A stretch of 64,000 nt of DNA. Source: Amphiscolops sp. MND2022. Its lineage: Eukaryota. Shown here in pieces: positions 1-64,000 of the stretch. The stretch is from positions 66,898,001-66,962,000 of the forward strand of contig OZ076413.1 of the NCBI GenBank assembly GCA_964187785.1. The letters run 5' to 3'. The stretch's first letter is position 1. Each line of letters begins with the position of its first letter. The notes under the pieces were generated by a model. That model searched no databases. It had not been told where the DNA came from and saw only the letters and a list, made by a program, of their open reading frames with translations. The position numbers and the translations under genes are program-made.

Positions 1-3000
1 CAAAAAGTCAAAAATTGTAGATTTTTGCTTTTCGACAACTTTGCGGTCATTTGAGGAACTTTTATTAGAAACTGTAGATAGATGTCCTTTCAAAAACGTT
101 TTCTGGATAACGGGTCCACTAATTCTTGAATTACAAAATTGCTCGAAACGTTTACATGAACGTATATCAACATTTCAGAAACAAAAAAGCGGATTTTCGC
201 TAAAGTTCAAATCATTCTGACGAACTTTTTGCTTACACAATTGTAGGTTTTTTTGGACATTCTGCATGCCTTTTCAAAAATTTAGGACTTTTAGAAAATT
301 ACGAAATTTTGGTAACTTTCATTAGAAATTCACTAATTTGTCAATAACTGCCAAAACTTTTTTCGACTATTTTGGGGTCATTTTGAGGCTTTTTTCTAAC
401 GTGAAACTGCCATTCACCTGCAAAAAACCTACTGAACAATGCATTCGTTCGCTTTTGAGGGTTTTTTTCTTTCAACGATGGAAACTTCTAAAAAAATTCG
501 GAACTTTGCATAAGAAACGTTGAGTTTAGACTTTTTATATCGGAGTAATCAGGGCCACTTTTGAAGTACTTTTGAAGCTAAATAATGCAGCTCTCTTCAA
601 AATAGCATACTGCATAGGTAGTTCCATCGTTTCTGAGTGTTTTGAACCTTCTTGGTAACAGAAACTTTCAAAAATTGAACACAAAGTGCAGGAAAAACGA
701 CAAACCTAAAAAATTTCTTGGGTAAAACACTAATTTTCTCATCAGAAAAGAAACTACATACTTGTTTTCATCACTTTGGAATGTTTTGAACCATCTAACT
801 CACCAAAATTTTCAAAAATGATACTCAAATAACATTAAGAGCCTACATAAACTGGAATTTTTATGACTTTTCGTCAATTTTTGTGTCAAATGGAAGCTTG
901 ATTTTTCATGGGAAACTGGCACAAATCCCATCAAAAAGCCTACAGGAGATCGCCTTCAGGTGTTGTTCAACCGTTTCAGAGTTTTAATTCATGAAAAAGT
1001 TGGAGTTTTTACAAAAGTTGCGTTGGAAAATACAAAAAAGTAAAAAAAAGTAAGATTTGTTGACTATTTCGTGGTCCTTGTTGCAACTTTTTTTACACAA
1101 CTGCATTTTTCTCTGCAAACAACCCTATTGGACTACGAACTCATTCGCTGTTGATCGTATTCAACGTCTTGATCCACGAAATCTCTAGAAATTTGCCAAA
1201 AGTTGCATAAAAAGGTGAAAAATTGGTACATTTTAAAGTTTTCGTCATGTTTGGTCGCAAATTGTGCGTTTTTTTCAGTAGAAAACTTTGTCTACTTCTT
1301 GAAAAAAGCCTCTCTGACAACGAATTTGTTCCTTGTTGAACGTCTTTAATTTTCTAAGCCACCAAGTTTTTCGAAAAACCACAAAAACTGCATTAAATTT
1401 TCAAAAACGTGAGTTTTTTGGTATTTTTGTCAATTTCGGTCTGAATTGATGCATTTTTCCAAAACAAATTGCTTTTACCTCTTCAAAAAAGCCCGCGGAC
1501 AACAAATTGTTTCCTTGTTAAACGTCTGTGGGATTCTAAGCCACTAAGTCTTTAGAAAAGTACACAAAAATTGAATAAAATTTTCAAAACTCTGAACTTT
1601 TTAGTTTTTTTTTGTCAATTTTGGTGTGAATTTGAAGCATTTTCCAGCACAAATTGCTTTTACCTCTTCAAAGAAGACTACCGGACAACGATTTTTTCCT
1701 TGTTGAACGTCTTTGACTTTCTAAGCCACCAAGTCTTTCGAAAAATAGACAAAAATTGCATGAAAATTTCAAAAATCTGTCAGTGAAGTTTCTGGGGTTT
1801 TTGTCATTTTCGGTCTGAATTTGAGGCATTTTTACAAATCAAATTGCATTTCTAACTTTGACGACACCTCTTGGACAACACAAATTTTCCTTGTTGAATG
1901 TTTTTAACTTTCTAAGCTAGCAAGTGTATCAAAAATTTGACAAAAATTGCAAAAAAACGGTAGTAATCCGAACTTTTTGGATGTTTTTTCATTTTCGATC
2001 GCCATTTGAGGCCTTTTTTCATTATAAAGTTGCATTTGTTTCTTTGAATAAGCCTCCTGGATATCAAAATTTTTCTCTTTCAACATTCAAAGCCACGAAA
2101 TCTATCGAAAATTTGACAAAAATTGCATAAAAACGGTAACAAACTGAAAATTTTGCAGTTTTTACTATTTTCGGGTCATTGTTGGGTCATTCTGGGGTAT
2201 TCGGGGTCAGCCAAAAAAGTCCAAGAATCTCCACAAACACATACCGCGTGAAACTAATTTTACATCAGCTGATTTCTATGGGTGAAACCCTTTAGCTTTG
2301 ATATAAATAATTCGTGGCAAATTTTGTCAAAAAAACCCTTTAGCTTTGATATAAATAATTCTTGGCAAATTTTGTCAAAAAATTGCATAAAATTTTCAAA
2401 AATCTGAATTTTCAAGTATTTTTGTCAATTTCGGTCTGAATTTGATGCTTTTTTCTTGCAGAAATTGTTCTTATATCTTCAAAGAAGCCTCTCGGGCAAC
2501 TAATTTTTTCCTTTTGAATGTCTTTGACATTCTAAGCCACCAAGTCATTCGGAAAATAGACAAAAATTGCATGAAGTTTTCAAAAATCTGTCAGTGAAGT
2601 TTCTGGAGTTTTTGTCATTTTCGGTCTGAATTTGAGGCATTTTTACAAATCAAATTGCATTTCTAACTTTGACGACACCTCTTGGACAACACAAATTTTC
2701 CTTGTTGAATGTTTTTAACTTTCTAAGCTAGCAAGTGTATCAAAAATTTGACAAAAATTGCAAAAAAAACGGTAGTAATCCGAACTTTTTGGATGTTTTT
2801 TCATTTTCGATCGCCATTTGAGGCCTTTTTTCATTATAAAGTTGCATTTGTTTCTTTGAATAAGCCTCCTGGATATCAAAATTTTTCTCTTTCAACATTC
2901 AAAGCCACGAAATCTATCGAAAATTTGACAAAAATTGCATAAAAACGGTAACAAACTGAAAATTTTGCAGTTTTTACTATTTTCGGGTCATTGTTGGGTC

Positions 3001-3160
3001 ATTCTGGGGTATTCGGGGTCAGCCAAAAAAGTCCAAGAATCTCCACAAACACATACCGCGTGAAACTAATTTTACATCAGCTGATTTCTATGGGTGAAAC
3101 CCTCTAGGTTTGATATAAATAATTCTTGGCAAATTTTGTCAAAAAAACCGTTTGATTTAA
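1..3160. repeat. Degenerate ~185-bp tandem (satellite-like) array rich in A/T tracts, including a near-identical 811-bp-offset duplication
   Basis: Anchor motif TCTAAGCCAC-like recurs at about 1168, 1354, 1535, 1720, 1911 and 2088 (spacing 177-190 bp). 1710-2330 is repeated almost exactly at 2521-3140. The ORFs here are repeat translations. Confidence 0.7.
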
Positions 3161-3899
3161 ATATTTTCCTTTTCCATATGAAATATGGACGGAAAATATT
3201 AAGGGTTTATCAAATGACGATATAAAGTTACATGTCAACATACGTAAATATGTCAACTTATTAAACCTCAGAAGGACGAAAAGAGCTTTTCAGATCGACA
3301 TTCAAATTTTTGTCATAGGGAAAATCAGAAAGACAAGAAGTAAATACTGAAGACTTCAAAATTGTTCGAGATATAGCTAGTGATTTTAATCGGCGCCTTT
3401 TGAGCTTTATAAAATTGACAAAAAGGTTGAAAAAGAAGTTTACGTTTTCGAGTAAAATTTTTATCTGGAAATTATTTCTATATCCTATTTTTCTATAAAT
3501 AACACTATCCGAAGCAATGTATTTCAATTCTGAGCCTATGGAATTTGTAAGTAAAGGAAACAATTGTAGACGGTCCAAAAATGGGACTATGTTGTCAAAA
3601 CGTTAGAAAAAGTGGAATTTTTGACACCTTTGCTGTCAACTTCGAAAAACTTTAGCACAGATTCTTACCCAAATTACGTTTTGAATACCCTATCGTGTTA
3701 ACGTTCAGTCCAATGGAAGTTCTTTTGCTTGGAACAGTTTTGGCATGAACAAAAATGAGGACTAAATTGATAGAAAAATCGTGCCTTTTGGTTGTTTTGG
3801 ATTCTGCGGAGTTTTTGATACCAAGCTTAGTTGTTGCTGAGTTTTTCAAACCATTGTAATCAGGAAATTGATCAAAATTATGCAAAATGAACTGCCTAA

Positions 3900-4990
3900 A
3901 AATCAAGAACATGAAAATTCAGAGTTTTTTTGCATTTTTGGGTCGTTGCAAAACGCACTTTTGGAGTAACGTTCTGCCATGAAAATTTCAAATTTCTCTT
4001 TTTAAAACGTGCTTCGAACCTAGTTCTATTAGCTGGAACTTTTCGAAGCTTCTATCCTACCAACATTAATATCCATTAATATCAATTAAAATTTATACTT
4101 ACCAATAATAAGAACTTAACTCAAAATGTAAATGAACGGCAACTAGTTTGACATTTTCAACTTTTTGCCGTCAATATTGAAGCATTTTGAGAAGTCTGCG
4201 AGTATGTTTTCTGAAAATCCCACCGCATAACAATTTCCAGCGTTGTTGAACGGTTTCAACATTCTGACTCCAAGACATTTCAAAAATTACAAATACGTTG
4301 CGTAAAAACGTGAATATGTTGAAATCCTAAAAAAGGCGTACTGCATAGCTAATTATTTCATTTCTGAACATTTTGGAATCTCTCGTAACTTGTACAGAAA
4401 GTGCATGAAAAGAGCCAAAAACTCCAAAATTTTGGTTTTCTTTGACATTTCTAGGTTAATTTTTGGCATTTTTCTCTTACAAACTATATTTACCTCTTGA
4501 GGAAAGCCTTCTGGACAACGAATTCTTACCTTGTTTAACAGTTTTAACATTCTGATCCACGATGTCTGACAATTTGACAAAAAATGGTAAAAATTGGAAG
4601 AACAGTTGTCTTTTGTTTTGCGAAGTCAATTCGACATTTTTTCATTTGAAACGCTGCATTTTTCTAGTTAGCCCTACTGGACAACAAATTCTTCCCTTGT
4701 TGACCCTTTCAATATTCTAATCGACGAAGTCTGTCAAAATTGCCCTAAACGATAAAAATTGGGAAACGTTGGAATTTTTGTTATTCTTGGGTGTAGTTTG
4801 GGTCATCTGGGTCACTTTTGTCATACCCAAAAAGTCCGAAAATCTCAACAAATACATATCGCACGAAGCAAAATTTATGTGGGTTGAATTCTTTGGGTGA
4901 CACCCTTCACTTTGAATATAAATTTGGAACATGGCATGTTTTGTAAAAAAAGCGGCTGATTCAACTATTTTTTTTCCAACGTGGATTATA
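3900..4990. repeat. Second block of the same degenerate A/T-tract repeat family
   Basis: Same motifs (GGACAAC..ATT..CCTTGTT, CATTCTGATCCAC) and the same terminal module (CCAAAAAGTCC..AATCTC..GGGTGACACCC) as at 2170-2330 and 2985-3140. Confidence 0.55.
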
Positions 4991-5723
4991 GGCGGAAAAT
5001 GATAATTGAAAATTGGTATCTTTTCGTGAACGCTGCTAATTCAAGCCAATACGAAGAATTTGCTGACTACGAATTTTCTGGCGACTAAATCTTTGCCTCC
5101 CAATTCAACATAAAAGGCGTGAAAACCAACCACTTCGAAGACGGATTCAAACAACTGATCTGTAGGTTCACAGTCACGGCAAAAAAGTAGGAAACCAACA
5201 GTCCATGTTAAAATCGGTGTCAATTAGCTTGAAATAGTCACCGCAGTATTTCTAAACTTCTGTCAACTGAGTTTTTTTGCATAGTGAACTTTGCGCCAAG
5301 AATCTTGCTCGGAGTCTCATCAAGACTCAAAAATTAACTGGTAAAACATTACTGTTTACAATTTATTTGCAACTGTTCGCATTAGCAGCTAGCTGTTCAT
5401 TAATTCAAGCATTCTCTGTAGGATATCAATAGTTCAAAACAGGACGTGATTGGTAGCAGATCCAACCTAAATTGAATTTGTTTGTTCGTTTTCATTCAAC
5501 TTCAATCAGCGCTTCTTGGAAAAGAGTAACACTGTTGGTGACATTTTGTTTCCTCGGCTCTTTCTGTGGGGGCAACTTTTTCTAAATTTCGAAGCCTTCT
5601 TTGTGACACAGAGGGTCCTCCATGGTAAACCTTTTCACAACGTGACATTTTCCAGACTTCTCAGTTTTTGAGCCTTAATCGGGCCCCTAGAGACGTTCAC
5701 GTTTTATTACTTTTTCCCCCGAA

Positions 5724-6450
5724 ATGAATATCAGCAATATTTTTATTCACTGGTACTTGCTCAACTATAACCTGAAAACTACTTTGGAAGTTTGGGATAT
5801 TAAAGCTTGCCATTTCCTAGGGGATCCACTTGATCAATTAAAAACTGCTCCAGTTATCGTTAAGTTTGTGTATTTTCGACATAAAGACATCGTGTGGCTG
5901 AACAAGAAGTTATTGAGACGTTATCGCAATCCCAACAATAATGAACCAGTCTTCATCAACGAAAGACTGCCTCCGCACGATAGAGCCCTCCAGAAATATG
6001 CAGTTTCAAAAAATCTCATGACAGTTACCAACAATTGTGCAGTGAACGTGCTGGTAGATGCCGGGAATGGGCAAAAACAACATTGAAGTGAGAAGCACGA
6101 AACAAATCGACGATCTGGCTGACAAGGCGATCAAAAAACGTTCAAAGGCTAAGTCTTCCATGGCCTACGACCGCAAAATCCAAAACCCTCCTCCAACCCT
6201 TTTGTTCAAAGGAGTTCAACGAATGCCAAAAAGACCTCTGGAAAATATTGACCCGCCAATGTCTCGAGAAGAACTTTATGAAAAAATTCGTCCTTGTGAA
6301 GACAACATTGAGCTAGATAGCTTATTGGACCATCTTTACAGCAAATCACCAGTGAATAAAAACAATCTGGATCCCCAAGAAACGCCGATTGCAACTGGTA
6401 GTTTTCGGAATAACAACGAACTCTTACCCTCGAATGAATCAGACCATTAA
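5724..6450 (+). pseudogene. LINE ORF1, frameshifted near 6070
   Basis: Aligns motif-wise to the intact ORF1 at 32128-33114 (KACHPLG, VIAKFIYF, VYISEHL). Confidence 0.75.
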
Positions 6451-9260
6451 TTTACTTAATGAGGGCAGCCAATTTAGTAAACTGAACGTCCTGAATGCTA
6501 ACGTGAGATGCTTAAACAGCCATTTCGTTGAACTCGAAGCCTTCTTGGCGAATGAGAATATAAAACTTAGTATCATTGGTGCAACTGAAACATGGCTTAA
6601 TGATAGCAGTGATCTGAAGAAATTTGATCTCAAAGGTTATCATGAATTGATAGCTTGTAACCGCTCATTCGGTGAAAGAGGCGGCGTAGCTTTGTGGTTA
6701 GACAAAAACTTCAGCTATCGTGTCGCACTGAATGACATAGTTCGTGTATGGCTTCTTGTTGAAATTTTATCTCCTATTAAACTATTTGTTGGCGTAACAT
6801 ACAGATGTCATTTGAAAATCAAAGAACCTAAGTATCTAGAATGGTTGGCCGAAGAGTGCCTAAGAGTCTGCGAAAATGGCAGGAATATAATAATCATGGG
6901 CGATTTTAACATAGATCTTCTGGAACAAACGAAATACTCCATCGAATTGTTGGATATCATGTCGAGTCATGCTCTGAAATTATGCAGTCCTCTTGATATC
7001 ACAAGACAGCAAAGAGATTCCAAGTCTTGCATAGATCATATTTACAGTAATTTACCAATGTCGACGAGAAAAGTCTATCATTCTACTATAACTGATCACT
7101 TTTTCGTTTGGACCAGATTTGAGACTGTTTTATTGCTTCCAAAAAACACGTGTTCGTATAGAAATTACAAGAACATTGAATGCCAACAACGCGAATACTT
7201 CTTCCTGCTAAATTACCTTTGTTGTCAAACCAATTGGGAATTGGTCAATCTTGAAGATGGTTTCAATAAATTGATACAAAGTGTCCTTACGGCTGCTGAC
7301 AAAGTCGCACCTGGAAAAACAATAGTGATCAATACTAAACCCTGGTTAGATAATAAAAGCAAAAGACTTATTAATAAACGTGATTAGCTCTATCTTGAGT
7401 ATTGCCGCAGCAATAATGACGAAATTAAACGCGACACCTTTGTACATTACAGAAATCATGTTAAAACGCACCTCAAAAACCGAAAAAAGGAATTCGTTCA
7501 GTCATCTTTCCCAGAAAGTGCGCATGATAGCAAAAGTTTTCATAGAAACCTCAATAAAGTTATTGGTAAAATGCAAAGACCCATTTTTCCAACAATCATG
7601 AGTCAGGCCAACGTTGACAGTTTCAATGACTTTTTTTGTTAACATCGGTCCAGCTCTCCATAATACCATTCAATCAAACACTCGGATCTCAAACATCCCT
7701 TGTCATTTACAATTTATGTTTCTGCGACAAACAGATGAGCTTGAAATCAAGAAGGTATTGAATGAAATGAAAGGTAAAACATCATCCGGTCCTGATGGTG
7801 TAAGCTCCTTGCTCTTGAAAATGAGCACAAATTCGTTGATTGGACCTTTGACCATTCTCATAAATCGCTGTTTACAGCAGGGTTGCTTCCCCGATCTCCT
7901 AAAAGTAGCTAAGGTGGTTCCCATCTATAAAGAGGGCAATAAAGAAGATTTCTCTAATTACCGCCCAATTTCTTTGTTACCAGTTTTCGGTAAAGTATTG
8001 GAACGCATAATTTACACGAGAATGATGAAATTCATCGATAAATTCAAAATCCTTAACGATAGTCAATTCGGTTTTCGTAAAAAACGCAAAACCATCGACG
8101 CTCGAGCTTGTGTGGTCGAAGAAGTGAGACACGCTAAGTTTTTGAAACTTCCTTCTGTCTGCGTTTTCCTTGATTTGAGAAAAGCATTTGACACTCTTGA
8201 CCATAAGATCCTGTTTGATAAACTCCATCGATATGGTTTTCGGGGACCTATCTTCTCCCTATTGTCTTCCTTCCTACAGAATCGCTATCAGTTTCTACAA
8301 GTTGAGAACCATAAATCTTCTTTACGATCGGTAGCTTGTGGTGTTCCACAAGGGTCAGTTCTTGGACCTCTGCTATTTCTCCTCTACATCAATGATCTAC
8401 CTGATGTCGCGAACTCTAATATTACATTATTTGCAGACGACACAAATATTTTTGAAAAAGTAGTAAACGGCAACCAAGATACACTGACAGAAACCCTCTC
8501 AAAAGTCGACAATTGGATGAAGTCTAATAAGCTGAAATGCAACCTGGACAAATCGAAAGCCATAATCTTTAACAAGTCATCAGAATCTGATTTGCACTTG
8601 GGCTCACTGGTGATTGAAATGAAGCACAATCTGAAGTATTTGGGTGTTATTATTGACGATTCTCTCTGCTTCAAAGATAATGTAGCTAAAATCAAACAGA
8701 AGTTGAACTTTTGCCATCATACTGTTAGGCGTTGTCGCGATCTTCTGACCGAATCTCAGTTACTGGTTTACTATAAATTACATGTGAATCCACTCATCCA
8801 ATATGGTGTTCTGATATACGGCTGTACGTCTTTTTCCATTCTCAGCCCTATATATCCATTACAATAGAAAATTTTGCGAACTATGTTCTTCCTTGAGAAA
8901 TTTGCAAGCGTTGACTCTCTAATGATAAAAAATGAACTTCCTACTGTTCATGAATTCCATGTCAAAGAACTGTTCAAGTTCATAGTGGCCTCGCTATCAA
9001 CTGGTCATCCTGTCCAACTCCTCAACGAAATCCTCAAACCTGTATCCCAAAGCGATTACTACTTGAGGAATAAGAAACTCGAGCTCGCGATCGAATCGTC
9101 TCCTACAATAAAATGTATCGACAGTCGCTCTCAATACGTGTCCCTAGGCTTTATAACAAACTTAAGCATTGGTGTGTTTTACCGGAAAATGATGACCTCG
9201 GAAACTTGTCTGAAGACGCGCTCAAAGTGTTGTGTCATAGGTTCCTCAGAAGCTATTTAA
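6389..9260 (+). pseudogene. LINE ORF2 (APE endonuclease + reverse transcriptase), disrupted by stops and frameshifts; likely ATG at 6432
   Basis: APE motifs NANVRCL, GATETW, GGVA, MGDFNID, IDHIY, TDH. RT motifs NYRPISLL, QFGFR, FLDLRKAFD, GVPQGSVLGP, LFADDT, YLGV. Stops at 7385 and 8865. Confidence 0.9.
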
Positions 9261-10914
9261 TCGGGAATATGGAGCTTGTCAGGTTCGTTTATGAACTTCA
9301 GTGAAGCTTTCCCTGCTAACAGTGAATGTGAAGCTGGAAAGCCAAGCAATGAAGTCCCCAAAGTGGACTCAAACAAAGCCTCTTCTCTGCTGTGCTCAGG
9401 AGCTTGGAACCTTTTTGATCATATGATTGCCTACCTACAAGCTAAAGGATTTTTCTTTAATGTCCTTCACGTTTATTCAGTTTACTTCTTGGCTATCCTC
9501 TTTTAATGCTTTAATTGACCGTGTTATCATCATTCTCCGCCTTATATTTATTGTAGTTTTCTCATTTTTTGAAAAGAATGCATTAGTGGCATATTCATGG
9601 GTTAACCCATGAGTATCCCACTAAATGCCGATGCTTCCCCCTGCATGGTCTCAGTTAGACGGTCCATGTCCTCTATGTAAGCCTCACTGAGGTTTACATG
9701 GTACATTCCGCTGTAAGTAGAGGGGGTTGCATCGGCAAATTTCACCAAAATGATGTATTAAGTCGCTCTGAGTTCGAATTTTTTCACCTTTTTTTGACGC
9801 TTTTCCCGAAATAACTCTGTACGTTTTAGTTGGTTGGGAGTTGAATCGCTTTAGATACTAGGGCTTAGCTCGTCCACTGCAAATGTCAAGTACTGAAGGT
9901 ATTTTTCTGTTCTCTTTCCGATACTTTTCTTCCGTCTCGTTTTTTTTTCATTGTTGTCTTAGAATTTTCTCATTTGACTATAGGTTTAGTCAGTATGATT
10001 AATCATGTTAATCATACACTGTTGTTTTTAATTCGCTAAGGCTCCTTTCCAGCGGGCGTAAACCCTTTGGGAGTCTTTTCTGGTGTATTTTTATTGTAAC
10101 TTGATTTGACATTTGTATGCCAATTATGTATCACCAGATAAATTCAATTATTATTATTCATAGCTATTAATCTAAAATTTTGGTTGCTCCTGTGTGGTTT
10201 GCCGTTCAAAGAAAGTACTTTGCAACATATAATTGTCATTACTTGAATCCTTGGAAAACAGAACCTGATGAAAAAAGTAAGAGAATGGCTCATTATTTTA
10301 TAAAGCGCCGAAATCTTTCGTCAAGATTTAATGTCTACTTAGTAACGTCAGTAACATAACTAAGACGCGGTTGACTCATCCAATGATTCTAGAAGATTCA
10401 CTTAGACTATCACGGAGTAAAATGAATTTCATACCAAAAATTCAATTGCACATTCATTATCAGTAGAAAAAGTAATTGACGCTGTAAGTAGCAAACAAAA
10501 GCATTTCAAATTTAGTTAAAAAGCAAATATTCCAGTGAAAAATTCTATCAAAAACTGGCAAGCAAAAAGCAAAACAATAAAAAGCATTAATTACAATTTA
10601 TATTAATTTATAGATAGAATAAAAGACATTACCAGAAGCAATGGTGACGGTCAAAAAACTGAACATTTTTAGACCCTAAAAACATTGGCGCTTTCAATCC
10701 TTCAATGGTATGTTGTGTATGTATCTAGTTTCGCTGTGAAAGTAGCAAGTGGAAAACCATGAAAGACAATTTCGAAAGACAAACTCGTGGAAAATTTAGA
10801 CGCTGCGCTTATGATGATGCGAACCAACATCGGAGTGCATACACTGCTAAACTTTTACCAGGTGAACCAAAAAACGGAACGCACAAAATATTCACTCTCC
10901 AAAATCGTAATGGT

Positions 10915-11630
10915 TTAAGGACATTTCATCCTATGCAATTTCAACGGTTACATGTCAAAATTTCCTAAGTTAATCTCCTAGACCTAAATCTGCTAGGTCA
11001 AAATCTCCTAAAATTAGAATAAAAGAAACTCATCGAAAAACAACTCGCCAACTTAATTGAAGCGGAAATTGGTGGTCGTTTTAATTACCTTCACTCATTA
11101 GTCAATTATGTAATAATCTTTCAATAATCACTGTCTCAGCTATTAATGCTTAATCAAAATTACTTCCACACTATGAAATTGAATTTAGGATATTTAGGTC
11201 TAAGAGATTTTAGATTAGATTTTAACTGAGATTTTGACCTGATACCATTTCAACCGCTCACAATTTCAACCTATTGCATTTTCAACCTTCCGCAATTTCG
11301 ACCTAAACTAATTTTGGCTAATGGATCGTAATTAGTTATAATTTGTTTAGATGGTGGTTTTCATTTCATACATTTATTTCATCATTTCTAAATTCAAATG
11401 TGCTAATTTCTACGCCAATTTTGATACGTTTTGGATTCTTCCTTCAAAAATAAATACCATTAATTAAAGCTGTTTGATTCATTACTAACTATTGTACTGA
11501 AATAATAACTCAACCGGATTAGGAGTTATTAGCCAAAATTAGTATAGGTCGAAATTGCGGAAGGTTGGAAATTGTCAACAATTGAAATGGTAAACGGTTG
11601 AAATTGCATAGGACGAAAAGTCATATAAAC
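10915..11630. mobile_element. Non-autonomous TIR element (MITE/foldback-like) with internal short repeats
   Basis: 10921-10955 (ACATTTCATCCTATGCAATTTCAACGGTTTAC) is the inverse of 11590-11620. An inner inverted pair sits at 11288-11322 / 11528-11564. CAATTTCAACC-type motifs are repeated. Confidence 0.6.
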
Positions 11631-12053
11631 ATCGTAATATTTTTAGGCAAGACACTGAAAATCTCTCACTTTTTCTGTCAATCATTCTCTCATTACGTAA
11701 TTAAATCTTCAAAGAATGATCCTAAATTTTAGAAAATAGTCTAGACGTCTTTACCAGTCATTTCGTCCATGCTTTGGATGTGTGAAAGTTTCTTGGCTTC
11801 GTAGAAAAGTTGTCAAATTGAATGACTGACAAGCTGAATAACAATGTTCAGCGTTGCTTTGAAACATTTGCTGACAAATATTTGAAACATTAAGAGCTCG
11901 AACATTTTCATGCGTTCAGTTTTTTGATTCACCTAGTGTAAAAAGAAGGCAGCACATTTTTCATCGTCACAAACGTGAAGAAATTCCGTTAGAAGTTTTC
12001 AAGCATTGCATTTCCGGTTGGAGAGCATGATTGTAGCAAAAGCCTTCGCATTT

Positions 12054-12234
12054 TCAGGCGGCGGAAGCAGAATTGATGAGATCGGAGGCTATTTTGAGCA
12101 GTTCTTGATCGTCGCCGGTTGTGTCGTCGTCATCTGACTTGAATTTGCGACTGGTTTCGACCACAGTCGATGATTCAGTCTCCTCGCCATCTCTGATCAC
12201 CGTTCGTTTGATAACCTCTTTCTTCAGTACAACT
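12054..12234 (-). CDS. Host gene exon 6 (terminal coding exon): RVVLKKEVIKRTVIRDGEETESSTVVETSRKFKSDDDDTTGDDQELLKIASDLINSASAA*
   Basis: Acceptor TGTGTTGTTTGGTTGCAG. Phase 2, matching the donor at 21951. 181 nt = 1 + 60 codons including TGA. GC-rich relative to the flanks. Confidence 0.75.
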
Positions 12235-12468
12235 CTGCAACCAAACAACACAACTTGGCGACGGCTATTCTCAGTTGTGTATTATCAGGCTGAACCAAGG
12301 CTTTTAACCTTATTTTTGCTTTTTTGTAAGAAAAATATCAAAAAGTCCGGATAATGTTTTGCTGCAAGTGTCGGAACACTTTAGATACAATCCTCTAAGT
12401 ATTTAAGCTATATCAGTTTCTTCCGTTTGCACAGCAAGTTTTTTCAAGCATAAAAGTTGTTGTGAAAA

Positions 12469-13133
12469 AACATTATAGATGCCCTGTAAAATGACACTAT
12501 CTTTGAATAAGAGCTTGATTACCAGAAAACTCAACACAGAAAACTCAACACATTTTAAGTATTTAATAATCGTGATATATATTATACATCTATATTCCTT
12601 GTTCATACGGCTCATAATTTATGCATTTTTTCTAAAGTATTCGTGTTTGCGTTTAAACTTTTTCTATCGTTTTGTTTCATGGTTTGGGCCAAAGTTAACA
12701 ACGTTTCAACGTGAAAAACAGCTTAATATAGGAAAGAATCGCAATCATGACTAGGTGTAAAGGAAATTATACGTCTTTACATGTTTTTAAAATGAGTCGC
12801 CATTGTGACTAAGTGTAAACGGAAATAATACGGATTTAACAATTAGTTAGATTTCGGAAAATAAACTCAATTGAGGTGTTAACCAAAATTAATTGAATGT
12901 GTTGAAATGTGTTGAGTTTTCTGTGTTGAGTTTTCTGGTGTTGAGTTTTCTGTTTTTTACTTTGTGTTGAGTTTTCTGTGTTGAGTTTTCTTGTGTTGAG
13001 TTTTCATGTGTTGAGTTTTCATGTGTTGAGTTTTCATGTGTTGAGTTTTCCGTACCCCAAGAGCTTGATGGACCATGTTCCTTATAAGCTCTTATTCAAA
13101 GATAGTGTCATTTTACAGGGCATCTATAATGTT
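12469..13133. mobile_element. Small palindromic MITE-like element (48-bp perfect inverted repeats) split by an insertion
   Basis: 12469-12516 is the exact reverse complement of 13086-13133. Confidence 0.7.
12520..13058. mobile_element. Foldback/Mutator-like non-autonomous element with minisatellite-containing inverted termini
   Basis: GAAAACTCAACAC repeats at the left, many GTGTTGAGTTTTC repeats at the right ending CGTACCCC. Flanked by the 11-bp direct repeat AAGAGCTTGAT (12509-12519, 13059-13069). Confidence 0.6.
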
Positions 13134-13899
13134 CTCGGAAGGGTAGAGGCCTTAATCAACACAGTAAGTATTGAGGTTAAAAAGATGAAAGCTACCGCTC
13201 GTGTTCTTACACAGATAGTTTGAATTTTATTCAGTAACATCTTTATTACAAACCAAAATAAAGTCGAAAACCAATACCTTTTGATGAACCTAAATTCTGG
13301 AAAGAGTGAGTCGAATATTCGCATAAATATGAACAAAATTCAGAACCCGAAGAGGCCGTCACAAAATACACTTCAAGAAACGACGCTTTCAATCTTTCAG
13401 ACGCTTTTCCAACAACGGGCACACTGAGATAATTTTCATTACAAGATTATGAAAATAAACCTTCTTGAACAGGACATTTCAGACGAAAGAACTCGAATGC
13501 AATGTATGATAAGGCATAATGTTCAATTTTGAGACGACCCATATATAACTATAGTCTTTCTTCGAATTTTCTGTAAGCAAAACATTATAGTCATTAGTGA
13601 ATGGAGTAGTTTGTCAATGATACAAAAATGCAAAACTGGGTCTGAGAGGCATGTAAAGGTGAGGAAATTGCAGGACTTAGTGCAGAGATGACCCTATAAT
13701 CATTCAATATAGAATTTATTATAGCTTTTGCTATATATTAAAAATGAATAGAATTCTATTGTGAATCCAATTTTGATCAATCGCATGAATATAGCTTCAA
13801 TCCTTGCGCCCATTTGGGTAGTCAGCTAAAAAGAAAGCTGAAATTTTTTTGAAAAATTGAATTTTTTTGAAAAAAAAAACGAAACGTTGAAGACTATGA

Positions 13900-16160
13900 A
13901 AAACTAACTTTTGCGAAAGAATCGAGAATCTATCATAATCTATCCAAAGATTCAATTCTATTACAATACAAGCTGAACCTAGAACATTCGTTAGGATAAA
14001 CTGATTGAGAAAATATTGCTCTGGAAAAGGGCTTTCAAAAATTTGTCGAAACTTTTCTCAACACGAGCAAACAATTTGCGCCAATGAGTTATTCGTGAAC
14101 GCGAAAACAACTGGATCAAAAACAAAACTAAACGCGAACTTAATAGACGTGATCACTTGTTTGAAAGTTGGTTGAGAAATCCATCTAATCGAGCCGAATC
14201 ATTGAAATAAAAGACACAAAAAGGAATAGGGTCAAAAATTTGATAAAGCAGAAAATATATAAAAGCAGAGGAAGAGAGAATATGTACGAAGATCCTTTGA
14301 TAATTGTCGCGATTTGAAATCATTTCATCGCCAATTGAATTCGATAACTGGAAAGTAACGATGCTGTGTATCCAAGTTTTACGGGAACAACTAATATCGA
14401 TATGTTCAATGATTTTTACGTTAACGTTGGTCCCAATATGCACGAAGTTATCCCGACAGAAAACCCGATCAATTTGAAAAGTGAAGTTCAATCAATGTTT
14501 CTAGAACCGACTAATGAAACCGAATTGGCAACAGTGATGAACAAACTGAAAAATAAAACATCCACAGGGCCCTATGGTATATCGAATAAATTACTCGAAC
14601 TAGCAGTACCGGCAATAGTAGCGCCTCTTAATACTCTCATCAATAGATGTTTCAGTGAATCCTATTTTCCAGACATTCTCAAGCTAGCTAAAGTGATTCC
14701 AGTATATAAAAACGATGACCCCCATGAAATCTCAAATTATAGACCTATCTCTGTGGTGTCCCCTATTGGAAAGATTGTACTTTACAAAAGAATAATTAAC
14801 TACATCAACAAGTTTGATCTACTTCATCCGAACCAATTTGGATTCCGTAAAAAGCATAAAACAGTAGACGCACTTGCGTGTGTAATAGAACAATTACCGC
14901 TGTGTATTGATGCTAAAAAACCGGCTTGTTGTATTTTCCTTGATCTCTCTAAAGCATTCGATAGCATCCACCATGACATATTGCTGTCCAAATTATTAAA
15001 TTATGGTTTTCGAGGGCCAGTACATAACCTTCTAAAATCATTATTGACAAACAGAAGCCAAATCGTTCAAATCGGCTCCTGTAGATGGGAACTGAAACAA
15101 TTAGTATGCGGTGTGCCACAGGAGTGTGTTGTAGGTCCATTAAAGTTCATTTTATATGTCAACGATTTACCTGACTTTGTACAATCAAATAACACAATGT
15201 TTGCTGATGATACTAATCTTTATCAAGTATTGCCCTCCTTCAATCTGATGCGTTTCAAAGAGATGCGCAAAATTGAACACTGGATGAATGGTAACACTCA
15301 AGTGCAACGTTGACAAATCTAAAGCACTAGTCTTTGCTAGTAAGGTATCAACCGATCCTAGCTTTGGAGAGCTGAACATCAAAATCTTTAACGAGCCGGA
15401 AGTATCTGGGAATCATATTGGGCAATAATCTTTCGTTCAGTGAACACGTGGCAAAAATCAAAAGTAAAGTACTTTTTTCCAACTACGTTGTATGGAGGTC
15501 ACGTGAGTTAACTAGATCGCAGATGATTTTATTTTACAAGTTACATATCAACCCCTCAATTCAATATGGAGTACTAATTTATAGATGCCCGTCTTATTCA
15601 AAGCTGAGTCCTATTCTCACGATACAGAAGCGAATAATAAGAACAATGTTCTTTTTGCCGAAATAAGCGAGTGTCAGTGAAAATATGCTTCGAAATGAAC
15701 TTCCCACTGTTTATGAGCTACATGTTTATGAATTATTGAAATTGACTTTGAATTGTCTTAGAGGCGAACTCTCATCGGCCATCGAAAGATCTTTTGCGTC
15801 TTCAGAGTGCCAACTATAGTCTACGATCAGTTAAAAGACAAGATGCCACAGTTCCATTTGGAAATATGAAGTTAGAACAATCTCTGTCCAAGAGAATTCC
15901 CTTGTTTTATTATAGAGTCAATGCTGATGCTGTCCCATCATTGGATATAATCAAGGATATGAGCGAGGTTCATGTGAGTAATTTCAAACATGAGTTTTGT
16001 AGAACCTTCATTTTGGGCCACAGCGACTTCGTTCAATCAATATTTGGACTCTCAAAAGTTAAATAATAGCTGAATGATATGATAACGTGCTAATAACGCT
16101 CAGAATCTCTCTGTAGTAGTCACTGCAGCCTGAACCGGGCTTAACCAACCCCGCACCTGC
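13900..16160 (+). pseudogene. 5'- and 3'-truncated LINE ORF2 fragment (tether, RT, start of 3' UTR), same family as the 32-36.6 kb LINE
   Basis: Near-colinear with 33930-36200 (YPSFT.TTNID.FN.FYVNVGPNMHEVIP, MFADDTNLYQ). Contains frameshifts. Confidence 0.9.
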
Positions 16161-17467
16161 TGACACGGAAGAACACCAAGTACGAATGTTGCAAGTTTTG
16201 ACAAAAAAGGCCTTTCGACCATGTTGTTTTTGAAAAATTCGTAGGATGATGAGTCATTGTCAATATTCAAGAATTTATCAGGCTCAATACTGAATTCATT
16301 CATTGTGAGAGTTACATTATCGGCTACTTCCATGTTAAACGCCATTTCCAAGTCTGTTACTTCAGCTTCCTTGGTTTTTTCAACAGATACCATTTGGTGC
16401 CTATTTGCAAGTTGTTTCAAAAATAGCTCGGCTCTTTTTGCTTCATCTTAGCTTAGAACGTGCCAGTTTGGAGGGATTAAACAGGCCAGCTGCAAGCATC
16501 ACGTCAGAGAAAGATTTGACTCTTCTATCGTATTCCATTAAACTCAAAAGCATCACACAATTTCTTGCGACTTGATGAACAACATTGTCAGTTACAGGCT
16601 GTGAACTTTCGAATACTTTCCATACTTTCCACATGGACCTGAGTCTGGAAAGAACCGCATACATATCGTCAATTGCGTTTGGATCAAGTTCCGAATAGGC
16701 CGATTACGTTGCTTCTCGTGCACGTTTTACATCAGGCTTGCTTTTCGCTAAATATTCGATTTGATTGTAATGACAATACGAGCGCGTGTCACAGCGCGGG
16801 TCCCTTGAACACTTTGCAAAAACAGTTGGAATAATTTAGACCGTCTTGTAGCTTCAATAATAACGAGATTGAGTCGGTGGGCTCCGCAACCAACAAACTG
16901 GGGGCCCAAATCAATTTGTGAGTTTTCTTGGCGATGCGGTCCAACGTAAAAGCAATCCTCTTCTGTCTCCTCTCCGTCATCCAGTATATCTGGCCATATT
17001 GATCTTCTAAAGTTCAGACAAGCTGCTATCATCGCAATGCAGTTATCCGACTGGTAAGCGAGACACATTCGTGGATCGAGTTTAACAGACTTCAGGCATT
17101 CTTCCAGCTCTACGGTCGTAACAATTGCTCGGATAGATTCTACGCTTTTGAATTCAATCACTTGAGCTACTTGATTGAATTTTCATCGATAAAAGAAACC
17201 AAAATGATTAAATATGTATTTCGACTTGCATCCGTCCAATGATCAAGTTGAACTCCGTAATGAGTCGCCTTTTTCACTCGATCGAGGATCCTCTGTTTCA
17301 GTAATTTGGGTGGTTCCGTTAATATGGCGCATTGCACCGGTCGTGAAATTCACATCCATTACACGGAGTAAATCTTTGCAGCATAATTTACAGCGATAAT
17401 CTTTATTAGGCACTCTTAGAAACCCAGACATTAATTTAATTCTCTTGGGAGAACGCGGAGGCGACAT
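16160..17467 (-). pseudogene. hAT transposase relic, copy 1 (C-terminally truncated)
   Basis: BED finger YRCKLCC..TTGAMRH; AYQSDNC (catalytic-D region); CGAHRLNL (CxxH motif); start of the dimerization domain RPFLSKLATFVLGVLP. Confidence 0.8.
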
Positions 17468-17469
17468 GG

Positions 17470-19880
17470 CAAATCGTTCAAATTGGCTCCTGTAGATGGG
17501 AACTGAAACAATTAGTATGCGGTGTGCCACAGGAGTGTGTTGTAGGTCCATTAAAGTTCATTTTATATGTCAACGATTTACCTGACTTTGTACAATCAAA
17601 TAACACAATGTTTGCTGATGATACTAATCTTTATCAAGAATTGCCCTCCTTCAATCTGATGCGTTTCAAAGAGATGCGCAAAATTGAACACTGGATGAAT
17701 GGTAACACTCAAGTGCAACGTTGACAAATCTAAAGCACTAGTCTTTGCTAGTAAGGTATCAACCGATCCTAGCTTTGGAGAGCTGAGCATCAAAATCTCT
17801 AACGAGCCGGAAGTATCTGGGAATCATATTGGGCAATAATCTTTCGTTCAGTGAACACGTGGCAAAAATCAAAAGTAAAGTACTTTTTTCCAACTACGTT
17901 GTATGGAGGTCAGGTGAGTTAACTAGATAGCAGATGATTTTATTTTACAAGTTACATATCAACCCCTCAATTCAATATGGAGTACTAATTTATAGATGCC
18001 CGCCTTATTCAAAGCTGAGTCCTATTCTCACGATACAGAAGCGAATAATAAGAACAATGTTCTTTTTGCCGAAATAAGCGAGTGTCAGTGAAAATATGCT
18101 TCGAAATGAACTTCCCACTGTTTATGAGCTACATGTTTATGAATTATTGAAATTGACTTTGAATTGTCTTAGAGGCGAACTCTCATCGGCCATCGAAAGA
18201 TCTTTTGCGTTTTCAGAGTGCCAACTATAGTCTACGATCAGTAAAAAGACAAGATGCCACAGTTCCATTTGGAAATATGAAGTTAGAACAATCTCTGTCC
18301 AAGAGAATTCCCTCATTTTATTATAGACTCAATGCTGATGCTGTCCCATCATTGGATATAATCAAGGATATGAGCGAGGTTCATGTGAGTAATTTCAAAC
18401 ATGAGTTTTGTAGAACCTTCATTTTGGGCCACAGCGACTTCGTTCAATCAATATTTGGACTCTCAAAAGTTAAATAATAGCTGAATGATATGATAACGTG
18501 CTAATAACGCTCAGAATCTCCCTGTAGTAGTCACTGCAGCCTGAACCGGGCTTAACCAACCCCGCACCTGCTGACACGGAAGAACACCAAGTACGAATGT
18601 TGCAAGTTTTGACAAAAAAGGCCTTTCGACCATGTTGTTTTTGAAAAATTCGTAGGATGATGAGTCATTGTCAATATTCAAGAATTTATCAGGCTCAATA
18701 TTGAATTCATTCATTGTGAGAGTTACATTATCGGCTACTTCCATGTCAAACGCCATTTCCAAGTCTGTCACTTCAGCTTCCTTGGTTTTTTCAACAGATA
18801 CCATTTGGTGCCTATTTGCAAGTTGTTTCAAAAATAGCTCGGCTCTTTTTGCTTCATCTTAGCTTAGAACGTGCCAGTTTGGAGGGATTAAACAGGCCAG
18901 CTGCAAGCATCACGTCAGAGAAAGATTTGACTCTTCTATCGCATTCCATTAAACTCAAAAGCATCACACAATTTCTTGCGACTTGATGAACAACATTGTC
19001 ATTTACAGGCTGTGAACTTTCGAATACTTTCCATACTTTCCACATGGACCTGAGTCTGGAAAGAACCGCATACTTATCGTCAATTGCGTTTGGATCAAGT
19101 TCCGAATAGGCCGATTACGTTGCTTCTCGTGCACGTTGTACATCAGGCTTGCTTTTCGCTAAATATTCGATTTGATTGTAATGACAATACGAGCGCGTGT
19201 CACAGCGCGGGTCCCTTGAACACTTTGCAAAAACAGTTGGAATAATTTAGACCGTCTTGTAGCTTCAATAATAACGAGATTGAGTCGGTGGGCTCCGCAA
19301 CCAACAAACTGGGGGCCCAAATCAATTTGTGAGTTTTCTTGGCGATGCGGTCCAACGTAAAAGCAATCCTCTTCTGTCTCCTCTCCGTCATCCAGTATAT
19401 CTGGCCATATTGATCTTCTAAAGTTCAGACAAGCTGCTATCATCGCAATGCAGTTATCCGACTGGTAAGCGAGACACATTCGTGGATCGAGTTTAACGGA
19501 CTTCAGGCATTCTTCCAGCTCTACGGTCGTAACAATTGCTCGGATAGATTCTACGCTTTTGAATTCAATCACTTGAGCTACTTGATTGAATTTTCATCGA
19601 TAAAAGAAACCAAAATGATTAAATATGTATTTCGACTTGCATCCGTCCAATGATCAAGTTGAACTCCGTAATGAGTCGCCTTTTTCACTCGATCGAGGAT
19701 CCTCTGTTTCAGTAATTTGGGTGGTTCCGTTAATATGGCGCATTGCACCGGTCGTGAAATTCACATCCATTACACGGAGTAAATCTTTGCAGCATAATTT
19801 ACAGCGATAATCTTTATTAGGCACTCTTAGAAACCCAGACATTAATTTAATTCTCTTGGGAGAACGCGGAGGCGACATGG
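17470..19880. repeat. Second unit of a 2411-bp tandem duplication (first unit 15059-17469), containing LINE 3' part and hAT transposase copy 2 (ATG 19878)
   Basis: ORF pairs offset by exactly 2411 bp (16100/18511, 16748/19159, 17214/19625). Junction microhomology CAAAT at 15059, 17470 and 19881. Confidence 0.95.
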
Positions 19881-20388
19881 CAAATTAAATTCAATGTATG
19901 TTGATAGTCAATGTAAGTTGAAACGTCAATGGTATTTAACTGCTCGGTCAATTTGTAAAGCAGTCAATTACGTTAAACATCATTTGGATTACTCGATTAT
20001 GATTGGTCAATAATAGCGGCATCATAGAATTCTATTATAGAAATTCCAAATATGTTCATATTATAGCCGCTATAATAGTTGCTGCCGGTTTAATAACATA
20101 GCGTTTAATATAGCATTGCTATAATAGAATTTCGAGCTATGGTCATCTGTGACTTGGTGGTAATATACAAGTAATCGAAAGTGATTTAAGCAAGCTACAA
20201 AATAGTTTGCAAAACTGATTATGTAGTGCCTTTACAAATTGATTGATGTTTGTTGAAGCATTTTTTGATTACCTCCAAAACTCGGCGTTTCGAACAAAGA
20301 TGGGTTCAGTTCAATTTCAGTTTCTACAATAAGGGGTCCCATTCTTTTATTACAGTATGGTCCATATGATTTATACAGTCCTGTAATG

Positions 20389-20933
20389 AACAAGCTGGGA
20401 ACGGCCCAAGTCGGCGCCATATCTAAGGCTCAAAAATAGCAAACGGACTTCAATGTGTCAAGTATTCTCTTCTACAGTACCCGCTTGAGGAAAAAATTGA
20501 AAAATAATTCCAATTTATTTTGATTTTTTATTTTGGATTTTTTCGATTTTTTTTTGGTCTCCGGTAAGTCGCATAGTGCCGAAAAATGTAAAAGGGGGGC
20601 CTTTGGGAGTTTTTGAACATCCATTGTTTTGCAAAATAGGAAAAAAATGAAGGGGGGCCTTTGGAGACATTCAAAAAATTTGCGAAAAAAAGTCTCACAA
20701 AGCCGAAAAAACCTGCACAAAAATATTTTGGTCATGGGCGGGACTCGAACCCACGTCCTTCTGCTTGGCAGACATCAAAAACTATCCTAATTAACCTCTA
20801 TGCTAAGTGGCAGTAGAAGTTACAAGTGTGGCAGTTAGTGGACGCAGCTTATAAAGCTTATGAAATCTGTCAGTTCGTTGGTCTTAAAAAAGTCACTACT
20901 ATAGTCTGCGTTTTTCTACGAAAAGCGCCGACT
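20389..20933. mobile_element. Helentron/DINE-1-like non-autonomous element containing a tRNA-like cassette; partial second copy at about 21338-21640
   Basis: Starts AACAAGCTGGGAACGGCCCAAGTCGGCGC. Sub-terminal inverted repeat AGTCGGCGC (20409) / GCGCCGACT (20925). Terminal hairpin GCGTTTTTC-TAC-GAAAAGCGC. Shared blocks with 21338-21640. Confidence 0.5.
20730..20812 (-). other. tRNA-derived (Gly-GCC-like) pseudo-tRNA / SINE-type head
   Basis: On the minus strand: A box TAGCATAGAGG, loop CTGCCAA, T-arm GTGGG-TTCGAGT-CCCGC with B box. The cloverleaf is imperfect. Confidence 0.5.
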
Positions 20934-21950
20934 AAAAAATGGAACCCCTGTTCGACAATAAAGTTTGCAACGCTTGATAATTTCCCTAATATCTCAAAAA
21001 CGATCAATTTTTCCTAAACATGATAGATTAAAAAGTTTCTCTAGTATACATTCCTCTTTAAATTTGGAAGTCCTAGCATTAGTACGAGACAAGTTTGCAA
21101 AGAACAATTTTTAGACGTAAAATTTTGCAAATCCAGTTGATGAGTCTAAATTAAAAGCAAAAGCTAGTCATTAATTACTTTTCTACATTGTTCAAGATGC
21201 CCATCATTGACTAATCAAACTCAAAATTTTTGAGCTCCCTAGTGTTAACATGTAAAAAGGTTATAACAAATTCGAGGTCTTAGTTCTATACTGATAATAA
21301 TCTTAATCCATGTGCTGGAAATTTCTTCAAAGTGGAAGGACTTCAAAGTGTCAAGTATTCTCTTCTACAGTACCCGCATGAGGAAAAAATTGAAAAAATC
21401 TCATTTTTTTTCGAAGTTTTCTTCAAAATTTTTTTGGTCTCCGATAAGTCGCATAGTGCCAAAAAATGTAAAAGAGACCTCAAAAAAGCCTAATTAACCT
21501 CTATTTCAAGTGCCAGTAGAAGTAGTGTGGCATTTAGTGTTAGTTCAAGTCAGCTTATAAAGCTTATAAAATCTGTCAGTTCGTTGGTCTCAAAAAAAGT
21601 CACTACTATAGTCTGCGTTTTTCTACGAAAAGCGCCGACTAAAAAACCCAATCAAAATTGTTTCTAAAACACGATAATCGAAAACTTGATTGCAGAAAAA
21701 ATTTTAATCCTTATACATAGATAGGTGTTATAGACTTAATTACGCAATATTTGTCATAAAGTTCCAACCAAACACGAATGCGAACTAGATTGAATTTCAA
21801 GAAACTTCCAACAACTACATTCTCATGATGATCGATAGTTTGAGATATTAGCAGAGAAAAAGACTTCCAAACAATATTATCACAAAGGGGTACCATTCTT
21901 TATCACAAGACTATGTGTAGTAGAATATGTGAGGTAATTACAATAATCAC

Positions 21951-22106
21951 CTTCTGGTGGCTGTTTTGACGAGGTGCTCCGTGTCCACTTCTTGGCTGAA
22001 GGGAGAGTCTGCGATGGCCTGTTCGATCAGCTTGCCCGTGTCCTCGGTCTCAGCCCCGTCGTACACAAACTCCTTCCGGTTGCCATCGGGATCCACTCTG
22101 ATGATC
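21951..22106 (-). CDS. Host gene exon 5: (R)IIRVDPDGNRKEFVYDGAETEDTGKLIEQAIADSPFSQEVDTEHLVKTATR
   Basis: Acceptor GTTGTGTTGGTAG, donor AAG|GTGATT. 156 nt, phase 2-2, open frame, GC-rich. Confidence 0.75.
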
Positions 22107-22676
22107 CTACCAACACAACAACCACACTTCTATTGTCTTTATTTGTTATTGATTCAAGTTTCTCGGGCTCGTTTGAAGAGCAACAGCCATTCAATTAAAG
22201 ACTGTTGATAAACAATCCATTGCTATTTTTAGTTTATTTACCAACAAGTACCTGGTTTTGCATTAAAAGCTAGATACCATTATAGTAAACTTTGAGCTAC
22301 AGTAAACGTTACTCTTTTATCTCTTTTCCTTGACAAGCTATTCTATCAGAATGCTATATGGCGCAGTCAGCAATTTGAACTTCAAATTAAAGAATTCGAA
22401 GAGCGAAATTGTGAAATGGAAAGTTAAGAGAACAACACAGCGGGAGAAACAAGCAATAGCCGAATACTCCCGAACAATTCAACGATGAGATCAGTAGAAC
22501 GGACATAAACACGAAAGCTGCCCATTCCGATCCTGTCTGCAACTGCGACAAATTCAAAACGTTTATTCCTTTCGACGAACTTTTACAGGTTTCTCAAATT
22601 AAACCTCATGTTAGTTTTTTTCTCAAAAGAAACACTATCCTAGTATGTTTCAGAGAAAACATTCAACAGCATCTGT

Positions 22677-23098
22677 TGTTGCAGCAGCAAGGTCGTTAAT
22701 TCAAAGTGAGCAAATAACAAGGCCAAATAGCTCAGTTTGTTAGAGCACCTGTTTGTTAGAGTCTCGGGACCATAAGATCGCTGGTTCGATTCCCCGAAGG
22801 TTCAACATAATTGATGTATTTCGATGAAAATGTGAACTTTTTACCTTTAAATACCTCAAAATAACCTTGAAAATATTGCATAAAAAGGTCTTGCTATCTT
22901 GTTTATCGTTGTTTAATGTTGTTGACATAAATTTATTAATTATTATTGCTCTTTTGCCTGTCAAAGGCATAATTTTGAACATGGTAAAGAAGACATTTGC
23001 CTCGTTTTATAGCCGATATCAAAGGTATCCAAAAACATTGTTTGGATCGTCTCGTTTCTTAGAAGGAACATTAGAAGCCGAATTCTAAAGTTCTTTCA
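22677..23098 (+). repeat. 5' LTR (422 bp)
   Basis: TGTTGCAGCAGCAA...AAGTTCTTTCA; similar to the 3' LTR with scattered substitutions and small indels. Confidence 0.92.
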
Positions 23099-23120
23099 TG
23101 GTGGCCATAGAGAGGCTCGA
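23099..23120 (+). promoter_or_regulatory. Primer-binding site
   Basis: TGGTGGCCATAGAGAGGCTCGA directly after the LTR. The reverse complement reads as a tRNA 3' end: TCGAGC-CTCTC-TATGGCC-A-CCA. Confidence 0.8.
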
Positions 23121-24504
23121 TGAAAAACAATAAATGGCCATTCAGTTATAAACGTGCTACACATACACTTTGATGCTTTTGATTTCATTTGCCTTAATTG
23201 AAGAAGATTCTCGAATAGAATTATATTTCTGGTAAACGAAACCGATGTTCCCTGCCGATTCTTTCCAATATTCGATTCTTTCGGAATCTGTGTTCCCATC
23301 TAAAAGTGTGATTTCAAGACTTCTGTCACATGAATGATATAATGTTCACGTGAACAACACTGCCACGGTTATTGGTTAATATCTGGAGGTTATTAAAAAG
23401 TTTTGACTTCATTCCAAATTTCTTCACGTGGAACATGTTCGTGGACGGGGATCACAGTTTGTTAAATGACTTCTACTGATGACCCTTCCCTGTCTGGATT
23501 CGTTTAATGCTGCTTCTGCCAAACCAAACAAGTTGTTCCAATCTATCCATTCTCCATGCATGCGGTCTTTAGTGTTTATATTCATGATCAAAACTGCCAT
23601 TCAATTTATATGCGTTCAATTTCTCAATCCACTTCTAAACTGCACTAAAAGTGGCATGTGAGGACAACCCGTGACCTAAGTGGGCGACTCGTGCACCATC
23701 ATCCCTGACCCCTGAATCCTGGAATTTCAACCCTGATCCTGGATGCTCACCCCTGTCCCCTGGAAGCTTGTTCCTCACCCCTGGACCCACTACACCCCCC
23801 GAAGGTGAACCCTACAGCAAACCCCGAAACCCAGAAAGTGCGAGAAGCCCAGAAGGTACCCCACCCCAAACAACAAATTTGTTCTAACAAATTCAATTGA
23901 AGAAACTTTGATGTGTGTTTTATTTAGTCGATAGCAAGCACTAAAAAAGAAACAAACGAATGATCAAAAATTACCGTGATATACCGTGAAAAGAAAACGT
24001 GATTTAGTGTGAATTCTTCTAATTTGATTGTGGAATTAAGGTGAAATAGTGTAAATTTTTGTGAACTACCTCAAAAAAGAAACTTTGCTCGCAAAACTGA
24101 ATGGTTCTAATATTAGCTGCTTGTTCTTTGCACCACCCAATTGAAACTTTAAACCCCAAAGATCAAAAAGCTTCTAAAGAAAAAGTACCAAATTACTGCC
24201 CGCAGTCGCCCCAAACGTCCCTCTAAACGCGCCCGTAAGGCGATAAAAACCCAGGCACTTGCTGCTGATAAGTGACTTCCCTCTTCCTCTCTGTGTTGTG
24301 GCCGCGTCCGGACTTCATTGTCTGGTTGACGCTGCAACCAGTAAAAGTTTTTTCTATGTTGTGTCCGAGCTACACTGCTCGGTTGATTCACAGAAAGAAC
24401 CCTCCTCCCGTAAACAAGCAGCAGTGCATCCGTCCTTCTAATCATCTGTACGTCGTGCAGATCGTCGTGATCATCCTCTTAACCCAAACAAAAAAAAGCA
24501 AAAT

Positions 24505-27500
24505 ATGACCGATTCACAGGAAAAAGTCCAGAAGTTGCACGAAAGCCGATTGAAGGCACAAACTGAACTGAACAGCTTACAACAGAAGATTTCTGAGTCC
24601 ATCGCCAATGCAGACAGACGAGTAAAAGTTGAACGTCACGTGAAAGAAGCTGAAGATGCAATGACGAAAGCATTTAACAAGAACGAACAAATTATTTCGC
24701 TTGTATCAAAGTCTACTAATGCCGAGACACTCAAAGCTGACCCAAAACTGTGGTTGAAAGAGGTCATTGAGCAAAACGATGAAATCTTAAGACAAGCTCG
24801 TGACTATATTGATGCTTGTCCTGCAGCTGATGAAAAATCACAATCGTCTGTCGGCACGGTGAACGAAAAGGCTTCAAAAAGATCTTCGATATCAACAAAA
24901 TCGAAAACGAGTCAGAAACAGAAAAAACTCGTTTTAGCCATGCAACGTCGGGAAGAACTGGAACGACAGGGTGAAAATGCTCTCGGTTCAGCCAAGCAGA
25001 GACATGAGTTCGCTCTGAAACGCTCAGAGGAGGAACAGGCCCTCCAACTAGAAGAAATGGCAGAAAACCGACGAAAACTTGCGGAAGCAAGAATTACCGA
25101 ACTGGAGTTGACTGAAAACCTTTCTGAAGCGCCTGGCGAGTTCCACGAAACACTGTCTCGTATTAGCAAACACAGTAGACAAACCACATCACAGAGAGAG
25201 TCCGATTGGGTCAATGAAGTCAATACGGAACCTCCACAAACCGTAACTACTGAGTCCAACAGAATAGGCGAATCTTCGAACCCGCCGATTGCTAGAACAA
25301 CAAAAGAAATTGTTCAGAGCAGCCTTCCTAAACAACTCCCAGCGCTCACATCTGGGCTGAACAATTCACCATTCGCACAGCAGCCCAACGTTGCCGCTCA
25401 ATTTTCACATGCCGGTTACGGCAAACAGCTCCCCTCCTTCACTTGCTGCGGTTAATCAATTACCTTTACTGCATATGCCGGCTTCAGTCGCCCCTACCGC
25501 ACTAATCAATGCAATCCCTACAGCTCAGACCTAATCCGTGCCTCCGCGAACGCAGCTTTCAGTAAACCCAGTTACGATGCAACCTCAGATTAGCATACCA
25601 ACCAGTAACGCCGTCCCTAACCTTTCTGCCTGGACTTTTCCGGCAGGGAACAGCCATCCAATAACAAAATATAGTGCTGCGCCATTGGCTGGAGGTTAAT
25701 TTATTTTTTCAGGTACAGCCGCAGCGCCAATCGTGACTACCACTGGAAGTTCGGTTCCTGTTGTTTCAGTCCAGAGCGGAGGAACAACTTATTACTGCAA
25801 CCCTCAAGGCGTTACGGTTCCTACAGCGACTGCACCGATAATACAATCTGCAACGACACTCATACCGGCTCCTACTGTCCCGAACTTTCAACATCCGACC
25901 ATTCCACCACCAACGCCAACGACAGTGACTGTGCACGACCTGGCCCAACTTTTGTCAGCTGCGAAAAAAGACCATCTTCCCTAGTGGAAACTGGAGCAAT
26001 ATAATGGAGATCCACTGCAATGGCATGAGTGGATAGGCCAGTTTAGGAGTGCCATTGACTCCGCATCACTTTCGAATGATGTGAAGCTGACGTATTTGAA
26101 AACACTCGTGCCGGGCAAAGCGAAGACTGCAATTGCGGAATTTGTATACTGTGGGACTATGTACCAAGATGCACTGAAGACACTCGAGCGTAAATTTGGT
26201 CAACCACAAGCAGTTGTGTCTGCCCATCTCGATAAACTGAGTAATTTCCCACAATTGAAAATGCTTAACAGCGAGAATGTAATAGCATTTTCTGCAACAA
26301 TCGCCGCAATGGTTGGCGTGTTCCGTTCGTTGAAATAAGAACACGACTTGTCAACTGCAGCTTTATTGGGCCAAGCTATGCAGAAACTTCCTCCGAACAT
26401 GAAGGAAGCTTGGTCTCTGCATACTGTTAAGAAGGACTGGACCCGACCGACGCTTTTGGATTTCAACGACTGGTTGAAAGATAAGGCCGAAGCACATGAG
26501 AGAATGAGATTGACTTCGGGGAAAACCCAAGGCCGACGAAACTACTTCCACTGTTACACGCACCAAGACAGGAGCAAAGTGTTCGCCACCGCTAGTTCTA
26601 GCGCACCATCAACTGGAACTGCCTCCAAGACAACACGAGTGCAATTAGCTTGCATTGCTTGCAAAGACAATGATCCTCTATGGCGCTGTCGTGTGTTTCT
26701 CAGTAAAACACCTACCGAACGAGCAAAAGTAGTTGCCGAAAACAAACTTTGCTCCTCGTGTTTGAAAGGAAACCACTCTTTCCGTCAATGCCCGCAACCA
26801 CGCAAATGCAATAGGGATGATTGCTCCAGTTCTCATAAAACTCTGTTGCACGGCGCTGAGCGAGTCCTCCAACCAAGAACCTTCCGAAAACGTCTCGTAA
26901 CCAAATAACTAGTTGTAGTTCCACAACACCAAGCACTCAAACTGGAGAAAGTTCCGGCGTGTGTTCGGTAACCGACATGAAAGGACTTCTCCGAATAACA
27001 GCAGTCGAGGTGGAACTACATACCGGAACTAATTCCGCAAAATGCAAGCTTTGTGTGACTGCCTGCAGTCATTCGTGGATTCACGAAAAACTTGCAACAA
27101 AGCTTAACCTGAAAGGTTTACCAACCAAGTTAACAGTCCATGGGAGAAACTCACAAAAGGTTGTTGACACCGAGATAGTTGAGCTCAAGTTGACGCCAGT
27201 TCATTCGGGTGGCTCTTGTTTCCTTTCGATGTCAAGCCTTATGTGAGGAAGACTTTGCACGTTGGAAATGATGTCATTGATGTGGATTATCTGAAAACAC
27301 TCTACCCTCACTTGGAGCCCATTACTCTGAAGACGTACAGTTACGGAGATGTCGAAATGATACTGGGTCAAGACGTGTTCCATTCAATCCGCCCGTTGGG
27401 GTATTTTGAATCCGACCGAAAAATTCTCCAATTGCCTTTCGAATACCGTTGGGTTGGGTTTTGAGTGGACCATTGCCTTCGACTTCAGGACTCGTTTCGA

Positions 27501-30500
27501 CGTGCTTCAAAGCTGTGATCCAAAGTGAGAGTGACTCCTAGTTGGCTAATCAACTTCGGAGTTGGTACGAAATGGAGTCGTTTGCAGCGAAGAAACAAGT
27601 CGACCCGCGCTCAGCCGCCGATGCTAGGGCGTCGGAAATTTTGCAACACACAAGATATCACGACGGATACCGATATCAAGTAGGTATGTTGTGGGCTGAA
27701 GATGACAGTAGTCTCCAGAACAACTACTTCTCAGCCTTAGTGCAACTGAAATCCCTTAAACGCCGACTCGAACGTACTCCCGATCTGAAAGCAAGCTACG
27801 CCCAGACGATAAAAGACGACTTCGACAAGGGATACATCGTAAGGGTCGACAAGTCCGATCGTTTCAAAGTTGACAACCCTCGTGAGTGGTACCTACGGCA
27901 CCACCCGGTGGTACACCCACACAAGCCAGGTAAAGTACGCCGTGTACTTAATGGCGCAGCTAAATTCCACGGCGTTTCACTGAATAATGCTCTACTTACT
28001 GGGCCACATTTATTACAAACGTTAATTCACGTGCTAATGCGCTTCCGACAACATCCCTATGCTGTCTCCGCTGACATAGAAGGAGTGTTCTTGCAAGTTG
28101 GCGTGATTCCTCAGGACCGACCGTCTCTTCGTTTTCTGTGGCGGGAGGACCCAGCAACAGATGTAGCATTGTACCAATACGTTCGCCACATTTTCGGTTC
28201 AAAGGATTCACCGACTTGCGCCAACTACGCGCTTCAACGAACAGCACGTGATAACCGCAAAAAGTTTCCGGAAGCCGCGAAAAGTGTCGAAAACAATTTT
28301 TACATGGACGATTATCTTGAGTCGAGCCCGACCGTTCAGGAAGTAACCAAGAAAGCTTGTGAAAATATTATCGAGAGGCGATTTCACTCTAACCAAGTTT
28401 GTCAGTAACATACCAAACTTACCGACCAGTCTCGACCCGAAGGTTAAACCTGCTACAGAAACTGATGAGAAACAGTTGGCAGTCGAAGATGAAAATTCTC
28501 ATGTCTTGGGCTTGAAATGGAACCACCGATTTGACACATTAGTTGTCGGCCGCGGAACCAGTCCCGACCCGAACCGACCTGCAACACAACGTGTTGTTTT
28601 GAGCCTGGTCTCGGCAGTTTACGGCCCCATTGGTCTCGTTGAGTACAATAACAATTCAACGTTGTTACTTCCAAGGCAACACTGAATCTGTTTAGTTGCA
28701 CATATTCGGCGACAGCTCTCAGAATGCATTCTCAGCAGTTGCCTATCTCCGTGCGAAGATGAGCAACAGCAAAGGCATGACAGCAGAACTAGCTTTTGTA
28801 TTCGGGAAAGCTCGCGTCGCTCCAATGAAAGCACTCACGATACCGAAGTTGGAGCTTCAAGCAGCTCTTCTCGCAACCCGATTGAAAGATGAACTTCAAA
28901 AAGCACTCACCCTAACTGTCGAGCGAACGTTAATGTGGACAGACAGCACCACTGTACTACAATGGCTCCGTTCCATTGACAAACAACCACTGTTCGTCGC
29001 CAATAGGGTTACCGAGATACTTGAGCTGACGACAGTGGATGAATGGAACCACGTACTAACAGTCGACAATCCGGCCGACGCAGGCAACCGTGGCCTGTCA
29101 GCAAAAGCTCTTTTAGAGAGCACATGGCTCAAAGGCCTCGACTTCTTAAGGACTTCTGATTGGCCCTTCCAGCCATCAGACGAACTTATGAAGACAAAGT
29201 TGAAGAAACTCAACCGCGACAAAGAACCTTGCGAACTCAATTACCAAGAGACGACAGCGAATACGGCGAATGTAGTCTTCAATGCCCTAACTCGTGAGTG
29301 GCAAAAATACAGCTCTTACGAGAAACTTTTGCGCATTTTGGTCTACATTTTGCGTCTTTTGCCGAAATTCTCTGGTAACCGAACAGAAACAGGGTCCATA
29401 ACGGATCCTGCCGAACTCGAAGTAGCCGAGCAGAAACTTATCTACTTGGTACAATCCGAATCATTCCCGTGCGAGACGAAAGCATTGCTGAAATGTTTGC
29501 CGATCAGTAAACCGTCAGTAATAAAAGATTTTATTCCCTTCATTGGTCCAAAAAACGGTCTTCTCCGTGCACAAGGTCGAACAAAACAACTCGAAGTTGT
29601 CAGTTTTGACGTCAAACACCCCATCAGTCGTCACCCAGCAGTTGGATCATTTCTTGAGCATCTACACGAGGAACACTGTCATCAAGGTGTAGAGTACTTG
29701 AGAGCCTTGATACAACAGAAGTATGCCATTGTCAAATTGAGAACTGCATTGCGAACGATACAATCCAGTTGCGTAACTTGTCGCGAACGCAAAGCGGAAA
29801 CTTTGACACCAGTGATGGCTGATTTGCCACAAGAACGCCTCGCCTTTGCATCACCACCTTTCACGAACACTGGATTAGATTACTTTGGTCCCTTTTACGT
29901 TTCTGTCAAACGCTCCACAGAGAAGCGGTGGGGATTCCTCTTCACATGTCTGACTACCCGCGCTGTCCATTTTGAAGTTGTGTCGTCAATGGATACAAGT
30001 AGTTGTGTCATGGGAATTGAGAGATTTGTCTCCCGTCGAGGCATTCCTGCCGTCATCTGGTCGGACAACGGGACAAACTTCGTTGCGACTGAGAAAGAAC
30101 TTCAGAACGTTCTTAACTGGAATTAGCATACCATTACTGAGTCTATGGTATCAACAAGAAAGATATCAACTGGAAATTCAATCCTCCTAGCGCCCCACAC
30201 CATGGCGGTGTCTGGAAAAGGCTAGTGAGAAGTTTTAAACACACTTTCTATGCGATACTTGGCAACAGACGTTTGACGGACGAAATCTTAACAACTGTTT
30301 TCTGTCTCGTAGAGCAGAGCCTCAACGCTCACCCGTTAGTTCCAGCAAGCGCAGATGCCACTGATATGGATGCTTTGACACCCAACCACTTCCTGCTTGG
30401 AACCGCTGGCTCGTCTCTAACATCTCATTCTAACTGATTTCGACCACCGCAAGCGATATGCACGCGCGCAAGCATACTCTGACGCTATCTGGAGCAGGTG

Positions 30501-30761
30501 GCTGAAAGAGTATGTACCGATTTTGAATCGTCGCGCCTAGTGGTCAACACAATCTGACAGACAACTGAAGATTTCGTTTGGATCGTAGAAGCCACAAGCC
30601 CCAGAGGCTACTACCCTCTCGCACGCGTAGTCAAACTCCACTTTAGCAGCGATGCCGTCGCGCGCTCTGTTGAAGTTATAACCACGTCCGGAAAGCTCGT
30701 CCGTCCGGTCGTGAAGCTAGCTCCAGTTCTCCATCCCACCGATCTTGCCGATTCCCATTAA
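24505..30761 (+). pseudogene. Pao gag-pol polyprotein with many stops and frameshifts
   Basis: Coiled-coil gag; DUF1759-like W.LEQYNGDPLQWHEW..KLTYLK; CCHC knuckles (CSSCLKGNHSFRQC); RT (KVRRVLNGA, SADIEG, FYMDDYL); RNase H (HIFGDSS..AVAY); integrase (HEEHCH..CVTC, GLDYFGP, SDNGTNF); C-terminal RGYYPLARV. Confidence 0.92.
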
Positions 30762-30945
30762 CTTCCCTTCTTGTTATTCATTAATATTCATTCACATGCA
30801 CCTTTCCTGTTTAACCACATGTATCTTTGTTACACATGTATCATATAGTGTCGTTGTACCAAACCGATCAAAAAACTGTCAATAAAAAACCTGTTCCTTT
30901 TGTCTTGAAAACGAAAACATTCCTCATCTTCTTGGGCCCGGAGGA

Positions 30946-31356
30946 TGTTGCAGCAGCAATGTCGTTAATTTGAAAGTGAGCAAATAAGGCCAAATAGCTC
31001 AGTTTGTTAGAGCACCGGTCTCGGGACCATAAGATCGCTGGTTCGATTCCCCTAAGGTTCCACATAATTGATGTATTTCGATGAAAATGTGAACATTTTA
31101 CCTTTGAATACCTCAAAATAACCTTGAAAATATTGCATAAAAAGGTCTTGCTATCTTGTTTATCGTTGTTTAATGTTGTTGACATATATCTATTAATTAT
31201 GATTGCTCTTTTGCCTGTCAAAGACATAATTTTGAACATGGTAAAATGGACATTTGCCTCGTTTTATAGCCGATATCAACGTTATCCAAAATACATTGTT
31301 TGGATCGTCTCGTTTCTTAAAAGGAACATTAGAAGCCGAATTCTGAAGTTCTTTCA
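30946..31356 (+). repeat. 3' LTR (411 bp)
   Basis: Follows CCCGGAGGA; same sequence as the 5' LTR; followed by TSD TCTGT. Confidence 0.92.
30988..31062 (+). other. tRNA-like cassette within the 3' LTR (counterpart 22721-22805 in the 5' LTR)
   Basis: 75 nt: GGCCAAA-TAGCTCAGTTTGTTAGAGC (D-arm GCTC/GAGC, A box) ... GGTTCGATTCC (B box) ... GGTTCCA. The anticodon and T stems are degenerate. Confidence 0.75.
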
Positions 31357-31764
31357 TCTGTAAAAGCAAAAGTACTTGGTGTTTATGTGAGCTTGTGTAT
31401 AGGTTAAAATAAAAGTGCAAACGATACGTGAAGACTAACACAAATGCTTCACGATTTTGTATGCTGAAGAAAAGCATAGTAAAAACTTTTCTTCCGAGGC
31501 TACTCCAAATTTTGGGCCACATCAAACTAACTTGAGACACGGTAATAAAATGCGAATTGCAAAAATGCACAAAGACCGAGGAAACACAATTTTTGGAAAG
31601 AAGTATCATGACCATCTTATGCAGAAATATTGATTACAAGAGCTATGAAGGACCCGGATAACAATAAATTTAATCTCGGAAAATGCCTCTCGGTGAACAA
31701 ATACGGGCACAAAAAACGGATACGCGAATCATGTGGATATGAATAACACGGAGTTTACTGCATG

Positions 31765-31767
<3 letters not shown>

Positions 31768-31806
<39 letters not shown>

Positions 31807-31834
31807 TATTATTATTATTATTATTATTATTATT
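31768..31834. repeat. (AAT)n directly abutting (ATT)n, forming a spacer-less palindromic microsatellite
   Basis: About 13 AAT units followed by TATT repeats to 31834; symmetry centre at 31805/31806. Confidence 0.9.
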
Positions 31835-32127
31835 GTTTGTCGTTGTTTTTGTTTTCAATGCAACTAAAAACTCTTCAAAGATCTCAACCCGGAACAACAG
31901 TTTTTGACAACGATTGCTGCAAATGTTGCGGAATTCACGCTAGAACACGACAAAAACAGATTTCATAAATGAGATGTTCTCATTACTTAATAATGATGAT
32001 GTATATAAATGCTTTCTTTGGGTGAGGAAACAAGGGCATCGAACAGGGTTGGCAAAAAAATGTTTTTTTTTCAAAAACGTTTCAAACGTTTGAAACATGT
32101 TTAAAACGTTTTTTTTTCCTAATTGTT

Positions 32128-33114
32128 GTGATAAACTTATTAAATAGGTCAACTTCAGGTTGTTCTGGTGCTTGTGTCTGCTATCACAGATTCTGTTTTT
32201 GGGTAGCCCAACGGGGGATTTTAGAGGCAGACAAGAAAGTGACTAAAATGGAAGCCCTGCAACGCTTATTGAGCAATGATATGGTTGACAGCGATGTGAA
32301 AAATGTATTACAACCTTTGATGACCGAGAACAAGCAAAAAGATATGAAAATTGCCAATCTGGAAGGACAGATGAGACAAATGGAGATCAAAATAAACACG
32401 ATTGAACGATATCAATCGAAAGATTGCCTAATTTTCAGAAACCTGCCAGTCGGAAGTTATGGATCAATTATCAATGACACTGTTGAATTCATCAACCAAG
32501 TGATGAAAGTGACCATCGAGCCAGCTGACCTGAAAGCGTGCCATCCTTTGGGACCCATTAATTTTAAAGGTCAAACAACAGTGATCGCGAAATTCATCTA
32601 CTTCGACCAGAAAGATAGAATTTATAGCAGAAAGAAGTTTTTGAAATTTTATTGTCATCCCACGAACAAGAAACCTGTCTACATCAGTGAACATCTTACC
32701 AAATTTGACATGCAACTGAAAGAAGCAGCTGAAGCCAAATCTATTTTTGTGTCAACGAAAAATTCAGCACCCATCATTCATGTGGAACAAGAAGGTGTTC
32801 GAACCCAGCATGTTATCAATAGCCTCGAAGATGTGATGGAACTGAAGAATATGGCGTTTAAAAGGAAGAAACCTGTGATGTCTACGCATACGAAGTTGCC
32901 AATGTCTGACGCGACTAATCTGAAGACTCCAATGCCGACTCTTGAAAGAGCCCAAGTTGTTATCCCCGCCACGCCGCTAACAACCCGTGTGCCCACAATG
33001 AAAAGAGGTCGGGTCTTGACTCCCACTCAAGACAGTGATATTAAAGAGTTTCTCGAGGAGATAAAAGCAAGGCAAAGCAACAAAGAGGAATTATTAGATT
33101 ATGTACTGGGTTGA
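32128..33114 (+). CDS. LINE ORF1 (coiled coil + RRM-like domain); probable ATG at 32248
   Basis: Open 328-codon frame: coiled coil KIANLEGQMRQMEIKINTIE, then DCLIFRNLP, KACHPLG, VIAKFIYF. Confidence 0.85.
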   Translation: MINLLNRSTSGCSGACVCYHRFCFWVAQRGILEADKKVTKMEALQRLLSNDMVDSDVKNVLQPLMTENKQKDMKIANLEGQMRQMEIKINTIERYQSKDCLIFRNLPVGSYGSIINDTVEFINQVMKVTIEPADLKACHPLGPINFKGQTTVIAKFIYFDQKDRIYSRKKFLKFYCHPTNKKPVYISEHLTKFDMQLKEAAEAKSIFVSTKNSAPIIHVEQEGVRTQHVINSLEDVMELKNMAFKRKKPVMSTHTKLPMSDATNLKTPMPTLERAQVVIPATPLTTRVPTMKRGRVLTPTQDSDIKEFLEEIKARQSNKEELLDYVLG

Positions 33115-33180
33115 TTTCAACGTCCCCGGACGCCAAACAAATGATGGTGGCGGGACAGTCGCTTTCACAGCCCTTTGTGA

Positions 33181-36108
33181 TTGAGGAAAATAGAGTGGAT
33201 TTTGGGCAGTCAGAATAAAACTACAAGTCAACTTGAAGAAAAATATTTATTCGAAAATGAGGAGTGTGTGTCTGAGAATCTCACGTGCTTGAACGTGAAC
33301 ATTCGTTCTTTGAGTAAACATTTTGATGAATTACAGGCGCTGCTAATAACCAAAACAATGAAACCTACCGTTATAGGGTTGACTGAAACATGGCTTGAAA
33401 CGAACGACATGGCAAAGATGTTCAGGTTAAAGGGCTATCACAAAGTAATTACTTGCAATAGGGATTGGGGTAAGCGAGGAGGAGTAGGTTTTTACATCGA
33501 TGATAAACTCAAATTTCGCGTACTTCTGAAAGATACAACGAGAGAATGGTTGGTGGAAGTTCTTTCTCCATTCAAAGCAATTTTAGCTGTTACCTATAGA
33601 TGTGAGAAGAGATATTCCAGAACTGAATATTGCGAGTGGCTTCTCGAGGAACTATCCTCAAATAAGTCGGAAGATAAAGCATTGATAGTTATGGGCGACT
33701 TCAATATTGACCTTTTGATTGACAACTCTCATTCAATCGAACTAATAGATGTAATGAAAGAGTTCAATCTTGAACTGAGTAGTCCCTTGGAGGTAACGAG
33801 GGAGTTCAAAAATTCAAAATCCTGTCTGGATCACATATACTCGGATATCATTGTTTTGCAGAAAGAAGTTATCAAGTGTACTATATCAGATCATTATTTT
33901 GTTTGGATTGAATTGAATAAAAACCTATCTTTTGCGAAAGAATCGAGAATCTATAGGAGTTTTCATTGTCTATCCAAAGATTCAATTCTATTACAATACA
34001 GGTTGAACCTGGAACATTCGTTAAGGTATACTAATTGGGAAAATATCTCTCTGGAAGATGGCTTTCAAAAATTCATCGAAATGTTTCTTACCACCAGCAA
34101 TCAGTTTGCGCCAATGAGAGTTATTCGTGAACGCGAAAACAACTGGATCAATAACAAAATTAAACGCGAACTCAATAGACGTGATCAGTTGTTCAAAAGT
34201 TGGTTGAAAAATCCATCTAACCGAGCCGAATCATTGAAATATAAGACACAAAGGAATAGGGTCAAAAATTTGATAAGGCAGAGGAAGAAAGAATATATAC
34301 AAAGCTCCTTTGATAATTGTCGCGATCTGAAATCATTTCATCGCCAATTGAATTTGATCACTGGGAAAAATACCGATGCTGTGTATCCAAGTTTTACGGA
34401 AACAACTAATATCGATACGTTCAATGAATTTTACGTTAACGTTGGTCCCAATATGCACGAAGTTATTCCGACAGAAAACCCGATCAATTTGAAAAGAAGT
34501 GAAGTTCAATCAATGTTTCTAGAGCCGACTAATGAGGCCGAATTAGCAACAGTTATGAACAAACTGAAAAATAAAACATCCACAGGGCCCTATGGTATAT
34601 CGAATAAATTACTCAAACTGGCAGCACCGGCAATAGTAGCGCCTCTCAATACTCTCATCAATAGATGTTTCAGTGAATCATATTTTCCAGACATTCTCAA
34701 GCTAGCTAAAGTGATTCCAGTATACAAAAACGATGACCCCAATGACTTCTCAAATTATAGACCGATCTCTCTGGTGTCCCCCATTGGAAAGTTAGTCGAG
34801 ATTGTACTTTACAATAGAATGATCAACTACATCAACAAGTTTGATCCACTTCATCCGAACCAATTTGGATTCCGTAAAAAGCATAAAACAGTAGACGCAC
34901 TTGCGTGTGTAATAGAACAATTACGGCGGGCTATTGATGATAAAAAACCGGCTTGTTGTATTTTCCTTGATCTCTCTAAAGCATTCGATAGCATTCACCA
35001 TAACATATTGCTGTCCAAATTGTACAAATATGGTTTTCGAGGGCCAGTACATCACCTCCTAAAATCGTATTTGACCAACAGAAGTCAATACGTTCAAATT
35101 GGCTCCTGTAGATCGGAACTGAAACAAGTCATTTGCGGTGTGCCACAGGGGTCTGTTGTAGGTCCATTAATGTTCATTTTATATGTTAACGATTTACCTG
35201 ACTTCGTACAATAAAATATCACAATGTTTGCGGATGATACAAATCTTTATCAAGAATTGCCCTCCTTCGATCTGATGCATTTCAAAGAGACGATCTGCAA
35301 AATTGAACACTGGATGAATGGTAACAAACTCAAGTGCAACGTTGACAAATCTAAAGCACTAGTCTTTGCTAGTAAGGTACCAACCGATCTTAGTTTTGGA
35401 GAGCTGAACATAAGAAATTTAAAAAGTCTGAAGTATCTGGGAATCATATTGGACAATCATCTCTCGTTCAGTGAACATGTGGCAAAAATCAAAAGTAAAC
35501 TACTATTTTTCATCTACGTTGTACGGAGGTCACGTGACTTTTTAACCAGATCGCAGATGATTTTATTTTACAAGCTACATATCAACCCCTTGGTTCAATA
35601 TGGAGTACTAATCTATGGATGCACGTCTTATTCACAGCTGAGTCCTATTCTCAAAATACAGAAGCGAATTATAAGAACAATGTTCTTTTTGCCGAAATAT
35701 GCGAGTGTCAGTGAAATTATGCTTCGCAATGAACTTCCCACGGTTTATGAGCTACATGTTTATGAATTATTGAAATTTACTTTGAATTGTCTTAGAGGCG
35801 AACACTCCCATCGGTCATTGAATGATCTTTTGCGTCTTCAGAGTGCCAATTATAGTCTACGATCAGTAAAAAGACAAGATGCTATAGTTCCATTTGGAAA
35901 TATGAAGTTAGAACAGTCTTTGTCTAAGAGAATTCCCTTGTTTTATAATAGACTCAATGCTGCTGCTGTCTTACCATCATTGGAGACAATCATGGATATG
36001 AGCGAAGTTCAGGTGAGTAATTTCAAACATGAATTTTGTAGAACTTTCATTTTGGGCAACAGCGACTTCGTCCAATCAGTATTTGGACTCTCAAAAATTA
36101 AAAAATAG
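33181..36108 (+). pseudogene. LINE ORF2 (APE + RT) with one premature stop at 35212-35214 and an unclear start
   Basis: APE and RT motifs are intact. The TAA corresponds to TCA (Ser) in the sister copy (CAATCAAAT at about 15182). Confidence 0.92.
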
Positions 36109-37142
36109 CTGAATGAAATCATAACGTGCTTAATAACACTCAGAATCTCCCTATAGTAGTCACTACAGCGTAAGACGGGCCTAACCCACCCCGCACTGCT
36201 AGTGTCTGCTGGGATTACCTTAGTGTTCGCCTCTATGGAAGTCAAAGCGGTCACCATCGTTCGCTTCAATGTGGGTCAGAGGTTGAACTAGGTAATTCCT
36301 ACAGACATAAAAACAATCTCCTTGGGCCTTAGGGTATGAGTGTCGGCTGTGTTACGACGGATTGTCACTAAAACACCGCGACATTGCTTTCCGAGCAGTT
36401 AGTCAAATAAAATTTCACGGTTTTAAATGATATTTTATCAGCAACACTCCTCATTGTAAATCCTAATTTGTTCAAGGCTTTCGTTAAACGGGCATTGCGC
36501 CTTTGAAGGTCTTTTCTGGTAGTGTCATGCCTATTGTCTGTTTTGAACAAGCTGTTTTATTTAAATAGATACCAGATGAATTGAATTATTATATTATTAT
36601 TTTCCACAATTTTTTCAAAACACATTTTGTCAGATATTTAAAAGCTACGATTTATTTAGGAACTTTTAATGGTAATATATTTGGTGCAATATTATCAAAT
36701 ATAGCCCATTTAAGGTCAATTTTTTGACCTACATTACTCATTTGTGATCTGAAAAAAACAGCACTTTACAGATTATTTCCAAATGACCGCACAACAGAAT
36801 CTATTGTGAAAAATATACATGTATGAAGTACGTCAATTAAAAAAACAATGAATAACAAACATGTGTTTAAACACCCCATGTTTAAAACATGCCAACCCTC
36901 GCATCAAATGGAAATTGGTGATGAAAAAATATGATGAAACGTTTTCATCCTCATGAAAAATACTTTCTAGGCATGCTGTTTCGAGCTGTTCTTGATATTA
37001 ATACGAACCAATTGCCAAATTCTTGAGACAAACAAGCTTTTTATGCTATCAGAATAAGTCGCATCGAAGCGCCAAGTTGTCAAGCGAATTCCACTGTATA
37101 ATGAGCAACGGCCTACTACAATGCCAAAGATTGGTTTATTAC

Positions 37143-37355
37143 CTGGTGACTCGTTTGGTAGTCGTGTTGGATTCTTCTTCGGAGTCTTCTTCGCTGCTTC
37201 CCTCTTCACTTGACGACCCTTCCTCTTCCTTGCCAGCTTCTGGCTGTGGTTTCTCAGGCACTTTCTGGATGTCCGGACTAGTGGGCGTATCCCCACTGGG
37301 TCTCTTCACCGGCTCCACGAATGTTGTCTTCAGAAGAGTTGTCTTAGAAGGCTTC
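37143..37355 (-). CDS. Host gene exon 4: (E)KPSKTTLLKTTFVEPVKRPSGDTPTSPDIQKVPEKPQPEAGKEEEGSSSEEGSSEEDSEEESNTTTKRVT
   Basis: Acceptor GGTGTTTTAG, donor CAG|GTAATA. 213 nt, phase 2-2, open frame. Confidence 0.75.
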
Positions 37356-37877
37356 CTAAAACACCCCCAATTGGTTATTAGTCAGAAAAAGATGGAAACT
37401 AGTTTATTATAGTGATGGAGCAGTCTATAAATTATGTGCTTGTTGACACCCCAGTAGTTGGGGGTGAATAAACCCAATACAACATAAAATGGTTGGGACC
37501 ATAGATTGGGTCCCAGAAGATATTATAGAAAATGTTTTGGTACCGCGGGGAATTTAAACAGGCGAGGTTAAAGCAAACACTTCAAATAAACCACGACGAG
37601 CAAATTAAGTGAAAACGGTTTATTCTAAGGTTATTAATTTGAAGTAAGGTTGCAAGCACCCACTCCAAACGAGGATTAAAAGTGATAGAGAATTATAGTT
37701 ACAAGATCAACAGGAAAACTGAAACGCGTTAATATTTGAAATGTGTTTGAAGTTGTGGGGCAACCATGCACACTGATGCCCAAAGGACGTCTGTTATTAC
37801 ACCTCCGAGTATGCGCATCATAATGATAAAGTCAAAATATTGACTTTGAAATTATGAGACAAATATGTTGCGGAGTA

Positions 37878-38050
37878 CACTCAACTCCGCTTATAACGAT
37901 TGCCCGGGACCGGCGTTTTTAATCTTTATATCCGAATATCGTTATAGGCGAAAATCGTTATATACTAGCATCGTGGTCGGGGACCATGAAACTCTATCGC
38001 TATAACCGGAATATCGTTATAAAAGTAATCGTTATAAACGGAGTTCAGTG
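37878..38050. mobile_element. Tc1/mariner (pogo-like) MITE, 173 bp
   Basis: TA|CACTCAACTCCGCTTATAACGATT ... AATCGTTATAAACGGAGTTCAGTG|TA. Confidence 0.8.
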
Positions 38051-38398
38051 TACTGAGAACGACCCAACCAACGCTCTCAAGAATATCTACTCGAATGTTT
38101 TGAAAAAAAAATCAGACAAGATAGCTCCGACTATAGCTCAATAAAGACCAGTCTCTGCCGAAGAAGAGCGAAACTGGTACCTCATGTTCCTGAAAGGTTG
38201 AGTCAAGTTGCAATCAACGGCCGCTGGAAAAGAACTTGGTCTGGCAACGTTTTTTTACACCATGACCCAGAAATTGGTGTGACTATCTTCGCAACTAATG
38301 AAGTGTTACCAGTTCTCTCGGAATGCGAAGATGTTCTCTGTTATGGAACATTTGAAGCCTCCCCACTCCCGTATAGCCAACTGTAAGTCAGTTTTGGG

Positions 38399-39511
38399 GT
38401 AATCCTTAAATATCCAGGTCCAAACCGCCTGACACTTAAATATCCAGGTCCAAGGCTTTGTTTGACTTTCACTTTTCTCACACCTAAAGCGTGAATTACA
38501 AACTCAGCACGTCGCATTACATTTTTCGCATATGGAACTTTATCCTACGGACTTCCTGGTCTACTGTGCCTCAAACGAGTGTAGTATGCGTTTTTTGCAA
38601 GTAAAGGGGATTTTACAGGACCAACCCCCCTATCCAACGTACGAGGCCCCTATGGCATTGGTTAAAGATGCGAGTACGCAACTTGATGGATTTCGGTGGA
38701 GGTGCCGTATACATCGAAATGACAAAAGTTCTGTTAGGGATGATAGTTGGTTAGCAGATAGTCGGTTAACGTTCCAACAGTTTATTATAACTGCTTATTT
38801 TTGGTCAGTGGGTATTCAGAATCATCAAATTATTTCCATGCTGAATCTCTCTGAATCAACTGTGGTTCAATATTTCCAATATTTTCGTGATGTCTGCTCT
38901 CACTGGTTACTGGAAAATCCCATCCAACTGGGTAGAGTTGCTTATACTGTTCAAATTGACGAAAGTTTGCTCTCCAAGCGTAAAAACAACCGAGGACATA
39001 TTTTACCACAACAGTGGATTTTTGGGATTTATGACGTTGAAAAAAAGTTGGATATTTACGAAAGGTACAAGATCGGTCGGCAGCTACCCTATTGCCGATA
39101 ATCCAAGAAATCGTTCTCCCAGGGACCGTGATTCACTCCGACGAATGGGCTGCGTATAACGGAATAGCGACTCTTCCAGTGGTTCCCCCTTATATTCATC
39201 AAACTGTAAATTATTCCGTTTTTCGTCGGGCGTACACACTAATGACATCGAGGTGTTTTGGAAAAAAGGGAAAATGAAGCAGAAGTTTATGTCAGGGACC
39301 ACACCTGGCATGCTGAGTGGATATTTGGACAATTTTATGTGGAGGCAGTACCATGGTAAAAAGTCGAATGAGACTTTCTTGAAGTTGCTTAAGCATATAA
39401 GCGAGTGGTATCGAAAGTGAAAATTTTATTTTTGACACTTTGAAACTGTTTTCTACAAGAAAAATTAGTGGACCTGGGTCAAATTTTTGAAACTGGATAT
39501 TTAAGGATTAC
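38399..39511 (+). mobile_element. Merlin (IS1016/ISXO2-like) DNA transposon, copy 1, frameshifted transposase from 38532
   Basis: TIRs GTAATCCTTAAATATCCAG / CTGGATATTTAAGGATTAC; TSD GTTTTGGG / GTTTTGGA; motifs [39 protein letters not shown]. Confidence 0.88.
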
Positions 39512-39676
39512 GTTTTGGAATATGGCACGAACGTTGCCTATTTTTAGTAAATTGGTGTGACTATCTTCGCAACTAATGAAGTGTTACCAGTTCTCTCGGA
39601 ATGCGAAGATGTTCTCTGTTATGGAACATTTGAAGCCTCCCCACTCCCGTATAGCCAACTGTAAGTCAGTTTTGGG

Positions 39677-40078
39677 GTAATCCTTAAATATCCAGGTCCA
39701 AACCGCCTGACACTTAAATATCCAGGTCCAAGGCTTTGTTTGACTTTCACTTTTCTCACACCTAAAGCGTGAATTACAAACTCAGCACGTCGCATTACAT
39801 TTTTCGCATATGGAACTTTATCCTACGGACTTCCTGGTCTACTGTGCCTCAAACGAGTGTAGTATGCGTTTTTTGCAAGTAAAGGGGATTTTACAGGACC
39901 AACCCCCCTGTCCAACGTACGAGGCCCCTATGGCATGAGACTTTCTTGAAGTTGCTTAAGCATATAAGCGAGTGGTATCGAAAGTGAAAATTTTATTTTT
40001 GACACTTTGAAACTGTTTTCTACAAGAAAAATTAGTGGACCTGGGTCAAATTTTTGAAACTGGATATTTAAGGATTAC
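39677..40078 (+). mobile_element. Merlin copy 2, with a 711-bp internal deletion
   Basis: Both TIRs are present; the sequence jumps CCTATGGCAT|GAGACTTTC. Confidence 0.85.
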
Positions 40079-40243
40079 GTTTTGGAATATGGCACGAACG
40101 TTGCCTATTTTTAGTAAATTGGTGTGACTATCTTCGCAACTAATGAAGTGTTACCAGTTCTCTCGGAATGCGAAGATGTTCTCTGTTATGGAACATTTGA
40201 AGCCTCCCCACTCCCGTATAGCCAACTGTAAGTCAGTTTTGGG

Positions 40244-41356
40244 GTAATCCTTAAATATCCAGGTCCAAACCGCCTGACACTTAAATATCCAGGTCCAAGG
40301 CTTTGTTTGACTTTCACTTTTCTCACACCTAAAGCGTGAATTACAAACTCAGCACGTCGCATTACATTTTTCGCATATGGAACTTTATCCTACGGACTTC
40401 CTGGTCTACTGTGCCTCAAACGAGTGTAGTATGCGTTTTTTGCAAGTAAAGGGGATTTTACAGGACCAACCCCCCTGTCCAACGTACGAGGCCCCTATGG
40501 CATTGGTTAAAGATGCGAGTACGCAACTTGATGGATTTCGGTGGAGGTGCCGTATACATCGAAATGACAAAAGTTCTGTTAGGGATGATAGATGGTTAGC
40601 AGATAGTCGGTTAACGTTCCAACAGTTTATTATAACTGCTTATTTTTGGTCAGTGGGTATTCAGAATCATCAAATTATTTCCATGCTGAATCTCTCTGAA
40701 TCAACTGTGGTTCAATATTTCCAATATTTTCGTGATGTCTGCTCTCACTGGTTACTGGAAAATCCCATCCAACTGGGTAGAGTTGCTTATACTGTTCAAA
40801 TTGACGAAAGTTTGCTCTCCAAGCGTAAAAACAACCGAGGACATATTTTACCACAACAGTGGATTTTTGGGATTTATGACGTTGAAAAAAAGTTGGATAT
40901 TTACGAGAGGTACAAGATCGGTCGGCAGCTACCCTATTGCCGATAATCCAAGAAATCGTTCTCCCAGGGACCGTGATTCACTCCGACGAATGGGCTGCGT
41001 ATAACGGAATAGCGACTCTTCCAGTGGTTCCCCCTTATATTCATCAAACTGTAAATTATTCCGTTTTTCGTCGGGCGTACACACTAATGACATCGAGGTG
41101 TTTTGGAAAAAATGGAAAATGAAGCAGAAGTTTATGTCAGGGACCACACCTGGCATGCTGAGTGGATATTTGGACAATTTTATGTGGAGGCAGTACCATG
41201 GTAAAAAGTCGAATGAGACTTTCTTGAAGTTGCTTAAGCATATAAGCGAGTGGTATCGAAAGTGAAAATTTTATTTTTGACACTTTGAAACTGTTTTCTA
41301 CAAGAACAATTAGTGGACCTGGGTCAAATTTTTGAAACTGGATACTTAAGGATTAC
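40244..41356 (+). mobile_element. Merlin copy 3 (tandem-duplication product)
   Basis: Offset 1845 bp from copy 1 with only a few substitutions; same flanks. Confidence 0.88.
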
Positions 41357-42663
41357 GTTTTGGAATATGGCACGAACGTTGCCTATTTTTAGTATATTCA
41401 TTCTTCTCTGGAAAGATACTTCACTACCGGACGCTCATTCGAATAATTAGGAGACAAATCAAGAGAAATACAAGCCACGATTGGTTTCCAACAAAATCAA
41501 TTACTGATTACGAGCGTGGAGTTATTTCTACTTTGGAAACAGTTTATCCAACAGTCAGTCATCAAGTATGCTACTTTCACTTCACTCAGGCAGTGTTTCG
41601 ACGATTGCTGCTGAGTTCGGACTACCGCAAATACAGCAGTGAAAAGAATAGGTAGACTATTGATGTCTTCTGCCTATTTAATTTTTATGAAGTCCCAATC
41701 AACTTCACTCTTACTCGATGAAGAAGTGATTGAGACAATGAACCAAAATCCCGAACTGCAATACTTGCTTCGATATTTTTATCGACCATCGACAGAGTTT
41801 CAACTTTGATGTTATTTTCAGATTCTGTCTCTCACACATTTTCGATCATGTCGCTTATGTCATTAATTCATTCGTCGCCCACTTTCTCTCATAGCGTCCT
41901 AGAGGAGTGTACTTGTTCAGCTTCACGTTGATTTATCTTCTGGTATCGACTCCTCCAGTAGTCGGCTTCCAGCCAGAGTACCCGGTGCGCATCTCCTAGA
42001 TGTGTGGCCTCAACATCAAACCTCCAAGTAAAAGTGCATCTGGGTAAACAACCTTCGGGAACAAATGCGCATGGCAATAAAGAAAACCTTGAAGTAATAG
42101 TTTCAAAAGTGGTCCCTGTTGCAACGAGAACAAGAACCCTCGAGACAACTAGCTACTACCGAAGTTATAGCTACTAAACTAGCTGAAAAAGGCGTTTGGA
42201 AACAACGAGTATAGGGCGCGTAGAGGAGAAATGTTGCAGGTCGAACCACTGGTTTCCCTGGAGGTAATTGTCTTTCCCTTTCCCAAGCGTCTTTTGGCTT
42301 TCGGTAGGGTTCGGAATTGTGACATCTGGGATGGTCAAAAATTTTCCACTCGCTGGAATAAAGGACTGTTATGTAACAAACTTTCTGTCAGAGAGGCTAG
42401 GTTCTCATCGAACATCTTGCTTTCCAGTGTTTTCACGTAGCAGCTATTGTTCATCAGTTTACAAAAACCTTCAATTTTTTTGCCTCGTGACATTTCATTG
42501 TGTTCAATTGGATATATTCAATTAAATACTAATTTATTGACTGAGATAGTTGCACTTCCAGTGTGTTCAGAGAAAACGCTTCGTATCTTTTTCAAGATGA
42601 AAATTGCACACAACATACTACTAGTTCAGTTCTGCCTCAAAATCGTGCACAAATTCTACTAAC

Positions 42664-42949
42664 TCTACGAAATCCTCTGAAGTGACAGGTTTGGTGATGG
42701 GACTTCTAGGAGTGGAAGCATCGGGAGCAAAATATTTTTCCACCGTGGGTGATATTCTCCTGTCCAGGGGAAGAGTACTCTTCGAGGTATCGGCGGGAGA
42801 GAAGGCACGTGACATGGGCGAAAGAGGAGACACGGGGTCACAGAAAGAAGTCTCGCTGTGAGTCGGCTTGTCTTGGTCTGAAGTCGGACAGTCCACAGGA
42901 GATTTCGGGTCCTCCAAGTTTTCCATCTCTTTCACAAAGGGTTCGAAAT
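42664..42949 (-). CDS. Host gene exon 3: (D)FEPFVKEMENLEDPKSP...PITKPVTSEDFV, Ser/Pro/Thr-rich
   Basis: Acceptor TTTTCAATACCTACAG, donor GA|GTTAGT. 286 nt, phase 1-2, open frame. Confidence 0.7.
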
Positions 42950-43481
42950 CTGTAGGTATTGAAAATCACCAATAACACATCGATTACCAAAAATTTTGTC
43001 GTCGGTAATTACATTCTACTAAACTTGGTCGCATTTTAGCTTACATACCCATCTTAATTATCGTTATTTGTGCAATAATTATAACTGACTTTCTGTTAAT
43101 TATGGTTCAGAAAAGACGTTTCAAAAATCATTCATAGAAAATCTTTCAATATCGCAGATTTTGCAACACATTTTTGACAGTTGGCTGATAAAATAGTTCA
43201 GGAGTGAAAGCATCCCGTTGTTCAATAAGCGTCTTGATGAGTTGATTGAATGCAATTAACTTCTTGACTCAATTTTGATGTCAGAATTGAATTTGTGCTG
43301 AAGATCTTATTTTAGTGAATTAATAATTGAATAATTAAAATAGTATCTTTCCGTGAACTGTTTGTTAATTCAAATCAATACGACGAAATTTACAATCACA
43401 ACCTCAAGCAGTCACTCAATAATGCTTTCTAAAGTACATGCCAATCAACTTTTCTTGTATGAAAAACGTGGCAAAAGGAAC

Positions 43482-43827
43482 CTTTTGACTCTTTGCTGTT
43501 GCCAGCAGCATTCTCAGACCACAACTTCATGAGCTCGTCGTAAGCAGAGAAGACATTTCCAGGCACCTCTTTGCGTTCCTTCAACACAGTGCCTGGATAC
43601 ATGTTGACAAACTTCTCCATGCCCAGTCTGGTGGCAGCATCTTGCCACTGAGGGGTGATGCACTTCATGACGATATAGGACCAAGGGTCCTCTACAGTTT
43701 TCTTGGGCTCTGCTGCTTCATCCAATGGCAAGTCTGTGGGTTTCTTCACTGCTGGATTGTCAATGTACTCGAAGCTGCCTCCTCGGAGACAATCGATACT
43801 GCCACTGACACTAGCCCCGGCTTCAGT
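43482..43827 (-). CDS. Host gene exon 2, encoding a probable death domain; 3' splice donor uncertain
   Basis: Acceptor TTTTTCATTGTTCAG (phase 0). Death-domain-like pattern ITPQWQDAATRLG...YDELMKLWSEN. The phase-1 donor AAG|GTTCCT is weak. Confidence 0.65.
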
Positions 43828-44049
43828 CTGAACAATGAAAAACATGGCTGAATTATAAGGAAAACGAGAAACACGTAAATTAAAACCAGAATTTTAAATC
43901 ATTACATAGTCCTAGATATGAAAATATTAAATAGCAAAATACAACAAAGTATTCAGACATATAATTAGAAAGGATTTTCACAGACCGAAAACAAATGTTA
44001 CGAGGACGTTAGCCTGTCCTCTTATAGGAGTATTTTTCGAAACAGGTTT

Positions 44050-47000
44050 TCTTATGACCTGGTACAATGGGACCTGTCAAATCAAGATTGGGTAAAATGG
44101 GATGAAAAGTTGGACGAATTGAGTATACCTTATACAGAAAGCCGCTATAGTATGGAAGACCCATTTCAATACTGGGAGCCAATCAAGAGCATACTCAAGT
44201 AAAGTATGTCTGAGACAATGAAAACCAAAATTCTCTCCATACTGGAAAAAGTTCTGGAACCCAAAGCTTAGAGCTCTATCCTTAGAGTTACGAGAATGTA
44301 GAAAACGTCTAAAACAACAAGACAATGAATCAAACATTACAAAATACGAGAGTTTCAAAAAACTTCAAAAATGAATTAAACCAATTTTTTAACAAATGGG
44401 TTGAAGAAAACCTTGAGTTTGAAAAAAAACAAGAGGACCTGTTCTGGGAAAAGTATCACAGTTTACTAGTGGATCGAAGTAAAGCAAGTTTGGGCGCGTT
44501 AGAAAATGAAGAAGGAAGAAAACTGGCAAGATCTCCCGAGGAGAAAATGAAATATTTAAAAGACTCCTTTTTCACCGGAAAACACTTGAGTAACGAAAAT
44601 TTTATTCAGCAAGATCTAACCACAAAAGAAGTTAGGAAATACAGGCTTTCGTCTAAAACACCTTCCTTGGTTAAGGAAATAGCAGCGAACCAACCCATAA
44701 CATCACAAGTAGGAAATTCGTTCATGAAAATCAAAGCAACCTGCAAAGACTTTGACCCGGATGGTTTTCACCCAAAACTGCTGAAGCACTCGGAACCGCA
44801 TTTTCAGCTTCTAACACGGCTCCTTAACAATTCCCTTGATAAAGAAAAGTGGGTCTGAAGAGAAGGTAAAGTCATTTTCCTTCCTAAACCCGGAAAAAGA
44901 CTATATGGAAGCCGATAGCTATCGTCCCATAACGTTACTCAGCGTTGTTGGAAAAATCTTCAATTGCTGAACGAATCAATTTTATATTGCTACAGAACAA
45001 GGTACTTGACGATGTCCAAGAAGTGTTCGGGAAGGGCAGAGGCACTTCCCGAAAGCTCTACAAACTTTTCGCGAAAATCAATCAAAAAAGTGCCACCAAA
45101 AGAAAGCAATTCTAATCGGGAGAGACCTAGAAAAGGCATTTGACAGTGTCGACATAAATTTTTTGACTATTAAACTCATCCAAAGTGGAGTTGTCGAAAA
45201 CTGGCCGGTCTTGTCCACGATTATCTCTAATCGAAAAGTTCAAATTAGAGATAGATTGATCAACAAAGATTGATCTGATTGCCCATCCAAATGCCTAGAT
45301 GAGGCCACCCAAGCGATGAACAAAATTCAAACACGGTGTTTTGAGAACCGTATAAAAATCAATGTCAACAAAACTGTTTTCCGACCAATCAATTTCACAG
45401 ATGAATACAATGCAGTGAAAGACTTCTCTTACGGAAACACGACATTAGTTAGAAACATTCCGATGGTGCAGTTATCGGCGGTAAAAGTGAGGCAATTATA
45501 AATGCAGCAAAAAAGCTGGACAGAATGGGCGAAAGTGAAACAGTACTGTCGGCTGAAATCTGAACTATTGTATATTTTCAGGATAGTACTGCGTTTGTGT
45601 TATACAGCCCAAAATGCTCTACGGCCTCCCTGCTTAGAAGTGGAAACCTGAATAAATTTACCGAAGTACAGAACACATTCTTGCACACCTTAACAGGAGG
45701 CTTCTACAAACCGGCAGTAAGAAACCTCTTGAACTTATGGAAGGAACCTTGAAAGTATTAGGAAAACGAGAAACATGTAAATTGAAACGAAAATTTTAAA
45801 TCATTACATAGTCGTAGATATGAAAATATTAAATAGCAAGAAACACCAAAGTATTCAGACATATAAGTAGAAAGGATTTTCACTGACGGAAAACAAAAAT
45901 GTTACGAGGACGTTAGCCTGTCCTCTTATAGGAGTATTTTTTGAAACAGGTTTTCTTATGACCTGAAAGAATGGGACCTGTCAAAAACTTTTCCGGCCAA
46001 TAAATTTCACAGAAGATGAATACAATGCGGTGAAAGACTTCTTACGGAAACACGAAAATAGTTAGTAACATTCTGATGGTGCAGGAGTTGCCATCGGCGG
46101 TAAAAGTGAGGCAATTATAAATGCAGCAAAAAAGCTGGACAGAATGAGCGAAAGTGAAATTGTACTGTCAGCTGAAATCTGGGCTTTTGTATATTTTCAG
46201 GATAGTACTGCATTTGTGTTATACAGTCCAAAATGCTCTAGGACCTCCCTGCTTGAAAGTGGAAACCTGAATAAATTTACCGAAGTACAGAACGCAATCT
46301 TGCACATCTTAACAGTAGGGTTCTACAAACAGGCAGTAAGAAACCTTGAACTTATGACCAAGATGAAGCCACTGAAGTCCAATTAGAAACGATAACTGAA
46401 ATTTTTATCCAAAGTTCTGACAACATACGATGACCCGAGAAATTTCGTTTTGGAAAACCAGCAGAAAATCCTAAAATCCGTACTGACACTGAAATTCTCA
46501 AACGCTTCCTAGGTTGGAAATTCAAAGTGCGATCAACTAGATCTATAAGTCTGGAGGAGCTGTCTCCTTACACCTTAGCATACATAAAGTCAGAAATCGA
46601 TGCCTATGAAACTGAGCTGTGGAAGAAATCGTGGACATACCAGTGCGAAGTTCCCACAATTCCCCTAGACCATAACATCACCATGAGTAAATCATGCTCA
46701 AGAGAATCTGAGATACTCATTTACCGACTCATTTCTGGTCATTGTAGTTTAAATGGCAATTCAATTAATAATTTAAATGGCAATTTAAAATGTCTTGTAC
46801 AAGATCTGGAAAGCCGAATCTCCGAAATGTACGTGCGGATACAACGAAGAAACTGTCGAACATTACCTCTGCAATTGTATATATTACTCTGAGCAACAAA
46901 AGAAGTGGAGATTAGAAGGCTCCCTCCAAAACGCTCTGCAATCCCCTAATCTGGAACAGTATATCATTGAAACTGGTAGGTTCAATTCTCAAGAGACCCA

Positions 47001-47150
47001 GAAGAACATGAGCGTGAATTAAACTTTTTGTAGCTGCTCACAAAGAGGAGCTTTTTAAAGAAATATATAATTCTACCTTATTGTTATTAAGGCTTCGCAG
47101 CATGTGCTGCATTATGATACATATGCCGCAACGAACTAGCAAGATCTTGC
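44050..47150 (+). mobile_element. Decayed I-group LINE (RT with C-terminal CCHC knuckle), internally rearranged and duplicated
   Basis: PDGFHPKLLK, VIFLPKPGK, SYRPITLLSVVGKIF, DLEKAFDSV; C-terminal RLISGHC..CTCGYNEETVEHYLCNC. 43850-44080 recurs at 45760-45980 and 45360-45730 recurs at about 45985-46350. Confidence 0.75.
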
Positions 47151-47389
47151 TAGTTCGATTAACAGCCAATAAAAACGCGTTATTTCAAATACGCGTTACG
47201 TGTTTTGCTCGTTAAACTGTGAATTGACGGTACGCGTAGTGATCAAAATGCAGTAAATGACTACTTCACACTCTCTACAATTACGTACTTTGACTGGTTT
47301 CCACTTCACACAAGAATGGAAGCATCGTTTAGAGTCATTCCTACTCACGTTGTGTACCAAAATTCTTTACTGGTTTCCACGTTTCTCCT

Positions 47390-50110
47390 AATTACGCTCA
47401 ATGATCACAATCCGCGATTTCTGATTACGCTGTGCATCACAATTCGCGATGAACACAATGCACTGTTTGACTAGAATACGGTTCAATCTCGTTTTTCGGA
47501 AAATACACTTCACACTTGATGATAAATTCCACTTTTGCGGCGTATGTATCGTTGTGCAGGGATTGCTCCCTAAATAGTCCAGGGCCTCTGACGACAGTTT
47601 GTACAAATACAAGTCCAACTACATGAATTTGATTCAGACCAGTGAGTATTGAAGTATTTCCACATCATATCTGGAAGGCTTGGTTTCAGTCGGGTTGGGT
47701 TATAGAAATCCATGTGTTTCCGGATAACGTTGGTTCTGAAGGCAGTCCGGTACCGGAAGTCTTGTCGTTGCATTTCATATTTGATAGTCGGAAGAACAAT
47801 TCTTTTCCATCTTGAGTCGTTGACTGTAATGTAATAAGCATGCGGGAAGACATCATAGTCGTCGTTCAGTATCTTACTGAAGAGGAAAAGGTCTTTTGGA
47901 ACCTGGAAATATAAAGGGGGCAGTAAGTTGTTTTTCAGGAGAGAATCGCGGTAACTTAATCCAGGGCTTACCCGACGCAAAACTTTACGGTTAAAATTTT
48001 CAATTAAGTGCGCATTTGACTTATTAGCAGACCAACATTCAGATGCATATACTAGAGTAGGATTGATGTTCGATCTATAGAGGCAGCTTTTTGATTCAGA
48101 TGATAGTAAGTTTGAAGGGTTTCTTCTGAGGAGAAATAAAACTGAGCGCTTGTTAACTCTGGTTGTAACGTGTTCTGTCCAGTCGAGATCTTCATGTATG
48201 ATCAAACCAAGGTGTCTTGCCGAGCTAGTGGGTCTGATGGGTTCTGTTCCGAGTGAAAACGTCGTGTTGGTGATTCTAGATTTGTTCCTCTTTGTTTGTA
48301 CTTTGTACTCTATGAACTCGCATTTCTTGGCATTGAAATACAAGAAGTTTGCCTCGCTCCAAATATGTAAGCTGTTTATGTCCTCCTTTAGTTTATTGAT
48401 GTCATGAGTGAAGGCATGGTCATGTACTTTGCAAATAAGTTTGAGGTCGTCCGCGAAAAGAAGTGCAAGTGAGAAAAACACGTTGTCTGGCAGGTCATTA
48501 ATGTAAAAGATGAAAAGTAACGGCCCGAGTATCGAACCTTGTGGGACGCCTGTGATGATGCCCTTGGAAAAAATGGAGACATTAATCTTCACGGATTGAG
48601 TGCGATTTAGTAGTAGAATAAGATTTAGAGCAACAGCTCAAGGATTTCCACCCAATTATCAGTCCGGTCTCAAATTGTCGTAAGCTTGGTCATGGTCTTA
48701 CAGTTTCCGCATCTGCAGAGAATTTTCCAGGTACATTTGTCGGTCTGTTAGTAGCGTTTGTTGAAGAAATTCCAATAGATTCGAGTCTGCGGTTTTCGCG
48801 GGCCTTGCTCCTTTCAATGCTTTCAGTACGTAGTTGTAGAGGATCATTGTTCTTTGGAAGAATTCCTTGTCACTTTTTGTAAGTCTATTTCACTTTACAG
48901 AAAACTTACTGCTTGTCTTGTCGTTCGGGCGGGTTCATTTTCACGTTCTAATTCATAGTCGAATTTGTTTTCGATAAAGTCTATTAGCATTAGCAGGTCG
49001 TGCATTTCCATGTAGTGACACCATGGTAGCAGTCGGAGGGCACAGTCTTTCTTTGCATTCGATGTTTGAGGATAAGATCCACTTTGTAGCTTTTTTTCTG
49101 TATGCTCTCTAGTTGCTCCATATTTTTGTTTGGCATCCAGGCTAGTGAGGCATACGTGAGTATTGGGACTACATAGCCCGTGTAGGCATTTAACCTTGTT
49201 GTCCAGTGAGATTTCTGACTCAGATTCCTTTTGAGTAGGTAAAGAGCATTCATTCCTTTAGTGCAACGCTTTCCACAGTTTTCGTTAGTCAGTTTACGGT
49301 AGTCAGTACTTGGTTTCCTTGGAGATTTGCTGTAAGATTTCCCTTAAAGTTCATGATTTTCACGTCTTTATGTTAACGGCCATTTTATTATGGTTTAGCC
49401 AAGTTGAGCAGTTGCGTTGTCGAGCTGTTGCTGGTCTCCAATAATGATCTTGTAGTCATCTGCGTAGCCGAAACTGTCTACTTCTGGCATTGTTTCGGGA
49501 AGATCATCTATGAAGATCAGGAACAACAATGGCCCCAGTATTGACCCTTGAGGCACTCCACTAGTCACATTTTGTTTAGTAGATTCATGATTGTTTATTT
49601 TGAAAAAATGTACACGGTCCGTCAAGTAAGAAGCAATTAATTTCAAAAGATTTCCACCTGCTCCAAAAAGTGCGACCTTTCTCAGGAGCAGTTCATGTGC
49701 CACGGTATCGAAGGCTTTTGCAAATTCCAAGTTAAAGCACTGTCAGTTCTTTTTGCTTTTCGTTGTCATTTAGTTCATATAGTTTGTCCAGGAAGACTAG
49801 TAGCTGTTGAAAACTAGTAGACTATTTGAACGGTAGTCAGCCAAAGTAGGTACAGTTTCCTTGATGCACTAAGACTGATGAGTTTACGTAGTAAAACAGT
49901 TTGATCTTGACGAATGCCTTCGAAAAATCAAATGGAAAAGACAAGATTGTACTTCTGGAGTCACTAATCGAGGAGTAAATGTAGGTGAGACTGCGGATAA
50001 GCTGCAAGATTGCGGACTTTCTTGGTAAAAAGCCGAACTGAGAGTCACTGGTTGTACTCATAAAGTGACCGGCCAGGCAGTTGAAAAGAAGTTTCTCGAA
50101 TACTTTGGAG
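47390..50110 (-). pseudogene. Stack of several 5'-truncated CR1/L2-like RT fragments (repeated at about 51630-54400)
   Basis: [15 protein letters not shown] at 47570-48592; a second ORF2 3' end at 48620-49380; [21 protein letters not shown] at 49395-49740; NYRP..FEK..QFGF at 49840-50110. Confidence 0.85.
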
Positions 50111-53100
50111 CAGACTGAGAGAAGGCAGGCCGGTAGTTCTTCACATCCTTTTTGCTCCATCAAATCATGCTCAAGAGAATCTGAGATACTCATTCACCGA
50201 CTCATTTCTGGTCATTGTAGTTTAAATGGCAATTCAATTAATAATTTAAATGGCAATTTAAAATGTCTTGTACAAGATCTGGAAAGCCGAATCTCCGAAA
50301 TGTACGTGCGGATACAACGAAGAAACTGTCGAACATTACCTCTGCAATTGTATATATTACTCTGAGCAACAAAAGAAGTGGAGATTAGATGGCTCCCTCC
50401 AAAACGCTCTGCACTTCCCTAATCTGGAACAGTATATCATTGAAACTGGTAGGTTCAATTCTCAAGAGACCCAGAAGAACATGAGCTTGAATTAAACTTT
50501 GTGTAGCTGCTCACAGAGAGGAGCTTTTTAAAGAAATATATAAATCTACATTATTATTATTAAGGCTTCGCAGCATGTGCTGCATTATGATACATATGCC
50601 GCAACGAACTAGCAAGATCTTTGGAGTTCGAATACTTTGGAGCAGACTGAGAGAAGGGTAACAGGCCGGTAGTTCTTCACATCCTTTTTGCTCCATCAAA
50701 TCATGCTCAAGAGAATCTGAGATACACATTTACCGACTCATTTCTGGTCATTGTAGTTTAAATGGCAATTCAATTAATAATTCAAATGGCAATTTAAAAT
50801 GTCTTGTACAAGATCTGGAAAGCCTGAGACTGAGAGAAGGGTAACAGGCCGGTAGTTCTTCACATCCTTTTTGCTTCCGTCTGTGAGAATTGGTGAATCT
50901 ACACCGTGCTTCCACGAAGAAGGGAATTTTGAGTCTTTTCAGGTTGCTGAAGATCGTAAAAAGTGAATGGCTTATATTGTTAGCTGTCTTTTTCATTACT
51001 ATTGGAGGTAATTCGTCTGGTCCCCGACTTTTATTAATCCTTAGTACATTTAATTCCTTGATAATGTGTCTTCTTTTGTGAATGCCAAATCAATAGGACC
51101 AAAATTGGTGAGATCACTTGGCTGATAACTGGTATATATTAAATAGTTTCATTAAATATCAAAACTTATTAAATAGTTTCATGTTGATATGACGAGAGAC
51201 GGACAGAGATGCAATAGTGAAAGTTTGGAATGTGGACGATGCAGAAACTGGTTTCATCTAGGCTGTGTAGGGGTTCCTGCAGCTGTCTTGACTCATCAAG
51301 CGAAGGTGCCTCTATTGGAATTGCAGTCATTGTCAACAAAATTCCGGTGAGATTGTTCCTAATACTGTTTGTGATTCGATAGATGCAAAATTGAGCGAAC
51401 CGATCGAAAAGATGAAGAGTATTTGTTCCGATATTCTAGCAATAAAGGAATCTATTAGAAATCAAGAAAGTGTCCTAAAAACTGAAGTTGTTGAGATAAA
51501 AGATTCAGTAAAAAGCAAACATGCCGACTTTGAAAAGCGCATCAATGATAATGATAAGACAACCTATTCGATAGTCATTCCTACTCACGTTGTGTACCAA
51601 AATTCTTTACTGGTTTCCACGTTTCTCCTAATTACGCTCAATGATCACAATCCGCGATTTCTGATTACGCTGTGCATCACAATTCGCGATGAACACAATG
51701 CACTGTTTGACTAGAATACGGTTCAATCTCGTTTTTCGGAAAATACACTTCACACTTGATGATAAATTCCACTTTTGCGGCGTATGTATCGTTGTGCAGG
51801 GATTGCTCCCTAAATAGTCCAGGGCCTCTGACGACAGTTTGTACAAATACAAGTCCAACTACATGAATTTGATTCAGACCAGTGAGTATTGAAGTATTTC
51901 CACATCATATCTGGAAGGCTTGGTTTCAGTCGGGTTGGGTTATAGAAATCCATGTGTTTCCGGATAACGTTGGTTCTGAAGGCAGTCCGGTACCGGAAGT
52001 CTTGTCGTTGCATTTCATATTTGATAGTCGGAAGAACAATTCTTTTCCATCTTGAGTCGTTGACTGTAATGTAATAAGCATGCGGGAAGACATCATAGTC
52101 GTCGTTCAGTATCTTACTGAAGAGGAAAAGGTCTTTTGGAACCTGGAAATATAAAGGGGGCAGTAAGTTGTTTTTCAGGAGAGAATCGCGGTAACTTAAT
52201 CCAGGGCTTACCCGACGCAAAACTTTACGGTTAAAATTTTCAATTAAGTGCGCATTTGACTTATTAGCAGACCAACATTCAGATGCATATACTAGAGTAG
52301 GATTGATGTTCGATCTATAGAGGCAGCTTTTTGATTCAGATGATAGTAAGTTTGAAGGGTTTCTTCTGAGGAGAAATAAAACTGAGCGCCTTGTTAACTC
52401 TGGTTGTAACGTGTTCTGTCCAGTCGAGATTTTCATGTATGATCAAACCAAGGTGTCTTGCCGAGCTAGTGGGTCTGATGGGTTCTGTTCCGAGTGAAAA
52501 CGTCGTGTTGGTGATTCTAGATTTGTTCCTCTTTGTTTGTACTTTGTACTCTATGAACTCGCATTTCTTGGCATTGAAATACAAGAAGTTTGCCTCGCTC
52601 CAAATATGTAAGCTGTTTATGTCCTCCTTTAGTTTATTGATGTCATGAGTGAAGGCATGGTCATGTACTTTGCAAATAAGTTTGAGGTCGTCCGCGAAAA
52701 GAAGTGCAAGTGAGAAAAACACGTTGTCTGGCAGGTCATTAATGTAAAAGATGAAAAGTAACGGCCCGAGTATCGAACCTTGTGGGACGCCTGTGATGAT
52801 GCCCTTGGAAAAAATGGAGACATTAATCTTCACGGATTGAGTGCGATTTAGTAGTAGTAGAATAAGATTTAGAGCAACAGCTCAAGGGTTTCCACCCAAT
52901 TATCAGTCCGGTCTCAAATTGTCGTAAGCTTGGTCATGGTCTTACAGTTTCCGCATCTGCAGAGAATTTTCCAGGTACATTTGTCGGTCTGTTAGTAGCG
53001 TTTGTTGAAGAAATTCCAATAGATTCGAGTCTGCGGTTTTCGCGGGCCTTGCTCCTTTCAATGCTTTCAGTACGTTGTTGTAGAGGATCATTGTTCTTTG

Positions 53101-54339
53101 GAAGAATTCCTTGTCACTTTTTGTAAGTCTATTTCGCTTTACAGAAAACTTACTGCTTGTCTTTTCGTTCGGGCAGGTTCATTTTCACGTTCTAATTCAT
53201 AGTCGAATTTGTTTTCGATAAAGTCTATTAGCATTAGCAGGTCGTGCATTTCCATGTAGTGACACCATGGTAGCAGTCGGAGGGCACAGTCTTTCTTTGC
53301 ATTCGATGTTTGAGGATAAGATCCACTTTGTAGCTTTTTTTCTGTATGCTCTCTAGTTGCTCCATATTTTTGTTTGGCATCCAGGCTAGTGAGGCATACG
53401 TGAGTATTGGGACTACATAGCCCGTGTAGGCATTTAACCTTGTTGTCCAGTGAGATTTCTGACTCAGATTCCTTTTGAGTAGGTAAAGAGCATTCATTCC
53501 TTTAGTGCAACGCTTTCCACAGTTTTCGTTAGTCAGTTTACGGTAGTCAGTACTTGGTTTCCTTGGAGATTTGCTGTAAGATTTCCCTTAAAGTTCATGA
53601 TTTTCACGTCTTTATGTTAACGGCCATTTTATTATGGTTTAGCCAAGTTGAGCAGTTGCGTTGTCGAGCTGTTGCTGGTCTCCAATAATGATCTTGTAGT
53701 CATCTGCGTAGCCGAAACTGTCTACTTCTGGCATTGTTTCGGGAAGATCATCTATGAAGATCAGGAACAACAATGGCCCCAGTATTGACCCTTGAGGCAC
53801 TCCACTAGTCACAGTTTGTTTAGTAGATTCATGATTGTTTATTTTGAAAAAATGTACACGGTCTGTCAAGTAAGAAGCAATTAATTTCAAAAGATTTCCA
53901 CCTGCTCCAAAAAGTGCGACCTTTCTCAGGAGCAGTTCATGTACCACGGTATCGAAGGCTTTTGCAAATTCCAAGTTAAAGCACTGTCAGTTCTTTTTGC
54001 TTTTCGTTGTCATTTAGTTCATATAGTTTGTCCAGGAAGACTAGTAGCTGTTGAAAACTAGTAGACTATTTGAACGGTAGTCAGCCAAAGTAGGTACAGT
54101 TTCCTTGATGCACTAAGACTGATGAGTTTACGTAGTAAAACAGTTTGATCTTGACGAATGCCTTCGAAAAATCAAATGAAAAAGACAAGATTGTACTTCT
54201 GGAGTCACTAATCGAGGAGTAAATGTAGGTGAGACTGCGGATAAGCTGCAAGATTGCGGACTTTCTTGGTAAAAAGCCGAACTGAGAGTCACTGGTTGTA
54301 CTCATAAAGTGACCGGCCAGGCAGTTGAAAAGAAGTTTC

Positions 54340-55640
54340 TCGAATACTTTGGAGCAGACTGAGAGAAGGGTAGTTACAGGCCGGTAGTTCTTCACATCCT
54401 TTTTGCTCCATCAAATCATGCTCAAGAGAATCTGAGATACTCATTCACCGACTCATTTCTGGTCATTGTAGTTTAAATGGCAATTCAATTAATAATTTAA
54501 CTGGCAATTTAAAATGTCTTGTACAAGATCTGGAAAGCCGAATCTCCGAAATGTACGTGCGGATACAACGAAGAAACTGTCGAACATTACCTCTGCAATT
54601 GTATATATTACTCTGAGCAACAAAAGAAGTGGAGATTAGAAGGCTCCCTCCAAAACGCTCTGCAATTCCCTAATCTGGAACAGTATATCATTGAAACTGG
54701 TAGGTTCAATTCTCAAGAGACCCAGAAGAACATGAGCTTGAATTAAACTTTGTGTAGCTGCTCACAAAGAGGAGCTTTTTAAAGAAATATATAATTCTAC
54801 ATTATTATTATTAAGGCTTCGCAGCATGTGCTGCATTATGATACATATGCCGCAACGAACTAGCAAGATCTTTGGAGTTCGAATACTTTGGAGCAGACTG
54901 AGAGAAGGGTAACAGGCCGGTAGTTCTTCACATCCTTTTTGCTCCATCAAATCATGCTCAAGAGAATCTGAGATACTCATTCACCGACTCATTTCTGGTC
55001 ATTGTAGTTTAAATGGCAATTCAATTAATAATTTAAATGGCAATTTAAAATGTCTTGTACAAGATCTGGAAAGCCGAATCTCCGAAATGTACGTGCGGAT
55101 ACAACGAAGAAACTGTCGAACATTACCTCTGCAATTGTATATATTACTCTGAGCAACAAAAGAAGTGGAGATTAGAAGGCTCCCTCCAAAACGCTCTGCA
55201 ATTCCCTAATCTGGAACAGTATATCATTGAAACTGGTAGGTTCAATTCTCAAGAGACCCAGAAGAACATGAGCTTGAATTAAACTTTGTGTAGCTGCTCA
55301 CAAAGAGGAGCTTTTTAAAGAAATATATAATTCTACATTATTATTATTAAGGCTTCGCAGCATGTGCTGCATTATGATACATATGCCGCAACGAACTAGC
55401 AAGATCTTTGGAGTTCGAATACTTTGGAGCAGACTGAGAGAAGGGTAACAGGCCGGTAGTTCTTCACATCCTTTTTGCTCCATCAAATCATGCTCAAGAG
55501 AATCTGAGATACACATTTACCGACTCATTTCTGGTCATTGTAGTTTAAATGGCAATTCAATTAATAATTCAAATGGCAATTTAAAATGTCTTGTACAAGA
55601 TCTGGAAAGCCTGAGACTGAGAGAAGGGTAACAGGCCGGT
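54340..55640. repeat. About 2.4 copies of a chimeric 536-bp unit (inverted RT snippet + I-group LINE 3' end)
   Basis: Identical ORFs at 54519 and 55055; GGAGCAGACTG at 54351, 54890 and 55426. Confidence 0.9.
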
Positions 55641-58600
55641 AGTTCTTCACATCCTTTTTGCTTCCGTCTTTGAGAATTGGTGAATCTACACCGTGCTTCC
55701 ACGAAGAAGGGAATTTTGAGTCTTTTCAGGTTGCTGAAGATCGTAAAAAGTGAATGGCTTATATTGTTAGCTGTCTTTTTCATTACTATTGGAGGTAATT
55801 CGTCTGGTCCCCGACTTTTATTAATCCTTAGTACATTTAATTCCTTGATAATGTGTCTTCTTTTGTGAATGCCAAATCAATAGGACCAAAATTGGTGAGA
55901 TCACTTGGCTGATAACTGGTATATATTAAATAGTTTCATTAAATATTAAAACTTATTAAAAAGTTTCATGTTGATATGACGAGAGACGGACAGAGATGCA
56001 AGAGTGAAAGTTTGGAATGTGGACGATGCAGAAACTGGTTTCATCTAGGCTGTGTAGGGGTTCCTGCAGCTGTCTTGACTCATCAAGCGAAGGTGCCTCT
56101 ATTGGAATTGCAGTCATTGTCAACAAAATTCCGGTGAGATTGTTCCTAATACTGTTTGTGATTCGATAGATGCAAAATTGAGCGAACCGATCGAAAAGAT
56201 GAAGAGTATTTGTTCCGATATTCTAGCAATAAAGGAATCTATTAGAAATCAAGAAAGTGTCCTAAAAACTGAAGTTGTTGAGATAAAAGATTCAGTAAAA
56301 AGCAAACATGCCGACTTTGAAAAGCGCATCAATGATAATGATAGGACAACCTATTCGATAGTTTCTCAACAAACTAGAATCGATGGTATTGCTGAAGTCG
56401 AAGGTGCAAGGGAAGCCACTACAACCGAAAAGAAGCAAGTGAATTCAATTCGTTCTAGACTAGGTGTACAACAAGCGATCACAAACATGAAACGACTTGG
56501 AAAATGCAATGCACAAAAACGTCCTCGTACAATTCTAGTAAGGTGTTGCAATGCCTGGGATGCAAGATTTTTATCAGCAAAGGCTCATTTACTGAAGGAC
56601 CTTGACGAAGCTGTATTATTCTCGAAAGCTTTATCGACCCAAGAGATTGAAATTGAAAACAAAATCTTGAAGAGCCATGAGCTGATAGAATCAGGCATCG
56701 ATCCTACTGAATTGAAAATACGTTCATTGAAACTTTATCACAAGGGTGAGCAAGTGAACAATGAAAATTCCAGCAATTAACTAATGTCACAGAACGATTT
56801 CACGCTTAACCTAGTTTGTGCAAATCTAAGAAGTTTTATTGCGAAAGAAAAGCGCAATGCTCTAGAACGGGCTACTCTAACGTCTAAAGCAAACGTTTTT
56901 GCATTTTCTGAAACATGGTGGCCTAATTTGTTTGAAGATAACGAGCTGTCATTACCAGGTTTTCACTTATATCGGAGAGAGAGACCAACCGAAAGGAAGA
57001 CAAAACATCGTGGCGTAATGATTGCAGTTAGTAATTCCATAAGGCACCAACCTCTCGACATAATTGACGAATACGACAGTGGCTTGTACAATATATATTG
57101 CCAACGAGACGTATCATTTGATATCCTTTTATAACCCTCCATATGACAGCAGCAATTATGTTTGGCCGATCAACAAATGGAAGAAATTCTTTAACAGTAG
57201 AAAACTTGGCTACCTCTGGAAATGTTATTGCTCTCGGTGATGCTAATCTGCCTAAAGTTAATTATGGATTCTTTAATGATTATGAAGCTGATGTTCTCAA
57301 CCTCATAAATGACACAAGGATGGATCAAATTGTTAATTTCAAGACATCAACTTCTACTCTGGACATTGTATTTGTCAACTTCCCTGTGATCAACATTGAA
57401 AGGGACTATAAATTCGATGATTCTTATTCTCTTAATGGAAAACACGCGTCTAATCACTATTCACTGAGCATCGAGATACCGTGGAACTATGAGGGCAGAT
57501 TTAATATTCCCAGTTTTTATTTCAGTTTTTTCCGGGCAAATTTTGACTGTATGAATGATCTTATTTTACTGTAGCCCTTTATTGGTTACTGCTGGACCAA
57601 TCCGGACGTTTGAAGTCTGTCTCGAGCACTCCTCAAATATGTGAAAGTTTCAACAAACATTTCCAGTCAGTTTTTACTACGCCTTCAGGTCTAACTAATA
57701 TCTATGGTTGTGAAAACTTTTTACTCAATGATTACGATATTAGTCTTGAAAAAATATCGAATATTATGCAACGCCTAGATGTCAGCAAATCTAAAGGACA
57801 TGACTGTCTACCTCCTGTTCTTTTTAAACGCATGGATACTATGAAAACTTCGATATACGGCTTATTTCGCACGATAAAACGAACTTGTACATTTCCAAGG
57901 TTCTGGAAAATTGGTAAAGTAAAGCCCCTTTTCAAAAAAGGTAATCGGGCTCTTGTCACCAACTACAGACCAATCACACTTTTGTGCATTCTATCGAAGA
58001 TTTTCGAAAAATGTATTTTCGACAGCATGTACAGTTTTGCTGCTCCGTTATTACATTCATCACAGTTTGGGTTTACGAAAGGAAAGTCGACACTTAATCA
58101 ATTAATATGTTATTTAGATGGAATTTACAAGAACGTGCAAATAAACGACATCTGCGTCGAAACCTTATACTTTGATTTTGAAAAAGCATTCGACAAAATT
58201 GATCATGCCTGATTCTGATCATGATTCTGATAGAGAAGCTCAAGTCAATTGGAGTCTATGGGAAGTTATTGAATATATTAAGAAGTTACTTGAGTGACCG
58301 AAAACAATTTGTTGAAATCAATGGGTATAAGTCCTCTTTGTTGAACGTATCCAGCGGTGTGCCTCAGGGATCAATTCTCGGTCCCATATTATTTCTCATA
58401 TATATCATGGATTTGCCTTGTGGGATGATGTCGTCTTTTTATTGTTTCGCTGACGATTCCAAGATGCTATCTATTCATGGTCAATAAGAGATCTGTGTGT
58501 TACCTCAGGACGTTATGCTACTTGAACAATGGTGAAATAAGAACAATATGGTGTTGAATAAATGCCACATGCCGATAAATGCCACATGCTATCATTTTCT

Positions 58601-58770
58601 AAGTACCACTGTGACATTGGATTTACCGATTGTCCAATCGAATGATCAAGTTTTGAAAAGGACTTAGGTGTCATTATATCATCTGACCTTTCATGGAACA
58701 TCCAAATTGCTAATGCATGTAGAAAAGGTATCCAGTCTCTTCAAGTACTTAAGCCTTCTCGCAAGTACTA
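55620..58770 (+). mobile_element. CR1-type LINE with PHD-finger ORF1, decayed, 3'-truncated; its 5' part is duplicated at about 50820-51575
   Basis: PHD relic LECGRCRNWFHLGCVG..YWNCSHC; ORF1 56178-56780 (RLGK..RPRTILV); APE (ANLRS, FSETW, GDANLP); RT ([31 protein letters not shown]). Confidence 0.85.
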
Positions 58771-59330
58771 CTCGCCTTCACTACGATATATAGGGTCGCA
58801 AACAATGCTGCAGAAATGTTTGTTGAACATCTCAGCCTTATCTATGTCTGTCTCGGCATGTGCTGTGCCGTTTGTGATGGAGGGCGGGTATTGGTCACCC
58901 TTGAGGTACTTAAAGACGGCATGCTTGTTTCGGGTACTAGCAAGTTTGGACTCATAATTCACCCTGTCAGCTTTTTGTAGATCCTCGCAGTGCTTCGACA
59001 TATCTTCGAGTTTCTTTTTCTGGAGATCTGTCTTGAGATACCTCTTGTTCAGTGAATTTCTGTAAGTTGATAGTTTGTTAATAAAGTGCACCGTGGGTGG
59101 GGTAATCCATGGTTGGATGTTTTGTCGCTTGATTGTTCTCCTTGGTGTGTGTTGAGAGATCAAATCAAAGAACCACTCGTACCATACCGCGACGTGAACG
59201 TCTGGATTGCTATAGCAGATGGGATGAGCCCATGTCATTTTCTGTACAGTTTCAGACTCAGAGAATATGTGATGACGGTTTGTGAAAATCAAGGACAGCC
59301 TGTTATCTTCATCGCTGAATTATTAGATGT
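58768..59330 (-). pseudogene. LINE ORF2 tether-region fragment
   Basis: YSNPDV..WYEWF..HTPRRT..QPWIT..KAEMFNKHF, typical of the segment between APE and RT. Confidence 0.7.
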
Positions 59331-59428
59331 GATTAATGGATAGTTAACGAATTAACAGAACAGTCGAGGCTTTTCTTCGATTGCGTTAAGCGAAATTTCC
59401 GAAGCAACTAATCCATTCACTCCGACTA

Positions 59429-59600
59429 CAGTTGAATCGCCCTAATTCGTATCGCTACGGACCGAATGAAATTAGCACGAATAATGAGAAATACGAAGTA
59501 AGCGAATGATTTAACTTTGGTCCGAAATAGGGGTCTGAGATACATGCGAACTGAACGAAGATCCGAGTTATCCGGATACGAATTAACCGGAGTAAAACTA
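59429..59600. mobile_element. Tc1/mariner-type MITE, about 170 bp
   Basis: TA|CAGTTGAATCGCCCTAATTCGTATC ... GATACGAATTAACCGGAGTAAAACTA|TA. Confidence 0.7.
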
Positions 59601-59966
59601 TATTCAGAAAAAATGAACGATTACGGTCCAGTCTGAAATGCAAGTTTTTCGATGACACGGCAATTCGGGAATCTGCTAACAATATTGAGGAGCTTAATTG
59701 GTCGCTTGAATATGTTTGGGGTCAAGAGACTCTACACAGAAGCCGTTACAGAAGGTATATAAAATTTAACATTGGAAGACAGATTGATAGCCATACTTCG
59801 CCTAAATAAACCGAAGAAACAGTTGCATTAACTCCATGTGTTTTTCCATCTATCTTAACCGACACACTCCTTCTGTACTATGGGCAAATTCAAGCTAATC
59901 AGCAAAACTAATTTGTGGTTTCATTACGCACGGTCCTGTTTTTAATTTCATGTAATTTCAACTCAC

Positions 59967-60182
59967 CTGAACTTTGCGATGATAATACTCGTGGCAGCAG
60001 CAGCCGCAACAACAGCCCTTGTGACAACAGCAACATCTGCAACACTTGGGCACATTGCACAAACAGCAAACGCAACATCTCCACAAAAAGGCCAACCTGC
60101 GTCTGACACTGGCAGTTGAACTGTTAATACTGCTACTCACACTCGGGAGACGTGCTCGTTTTCTTATTTCCTCCACTTCCAT
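59967..60182 (-). CDS. Host gene exon 1 (putative first coding exon) encoding a cysteine string: MEVEEIRKRARLPSVSSSINSSTASVRRRLAFLWRCCVCCLCNVPKCCRCCCCHKGCCCGCCCHEYYHRKVQ
   Basis: Consensus donor CAG|GTGAGT, phase 0, matching exon 2. An in-frame TAA lies upstream of the ATG. 216 nt. Confidence 0.65.
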
Positions 60183-60841
60183 TCTTATAGCAGCCGTATT
60201 TCTGCTTAATGGCGGCGGCTCATATGTAGTAGCAACTTCAGAGTTTTATCCGGCAGACAGAATATGATAGAGATAGATTGTTCAAAGATGTTTATAGGAT
60301 TCATGGCTGCCAGCTGTTTACATGTACAGCGACTGAAACATACACGCGAAAGTAATTGACCAAATATACAAACAGACGAATAACCGTTTACGGAAATATA
60401 TATGCGAACGAATGAACACTCAAGTATCGGTAACTCAGCGAAGTTCACAGCTTTCATTTCCGAACACATCAAAACAACCAATATTGCAGTGGAGACTAAA
60501 CTGAACCACGGGAAACCAAGAAACCCATTAACAATAAATGTGCTAAATAATCGAGCGAACTATATAAACAATTTCAAAAATGCAACATGTGATCAGAGTT
60601 CAAAAATGCAGGTAGCGACTATATTTTCCAACCAGAACTGACAAAAACTCTAGTGGTGATTGCTACGTGCTATTTTTCATCTAAACCACCAAAAGGGTTA
60701 AAAACTAAGATACCGATTCGAAAATGGATTTCCAGTCTCAATTATCCGAAGATGTACATCGATAAACTTTGAGGTCCAACAGTCAATGAGATCGATTATA
60801 GACCTTTCGTCAATACACAACTCCATACACAATTGAAAGTA

Positions 60842-61008
60842 CATTGAACTCGGTTATTCGTATCCGGATAATTGGGTCTTCGTTTAATTCGTATGTATCT
60901 GAGGCCATTTCGTGGTGACCAAAGTAATACCACCGAATAATTCATATTTCTTCTAGTTCGTACTATTTTATTCGATCCCTAGCGATACGAATTAGGCGGA
61001 TTCAACTG
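60842..61008. mobile_element. Same MITE family as 59429-59600, opposite orientation
   Basis: TA|CATTGAACTCGGTTATTCGTATCCGGATAA ... TAGCGATACGAATTAGGCGGATTCAACTG. Confidence 0.7.
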
Positions 61009-61379
61009 CAATTCGAAACTTCTCTTGTTTACGAAAATCGCTCCATGTCTCGACCTTCCTCCTTGCCGGGCGCTCTTAGAGGTCAGTCTTCGTCAAAATC
61101 AGCTGCCGGACAAGTTGTGGCACGAAAATCCTACATTTGAGGGATGAGGTACGCGGGCAATAAGGATTGCATATTTGACAATTTTTTTCTTTCCTCTATC
61201 AGATATCATGGATCTTCGTCATCAATCAAGTGCCATGTGTATCATCATGTTGGGGGGAGAAGACACACACCCGTGGTCTGCAACGAAAGTAGGGAACCAC
61301 ATACCAGCCACTATACCAGTAACAATGAAAACAACCAACAAACTACTCAAACCAGCCACTATGCAGTCGACCGGTAGAA

Positions 61380-62000
61380 TTTTTTTAAAGCTGCTATTAT
61401 ATAAAGCTCAAAAAAATTAGGTTAAATGTAATAAATTTCTTCGAACGCATCTCTGTCGCTCACAGTTCCTAGAACACAGGTCGCATTGCCGATCTGAAGA
61501 GCCATTGAAATCCGTTGCTTCAAAAAGCTGCCAGCTCGTTGATCGTCGTGCGAACGACAGAGCATTTTACAGAGAGGCGTGATGAAAATTTCACTGCTCT
61601 CGCCTAAAAAACCCTGTACTTCCGAGGCCACCGGCTGAAAAATGTATCCATTGTCTATTAATTCGCGATACTTCTCAATTTTACGCGCTTCAGCCTCGGT
61701 GGCGGTGGTTCCAGGGTTGCATAAAGAGCCTTGATTCAGGCGTTGAAAAATTTCGAACATTTGTCATCCATTCTAGAAATCAAATCTTGGGCGGTTTTGA
61801 TGAAGACAGGTTGTGCCCAATTTTTCTGGGTTCCATCGAGAGGACTTTCCTGTTCATTCGTCAAACTCAACCATTTCTCAAGCCTTTTTGTAAATGAAAC
61901 ATCTTCGAATGTTTCCGAGAAAATCGTCGAGAAAAAGTCACTCGCACCAAAAGCTGAGGCCAAAAAGGCGGGAAGTGCTAATAATGACAAATCGGACAAA
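61380..62000 (-). pseudogene. CRE-clade (RLE-type) non-LTR retrotransposon 3' fragment with an internal deletion
   Basis: LLALPAFLASA..W..QKNW.QP followed by EAEARKIEKY..FQPVA.E..G..FLKQRISMALQIGNA; A-rich tail near 61381. Confidence 0.75.
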
Positions 62001-62379
62001 GCACACTGCACACGGTTACAGAAACTTGTGGCGTAAAAATTGATCACCGACGGTCAAAGGGGTGGCTGTAAATAGGTAGAATTTTTCTGGTCGAAAGGAC
62101 AGAGGTCGAACCTTTTGATCGAATTGCAGAGATCGAATGGAATGCGGTCGAATTTTATCGTATTTGTTGTATGGCTCGGTCGCTTCGCTCCCTTCGCCAA
62201 GTAGCAACATTGAGGCATGGCCATAATGGCACGTCGCTCCGCTTCGCTTCGCTCCTGCATTTAGGGCACTAGGGGTATGTGAACATATCTGACTACGTTA
62301 TAAAAATTACGATCCGAGTTGTTTCGATCCCATTCAAAAATCAGAGTATGTCGACCTGAGGACTAACTCTGATTTTCGA

Positions 62380-62660
62380 TCCCGTTACTTCGACCTATTT
62401 CCGCCCACCCCGGTCAAAGGACAATCTCCTAGTTTGCGCTTTATGCGTGAAAAAACAGACTGAGTTTTTGCCGTCAAGGGAATTTGAACCTAAGGCATCC
62501 TCCAATATTTCCTGCCGACTTTTTTGGTAGATTCCAGATATTTGCTCTTTTAGAGATTCGTAAGAACTAACGTCCAGTGGGAGATTGATTGCAATCTCCT
62601 CCGGTAATGCGCCCATTAGGTGGTTAAACAATTGGGAGCTGGTGGTATTGGCGAATTAGG
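62380..62660 (-). pseudogene. Gypsy-type gag fragment
   Basis: LMGALPEEIA..YESLKEQI..YQKSRQEIL..LDG then, frameshifted, RIKRKLG; resembles a Gypsy gag N-terminal pattern. Confidence 0.5.
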
Positions 62661-62959
62661 TCGTTTGAGAATACAAATTTCTAGAATTCTACAAACGAAT
62701 TAGGTCCAGTTTGTAGAATACCAGTTTGCAGGTGGTCCAGTTTGTAGAATTTTTTTCAAAAAAGATGGATCATTAAATTCTACAAAGTGGACATCCTTCA
62801 CACAAGATCCTGAGCCGTAATTCGGTCGAATTCCTATCGTCGGATTTGAAATTTCGTTCCAGCGTCGAAGTCCTATTGTCGAAAGACTTTTGTCGAAGTA
62901 ATTGCGTCGATGCAACAGTAAATCACCGAAAATACAATTGCATCGCAAACAAAGTTTTG

Positions 62960-63535
62960 GATGCCCCTGTTACCTCTAGTGCCCCGCGGCCCCTTGGGGC
63001 TGCTTATGTTTCCATCTTGCTAAGCGAGGTTGAACAGGAGAAAGGACCAAGCGGGAACGGAGATCGCGAAGCGATCGTAGTGGGAGCTGGACTTTGCGAC
63101 AAGGAGTGCGAGCGTGCATACACCGTATATGACCTCATTTTAGGTGGGGAAAGGCTCAATTGGTGTAATCAGTATTATCAGCCATCTTAAACAAACAGGA
63201 ATAATTCGGTTACCAGTCACTTGGCTTAATACCATTTGGCTTAATTTTTTCGTCGAGTCATTTGGCTTAAAAATTTTAAGCCAAGTGACTACAAAATTAA
63301 GCCATCTCCATTCCAACTCAAGGAATAAATATGTCAACTCCCGGAAATATCATAATGCGGGGCATATGCGGTGTATGCACGCTCGCCCTCACCGTCGCAA
63401 AGACCAGCTCCCACTACGATCGCTTCGCGATCTTCGTTCCCGCTAGGTCTTTGCTCCTGTTCGACCTCGCTTAGCAAGATGGGATTATAAGCGGCCCCAA
63501 GGGGCCGCAGGGCACTAGAGGAAATGGGGACATAT
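62960..63535. repeat. Inverted pair of a ~170-bp GC-rich repeat (62960-63135 minus, 63359-63535 plus); partial copies at 62265 and 63922
   Basis: Direct comparison of the reverse complement shows colinear high similarity, with hairpin GCGGCCCC-AA-GGGGCCGC followed by CTAG. Confidence 0.85.
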
Positions 63536-63750
63536 CCGAGGGGTACTTGATATGACATGTTATAATAATACGCTGACTACGTTATAAAGATAAATTTGTG
63601 TTTTCAACTAAGTGGTTTTAAGTCAAATGTCTTTAGGCCAAGTGACCAATACCCGAGACACTTAGCTTAAAAAAGTAAGCCATGTGACCAATTGTATTAA
63701 GCCAAATGACTTTAGGCCAAATGGCATTAAGCCAAGTGACCATTTACCAA
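63205..63750. mobile_element. Foldback-type MITE with CATTTGGCTTAA / TTAAGCCAAATG repeats, interrupted by the 170-bp repeat
   Basis: CCAGTCACTTGGCTTAA at the left end, TTAAGCCAAGTGACC at the right end; AATAATT on both flanks. Confidence 0.5.
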
Positions 63751-64000
63751 TAATTCGACTGAAATTTGACAATAATTAGACATTGGTTGTTCGACTAGAT
63801 TAGACGTTAGGAATTCGACGTGTCAAAATTCGACGCTACTAACGCAAGCTGATCCTGAGAGCTCTACCGCCTGCGATCCACCGCGTAAGATCTAAAGGAA
63901 TAAGATCTAAAACTGAAATATGGGGCATATCCCGTGTATGCACGCTCGGACTCACTTTCGCAAAGACGGAAGATGTAAACTGATCGAATAAAACTGATTG

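What the first reader, a model, noticed from the sequence alone, without database searches (positions are those of the whole stretch)
12054..60182. Hidden six-exon host gene spanning 48 kb of transposons: cysteine string + death domain + ankyrin-like tail
Six GC-rich minus-strand islands join by GT-AG splicing with matching phases 0,1,2,2,2 (exons 60182-59967, 43827-43482, 42949-42664, 37355-37143, 22106-21951, 12234-12054). The result is one 1398-nt frame (465 aa); introns are 16.1, 0.5, 5.3, 15.0 and 9.7 kb. The ORF track shows only disconnected pieces. The architecture is Cys string, linker, death domain, S/P-rich and acidic linker, and a basic beta-like tail. I do not recognise this combination. 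It parallels the short membrane-anchored ankyrin isoforms that use an internal first exon (vertebrate sAnk1 uses a transmembrane exon). The splice sites and frame are seen in the sequence; the ankyrin relationship is inference.
Basis: partly seen in the sequence, partly recalled or inferred. Interest (0 to 1): 0.8.

Follow-up and report, generated by a model that had tools for sequence, protein, structure and literature searches.

The report
Real cysteine-string gene, not ankyrin
The six scattered pieces do form one real, conserved animal gene, stretched to 48 kb by transposons in its introns; it encodes an uncharacterised protein with an N-terminal cysteine string, and neither a death domain nor an ankyrin link could be shown.

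Summary
All six minus-strand exons have AG/GT borders and phases 0,1,2,2,2. They join into one 1398-nt frame of 465 aa, and the exons are GC-rich islands (0.49-0.58 against 0.33-0.38). Relatives support every junction. An intron-free contig from another species (L001) carries one 611-aa ORF with the same order of parts: Cys string, helical domain, linker, acidic run, basic tail. Genomic contigs of four other species share introns 1, 2 and 5 and read straight through the places of introns 3 and 4. The introns hold LINE and BEL/Pao elements.

The cysteine string is real and is the best-conserved part. The death domain is not supported: Pfam finds nothing in the window, one ortholog scores 12.9 bits against a cut-off of 22.6, no solved structure matches by sequence, and a moderate AlphaFold model matches no death fold. 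No ankyrin homology or ankyrin exon was found.

The best reading is a stand-alone gene of an unnamed, narrowly distributed animal family, probably a palmitoyl-anchored, largely disordered adaptor. No RNA data exist for this species. Interest is modest.

The parts
59967..60182 (-). Exon 1 (216 nt, ATG, ends in phase 0): Ser-rich stretch, LAFLW, and a cysteine string with 18 Cys in 28 residues, then HEYYHRKVQ
   Evidence: ATG start, donor CAG|GTGAGT; 76% identity over 72 aa to the L001 ORF, E=2e-33. In L001 the sequence runs straight on into the exon-2 homolog. L005 has the same phase-0 intron place.
43482..43827 (-). Exon 2 (346 nt, phase 0 to 1): short linker plus a small helical domain (PWSYIVMKCITPQWQDAATRLGMEKFVN...DELMKLW)
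   Evidence: 72% identity to P0001 (E=8e-39) and 42% to P0002; the L002 ortholog has a donor at the same place; the homolog models as 5 helices with core pLDDT 70-88.
42664..42949 (-). Exon 3 (286 nt, phase 1 to 2): end of the helical region, then an S/P-rich disordered linker
   Evidence: aligned without a gap at either border to the fused L002 exon 10513-11139 (50% identity over residues 188-406). Four of the six exonic SNPs lie here: three synonymous and one V>L.
37143..37355 (-). Exon 4 (213 nt, phase 2 to 2): linker, acidic Ser/Glu run, start of the conserved motif TTKRVT|R
   Evidence: The donor splits the Arg codon inside the motif K(K/R)(I/V)TRIIR(V/L)DP, which is unbroken in L001-L005.
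21951..22106 (-). Exon 5 (156 nt, phase 2 to 2): conserved motif IIRVDPDGNRKEFVYDGAETEDTGKLIEQAIADSPF...VKTATR
   Evidence: 55-69% identity to five relatives. The exon 5/6 border is conserved: gene calls in L004, L005 and L003 run into the intron right after KT.RR.
12054..12234 (-). Exon 6 (181 nt, ends with TGA): invariant VVLKKEV(I/V)KRTVI.DG, acidic end
   Evidence: Possible poly(A) signals lie 675 and 968 nt downstream.
43828..59966 (-). Intron 1 (16139 nt) with LINE RT remains and duplicated ORFs
   Evidence: RVT_1 at 47570-48592 and 52336-52833. Same intron place in L005, where it is 88 nt long.
42950..43481 (-). Intron 2 (532 nt) with a very high-copy short repeat near 43142-43423
   Evidence: word depth up to about 130,000 against 20-65 beside it. 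The intron place is shared with L002, L004 and L005.
37356..42663 (-). Intron 3 (5308 nt), absent in relatives; holds 100% identical direct repeats
22107..37142 (-). Intron 4 (15036 nt), absent in relatives; holds a BEL/Pao LTR element (about 24.5-30.1 kb) and a LINE (about 32.1-36.1 kb), both antisense to the gene
   Evidence: Peptidase_A17, Integrase_H2C2, rve and RVT_1; Exo_endo_phos plus RVT_1. Searches show the intron is missing in relatives.
12235..21950 (-). Intron 5 (9716 nt) with a LINE RT fragment at 14366-15313
   Evidence: The intron place is conserved in L002-L005.

Best explanation
This is a genuine, intact protein-coding gene of an animal genome. It has six exons on the minus strand, and its introns have been inflated by LINE and BEL/Pao retrotransposons to 48 kb. 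The orthologous gene in a compact relative spans about 3.4 kb. It encodes a 465-aa member of a conserved but unnamed family seen here in six species, with no Pfam family for any part. Shown: the exon structure, the conservation, and the order of parts. That order is a Ser-rich N-terminus, LAFLW plus a string of 18 Cys in 28 residues, a helical domain of about 80 residues, a poorly conserved S/P-rich linker, a Ser/Glu acidic run, and two nearly invariant basic motifs (TRIIRVDP.G.RKEFVY.G and RRVVLKKEV.KRTVI.DG). Inferred, at about 55%: the cysteine string is S-palmitoylated, as in cysteine-string protein. This would fasten the N-terminus to the cytosolic face of a membrane. The helical domain and the basic C-terminal motifs would then act as partner-binding sites, held on a long disordered linker rich in SP/TP and acidic Ser clusters that look phosphorylatable. 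It is not demonstrably a death-domain protein or an ankyrin isoform.
For: Gene model: borders, frame; GC islands, tight open frames. Homology to every exon. Junction 1: L001 has one ORF through ...HEYYHRKTQ|TEG..., and L005 has an 88-nt GT-AG intron at that same place. Junctions 2 and 5: introns at the same places in L002, L004 and L005, and unbroken sequence in L001. Junctions 3 and 4: unbroken, ungapped sequence in L002, L004, L005 and L003. L001 lacks introns at three places where genomic relatives have them, and it carries 5' and 3' UTRs, so it is most likely a spliced transcript. Selection: dN is 0.17-0.41 with saturated dS against L002, and 5 of 6 exonic SNPs are synonymous. The Cys-string exon is the best-conserved part, at 76%. 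No Pfam family at E<=1 on any piece or on the full homolog, apart from noise. Stand-alone gene: in-frame stop 14 codons before the start codon in L001; compact gene in L005 with only LINE remains upstream.
Against: There is no RNA evidence from this species; the four runs found are DNA-like. Palmitoylation is inferred from composition alone. The conserved His residues in the string (CCCCHK, CCCHEYYH) would also fit metal binding. The databases searched hold few annotated animal proteins, so 'unnamed family' may reflect the databases; an annotated ortholog may exist in NCBI or UniProt. The window ends 3.8 kb upstream of exon 1, so upstream exons that splice into the phase-0 acceptor of exon 2 cannot be excluded. 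The fold model rests on five sequences (mean pLDDT 66).
Confidence: 0.72

Rival explanations
1. The gene is the 3' end of an ankyrin gene. The Cys-string exon is an internal alternative first exon, as the transmembrane exon is in vertebrate sAnk1. It would produce a short membrane-anchored isoform that keeps the ankyrin death domain and C-terminal regulatory tail.
For: Exon 2 starts in phase 0, so an upstream phase-0 exon could join it. One ortholog gives a sub-threshold Pfam Death match (E=0.12, 12.9 bits, profile positions 13-59 of 86). The homolog's domain models as 5 helices. From my own memory only, not tested: the tail's acidic run followed by alternating basic and hydrophobic residues, and an EQFTD stretch in L001, recall the vertebrate small-ankyrin-1 tail.
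Against: Pfam finds no Death domain in the window pieces or in four other orthologs. No PDB chain matches at E<=10, although PDB holds many death domains. No death fold appears among Foldseek or VIA matches. No ankyrin appears among phmmer hits in 1.84 billion representatives. L001 has its own 5' UTR and an in-frame stop. In L005 the Cys exon lies 88 nt from exon 2, with no ANK/ZU5/Death hit on any called gene in about 17 kb upstream. None is seen in 10 kb upstream in L002 or L004, or in window 60183-64000.
Confidence: 0.06
2. Same gene, different chemistry. The Cys/His-rich N-terminal cluster is a metal-binding (Zn, Cu or Fe-S; metallothionein-like) or redox module, not a lipid anchor.
For: His residues inside the cluster are conserved between distant relatives: CCCCHK and CCCHEYYH in the window, L001 and L005.
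Against: Runs of adjacent Cys next to a short hydrophobic stretch (LAFLW) and basic residues are typical of multiply palmitoylated anchors (established knowledge of cysteine-string protein; not tested here). No metal-binding Pfam family matched. The weak PDB matches to Cys-rich chains are noise (E=3 and 9.9).
Confidence: 0.15
3. The locus is a decaying or non-expressed copy in this species. The open frame survives by chance or recency, and the huge transposon-filled introns prevent proper splicing.
For: No RNA run was found. Donor 2 (GTTCCT) is weak. A motif kept in three relatives (SNRNSxLRKEFFG) is missing here.
Against: The frame is intact across six exons with canonical sites. The closest relative L002 also lacks that motif. 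Five of six SNPs are synonymous. dS is saturated while the motifs stay invariant. Introns of 10-16 kb are ordinary in large animal genomes.
Confidence: 0.05

Closest known systems
Cysteine-string protein (CSP / DNAJC5)
   Same: A dense string of cysteines (18 in 28 residues here) next to hydrophobic and basic residues. In CSP such a string is multiply palmitoylated and anchors the protein to vesicle membranes (established knowledge).
   Different: There is no J domain and no other Pfam hit. The string is N-terminal rather than central. No sequence homology was detected. The resemblance is functional, not membership.
Ankyrin short isoforms (vertebrate small ankyrin 1) and the ankyrin death domain plus regulatory tail
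   Same: The concept of a short isoform anchored by a special first exon. A helical region is followed by an acidic run and a basic tail. A weak Death signal appears in one ortholog (E=0.12).
   Different: No ANK, ZU5, UPA or Death family reaches threshold. No ankyrin appears among sequence or fold matches. The related transcript and the compact ortholog look like a stand-alone gene.
Unnamed orthologs P0001, P0002/P0009, P0004/P0005, P0006 and loci L001-L005
   Same: The same exon order, the same motifs, and shared intron places 1, 2 and 5.
   Different: In the relatives exons 3-5 are fused and the introns are short where seen. The L001/L004/L005 group carries an extra SNRNSxLRKEFFG motif and a LIKQLEREFAEM end that the window lacks. 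None carries a telling name: one 55-aa fragment is called 'hypothetical protein', the rest have no name.

Membership tests
Death domain (Pfam PF00531, death fold) | Sequence match to the Death profile at or above the gathering score (22.6 bits) | tested here: not met
   Window pieces: no family at E<=1. P0002: none. P0001: 12.9 bits, E=0.12. Five orthologous domain pieces: no Death match at E<=10. In the window the region is split by intron 2, but the unbroken homolog P0002 also fails.
Death domain (Pfam PF00531, death fold) | Six-helix death fold | tested here: inconclusive
   AlphaFold2 on a 5-sequence alignment gives mean pLDDT 65.7, core 70-88, with 5 helices. The first run with a poorer alignment gave pLDDT 46. 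Foldseek against PDB: best E=4.9. VIA-align wide: best Z=3.7, with no death-fold chain in the top 50. AFDB clusters and Swiss-Prot: best E about 1-2.6. Nothing supports a death fold, but the model is only moderate.
Death domain (Pfam PF00531, death fold) | Detectable similarity to any solved death domain sequence | tested here: not met
   phmmer of the 611-aa homolog and hmmsearch with profiles A6 and A8 against 177,635 PDB sequences found no death-domain chain at E<=10.
Ankyrin (ANK repeats, ZU5-ZU5-UPA, death domain, regulatory tail) | ANK, ZU5 or UPA exons in the same transcript or just upstream on the same strand | tested here: not met
   L001 transcript: own 5' UTR with an in-frame stop before the start codon. 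Window 60183-64000: only short ORFs, one of them transposon-like. L002, L004, L005 and L007: no such Pfam hit on called genes 10-17 kb upstream. Sequence beyond base 64000 could not be seen.
Ankyrin (ANK repeats, ZU5-ZU5-UPA, death domain, regulatory tail) | Homology of the C-terminal tail to ankyrin regulatory domains | not testable with these tools
   Pfam has no match for the tail. The length window of the word-indexed search excludes full-length ankyrins. I had no tool-derived ankyrin tail sequence to compare, and the recalled resemblance to small ankyrin 1 is memory only.
Cysteine-string protein (DNAJC5) | J domain N-terminal of the cysteine string | tested here: not met
   No DnaJ or any other Pfam hit on exon 1, exon 2 or the homolog.
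Cysteine-string protein (DNAJC5) | Dense cysteine string that is palmitoylated | not testable with these tools
   The string is present and conserved: 18 Cys in 28 residues, and exon 1 is 76% identical to L001. Acylation needs an experiment.
Spliced protein-coding gene | Canonical splice sites, one open frame, cross-species conservation across every junction | tested here: met
   Spliced RNA in this species itself was not available.

The most novel reading that the evidence does not exclude
The gene founds a so far undescribed, taxonomically narrow animal protein family. It would combine an N-terminal polycysteine membrane anchor, a small helical domain with no detectable fold relative, and two invariant basic C-terminal motifs. 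In this lineage the gene has also acquired two new introns (3 and 4) in its disordered linker, which transposons have since inflated.
Probability: 0.35. Interest if true: 0.4.

Novelty: new member of a known kind. Interest (0 to 1): 0.27.

Why it matters
For annotation, a prokaryote-style ORF track sees only fragments here, whereas comparative evidence recovers a complete gene spread over 48 kb. It is a clear case of intron inflation by retrotransposons: the same phase-0 intron is 88 nt in a relative and 16.1 kb here. For biology, the protein is a conserved but unnamed candidate for a lipid-anchored adaptor. Its cysteine string is its most conserved part, so the anchor is probably central to its function. 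The family could be a tractable model for polycysteine anchoring outside CSP. The more exciting claim, a new membrane-anchored ankyrin or death-domain isoform, is not borne out.

Tried and rejected
1. Pfam on each exon piece, on the homolog and on the tails of six species gave nothing above noise.
2. The ESM Atlas feature search, run three times, gave best scores of 0.44-0.66. These are in the noise range; a 4.1-CTD cluster at 0.50 was not confirmed by Pfam.
3. PDB sequence searches with one sequence and two profiles gave nothing relevant.
4. The word-indexed protein search was run three times: whole homolog, tail region, and Cys-string region. It returned only unnamed orthologs or nothing.
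5. The metagenome contig scan with the tail motif found one more ortholog, L003.
6. RNA evidence: the four runs listed under 'rna' turned out DNA-like, with flat depth, contigs crossing exon-intron borders, and no joint at 43482/42949. So the single read-laying run gave polymorphism and repeat depth but no splicing evidence.
7. An internal repeat between the two basic motifs, suggested by a MAFFT alignment, was rejected by hhalign at probability 1.5%.
8. An 'introner' origin of introns 3 and 4: their ends share no sequence with each other or with other places in the window.
9. Rfam and tRNA scans of the window were empty.
10. A paper search for the sample accessions and for an ankyrin, palmitoylation and first-exon precedent found nothing useful.
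12. I did not submit the joined 465-aa protein to any tool that needs typed letters. All searches used exon references or the unbroken homolog.
Full report
OBSERVATION. Their lengths are 216, 346, 286, 213, 156 and 181 nt. Each internal exon is preceded by AG, and each donor is followed by GT (GTGAGT, GTTCCT, GTTAGT, GTAATA, GTGATT). Cumulative phases are 0,1,2,2,2,0. The join is one 1398-nt frame from ATG to TGA, 465 aa, with no internal stop. Introns measure 16139, 532, 5308, 15036 and 9716 nt. The exons are GC islands (0.49-0.58 against 0.33-0.38 in the flanks), and the open frame around each exon ends within 6-66 nt of the proposed borders. The introns hold LINE elements (Exo_endo_phos plus RVT_1) and a BEL/Pao LTR element (Peptidase_A17, integrase), mostly antisense to the gene.

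IS IT A REAL GENE? An unrestricted phmmer of the exon-2 piece against 1.84 billion representative proteins gave two true relatives. P0001 is a 106-aa read-through of the orthologous exon in a closer species (72% identity, E=8e-39). P0002 is a 515-aa protein (42% over the domain, E=4e-7) that also contains the tail encoded by window exons 4-6. P0002 sits on a 2690-nt Logan contig, L001. In L001 the frame is open from an upstream ATG, giving a 611-aa ORF (nt 257-2092) that begins with the same cysteine string as window exon 1. That ORF has an in-frame stop 14 codons before its start codon and about 600 nt of 3' UTR. tblastn of this ORF on the window hits exons 1, 2, 4, 5 and 6 (E = 2e-33, 3e-11, 6e-5, 2e-12, 2e-6) and nothing else of note.

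I then fetched genomic contigs of other relatives: L002, L003, L004 and L005.

- In L002, exon 2 is followed by an intron of about 210 nt at the same codon position. A single exon then aligns collinearly and without a gap at the junction places to window exons 3+4+5 (residues 188-406, 50% identity, E=5e-45). An intron and exon 6 follow.
- L004, L005 and L003 likewise read straight through the places of window introns 3 and 4. Their gene calls break right after KT.RR, where window intron 5 lies.
- In L005 the Cys-string exon ends ...HRKVQ|GTTTGT and exon 2 starts after TTTCAG, 88 nt later. This is the same phase-0 place as the 16.1-kb window intron 1.

Every one of the five junctions is therefore supported by unbroken sequence in at least one relative. 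Three intron places are shared. Junction 4 falls inside an Arg codon in the middle of the invariant motif K(K/R)(I/V)TRIIR(V/L)DP, and the proposed splice restores that motif exactly.

L001 lacks introns at three places where genomic relatives have them, so it is most likely a spliced transcript. It shows the Cys string and the tail on one mRNA in a relative.

Selection is evident. dN against L002 is 0.17-0.41 while dS is saturated. Of six exonic differences among four DNA runs of this organism, five are synonymous and one is V>L.

One thing is missing: RNA from this species. The four runs returned by the run search hold exon and intron alike at flat depth, and their contigs cross exon-intron borders. 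They are DNA, and they show no joint at the intron-2 borders.

WHAT THE PROTEIN IS. The parts, in order:

1. A Ser-rich N-terminus (SVSSSINSSTASVRRR), then LAFLW and a string CCVCCLCNVPKCCRCCCCHKGCCCGCCC (18 Cys in 28 residues), then HEYYHRKVQ. This is the best-conserved part of the protein (76% to L001).
2. A region of about 80 residues with invariant W, C, WQ..A...GME.F and DEL positions.
3. A poorly conserved S/P-rich linker.
4. A Ser/Glu acidic run.
5. Two nearly invariant basic motifs, TRIIRVDP.G.RKEFVY.G..E..DT.KLIE.A.AD.P and RRVVLKKEV.KRTVI.DG.

No part reaches any Pfam family.

THE DEATH DOMAIN CLAIM. Pfam Death is absent from the window pieces. It appears only as a sub-threshold match in one ortholog (12.9 bits against a cut-off of 22.6, E=0.12), and in none of the five aligned domain pieces. 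The region is split by intron 2 in the window, but the unbroken homolog P0002 fails too. Searches of all PDB sequences with the homolog and with two family profiles found no death-domain chain at E<=10.

A first AlphaFold run was unreliable (pLDDT 46). A second run, on a cleaner five-species alignment, gave mean pLDDT 65.7 with a core at 70-88 and five helices. That model has no meaningful match:

- Foldseek against PDB: best E=4.9.
- VIA-align over 48,161 representative chains: best Z=3.7, with no death-fold entry among the top 50.
- AFDB clusters and Swiss-Prot: best E about 1-2.6.

The death-domain label is thus unsupported. Given the shallow alignment, I call the fold test inconclusive rather than a disproof.

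THE ANKYRIN CLAIM. No ankyrin appeared in any sequence or fold search. The related transcript has its own start. In L005 the whole gene fits in about 3.4 kb: a small first coding exon, the Cys exon, exon 2, the fused exon 3-5 and exon 6. Only LINE remains lie in the next 17 kb or so upstream. No ANK, ZU5 or Death hit lies on called genes upstream in L002 or L004, and window 60183-64000 shows only short, partly transposon-like ORFs. From memory I see a loose resemblance between the tail and the small-ankyrin-1 tail. I could not test it, because no tool gave me an ankyrin tail sequence, and I count it only as a lead. I put the ankyrin-isoform reading at about 6%.

MECHANISM. Shown: an intact, conserved, selected gene. 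Inferred: the cysteine string is a multiply S-palmitoylated membrane anchor, working like that of cysteine-string protein (about 55%). The conserved His residues leave a metal-binding alternative at about 15%. The helical domain and the basic C-terminal motifs would be binding sites, carried on a long disordered and probably phosphorylated linker.

NOVELTY AND SCORE. The gene itself is an ordinary, well-behaved animal gene, though a good example of transposon-driven intron growth. Its family carried no telling name and no Pfam domain in anything I could search. Those libraries are poor in annotated animal proteomes, so I cannot claim that the family is unknown to NCBI or UniProt. The striking part of the original interpretation does not hold. 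Interest 0.27.

Noticed in passing
window 37356-42663 and 22107-37142; L002:10513-11139, L004:9992-10870, L005:10001-11209, L003:~330-833: Introns 3 and 4 of the window gene are absent in all four relatives with genomic sequence; each has one fused exon there. Intron 4 sits at a CAG|G site inside an invariant motif. Two gains in this lineage and two losses elsewhere are equally parsimonious.
   Followed up: partly
window 43828-59966 versus L005:9056-9143: The same phase-0 intron (after ...HRKVQ) is 16139 nt here and 88 nt in a relative. The whole gene spans 48.1 kb here against about 3.4 kb there.
   Followed up: yes
window about 43142-43423 (intron 2): A short stretch has assembler word depth up to about 130,000, against 20-65 in the flanks, in all four DNA runs. 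Many loose ends sit at 43218-43277. This points to a very high-copy short repeat, possibly a SINE or MITE fragment. It has no Rfam or tRNA match.
   Followed up: partly
window 38271-41398 (intron 3): Direct repeats at 98-100% identity (300 nt in 3 copies, all identical; 186 nt in 3 copies, one at 98%), with alternating spacing of 1278 and 567 nt and twin 189-aa ORFs (38532-39101, 40377-40946) without a Pfam hit. This is either a recent tandem duplication or an assembly artefact.
   Followed up: no
L001 ORF residues about 245-275; L004:~10200; P0006 residues 80-105: The motif SNRNSxLRK(E/D)FFG..SD(E/D)E is conserved in three relatives but missing from the window and from its closest relative L002. 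Those three relatives also share a C-terminal LIKQLEREFAEM that the window lacks.
   Followed up: partly
window 24505-30126: A BEL/Pao LTR retrotransposon with long open frames (Peptidase_A17, integrase, RT) in a block of GC 0.46-0.50, well above the 0.33-0.42 typical of the rest of the window. It is antisense to the gene and possibly young.
   Followed up: no
window 47570-48592 and 51810-52833 (minus strand); 56178-56780 and 57610-58212 (plus strand): Intron 1 holds pairs of near-duplicate ORFs. One pair carries RT fragments in the same orientation as the gene; the other pair is two 200-aa ORFs without a Pfam hit.
   Followed up: no
window 42743, 42767, 42858, 42864, 43684, 43783: Six exonic single-base differences among the four DNA runs of one sample. 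Five are synonymous and one changes V257 to L.
   Followed up: yes

Follow-up and report, generated by a model that had tools for sequence, protein, structure and literature searches.

CSP-alpha (DNAJC5) carries a string of 14 Cys in 24 residues that is heavily palmitoylated, with the hydrophobicity of the string making first contact with membrane-bound DHHC enzymes and palmitoylation then fixing the protein (PMC3481330). In another system, the ANK1 isoform sAnk1.5, the ankyrin-derived C-terminal part works with a short N-terminal membrane anchor alone, a unique transmembrane segment, and has no ankyrin repeats, spectrin-binding domain or death domain (PMC3386213). Canonical ankyrin-B is itself reported to be S-palmitoylated (PMC10098127).

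Here we analyze a cysteine-string exon in a 64,000-nt stretch of the Amphiscolops sp. MND2022 genome (contig OZ076413.1, positions 66,898,001 to 66,962,000; hereafter the window, whose own numbering is used below). From order, strand and phase we infer its junction with exon 2, and hence that coding sequence of a six-exon gene begins with 59967-60182 as exon 1. The six GT-AG exons run from 60182 to 12054 on the minus strand and, when joined, give an intact 1398-nt open reading frame. In the predicted product of 465 aa (51.6 kDa, pI 5.0), the basic cysteine string is followed by a region with weak likeness to a death domain and then by an acidic tail. The least certain element of this model is the donor of exon 3.

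60272-60395, minus strand: upstream noncoding block, ~66% identical to species 2, including TTCCGTAAACGGTT and TGTATGTTTCAG
59967-60182, minus strand: coding exon 1, with ATG, variable acidic start, Ser-rich patch, RRRLAFLWR, 17-Cys string and HEYYHRKVQ; donor CAG/gtgagt at 59966-59961
43482-43827, minus strand: coding exon 2, phase-0 acceptor and phase-1 donor; helical, weakly death-domain-like
42664-42949, minus strand: coding exon 3, disordered, Ser/Pro-rich; donor AGA/gttagt at 42664 tentative
37143-37355, minus strand: coding exon 4, acidic, Ser/Glu-rich, ending in TKRVTR; donor CAG/gtaata
21951-22106, minus strand: coding exon 5, IIRVDPDGNRKEF...KLIEQAIADSPF motif, homologous to the canonical ankyrin tail
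12054-12234, minus strand: coding exon 6, second ankyrin-tail motif (VVLKKEVIKRTVIRDGE...VVETS); stop TGA at 12056-12054

The likeness to CSP lies in Cys density (14 in 24 residues there (PMC3481330) versus 17 in 28 here), in hydrophobic residues beside and inside the string, and in a cytosolic protein without transmembrane segment or signal peptide, which for the window gene is a prediction. CSP-type strings pack some 12-14 Cys or more into roughly 25 residues; the window exon has 17 in 28, and its orthologs have 13 and 16. The two proteins differ in that no DnaJ domain was found here in exons 1-4, the extent of the Pfam scan, and in that the string is N-terminal here (starting at residue 36) and central in CSP; there is no detectable sequence homology between them. 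With sAnk1.5 the window gene shares an ankyrin-derived C-terminal part that lies, without repeats or a spectrin-binding domain, behind a short and unique N-terminal anchor (PMC3386213). However, sAnk1.5 is an isoform of ANK1, has a transmembrane helix as its anchor and lacks a death domain, whereas the window gene is a separate locus, has a cysteine string in place of the helix and has kept a death-domain-like region. Their resemblance is probably convergent. The canonical ankyrin gene of the same genome (C1:26.18-26.20 Mb) has both tail motifs in the same order and a common phase-2 intron after TRR, but the window locus lacks ANK repeats, ZU5 and UPA, and what stands at the death-domain position is below the Pfam Death threshold. 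CYSTM proteins and metallothioneins are likewise short and extremely Cys-rich. The sequence-only reading of this DNA had drawn the comparison with CYSTM (PF12734), which does not hold, since CYSTM is a C-terminal tail-anchor module and the string here is N-terminal and has no Pfam match. Metallothioneins differ in their C-x-C and C-x-x-C patterns and in having no aromatic or hydrophobic flanks, and the string exon has no Pfam match to them.

The cysteine-string exon and its conservation

The exon opens with an ATG at 60182 (context ataagaATGG) and runs on the minus strand through 72 open codons to its last base at 59967, followed by gtgagt, which gives a phase-0 CAG/GTGAGT donor. N-terminal to the string lie a Ser-rich patch and then RRRLAFLWR. 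The string itself, C36-C63, holds 17 Cys in 28 residues (61%), encoded by 9 TGC and 8 TGT codons, and His54, His64 and His68 fall within or after it. Both the count of 17 Cys after a basic stretch and the consensus donor bear out what the sequence-only reading had noticed. These first 72 aa have a pI of 8.9 and carry 17 of the 21 Cys of the whole predicted protein. Neither a signal peptide nor a transmembrane segment is evident in the exon from its sequence, and by inspection the hydrophobic run in the 72 aa is broken by Arg and Lys, so that it does not qualify as an N-terminal transmembrane helix.

The same reading had held that the string is not a simple microsatellite. Consistent with this, Tandem Repeats Finder reported no tandem array at the exon at a score of at least 30. 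The DNA is nonetheless TGY-rich, and several alternative frames are also open across the Cys tract. When the surrounding 224 kb were translated in all six frames, no second Cys-dense window came up, with at most 7 Cys in other stop-free windows of 28 aa. Rather than the high-copy repeat that the sequence-only reading had allowed for, the exon is single-copy in its own 1.07 Gb genome by both DNA and protein search, the latter detecting no second exon resembling it elsewhere. Three heterozygous variants lie within it in the sequenced individual (59979, 60006 and 60155), two of which are synonymous, in a His codon and a Cys codon, while the other, Ala10Ser, falls in the variable start.

Orthologous exons were found in two further species by tblastn, on ENA contigs, where the relatives are open reading frames. 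The species 2 contig was found through the ENA-contig relative of the exon 2 frame (43.4-43.8 kb), and its string exon (L026:14001-14243, minus strand; E 1e-34) lies 11 kb upstream of the orthologous exon 2. The more distant species 3 was reached via the conserved tail, and its string exon (L043:13933-14181, minus strand; E 9e-40) lies about 24 kb upstream of its exon 2. Both are on the strand of the gene. A 7-Cys open reading frame (L030:17746-17838) had been considered as the species 3 ortholog and was rejected, as it has a stop and no donor; the true ortholog lies 6 kb further upstream. The string exon is single-copy and syntenic in the three species.

At the amino-acid level, exon 1 is 72-76% identical to the two orthologs, and conservation starts at the ATG in each species. 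In all three, the ATG is flanked by A at -3 and by G at +4, and the phase-0 CAG/gt donor is kept. The string contains 13 Cys in species 2, where 4 have been lost, and 16 in 28 residues in species 3; 13 Cys are invariant in the three-way alignment, together with W34, H64 and H68. Conservation at the cysteines, whose absence the sequence-only reading would have taken as a refutation, is present. Indels between species in the exon are multiples of 3. At the nucleotide level the exon shares 80% identity with species 2, whereas the alignment breaks down a few bases beyond the conserved GT and the intron immediately after it is unalignable.

The Cys frame stands apart in its substitutions: pN/pS is 0.19-0.26 in the Cys frame versus 0.95-1.38 in the other two frames of the same alignment, with pS of 0.70-0.96 (near saturation) and pN of 0.13-0.25 in the Cys frame. 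Codon positions 1, 2 and 3 have 15, 7 and 26 substitutions, and 5 of the 13 Cys common to species 2 are encoded by the alternate codon. Judged by these comparisons, the string exon is truly coding, and purifying selection acts on its Cys frame. From species 1 to species 3, identity is 76% in the string exon and 44% in exon 2, and across the two most distant species pairs it is 65-76% in the string exon versus 37-44% in the adjacent domain. That the string exon is conserved far better than its neighbor argues for the putative anchor as the part on which the function of the gene centers.

Upstream, the noncoding block at 60272-60395 holds short ATGs that are not conserved, and is a candidate promoter, 5'UTR, promoter-proximal sequence or upstream acceptor. 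A dispersed repeat of ~110 bp (59841-59948), of which many chromosomes together carry at least 40 copies, starts 19 nt after the string exon donor. High-copy repeats flank the exon at ~59.43-59.67 kb and 60.84-61.07 kb, with a k-mer depth of tens of thousands at ~59.55-59.67 and 60.96-61.07 kb. A 44-nt inverted repeat (59429-59472 and 60965-61008, 89% complementary) brackets the unique island with the string exon and is probably two opposed copies of a high-copy element. A transposon-borne origin of the exon was considered and ruled out, the repeats being confined to the flanks.

We searched for the string exon among known proteins. No database protein containing it was found, either in a word-indexed search or with phmmer against 1.84 billion representatives. 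The latter gave four weak multi-stretch matches (E 9e-5 to 6e-4), and the two that were examined are RanBP2-type zinc-finger repeat proteins. A Pfam scan that covered exons 1 and 2 and the frames of exons 3 and 4 found no family; for exon 1, no match reached E 0.1. A feature search of the ESM Atlas with the string exon returned no usable match, and JGI metagenomes scanned with the three-species alignment returned none. We came across no described family in which one protein has both a cysteine string and an ankyrin tail.

The gene model and its relation to canonical ankyrin

Conserved blocks are collinear between the window and its relatives at 60.0, 43.5-43.8, 42.7-42.95, 37.1-37.4, 22.0-22.1 and 12.2 kb, with no further conserved block detected, whether in the interval that separates the string exon from exon 2 or farther upstream than the string exon. 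Exon 2 has no start codon of its own, and since it opens at an acceptor whose position and phase 0 are kept in three species, it needs an upstream exon. The phase-0 donor of exon 1 fits this acceptor.

The introns of the gene are swollen by transposons. Introns 3/4 (42664/37355, 5.3 kb) and 4/5 (37143/22106, 15 kb), both transposon-rich, are exclusive to the window species; species 2, species 3 and the canonical ankyrin paralog have the corresponding coding sequence in a single uninterrupted exon (compare L025:10528-11139, P0009). This looks like lineage-specific intron gain. Intron 4/5 sits at a CAG/G proto-splice site, and its ends are unique sequence and not transposon ends. For the species-specific intron, an introner-type origin was ruled out on account of these unique ends. 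Intron 3/4 contains near-identical tandem copies of a 189-aa open reading frame (38532-39101 and 40377-40946), a region that matches a species 2 stretch overlapping an IS1595-type DDE transposase gene call. Elsewhere in the window, a block of ~2.4 kb is tandemly duplicated (15794-17551 and 18205-19572), with three open reading frames of 90, 106 and 137 aa that are near identical.

The death domain that the sequence-only reading ascribed to the product is weakly supported. On the positive side, hhalign against the death domain of the C1 ankyrin places ITPQWQ..LGM on IGKDWQ..LGL, at the equivalent helix (E 0.003, probability 10%). However, Pfam Death scores only 12.9 bits on species 2 exon 2 against a cut-off of 22.6 (E 0.12). 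An AF2 model of exon 2 alone, from a 3-sequence alignment and with the domain truncated, has four helices at a pLDDT of 64; its Foldseek PDB and VIA-wide searches gave generic helical matches (Z <4) and no match to a death-domain fold. PDB sequence searches with exon 2 and with its profile returned nothing meaningful. The exon 2 region is therefore best described as diverged and weakly death-domain-like.

The tail is paralogous to that of the canonical ankyrin gene. Exon 5 (IIRVDPDGNRKEF...KLIEQAIADSPF) has a single other match in the genome, at C1:26202360, within the canonical ankyrin gene (G000:C1:26179354-26203994; L033-L041, L032). That gene gave 10 ANK matches in the motif scan; it has its ANK motifs at 26.179-26.186 Mb, ZU5 at 26.188 Mb and a Pfam Death domain (E 4.6e-6). 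Its tail matches exon 5 by BLASTP at 2e-12 and exon 6 by tblastn at 1.3e-4, with the two motifs in equal order in both genes. Moreover, the intron after ...TRR interrupts an identical Arg codon in phase 2 in both, and this coincidence of position points to common descent at the DNA level. No cysteine-string exon was found in the C1 gene. The K/R-rich motifs with which vertebrate ankyrin tails bind obscurin may be similar.

A motif scan over 224 kb, which took in the window with 60 kb on its downstream and 100 kb on its upstream side, revealed no ANK repeats near the locus but only two chance matches with stop codons, one 24 kb upstream on the opposite strand and one 39 kb downstream. No ZU5 (PF00791) lies near C5:66.9 Mb; of 8 matches genome-wide, the nearest on the chromosome is 52 Mb off. 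Because of this lack of ANK motifs within the scan and this distance to ZU5, the window gene is, on sequence grounds, a stand-alone paralog of the ankyrin 3' end and not an ankyrin isoform.

The proposed lipid anchor and its alternatives

Our preferred reading, which we hold with moderate confidence, is that exon 1 of the six-exon gene provides an acylated N-terminal string that tethers an ankyrin-like tail at the membrane without ankyrin repeats. By analogy with CSP-alpha, the one cysteine string studied in depth, the 17-Cys module is probably a multiply fatty-acylated membrane anchor. The gene is read as a membrane-tethered ankyrin tail from three lines of comparison, namely the CSP-alpha-like layout, the palmitoylation of ankyrin-B and the anchored tail of sAnk1.5. 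In this mechanism, RRR and LAFLW would form a basic and hydrophobic patch with weak membrane affinity, and the Val, Leu and Phe inside the string could add to the initial membrane contact. Membrane-bound zDHHC acyltransferases would then attach many palmitates to the string, which would fix the protein to the cytoplasmic membrane face. The death-domain-like region and the acidic tail with its two ankyrin tail motifs would be displayed at the membrane without repeats or ZU5-UPA, and the tethered protein may imitate the ankyrin tail or compete with it. That the gene is transcribed, that exon 1 is joined to exon 2, that the string is S-acylated, that the protein sits at a membrane and that its tail has a partner are all things that we infer. 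The evolutionary evidence for the string exon, as read from the alignments, is solid, and its biochemical role is putative.

Chief among the alternatives is metal binding, at which H64 and H68 hint: all three species keep them, and acylation does not need them. The exon would then encode a metal-thiolate (Zn, Cu, Cd) or redox-buffering, metallothionein-like module, as a stretch that is 61% Cys with His54, His64 and His68 in or after it, and with no evident signal peptide or transmembrane segment, might suggest. Yet runs of 3-4 consecutive Cys with a hydrophobic flank are typical of acylated strings and not of the C-x-C clusters of metallothioneins, and the string has just such runs of 3-4 adjacent Cys beside LAFLW. 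In addition, its Cys count drifts from 13 to 17 across species, which a fixed metal cluster would resist, and it has no Pfam metallothionein match. On balance, we consider a metal-binding module unlikely, though worth keeping in mind. A separate question is whether the exon, while coding, is part of a different transcript, for example that of a small gene of its own or one with some other exon downstream, instead of being spliced to the ankyrin-tail gene. The junction relies on order, strand and phase, and exon 2 is distant by 11-24 kb of transposon-filled DNA. Nevertheless, order and strand are constant in three species despite unalignable intervening DNA, the phase-0 acceptor of exon 2 requires an upstream exon for which there is no alternative conserved block, and the join to exon 1 yields the intact 465-aa open reading frame. 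This arrangement is thus improbable in our estimation.

The two remaining explanations find little room in the data. One, raised as a possibility by the sequence-only reading, is that the exon serves a full-length ankyrin gene as an alternative first exon and puts a lipid anchor where the ankyrin repeats would be. It has in its favor the ankyrin-like tail and the small membrane-anchored isoform without repeats that vertebrate ANK1 makes (PMC3386213), but it fails on the absence of an ANK motif in the 224 kb scanned, on the 52 Mb to the nearest ZU5, and on the presence of the true ANK, ZU5, Death and tail gene on another chromosome, without a Cys-string exon. We therefore regard it as very unlikely; since what we see is a paralog of the ankyrin 3' end at a locus of its own, the anchor would replace ankyrin repeats in an evolutionary sense only. 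Finally, the TGY-rich DNA and the several frames open over the Cys tract could suggest a decaying (TGY)n trinucleotide tract that is noncoding and open by chance. Here, however, the low pN/pS is limited to the Cys frame, the differences among codon positions (15/7/26) are those given above, and identity to species 2 falls from 80% in the exon to unalignable intron past the GT. Selection in the Cys frame and the three-species comparison lead us to exclude a decaying microsatellite or chance open reading frame, to which we give hardly any probability.

Returning to the preferred reading of a lipid-anchored ankyrin tail, its origin allows a more tentative proposal, possible but on present evidence doubtful. 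The gene might be a 'small ankyrin' peculiar to one invertebrate lineage. On this view, a partial copy of the ankyrin 3' end would have gained a new first exon, perhaps out of a TGY trinucleotide tract, and this exon would tether the regulatory tail of ankyrin to membranes by mass S-acylation, in convergence with vertebrate sAnk1, where a transmembrane helix produces the same topology. If the N-terminus is acylated, the gene would represent a second, independent route by which an ankyrin tail that has no ankyrin repeats is tethered to the membrane. It would also present a cysteine string as dense as that of CSP-alpha on an unrelated protein, and would offer a simple handle on the stand-alone role of the poorly understood ankyrin C-terminal tail.
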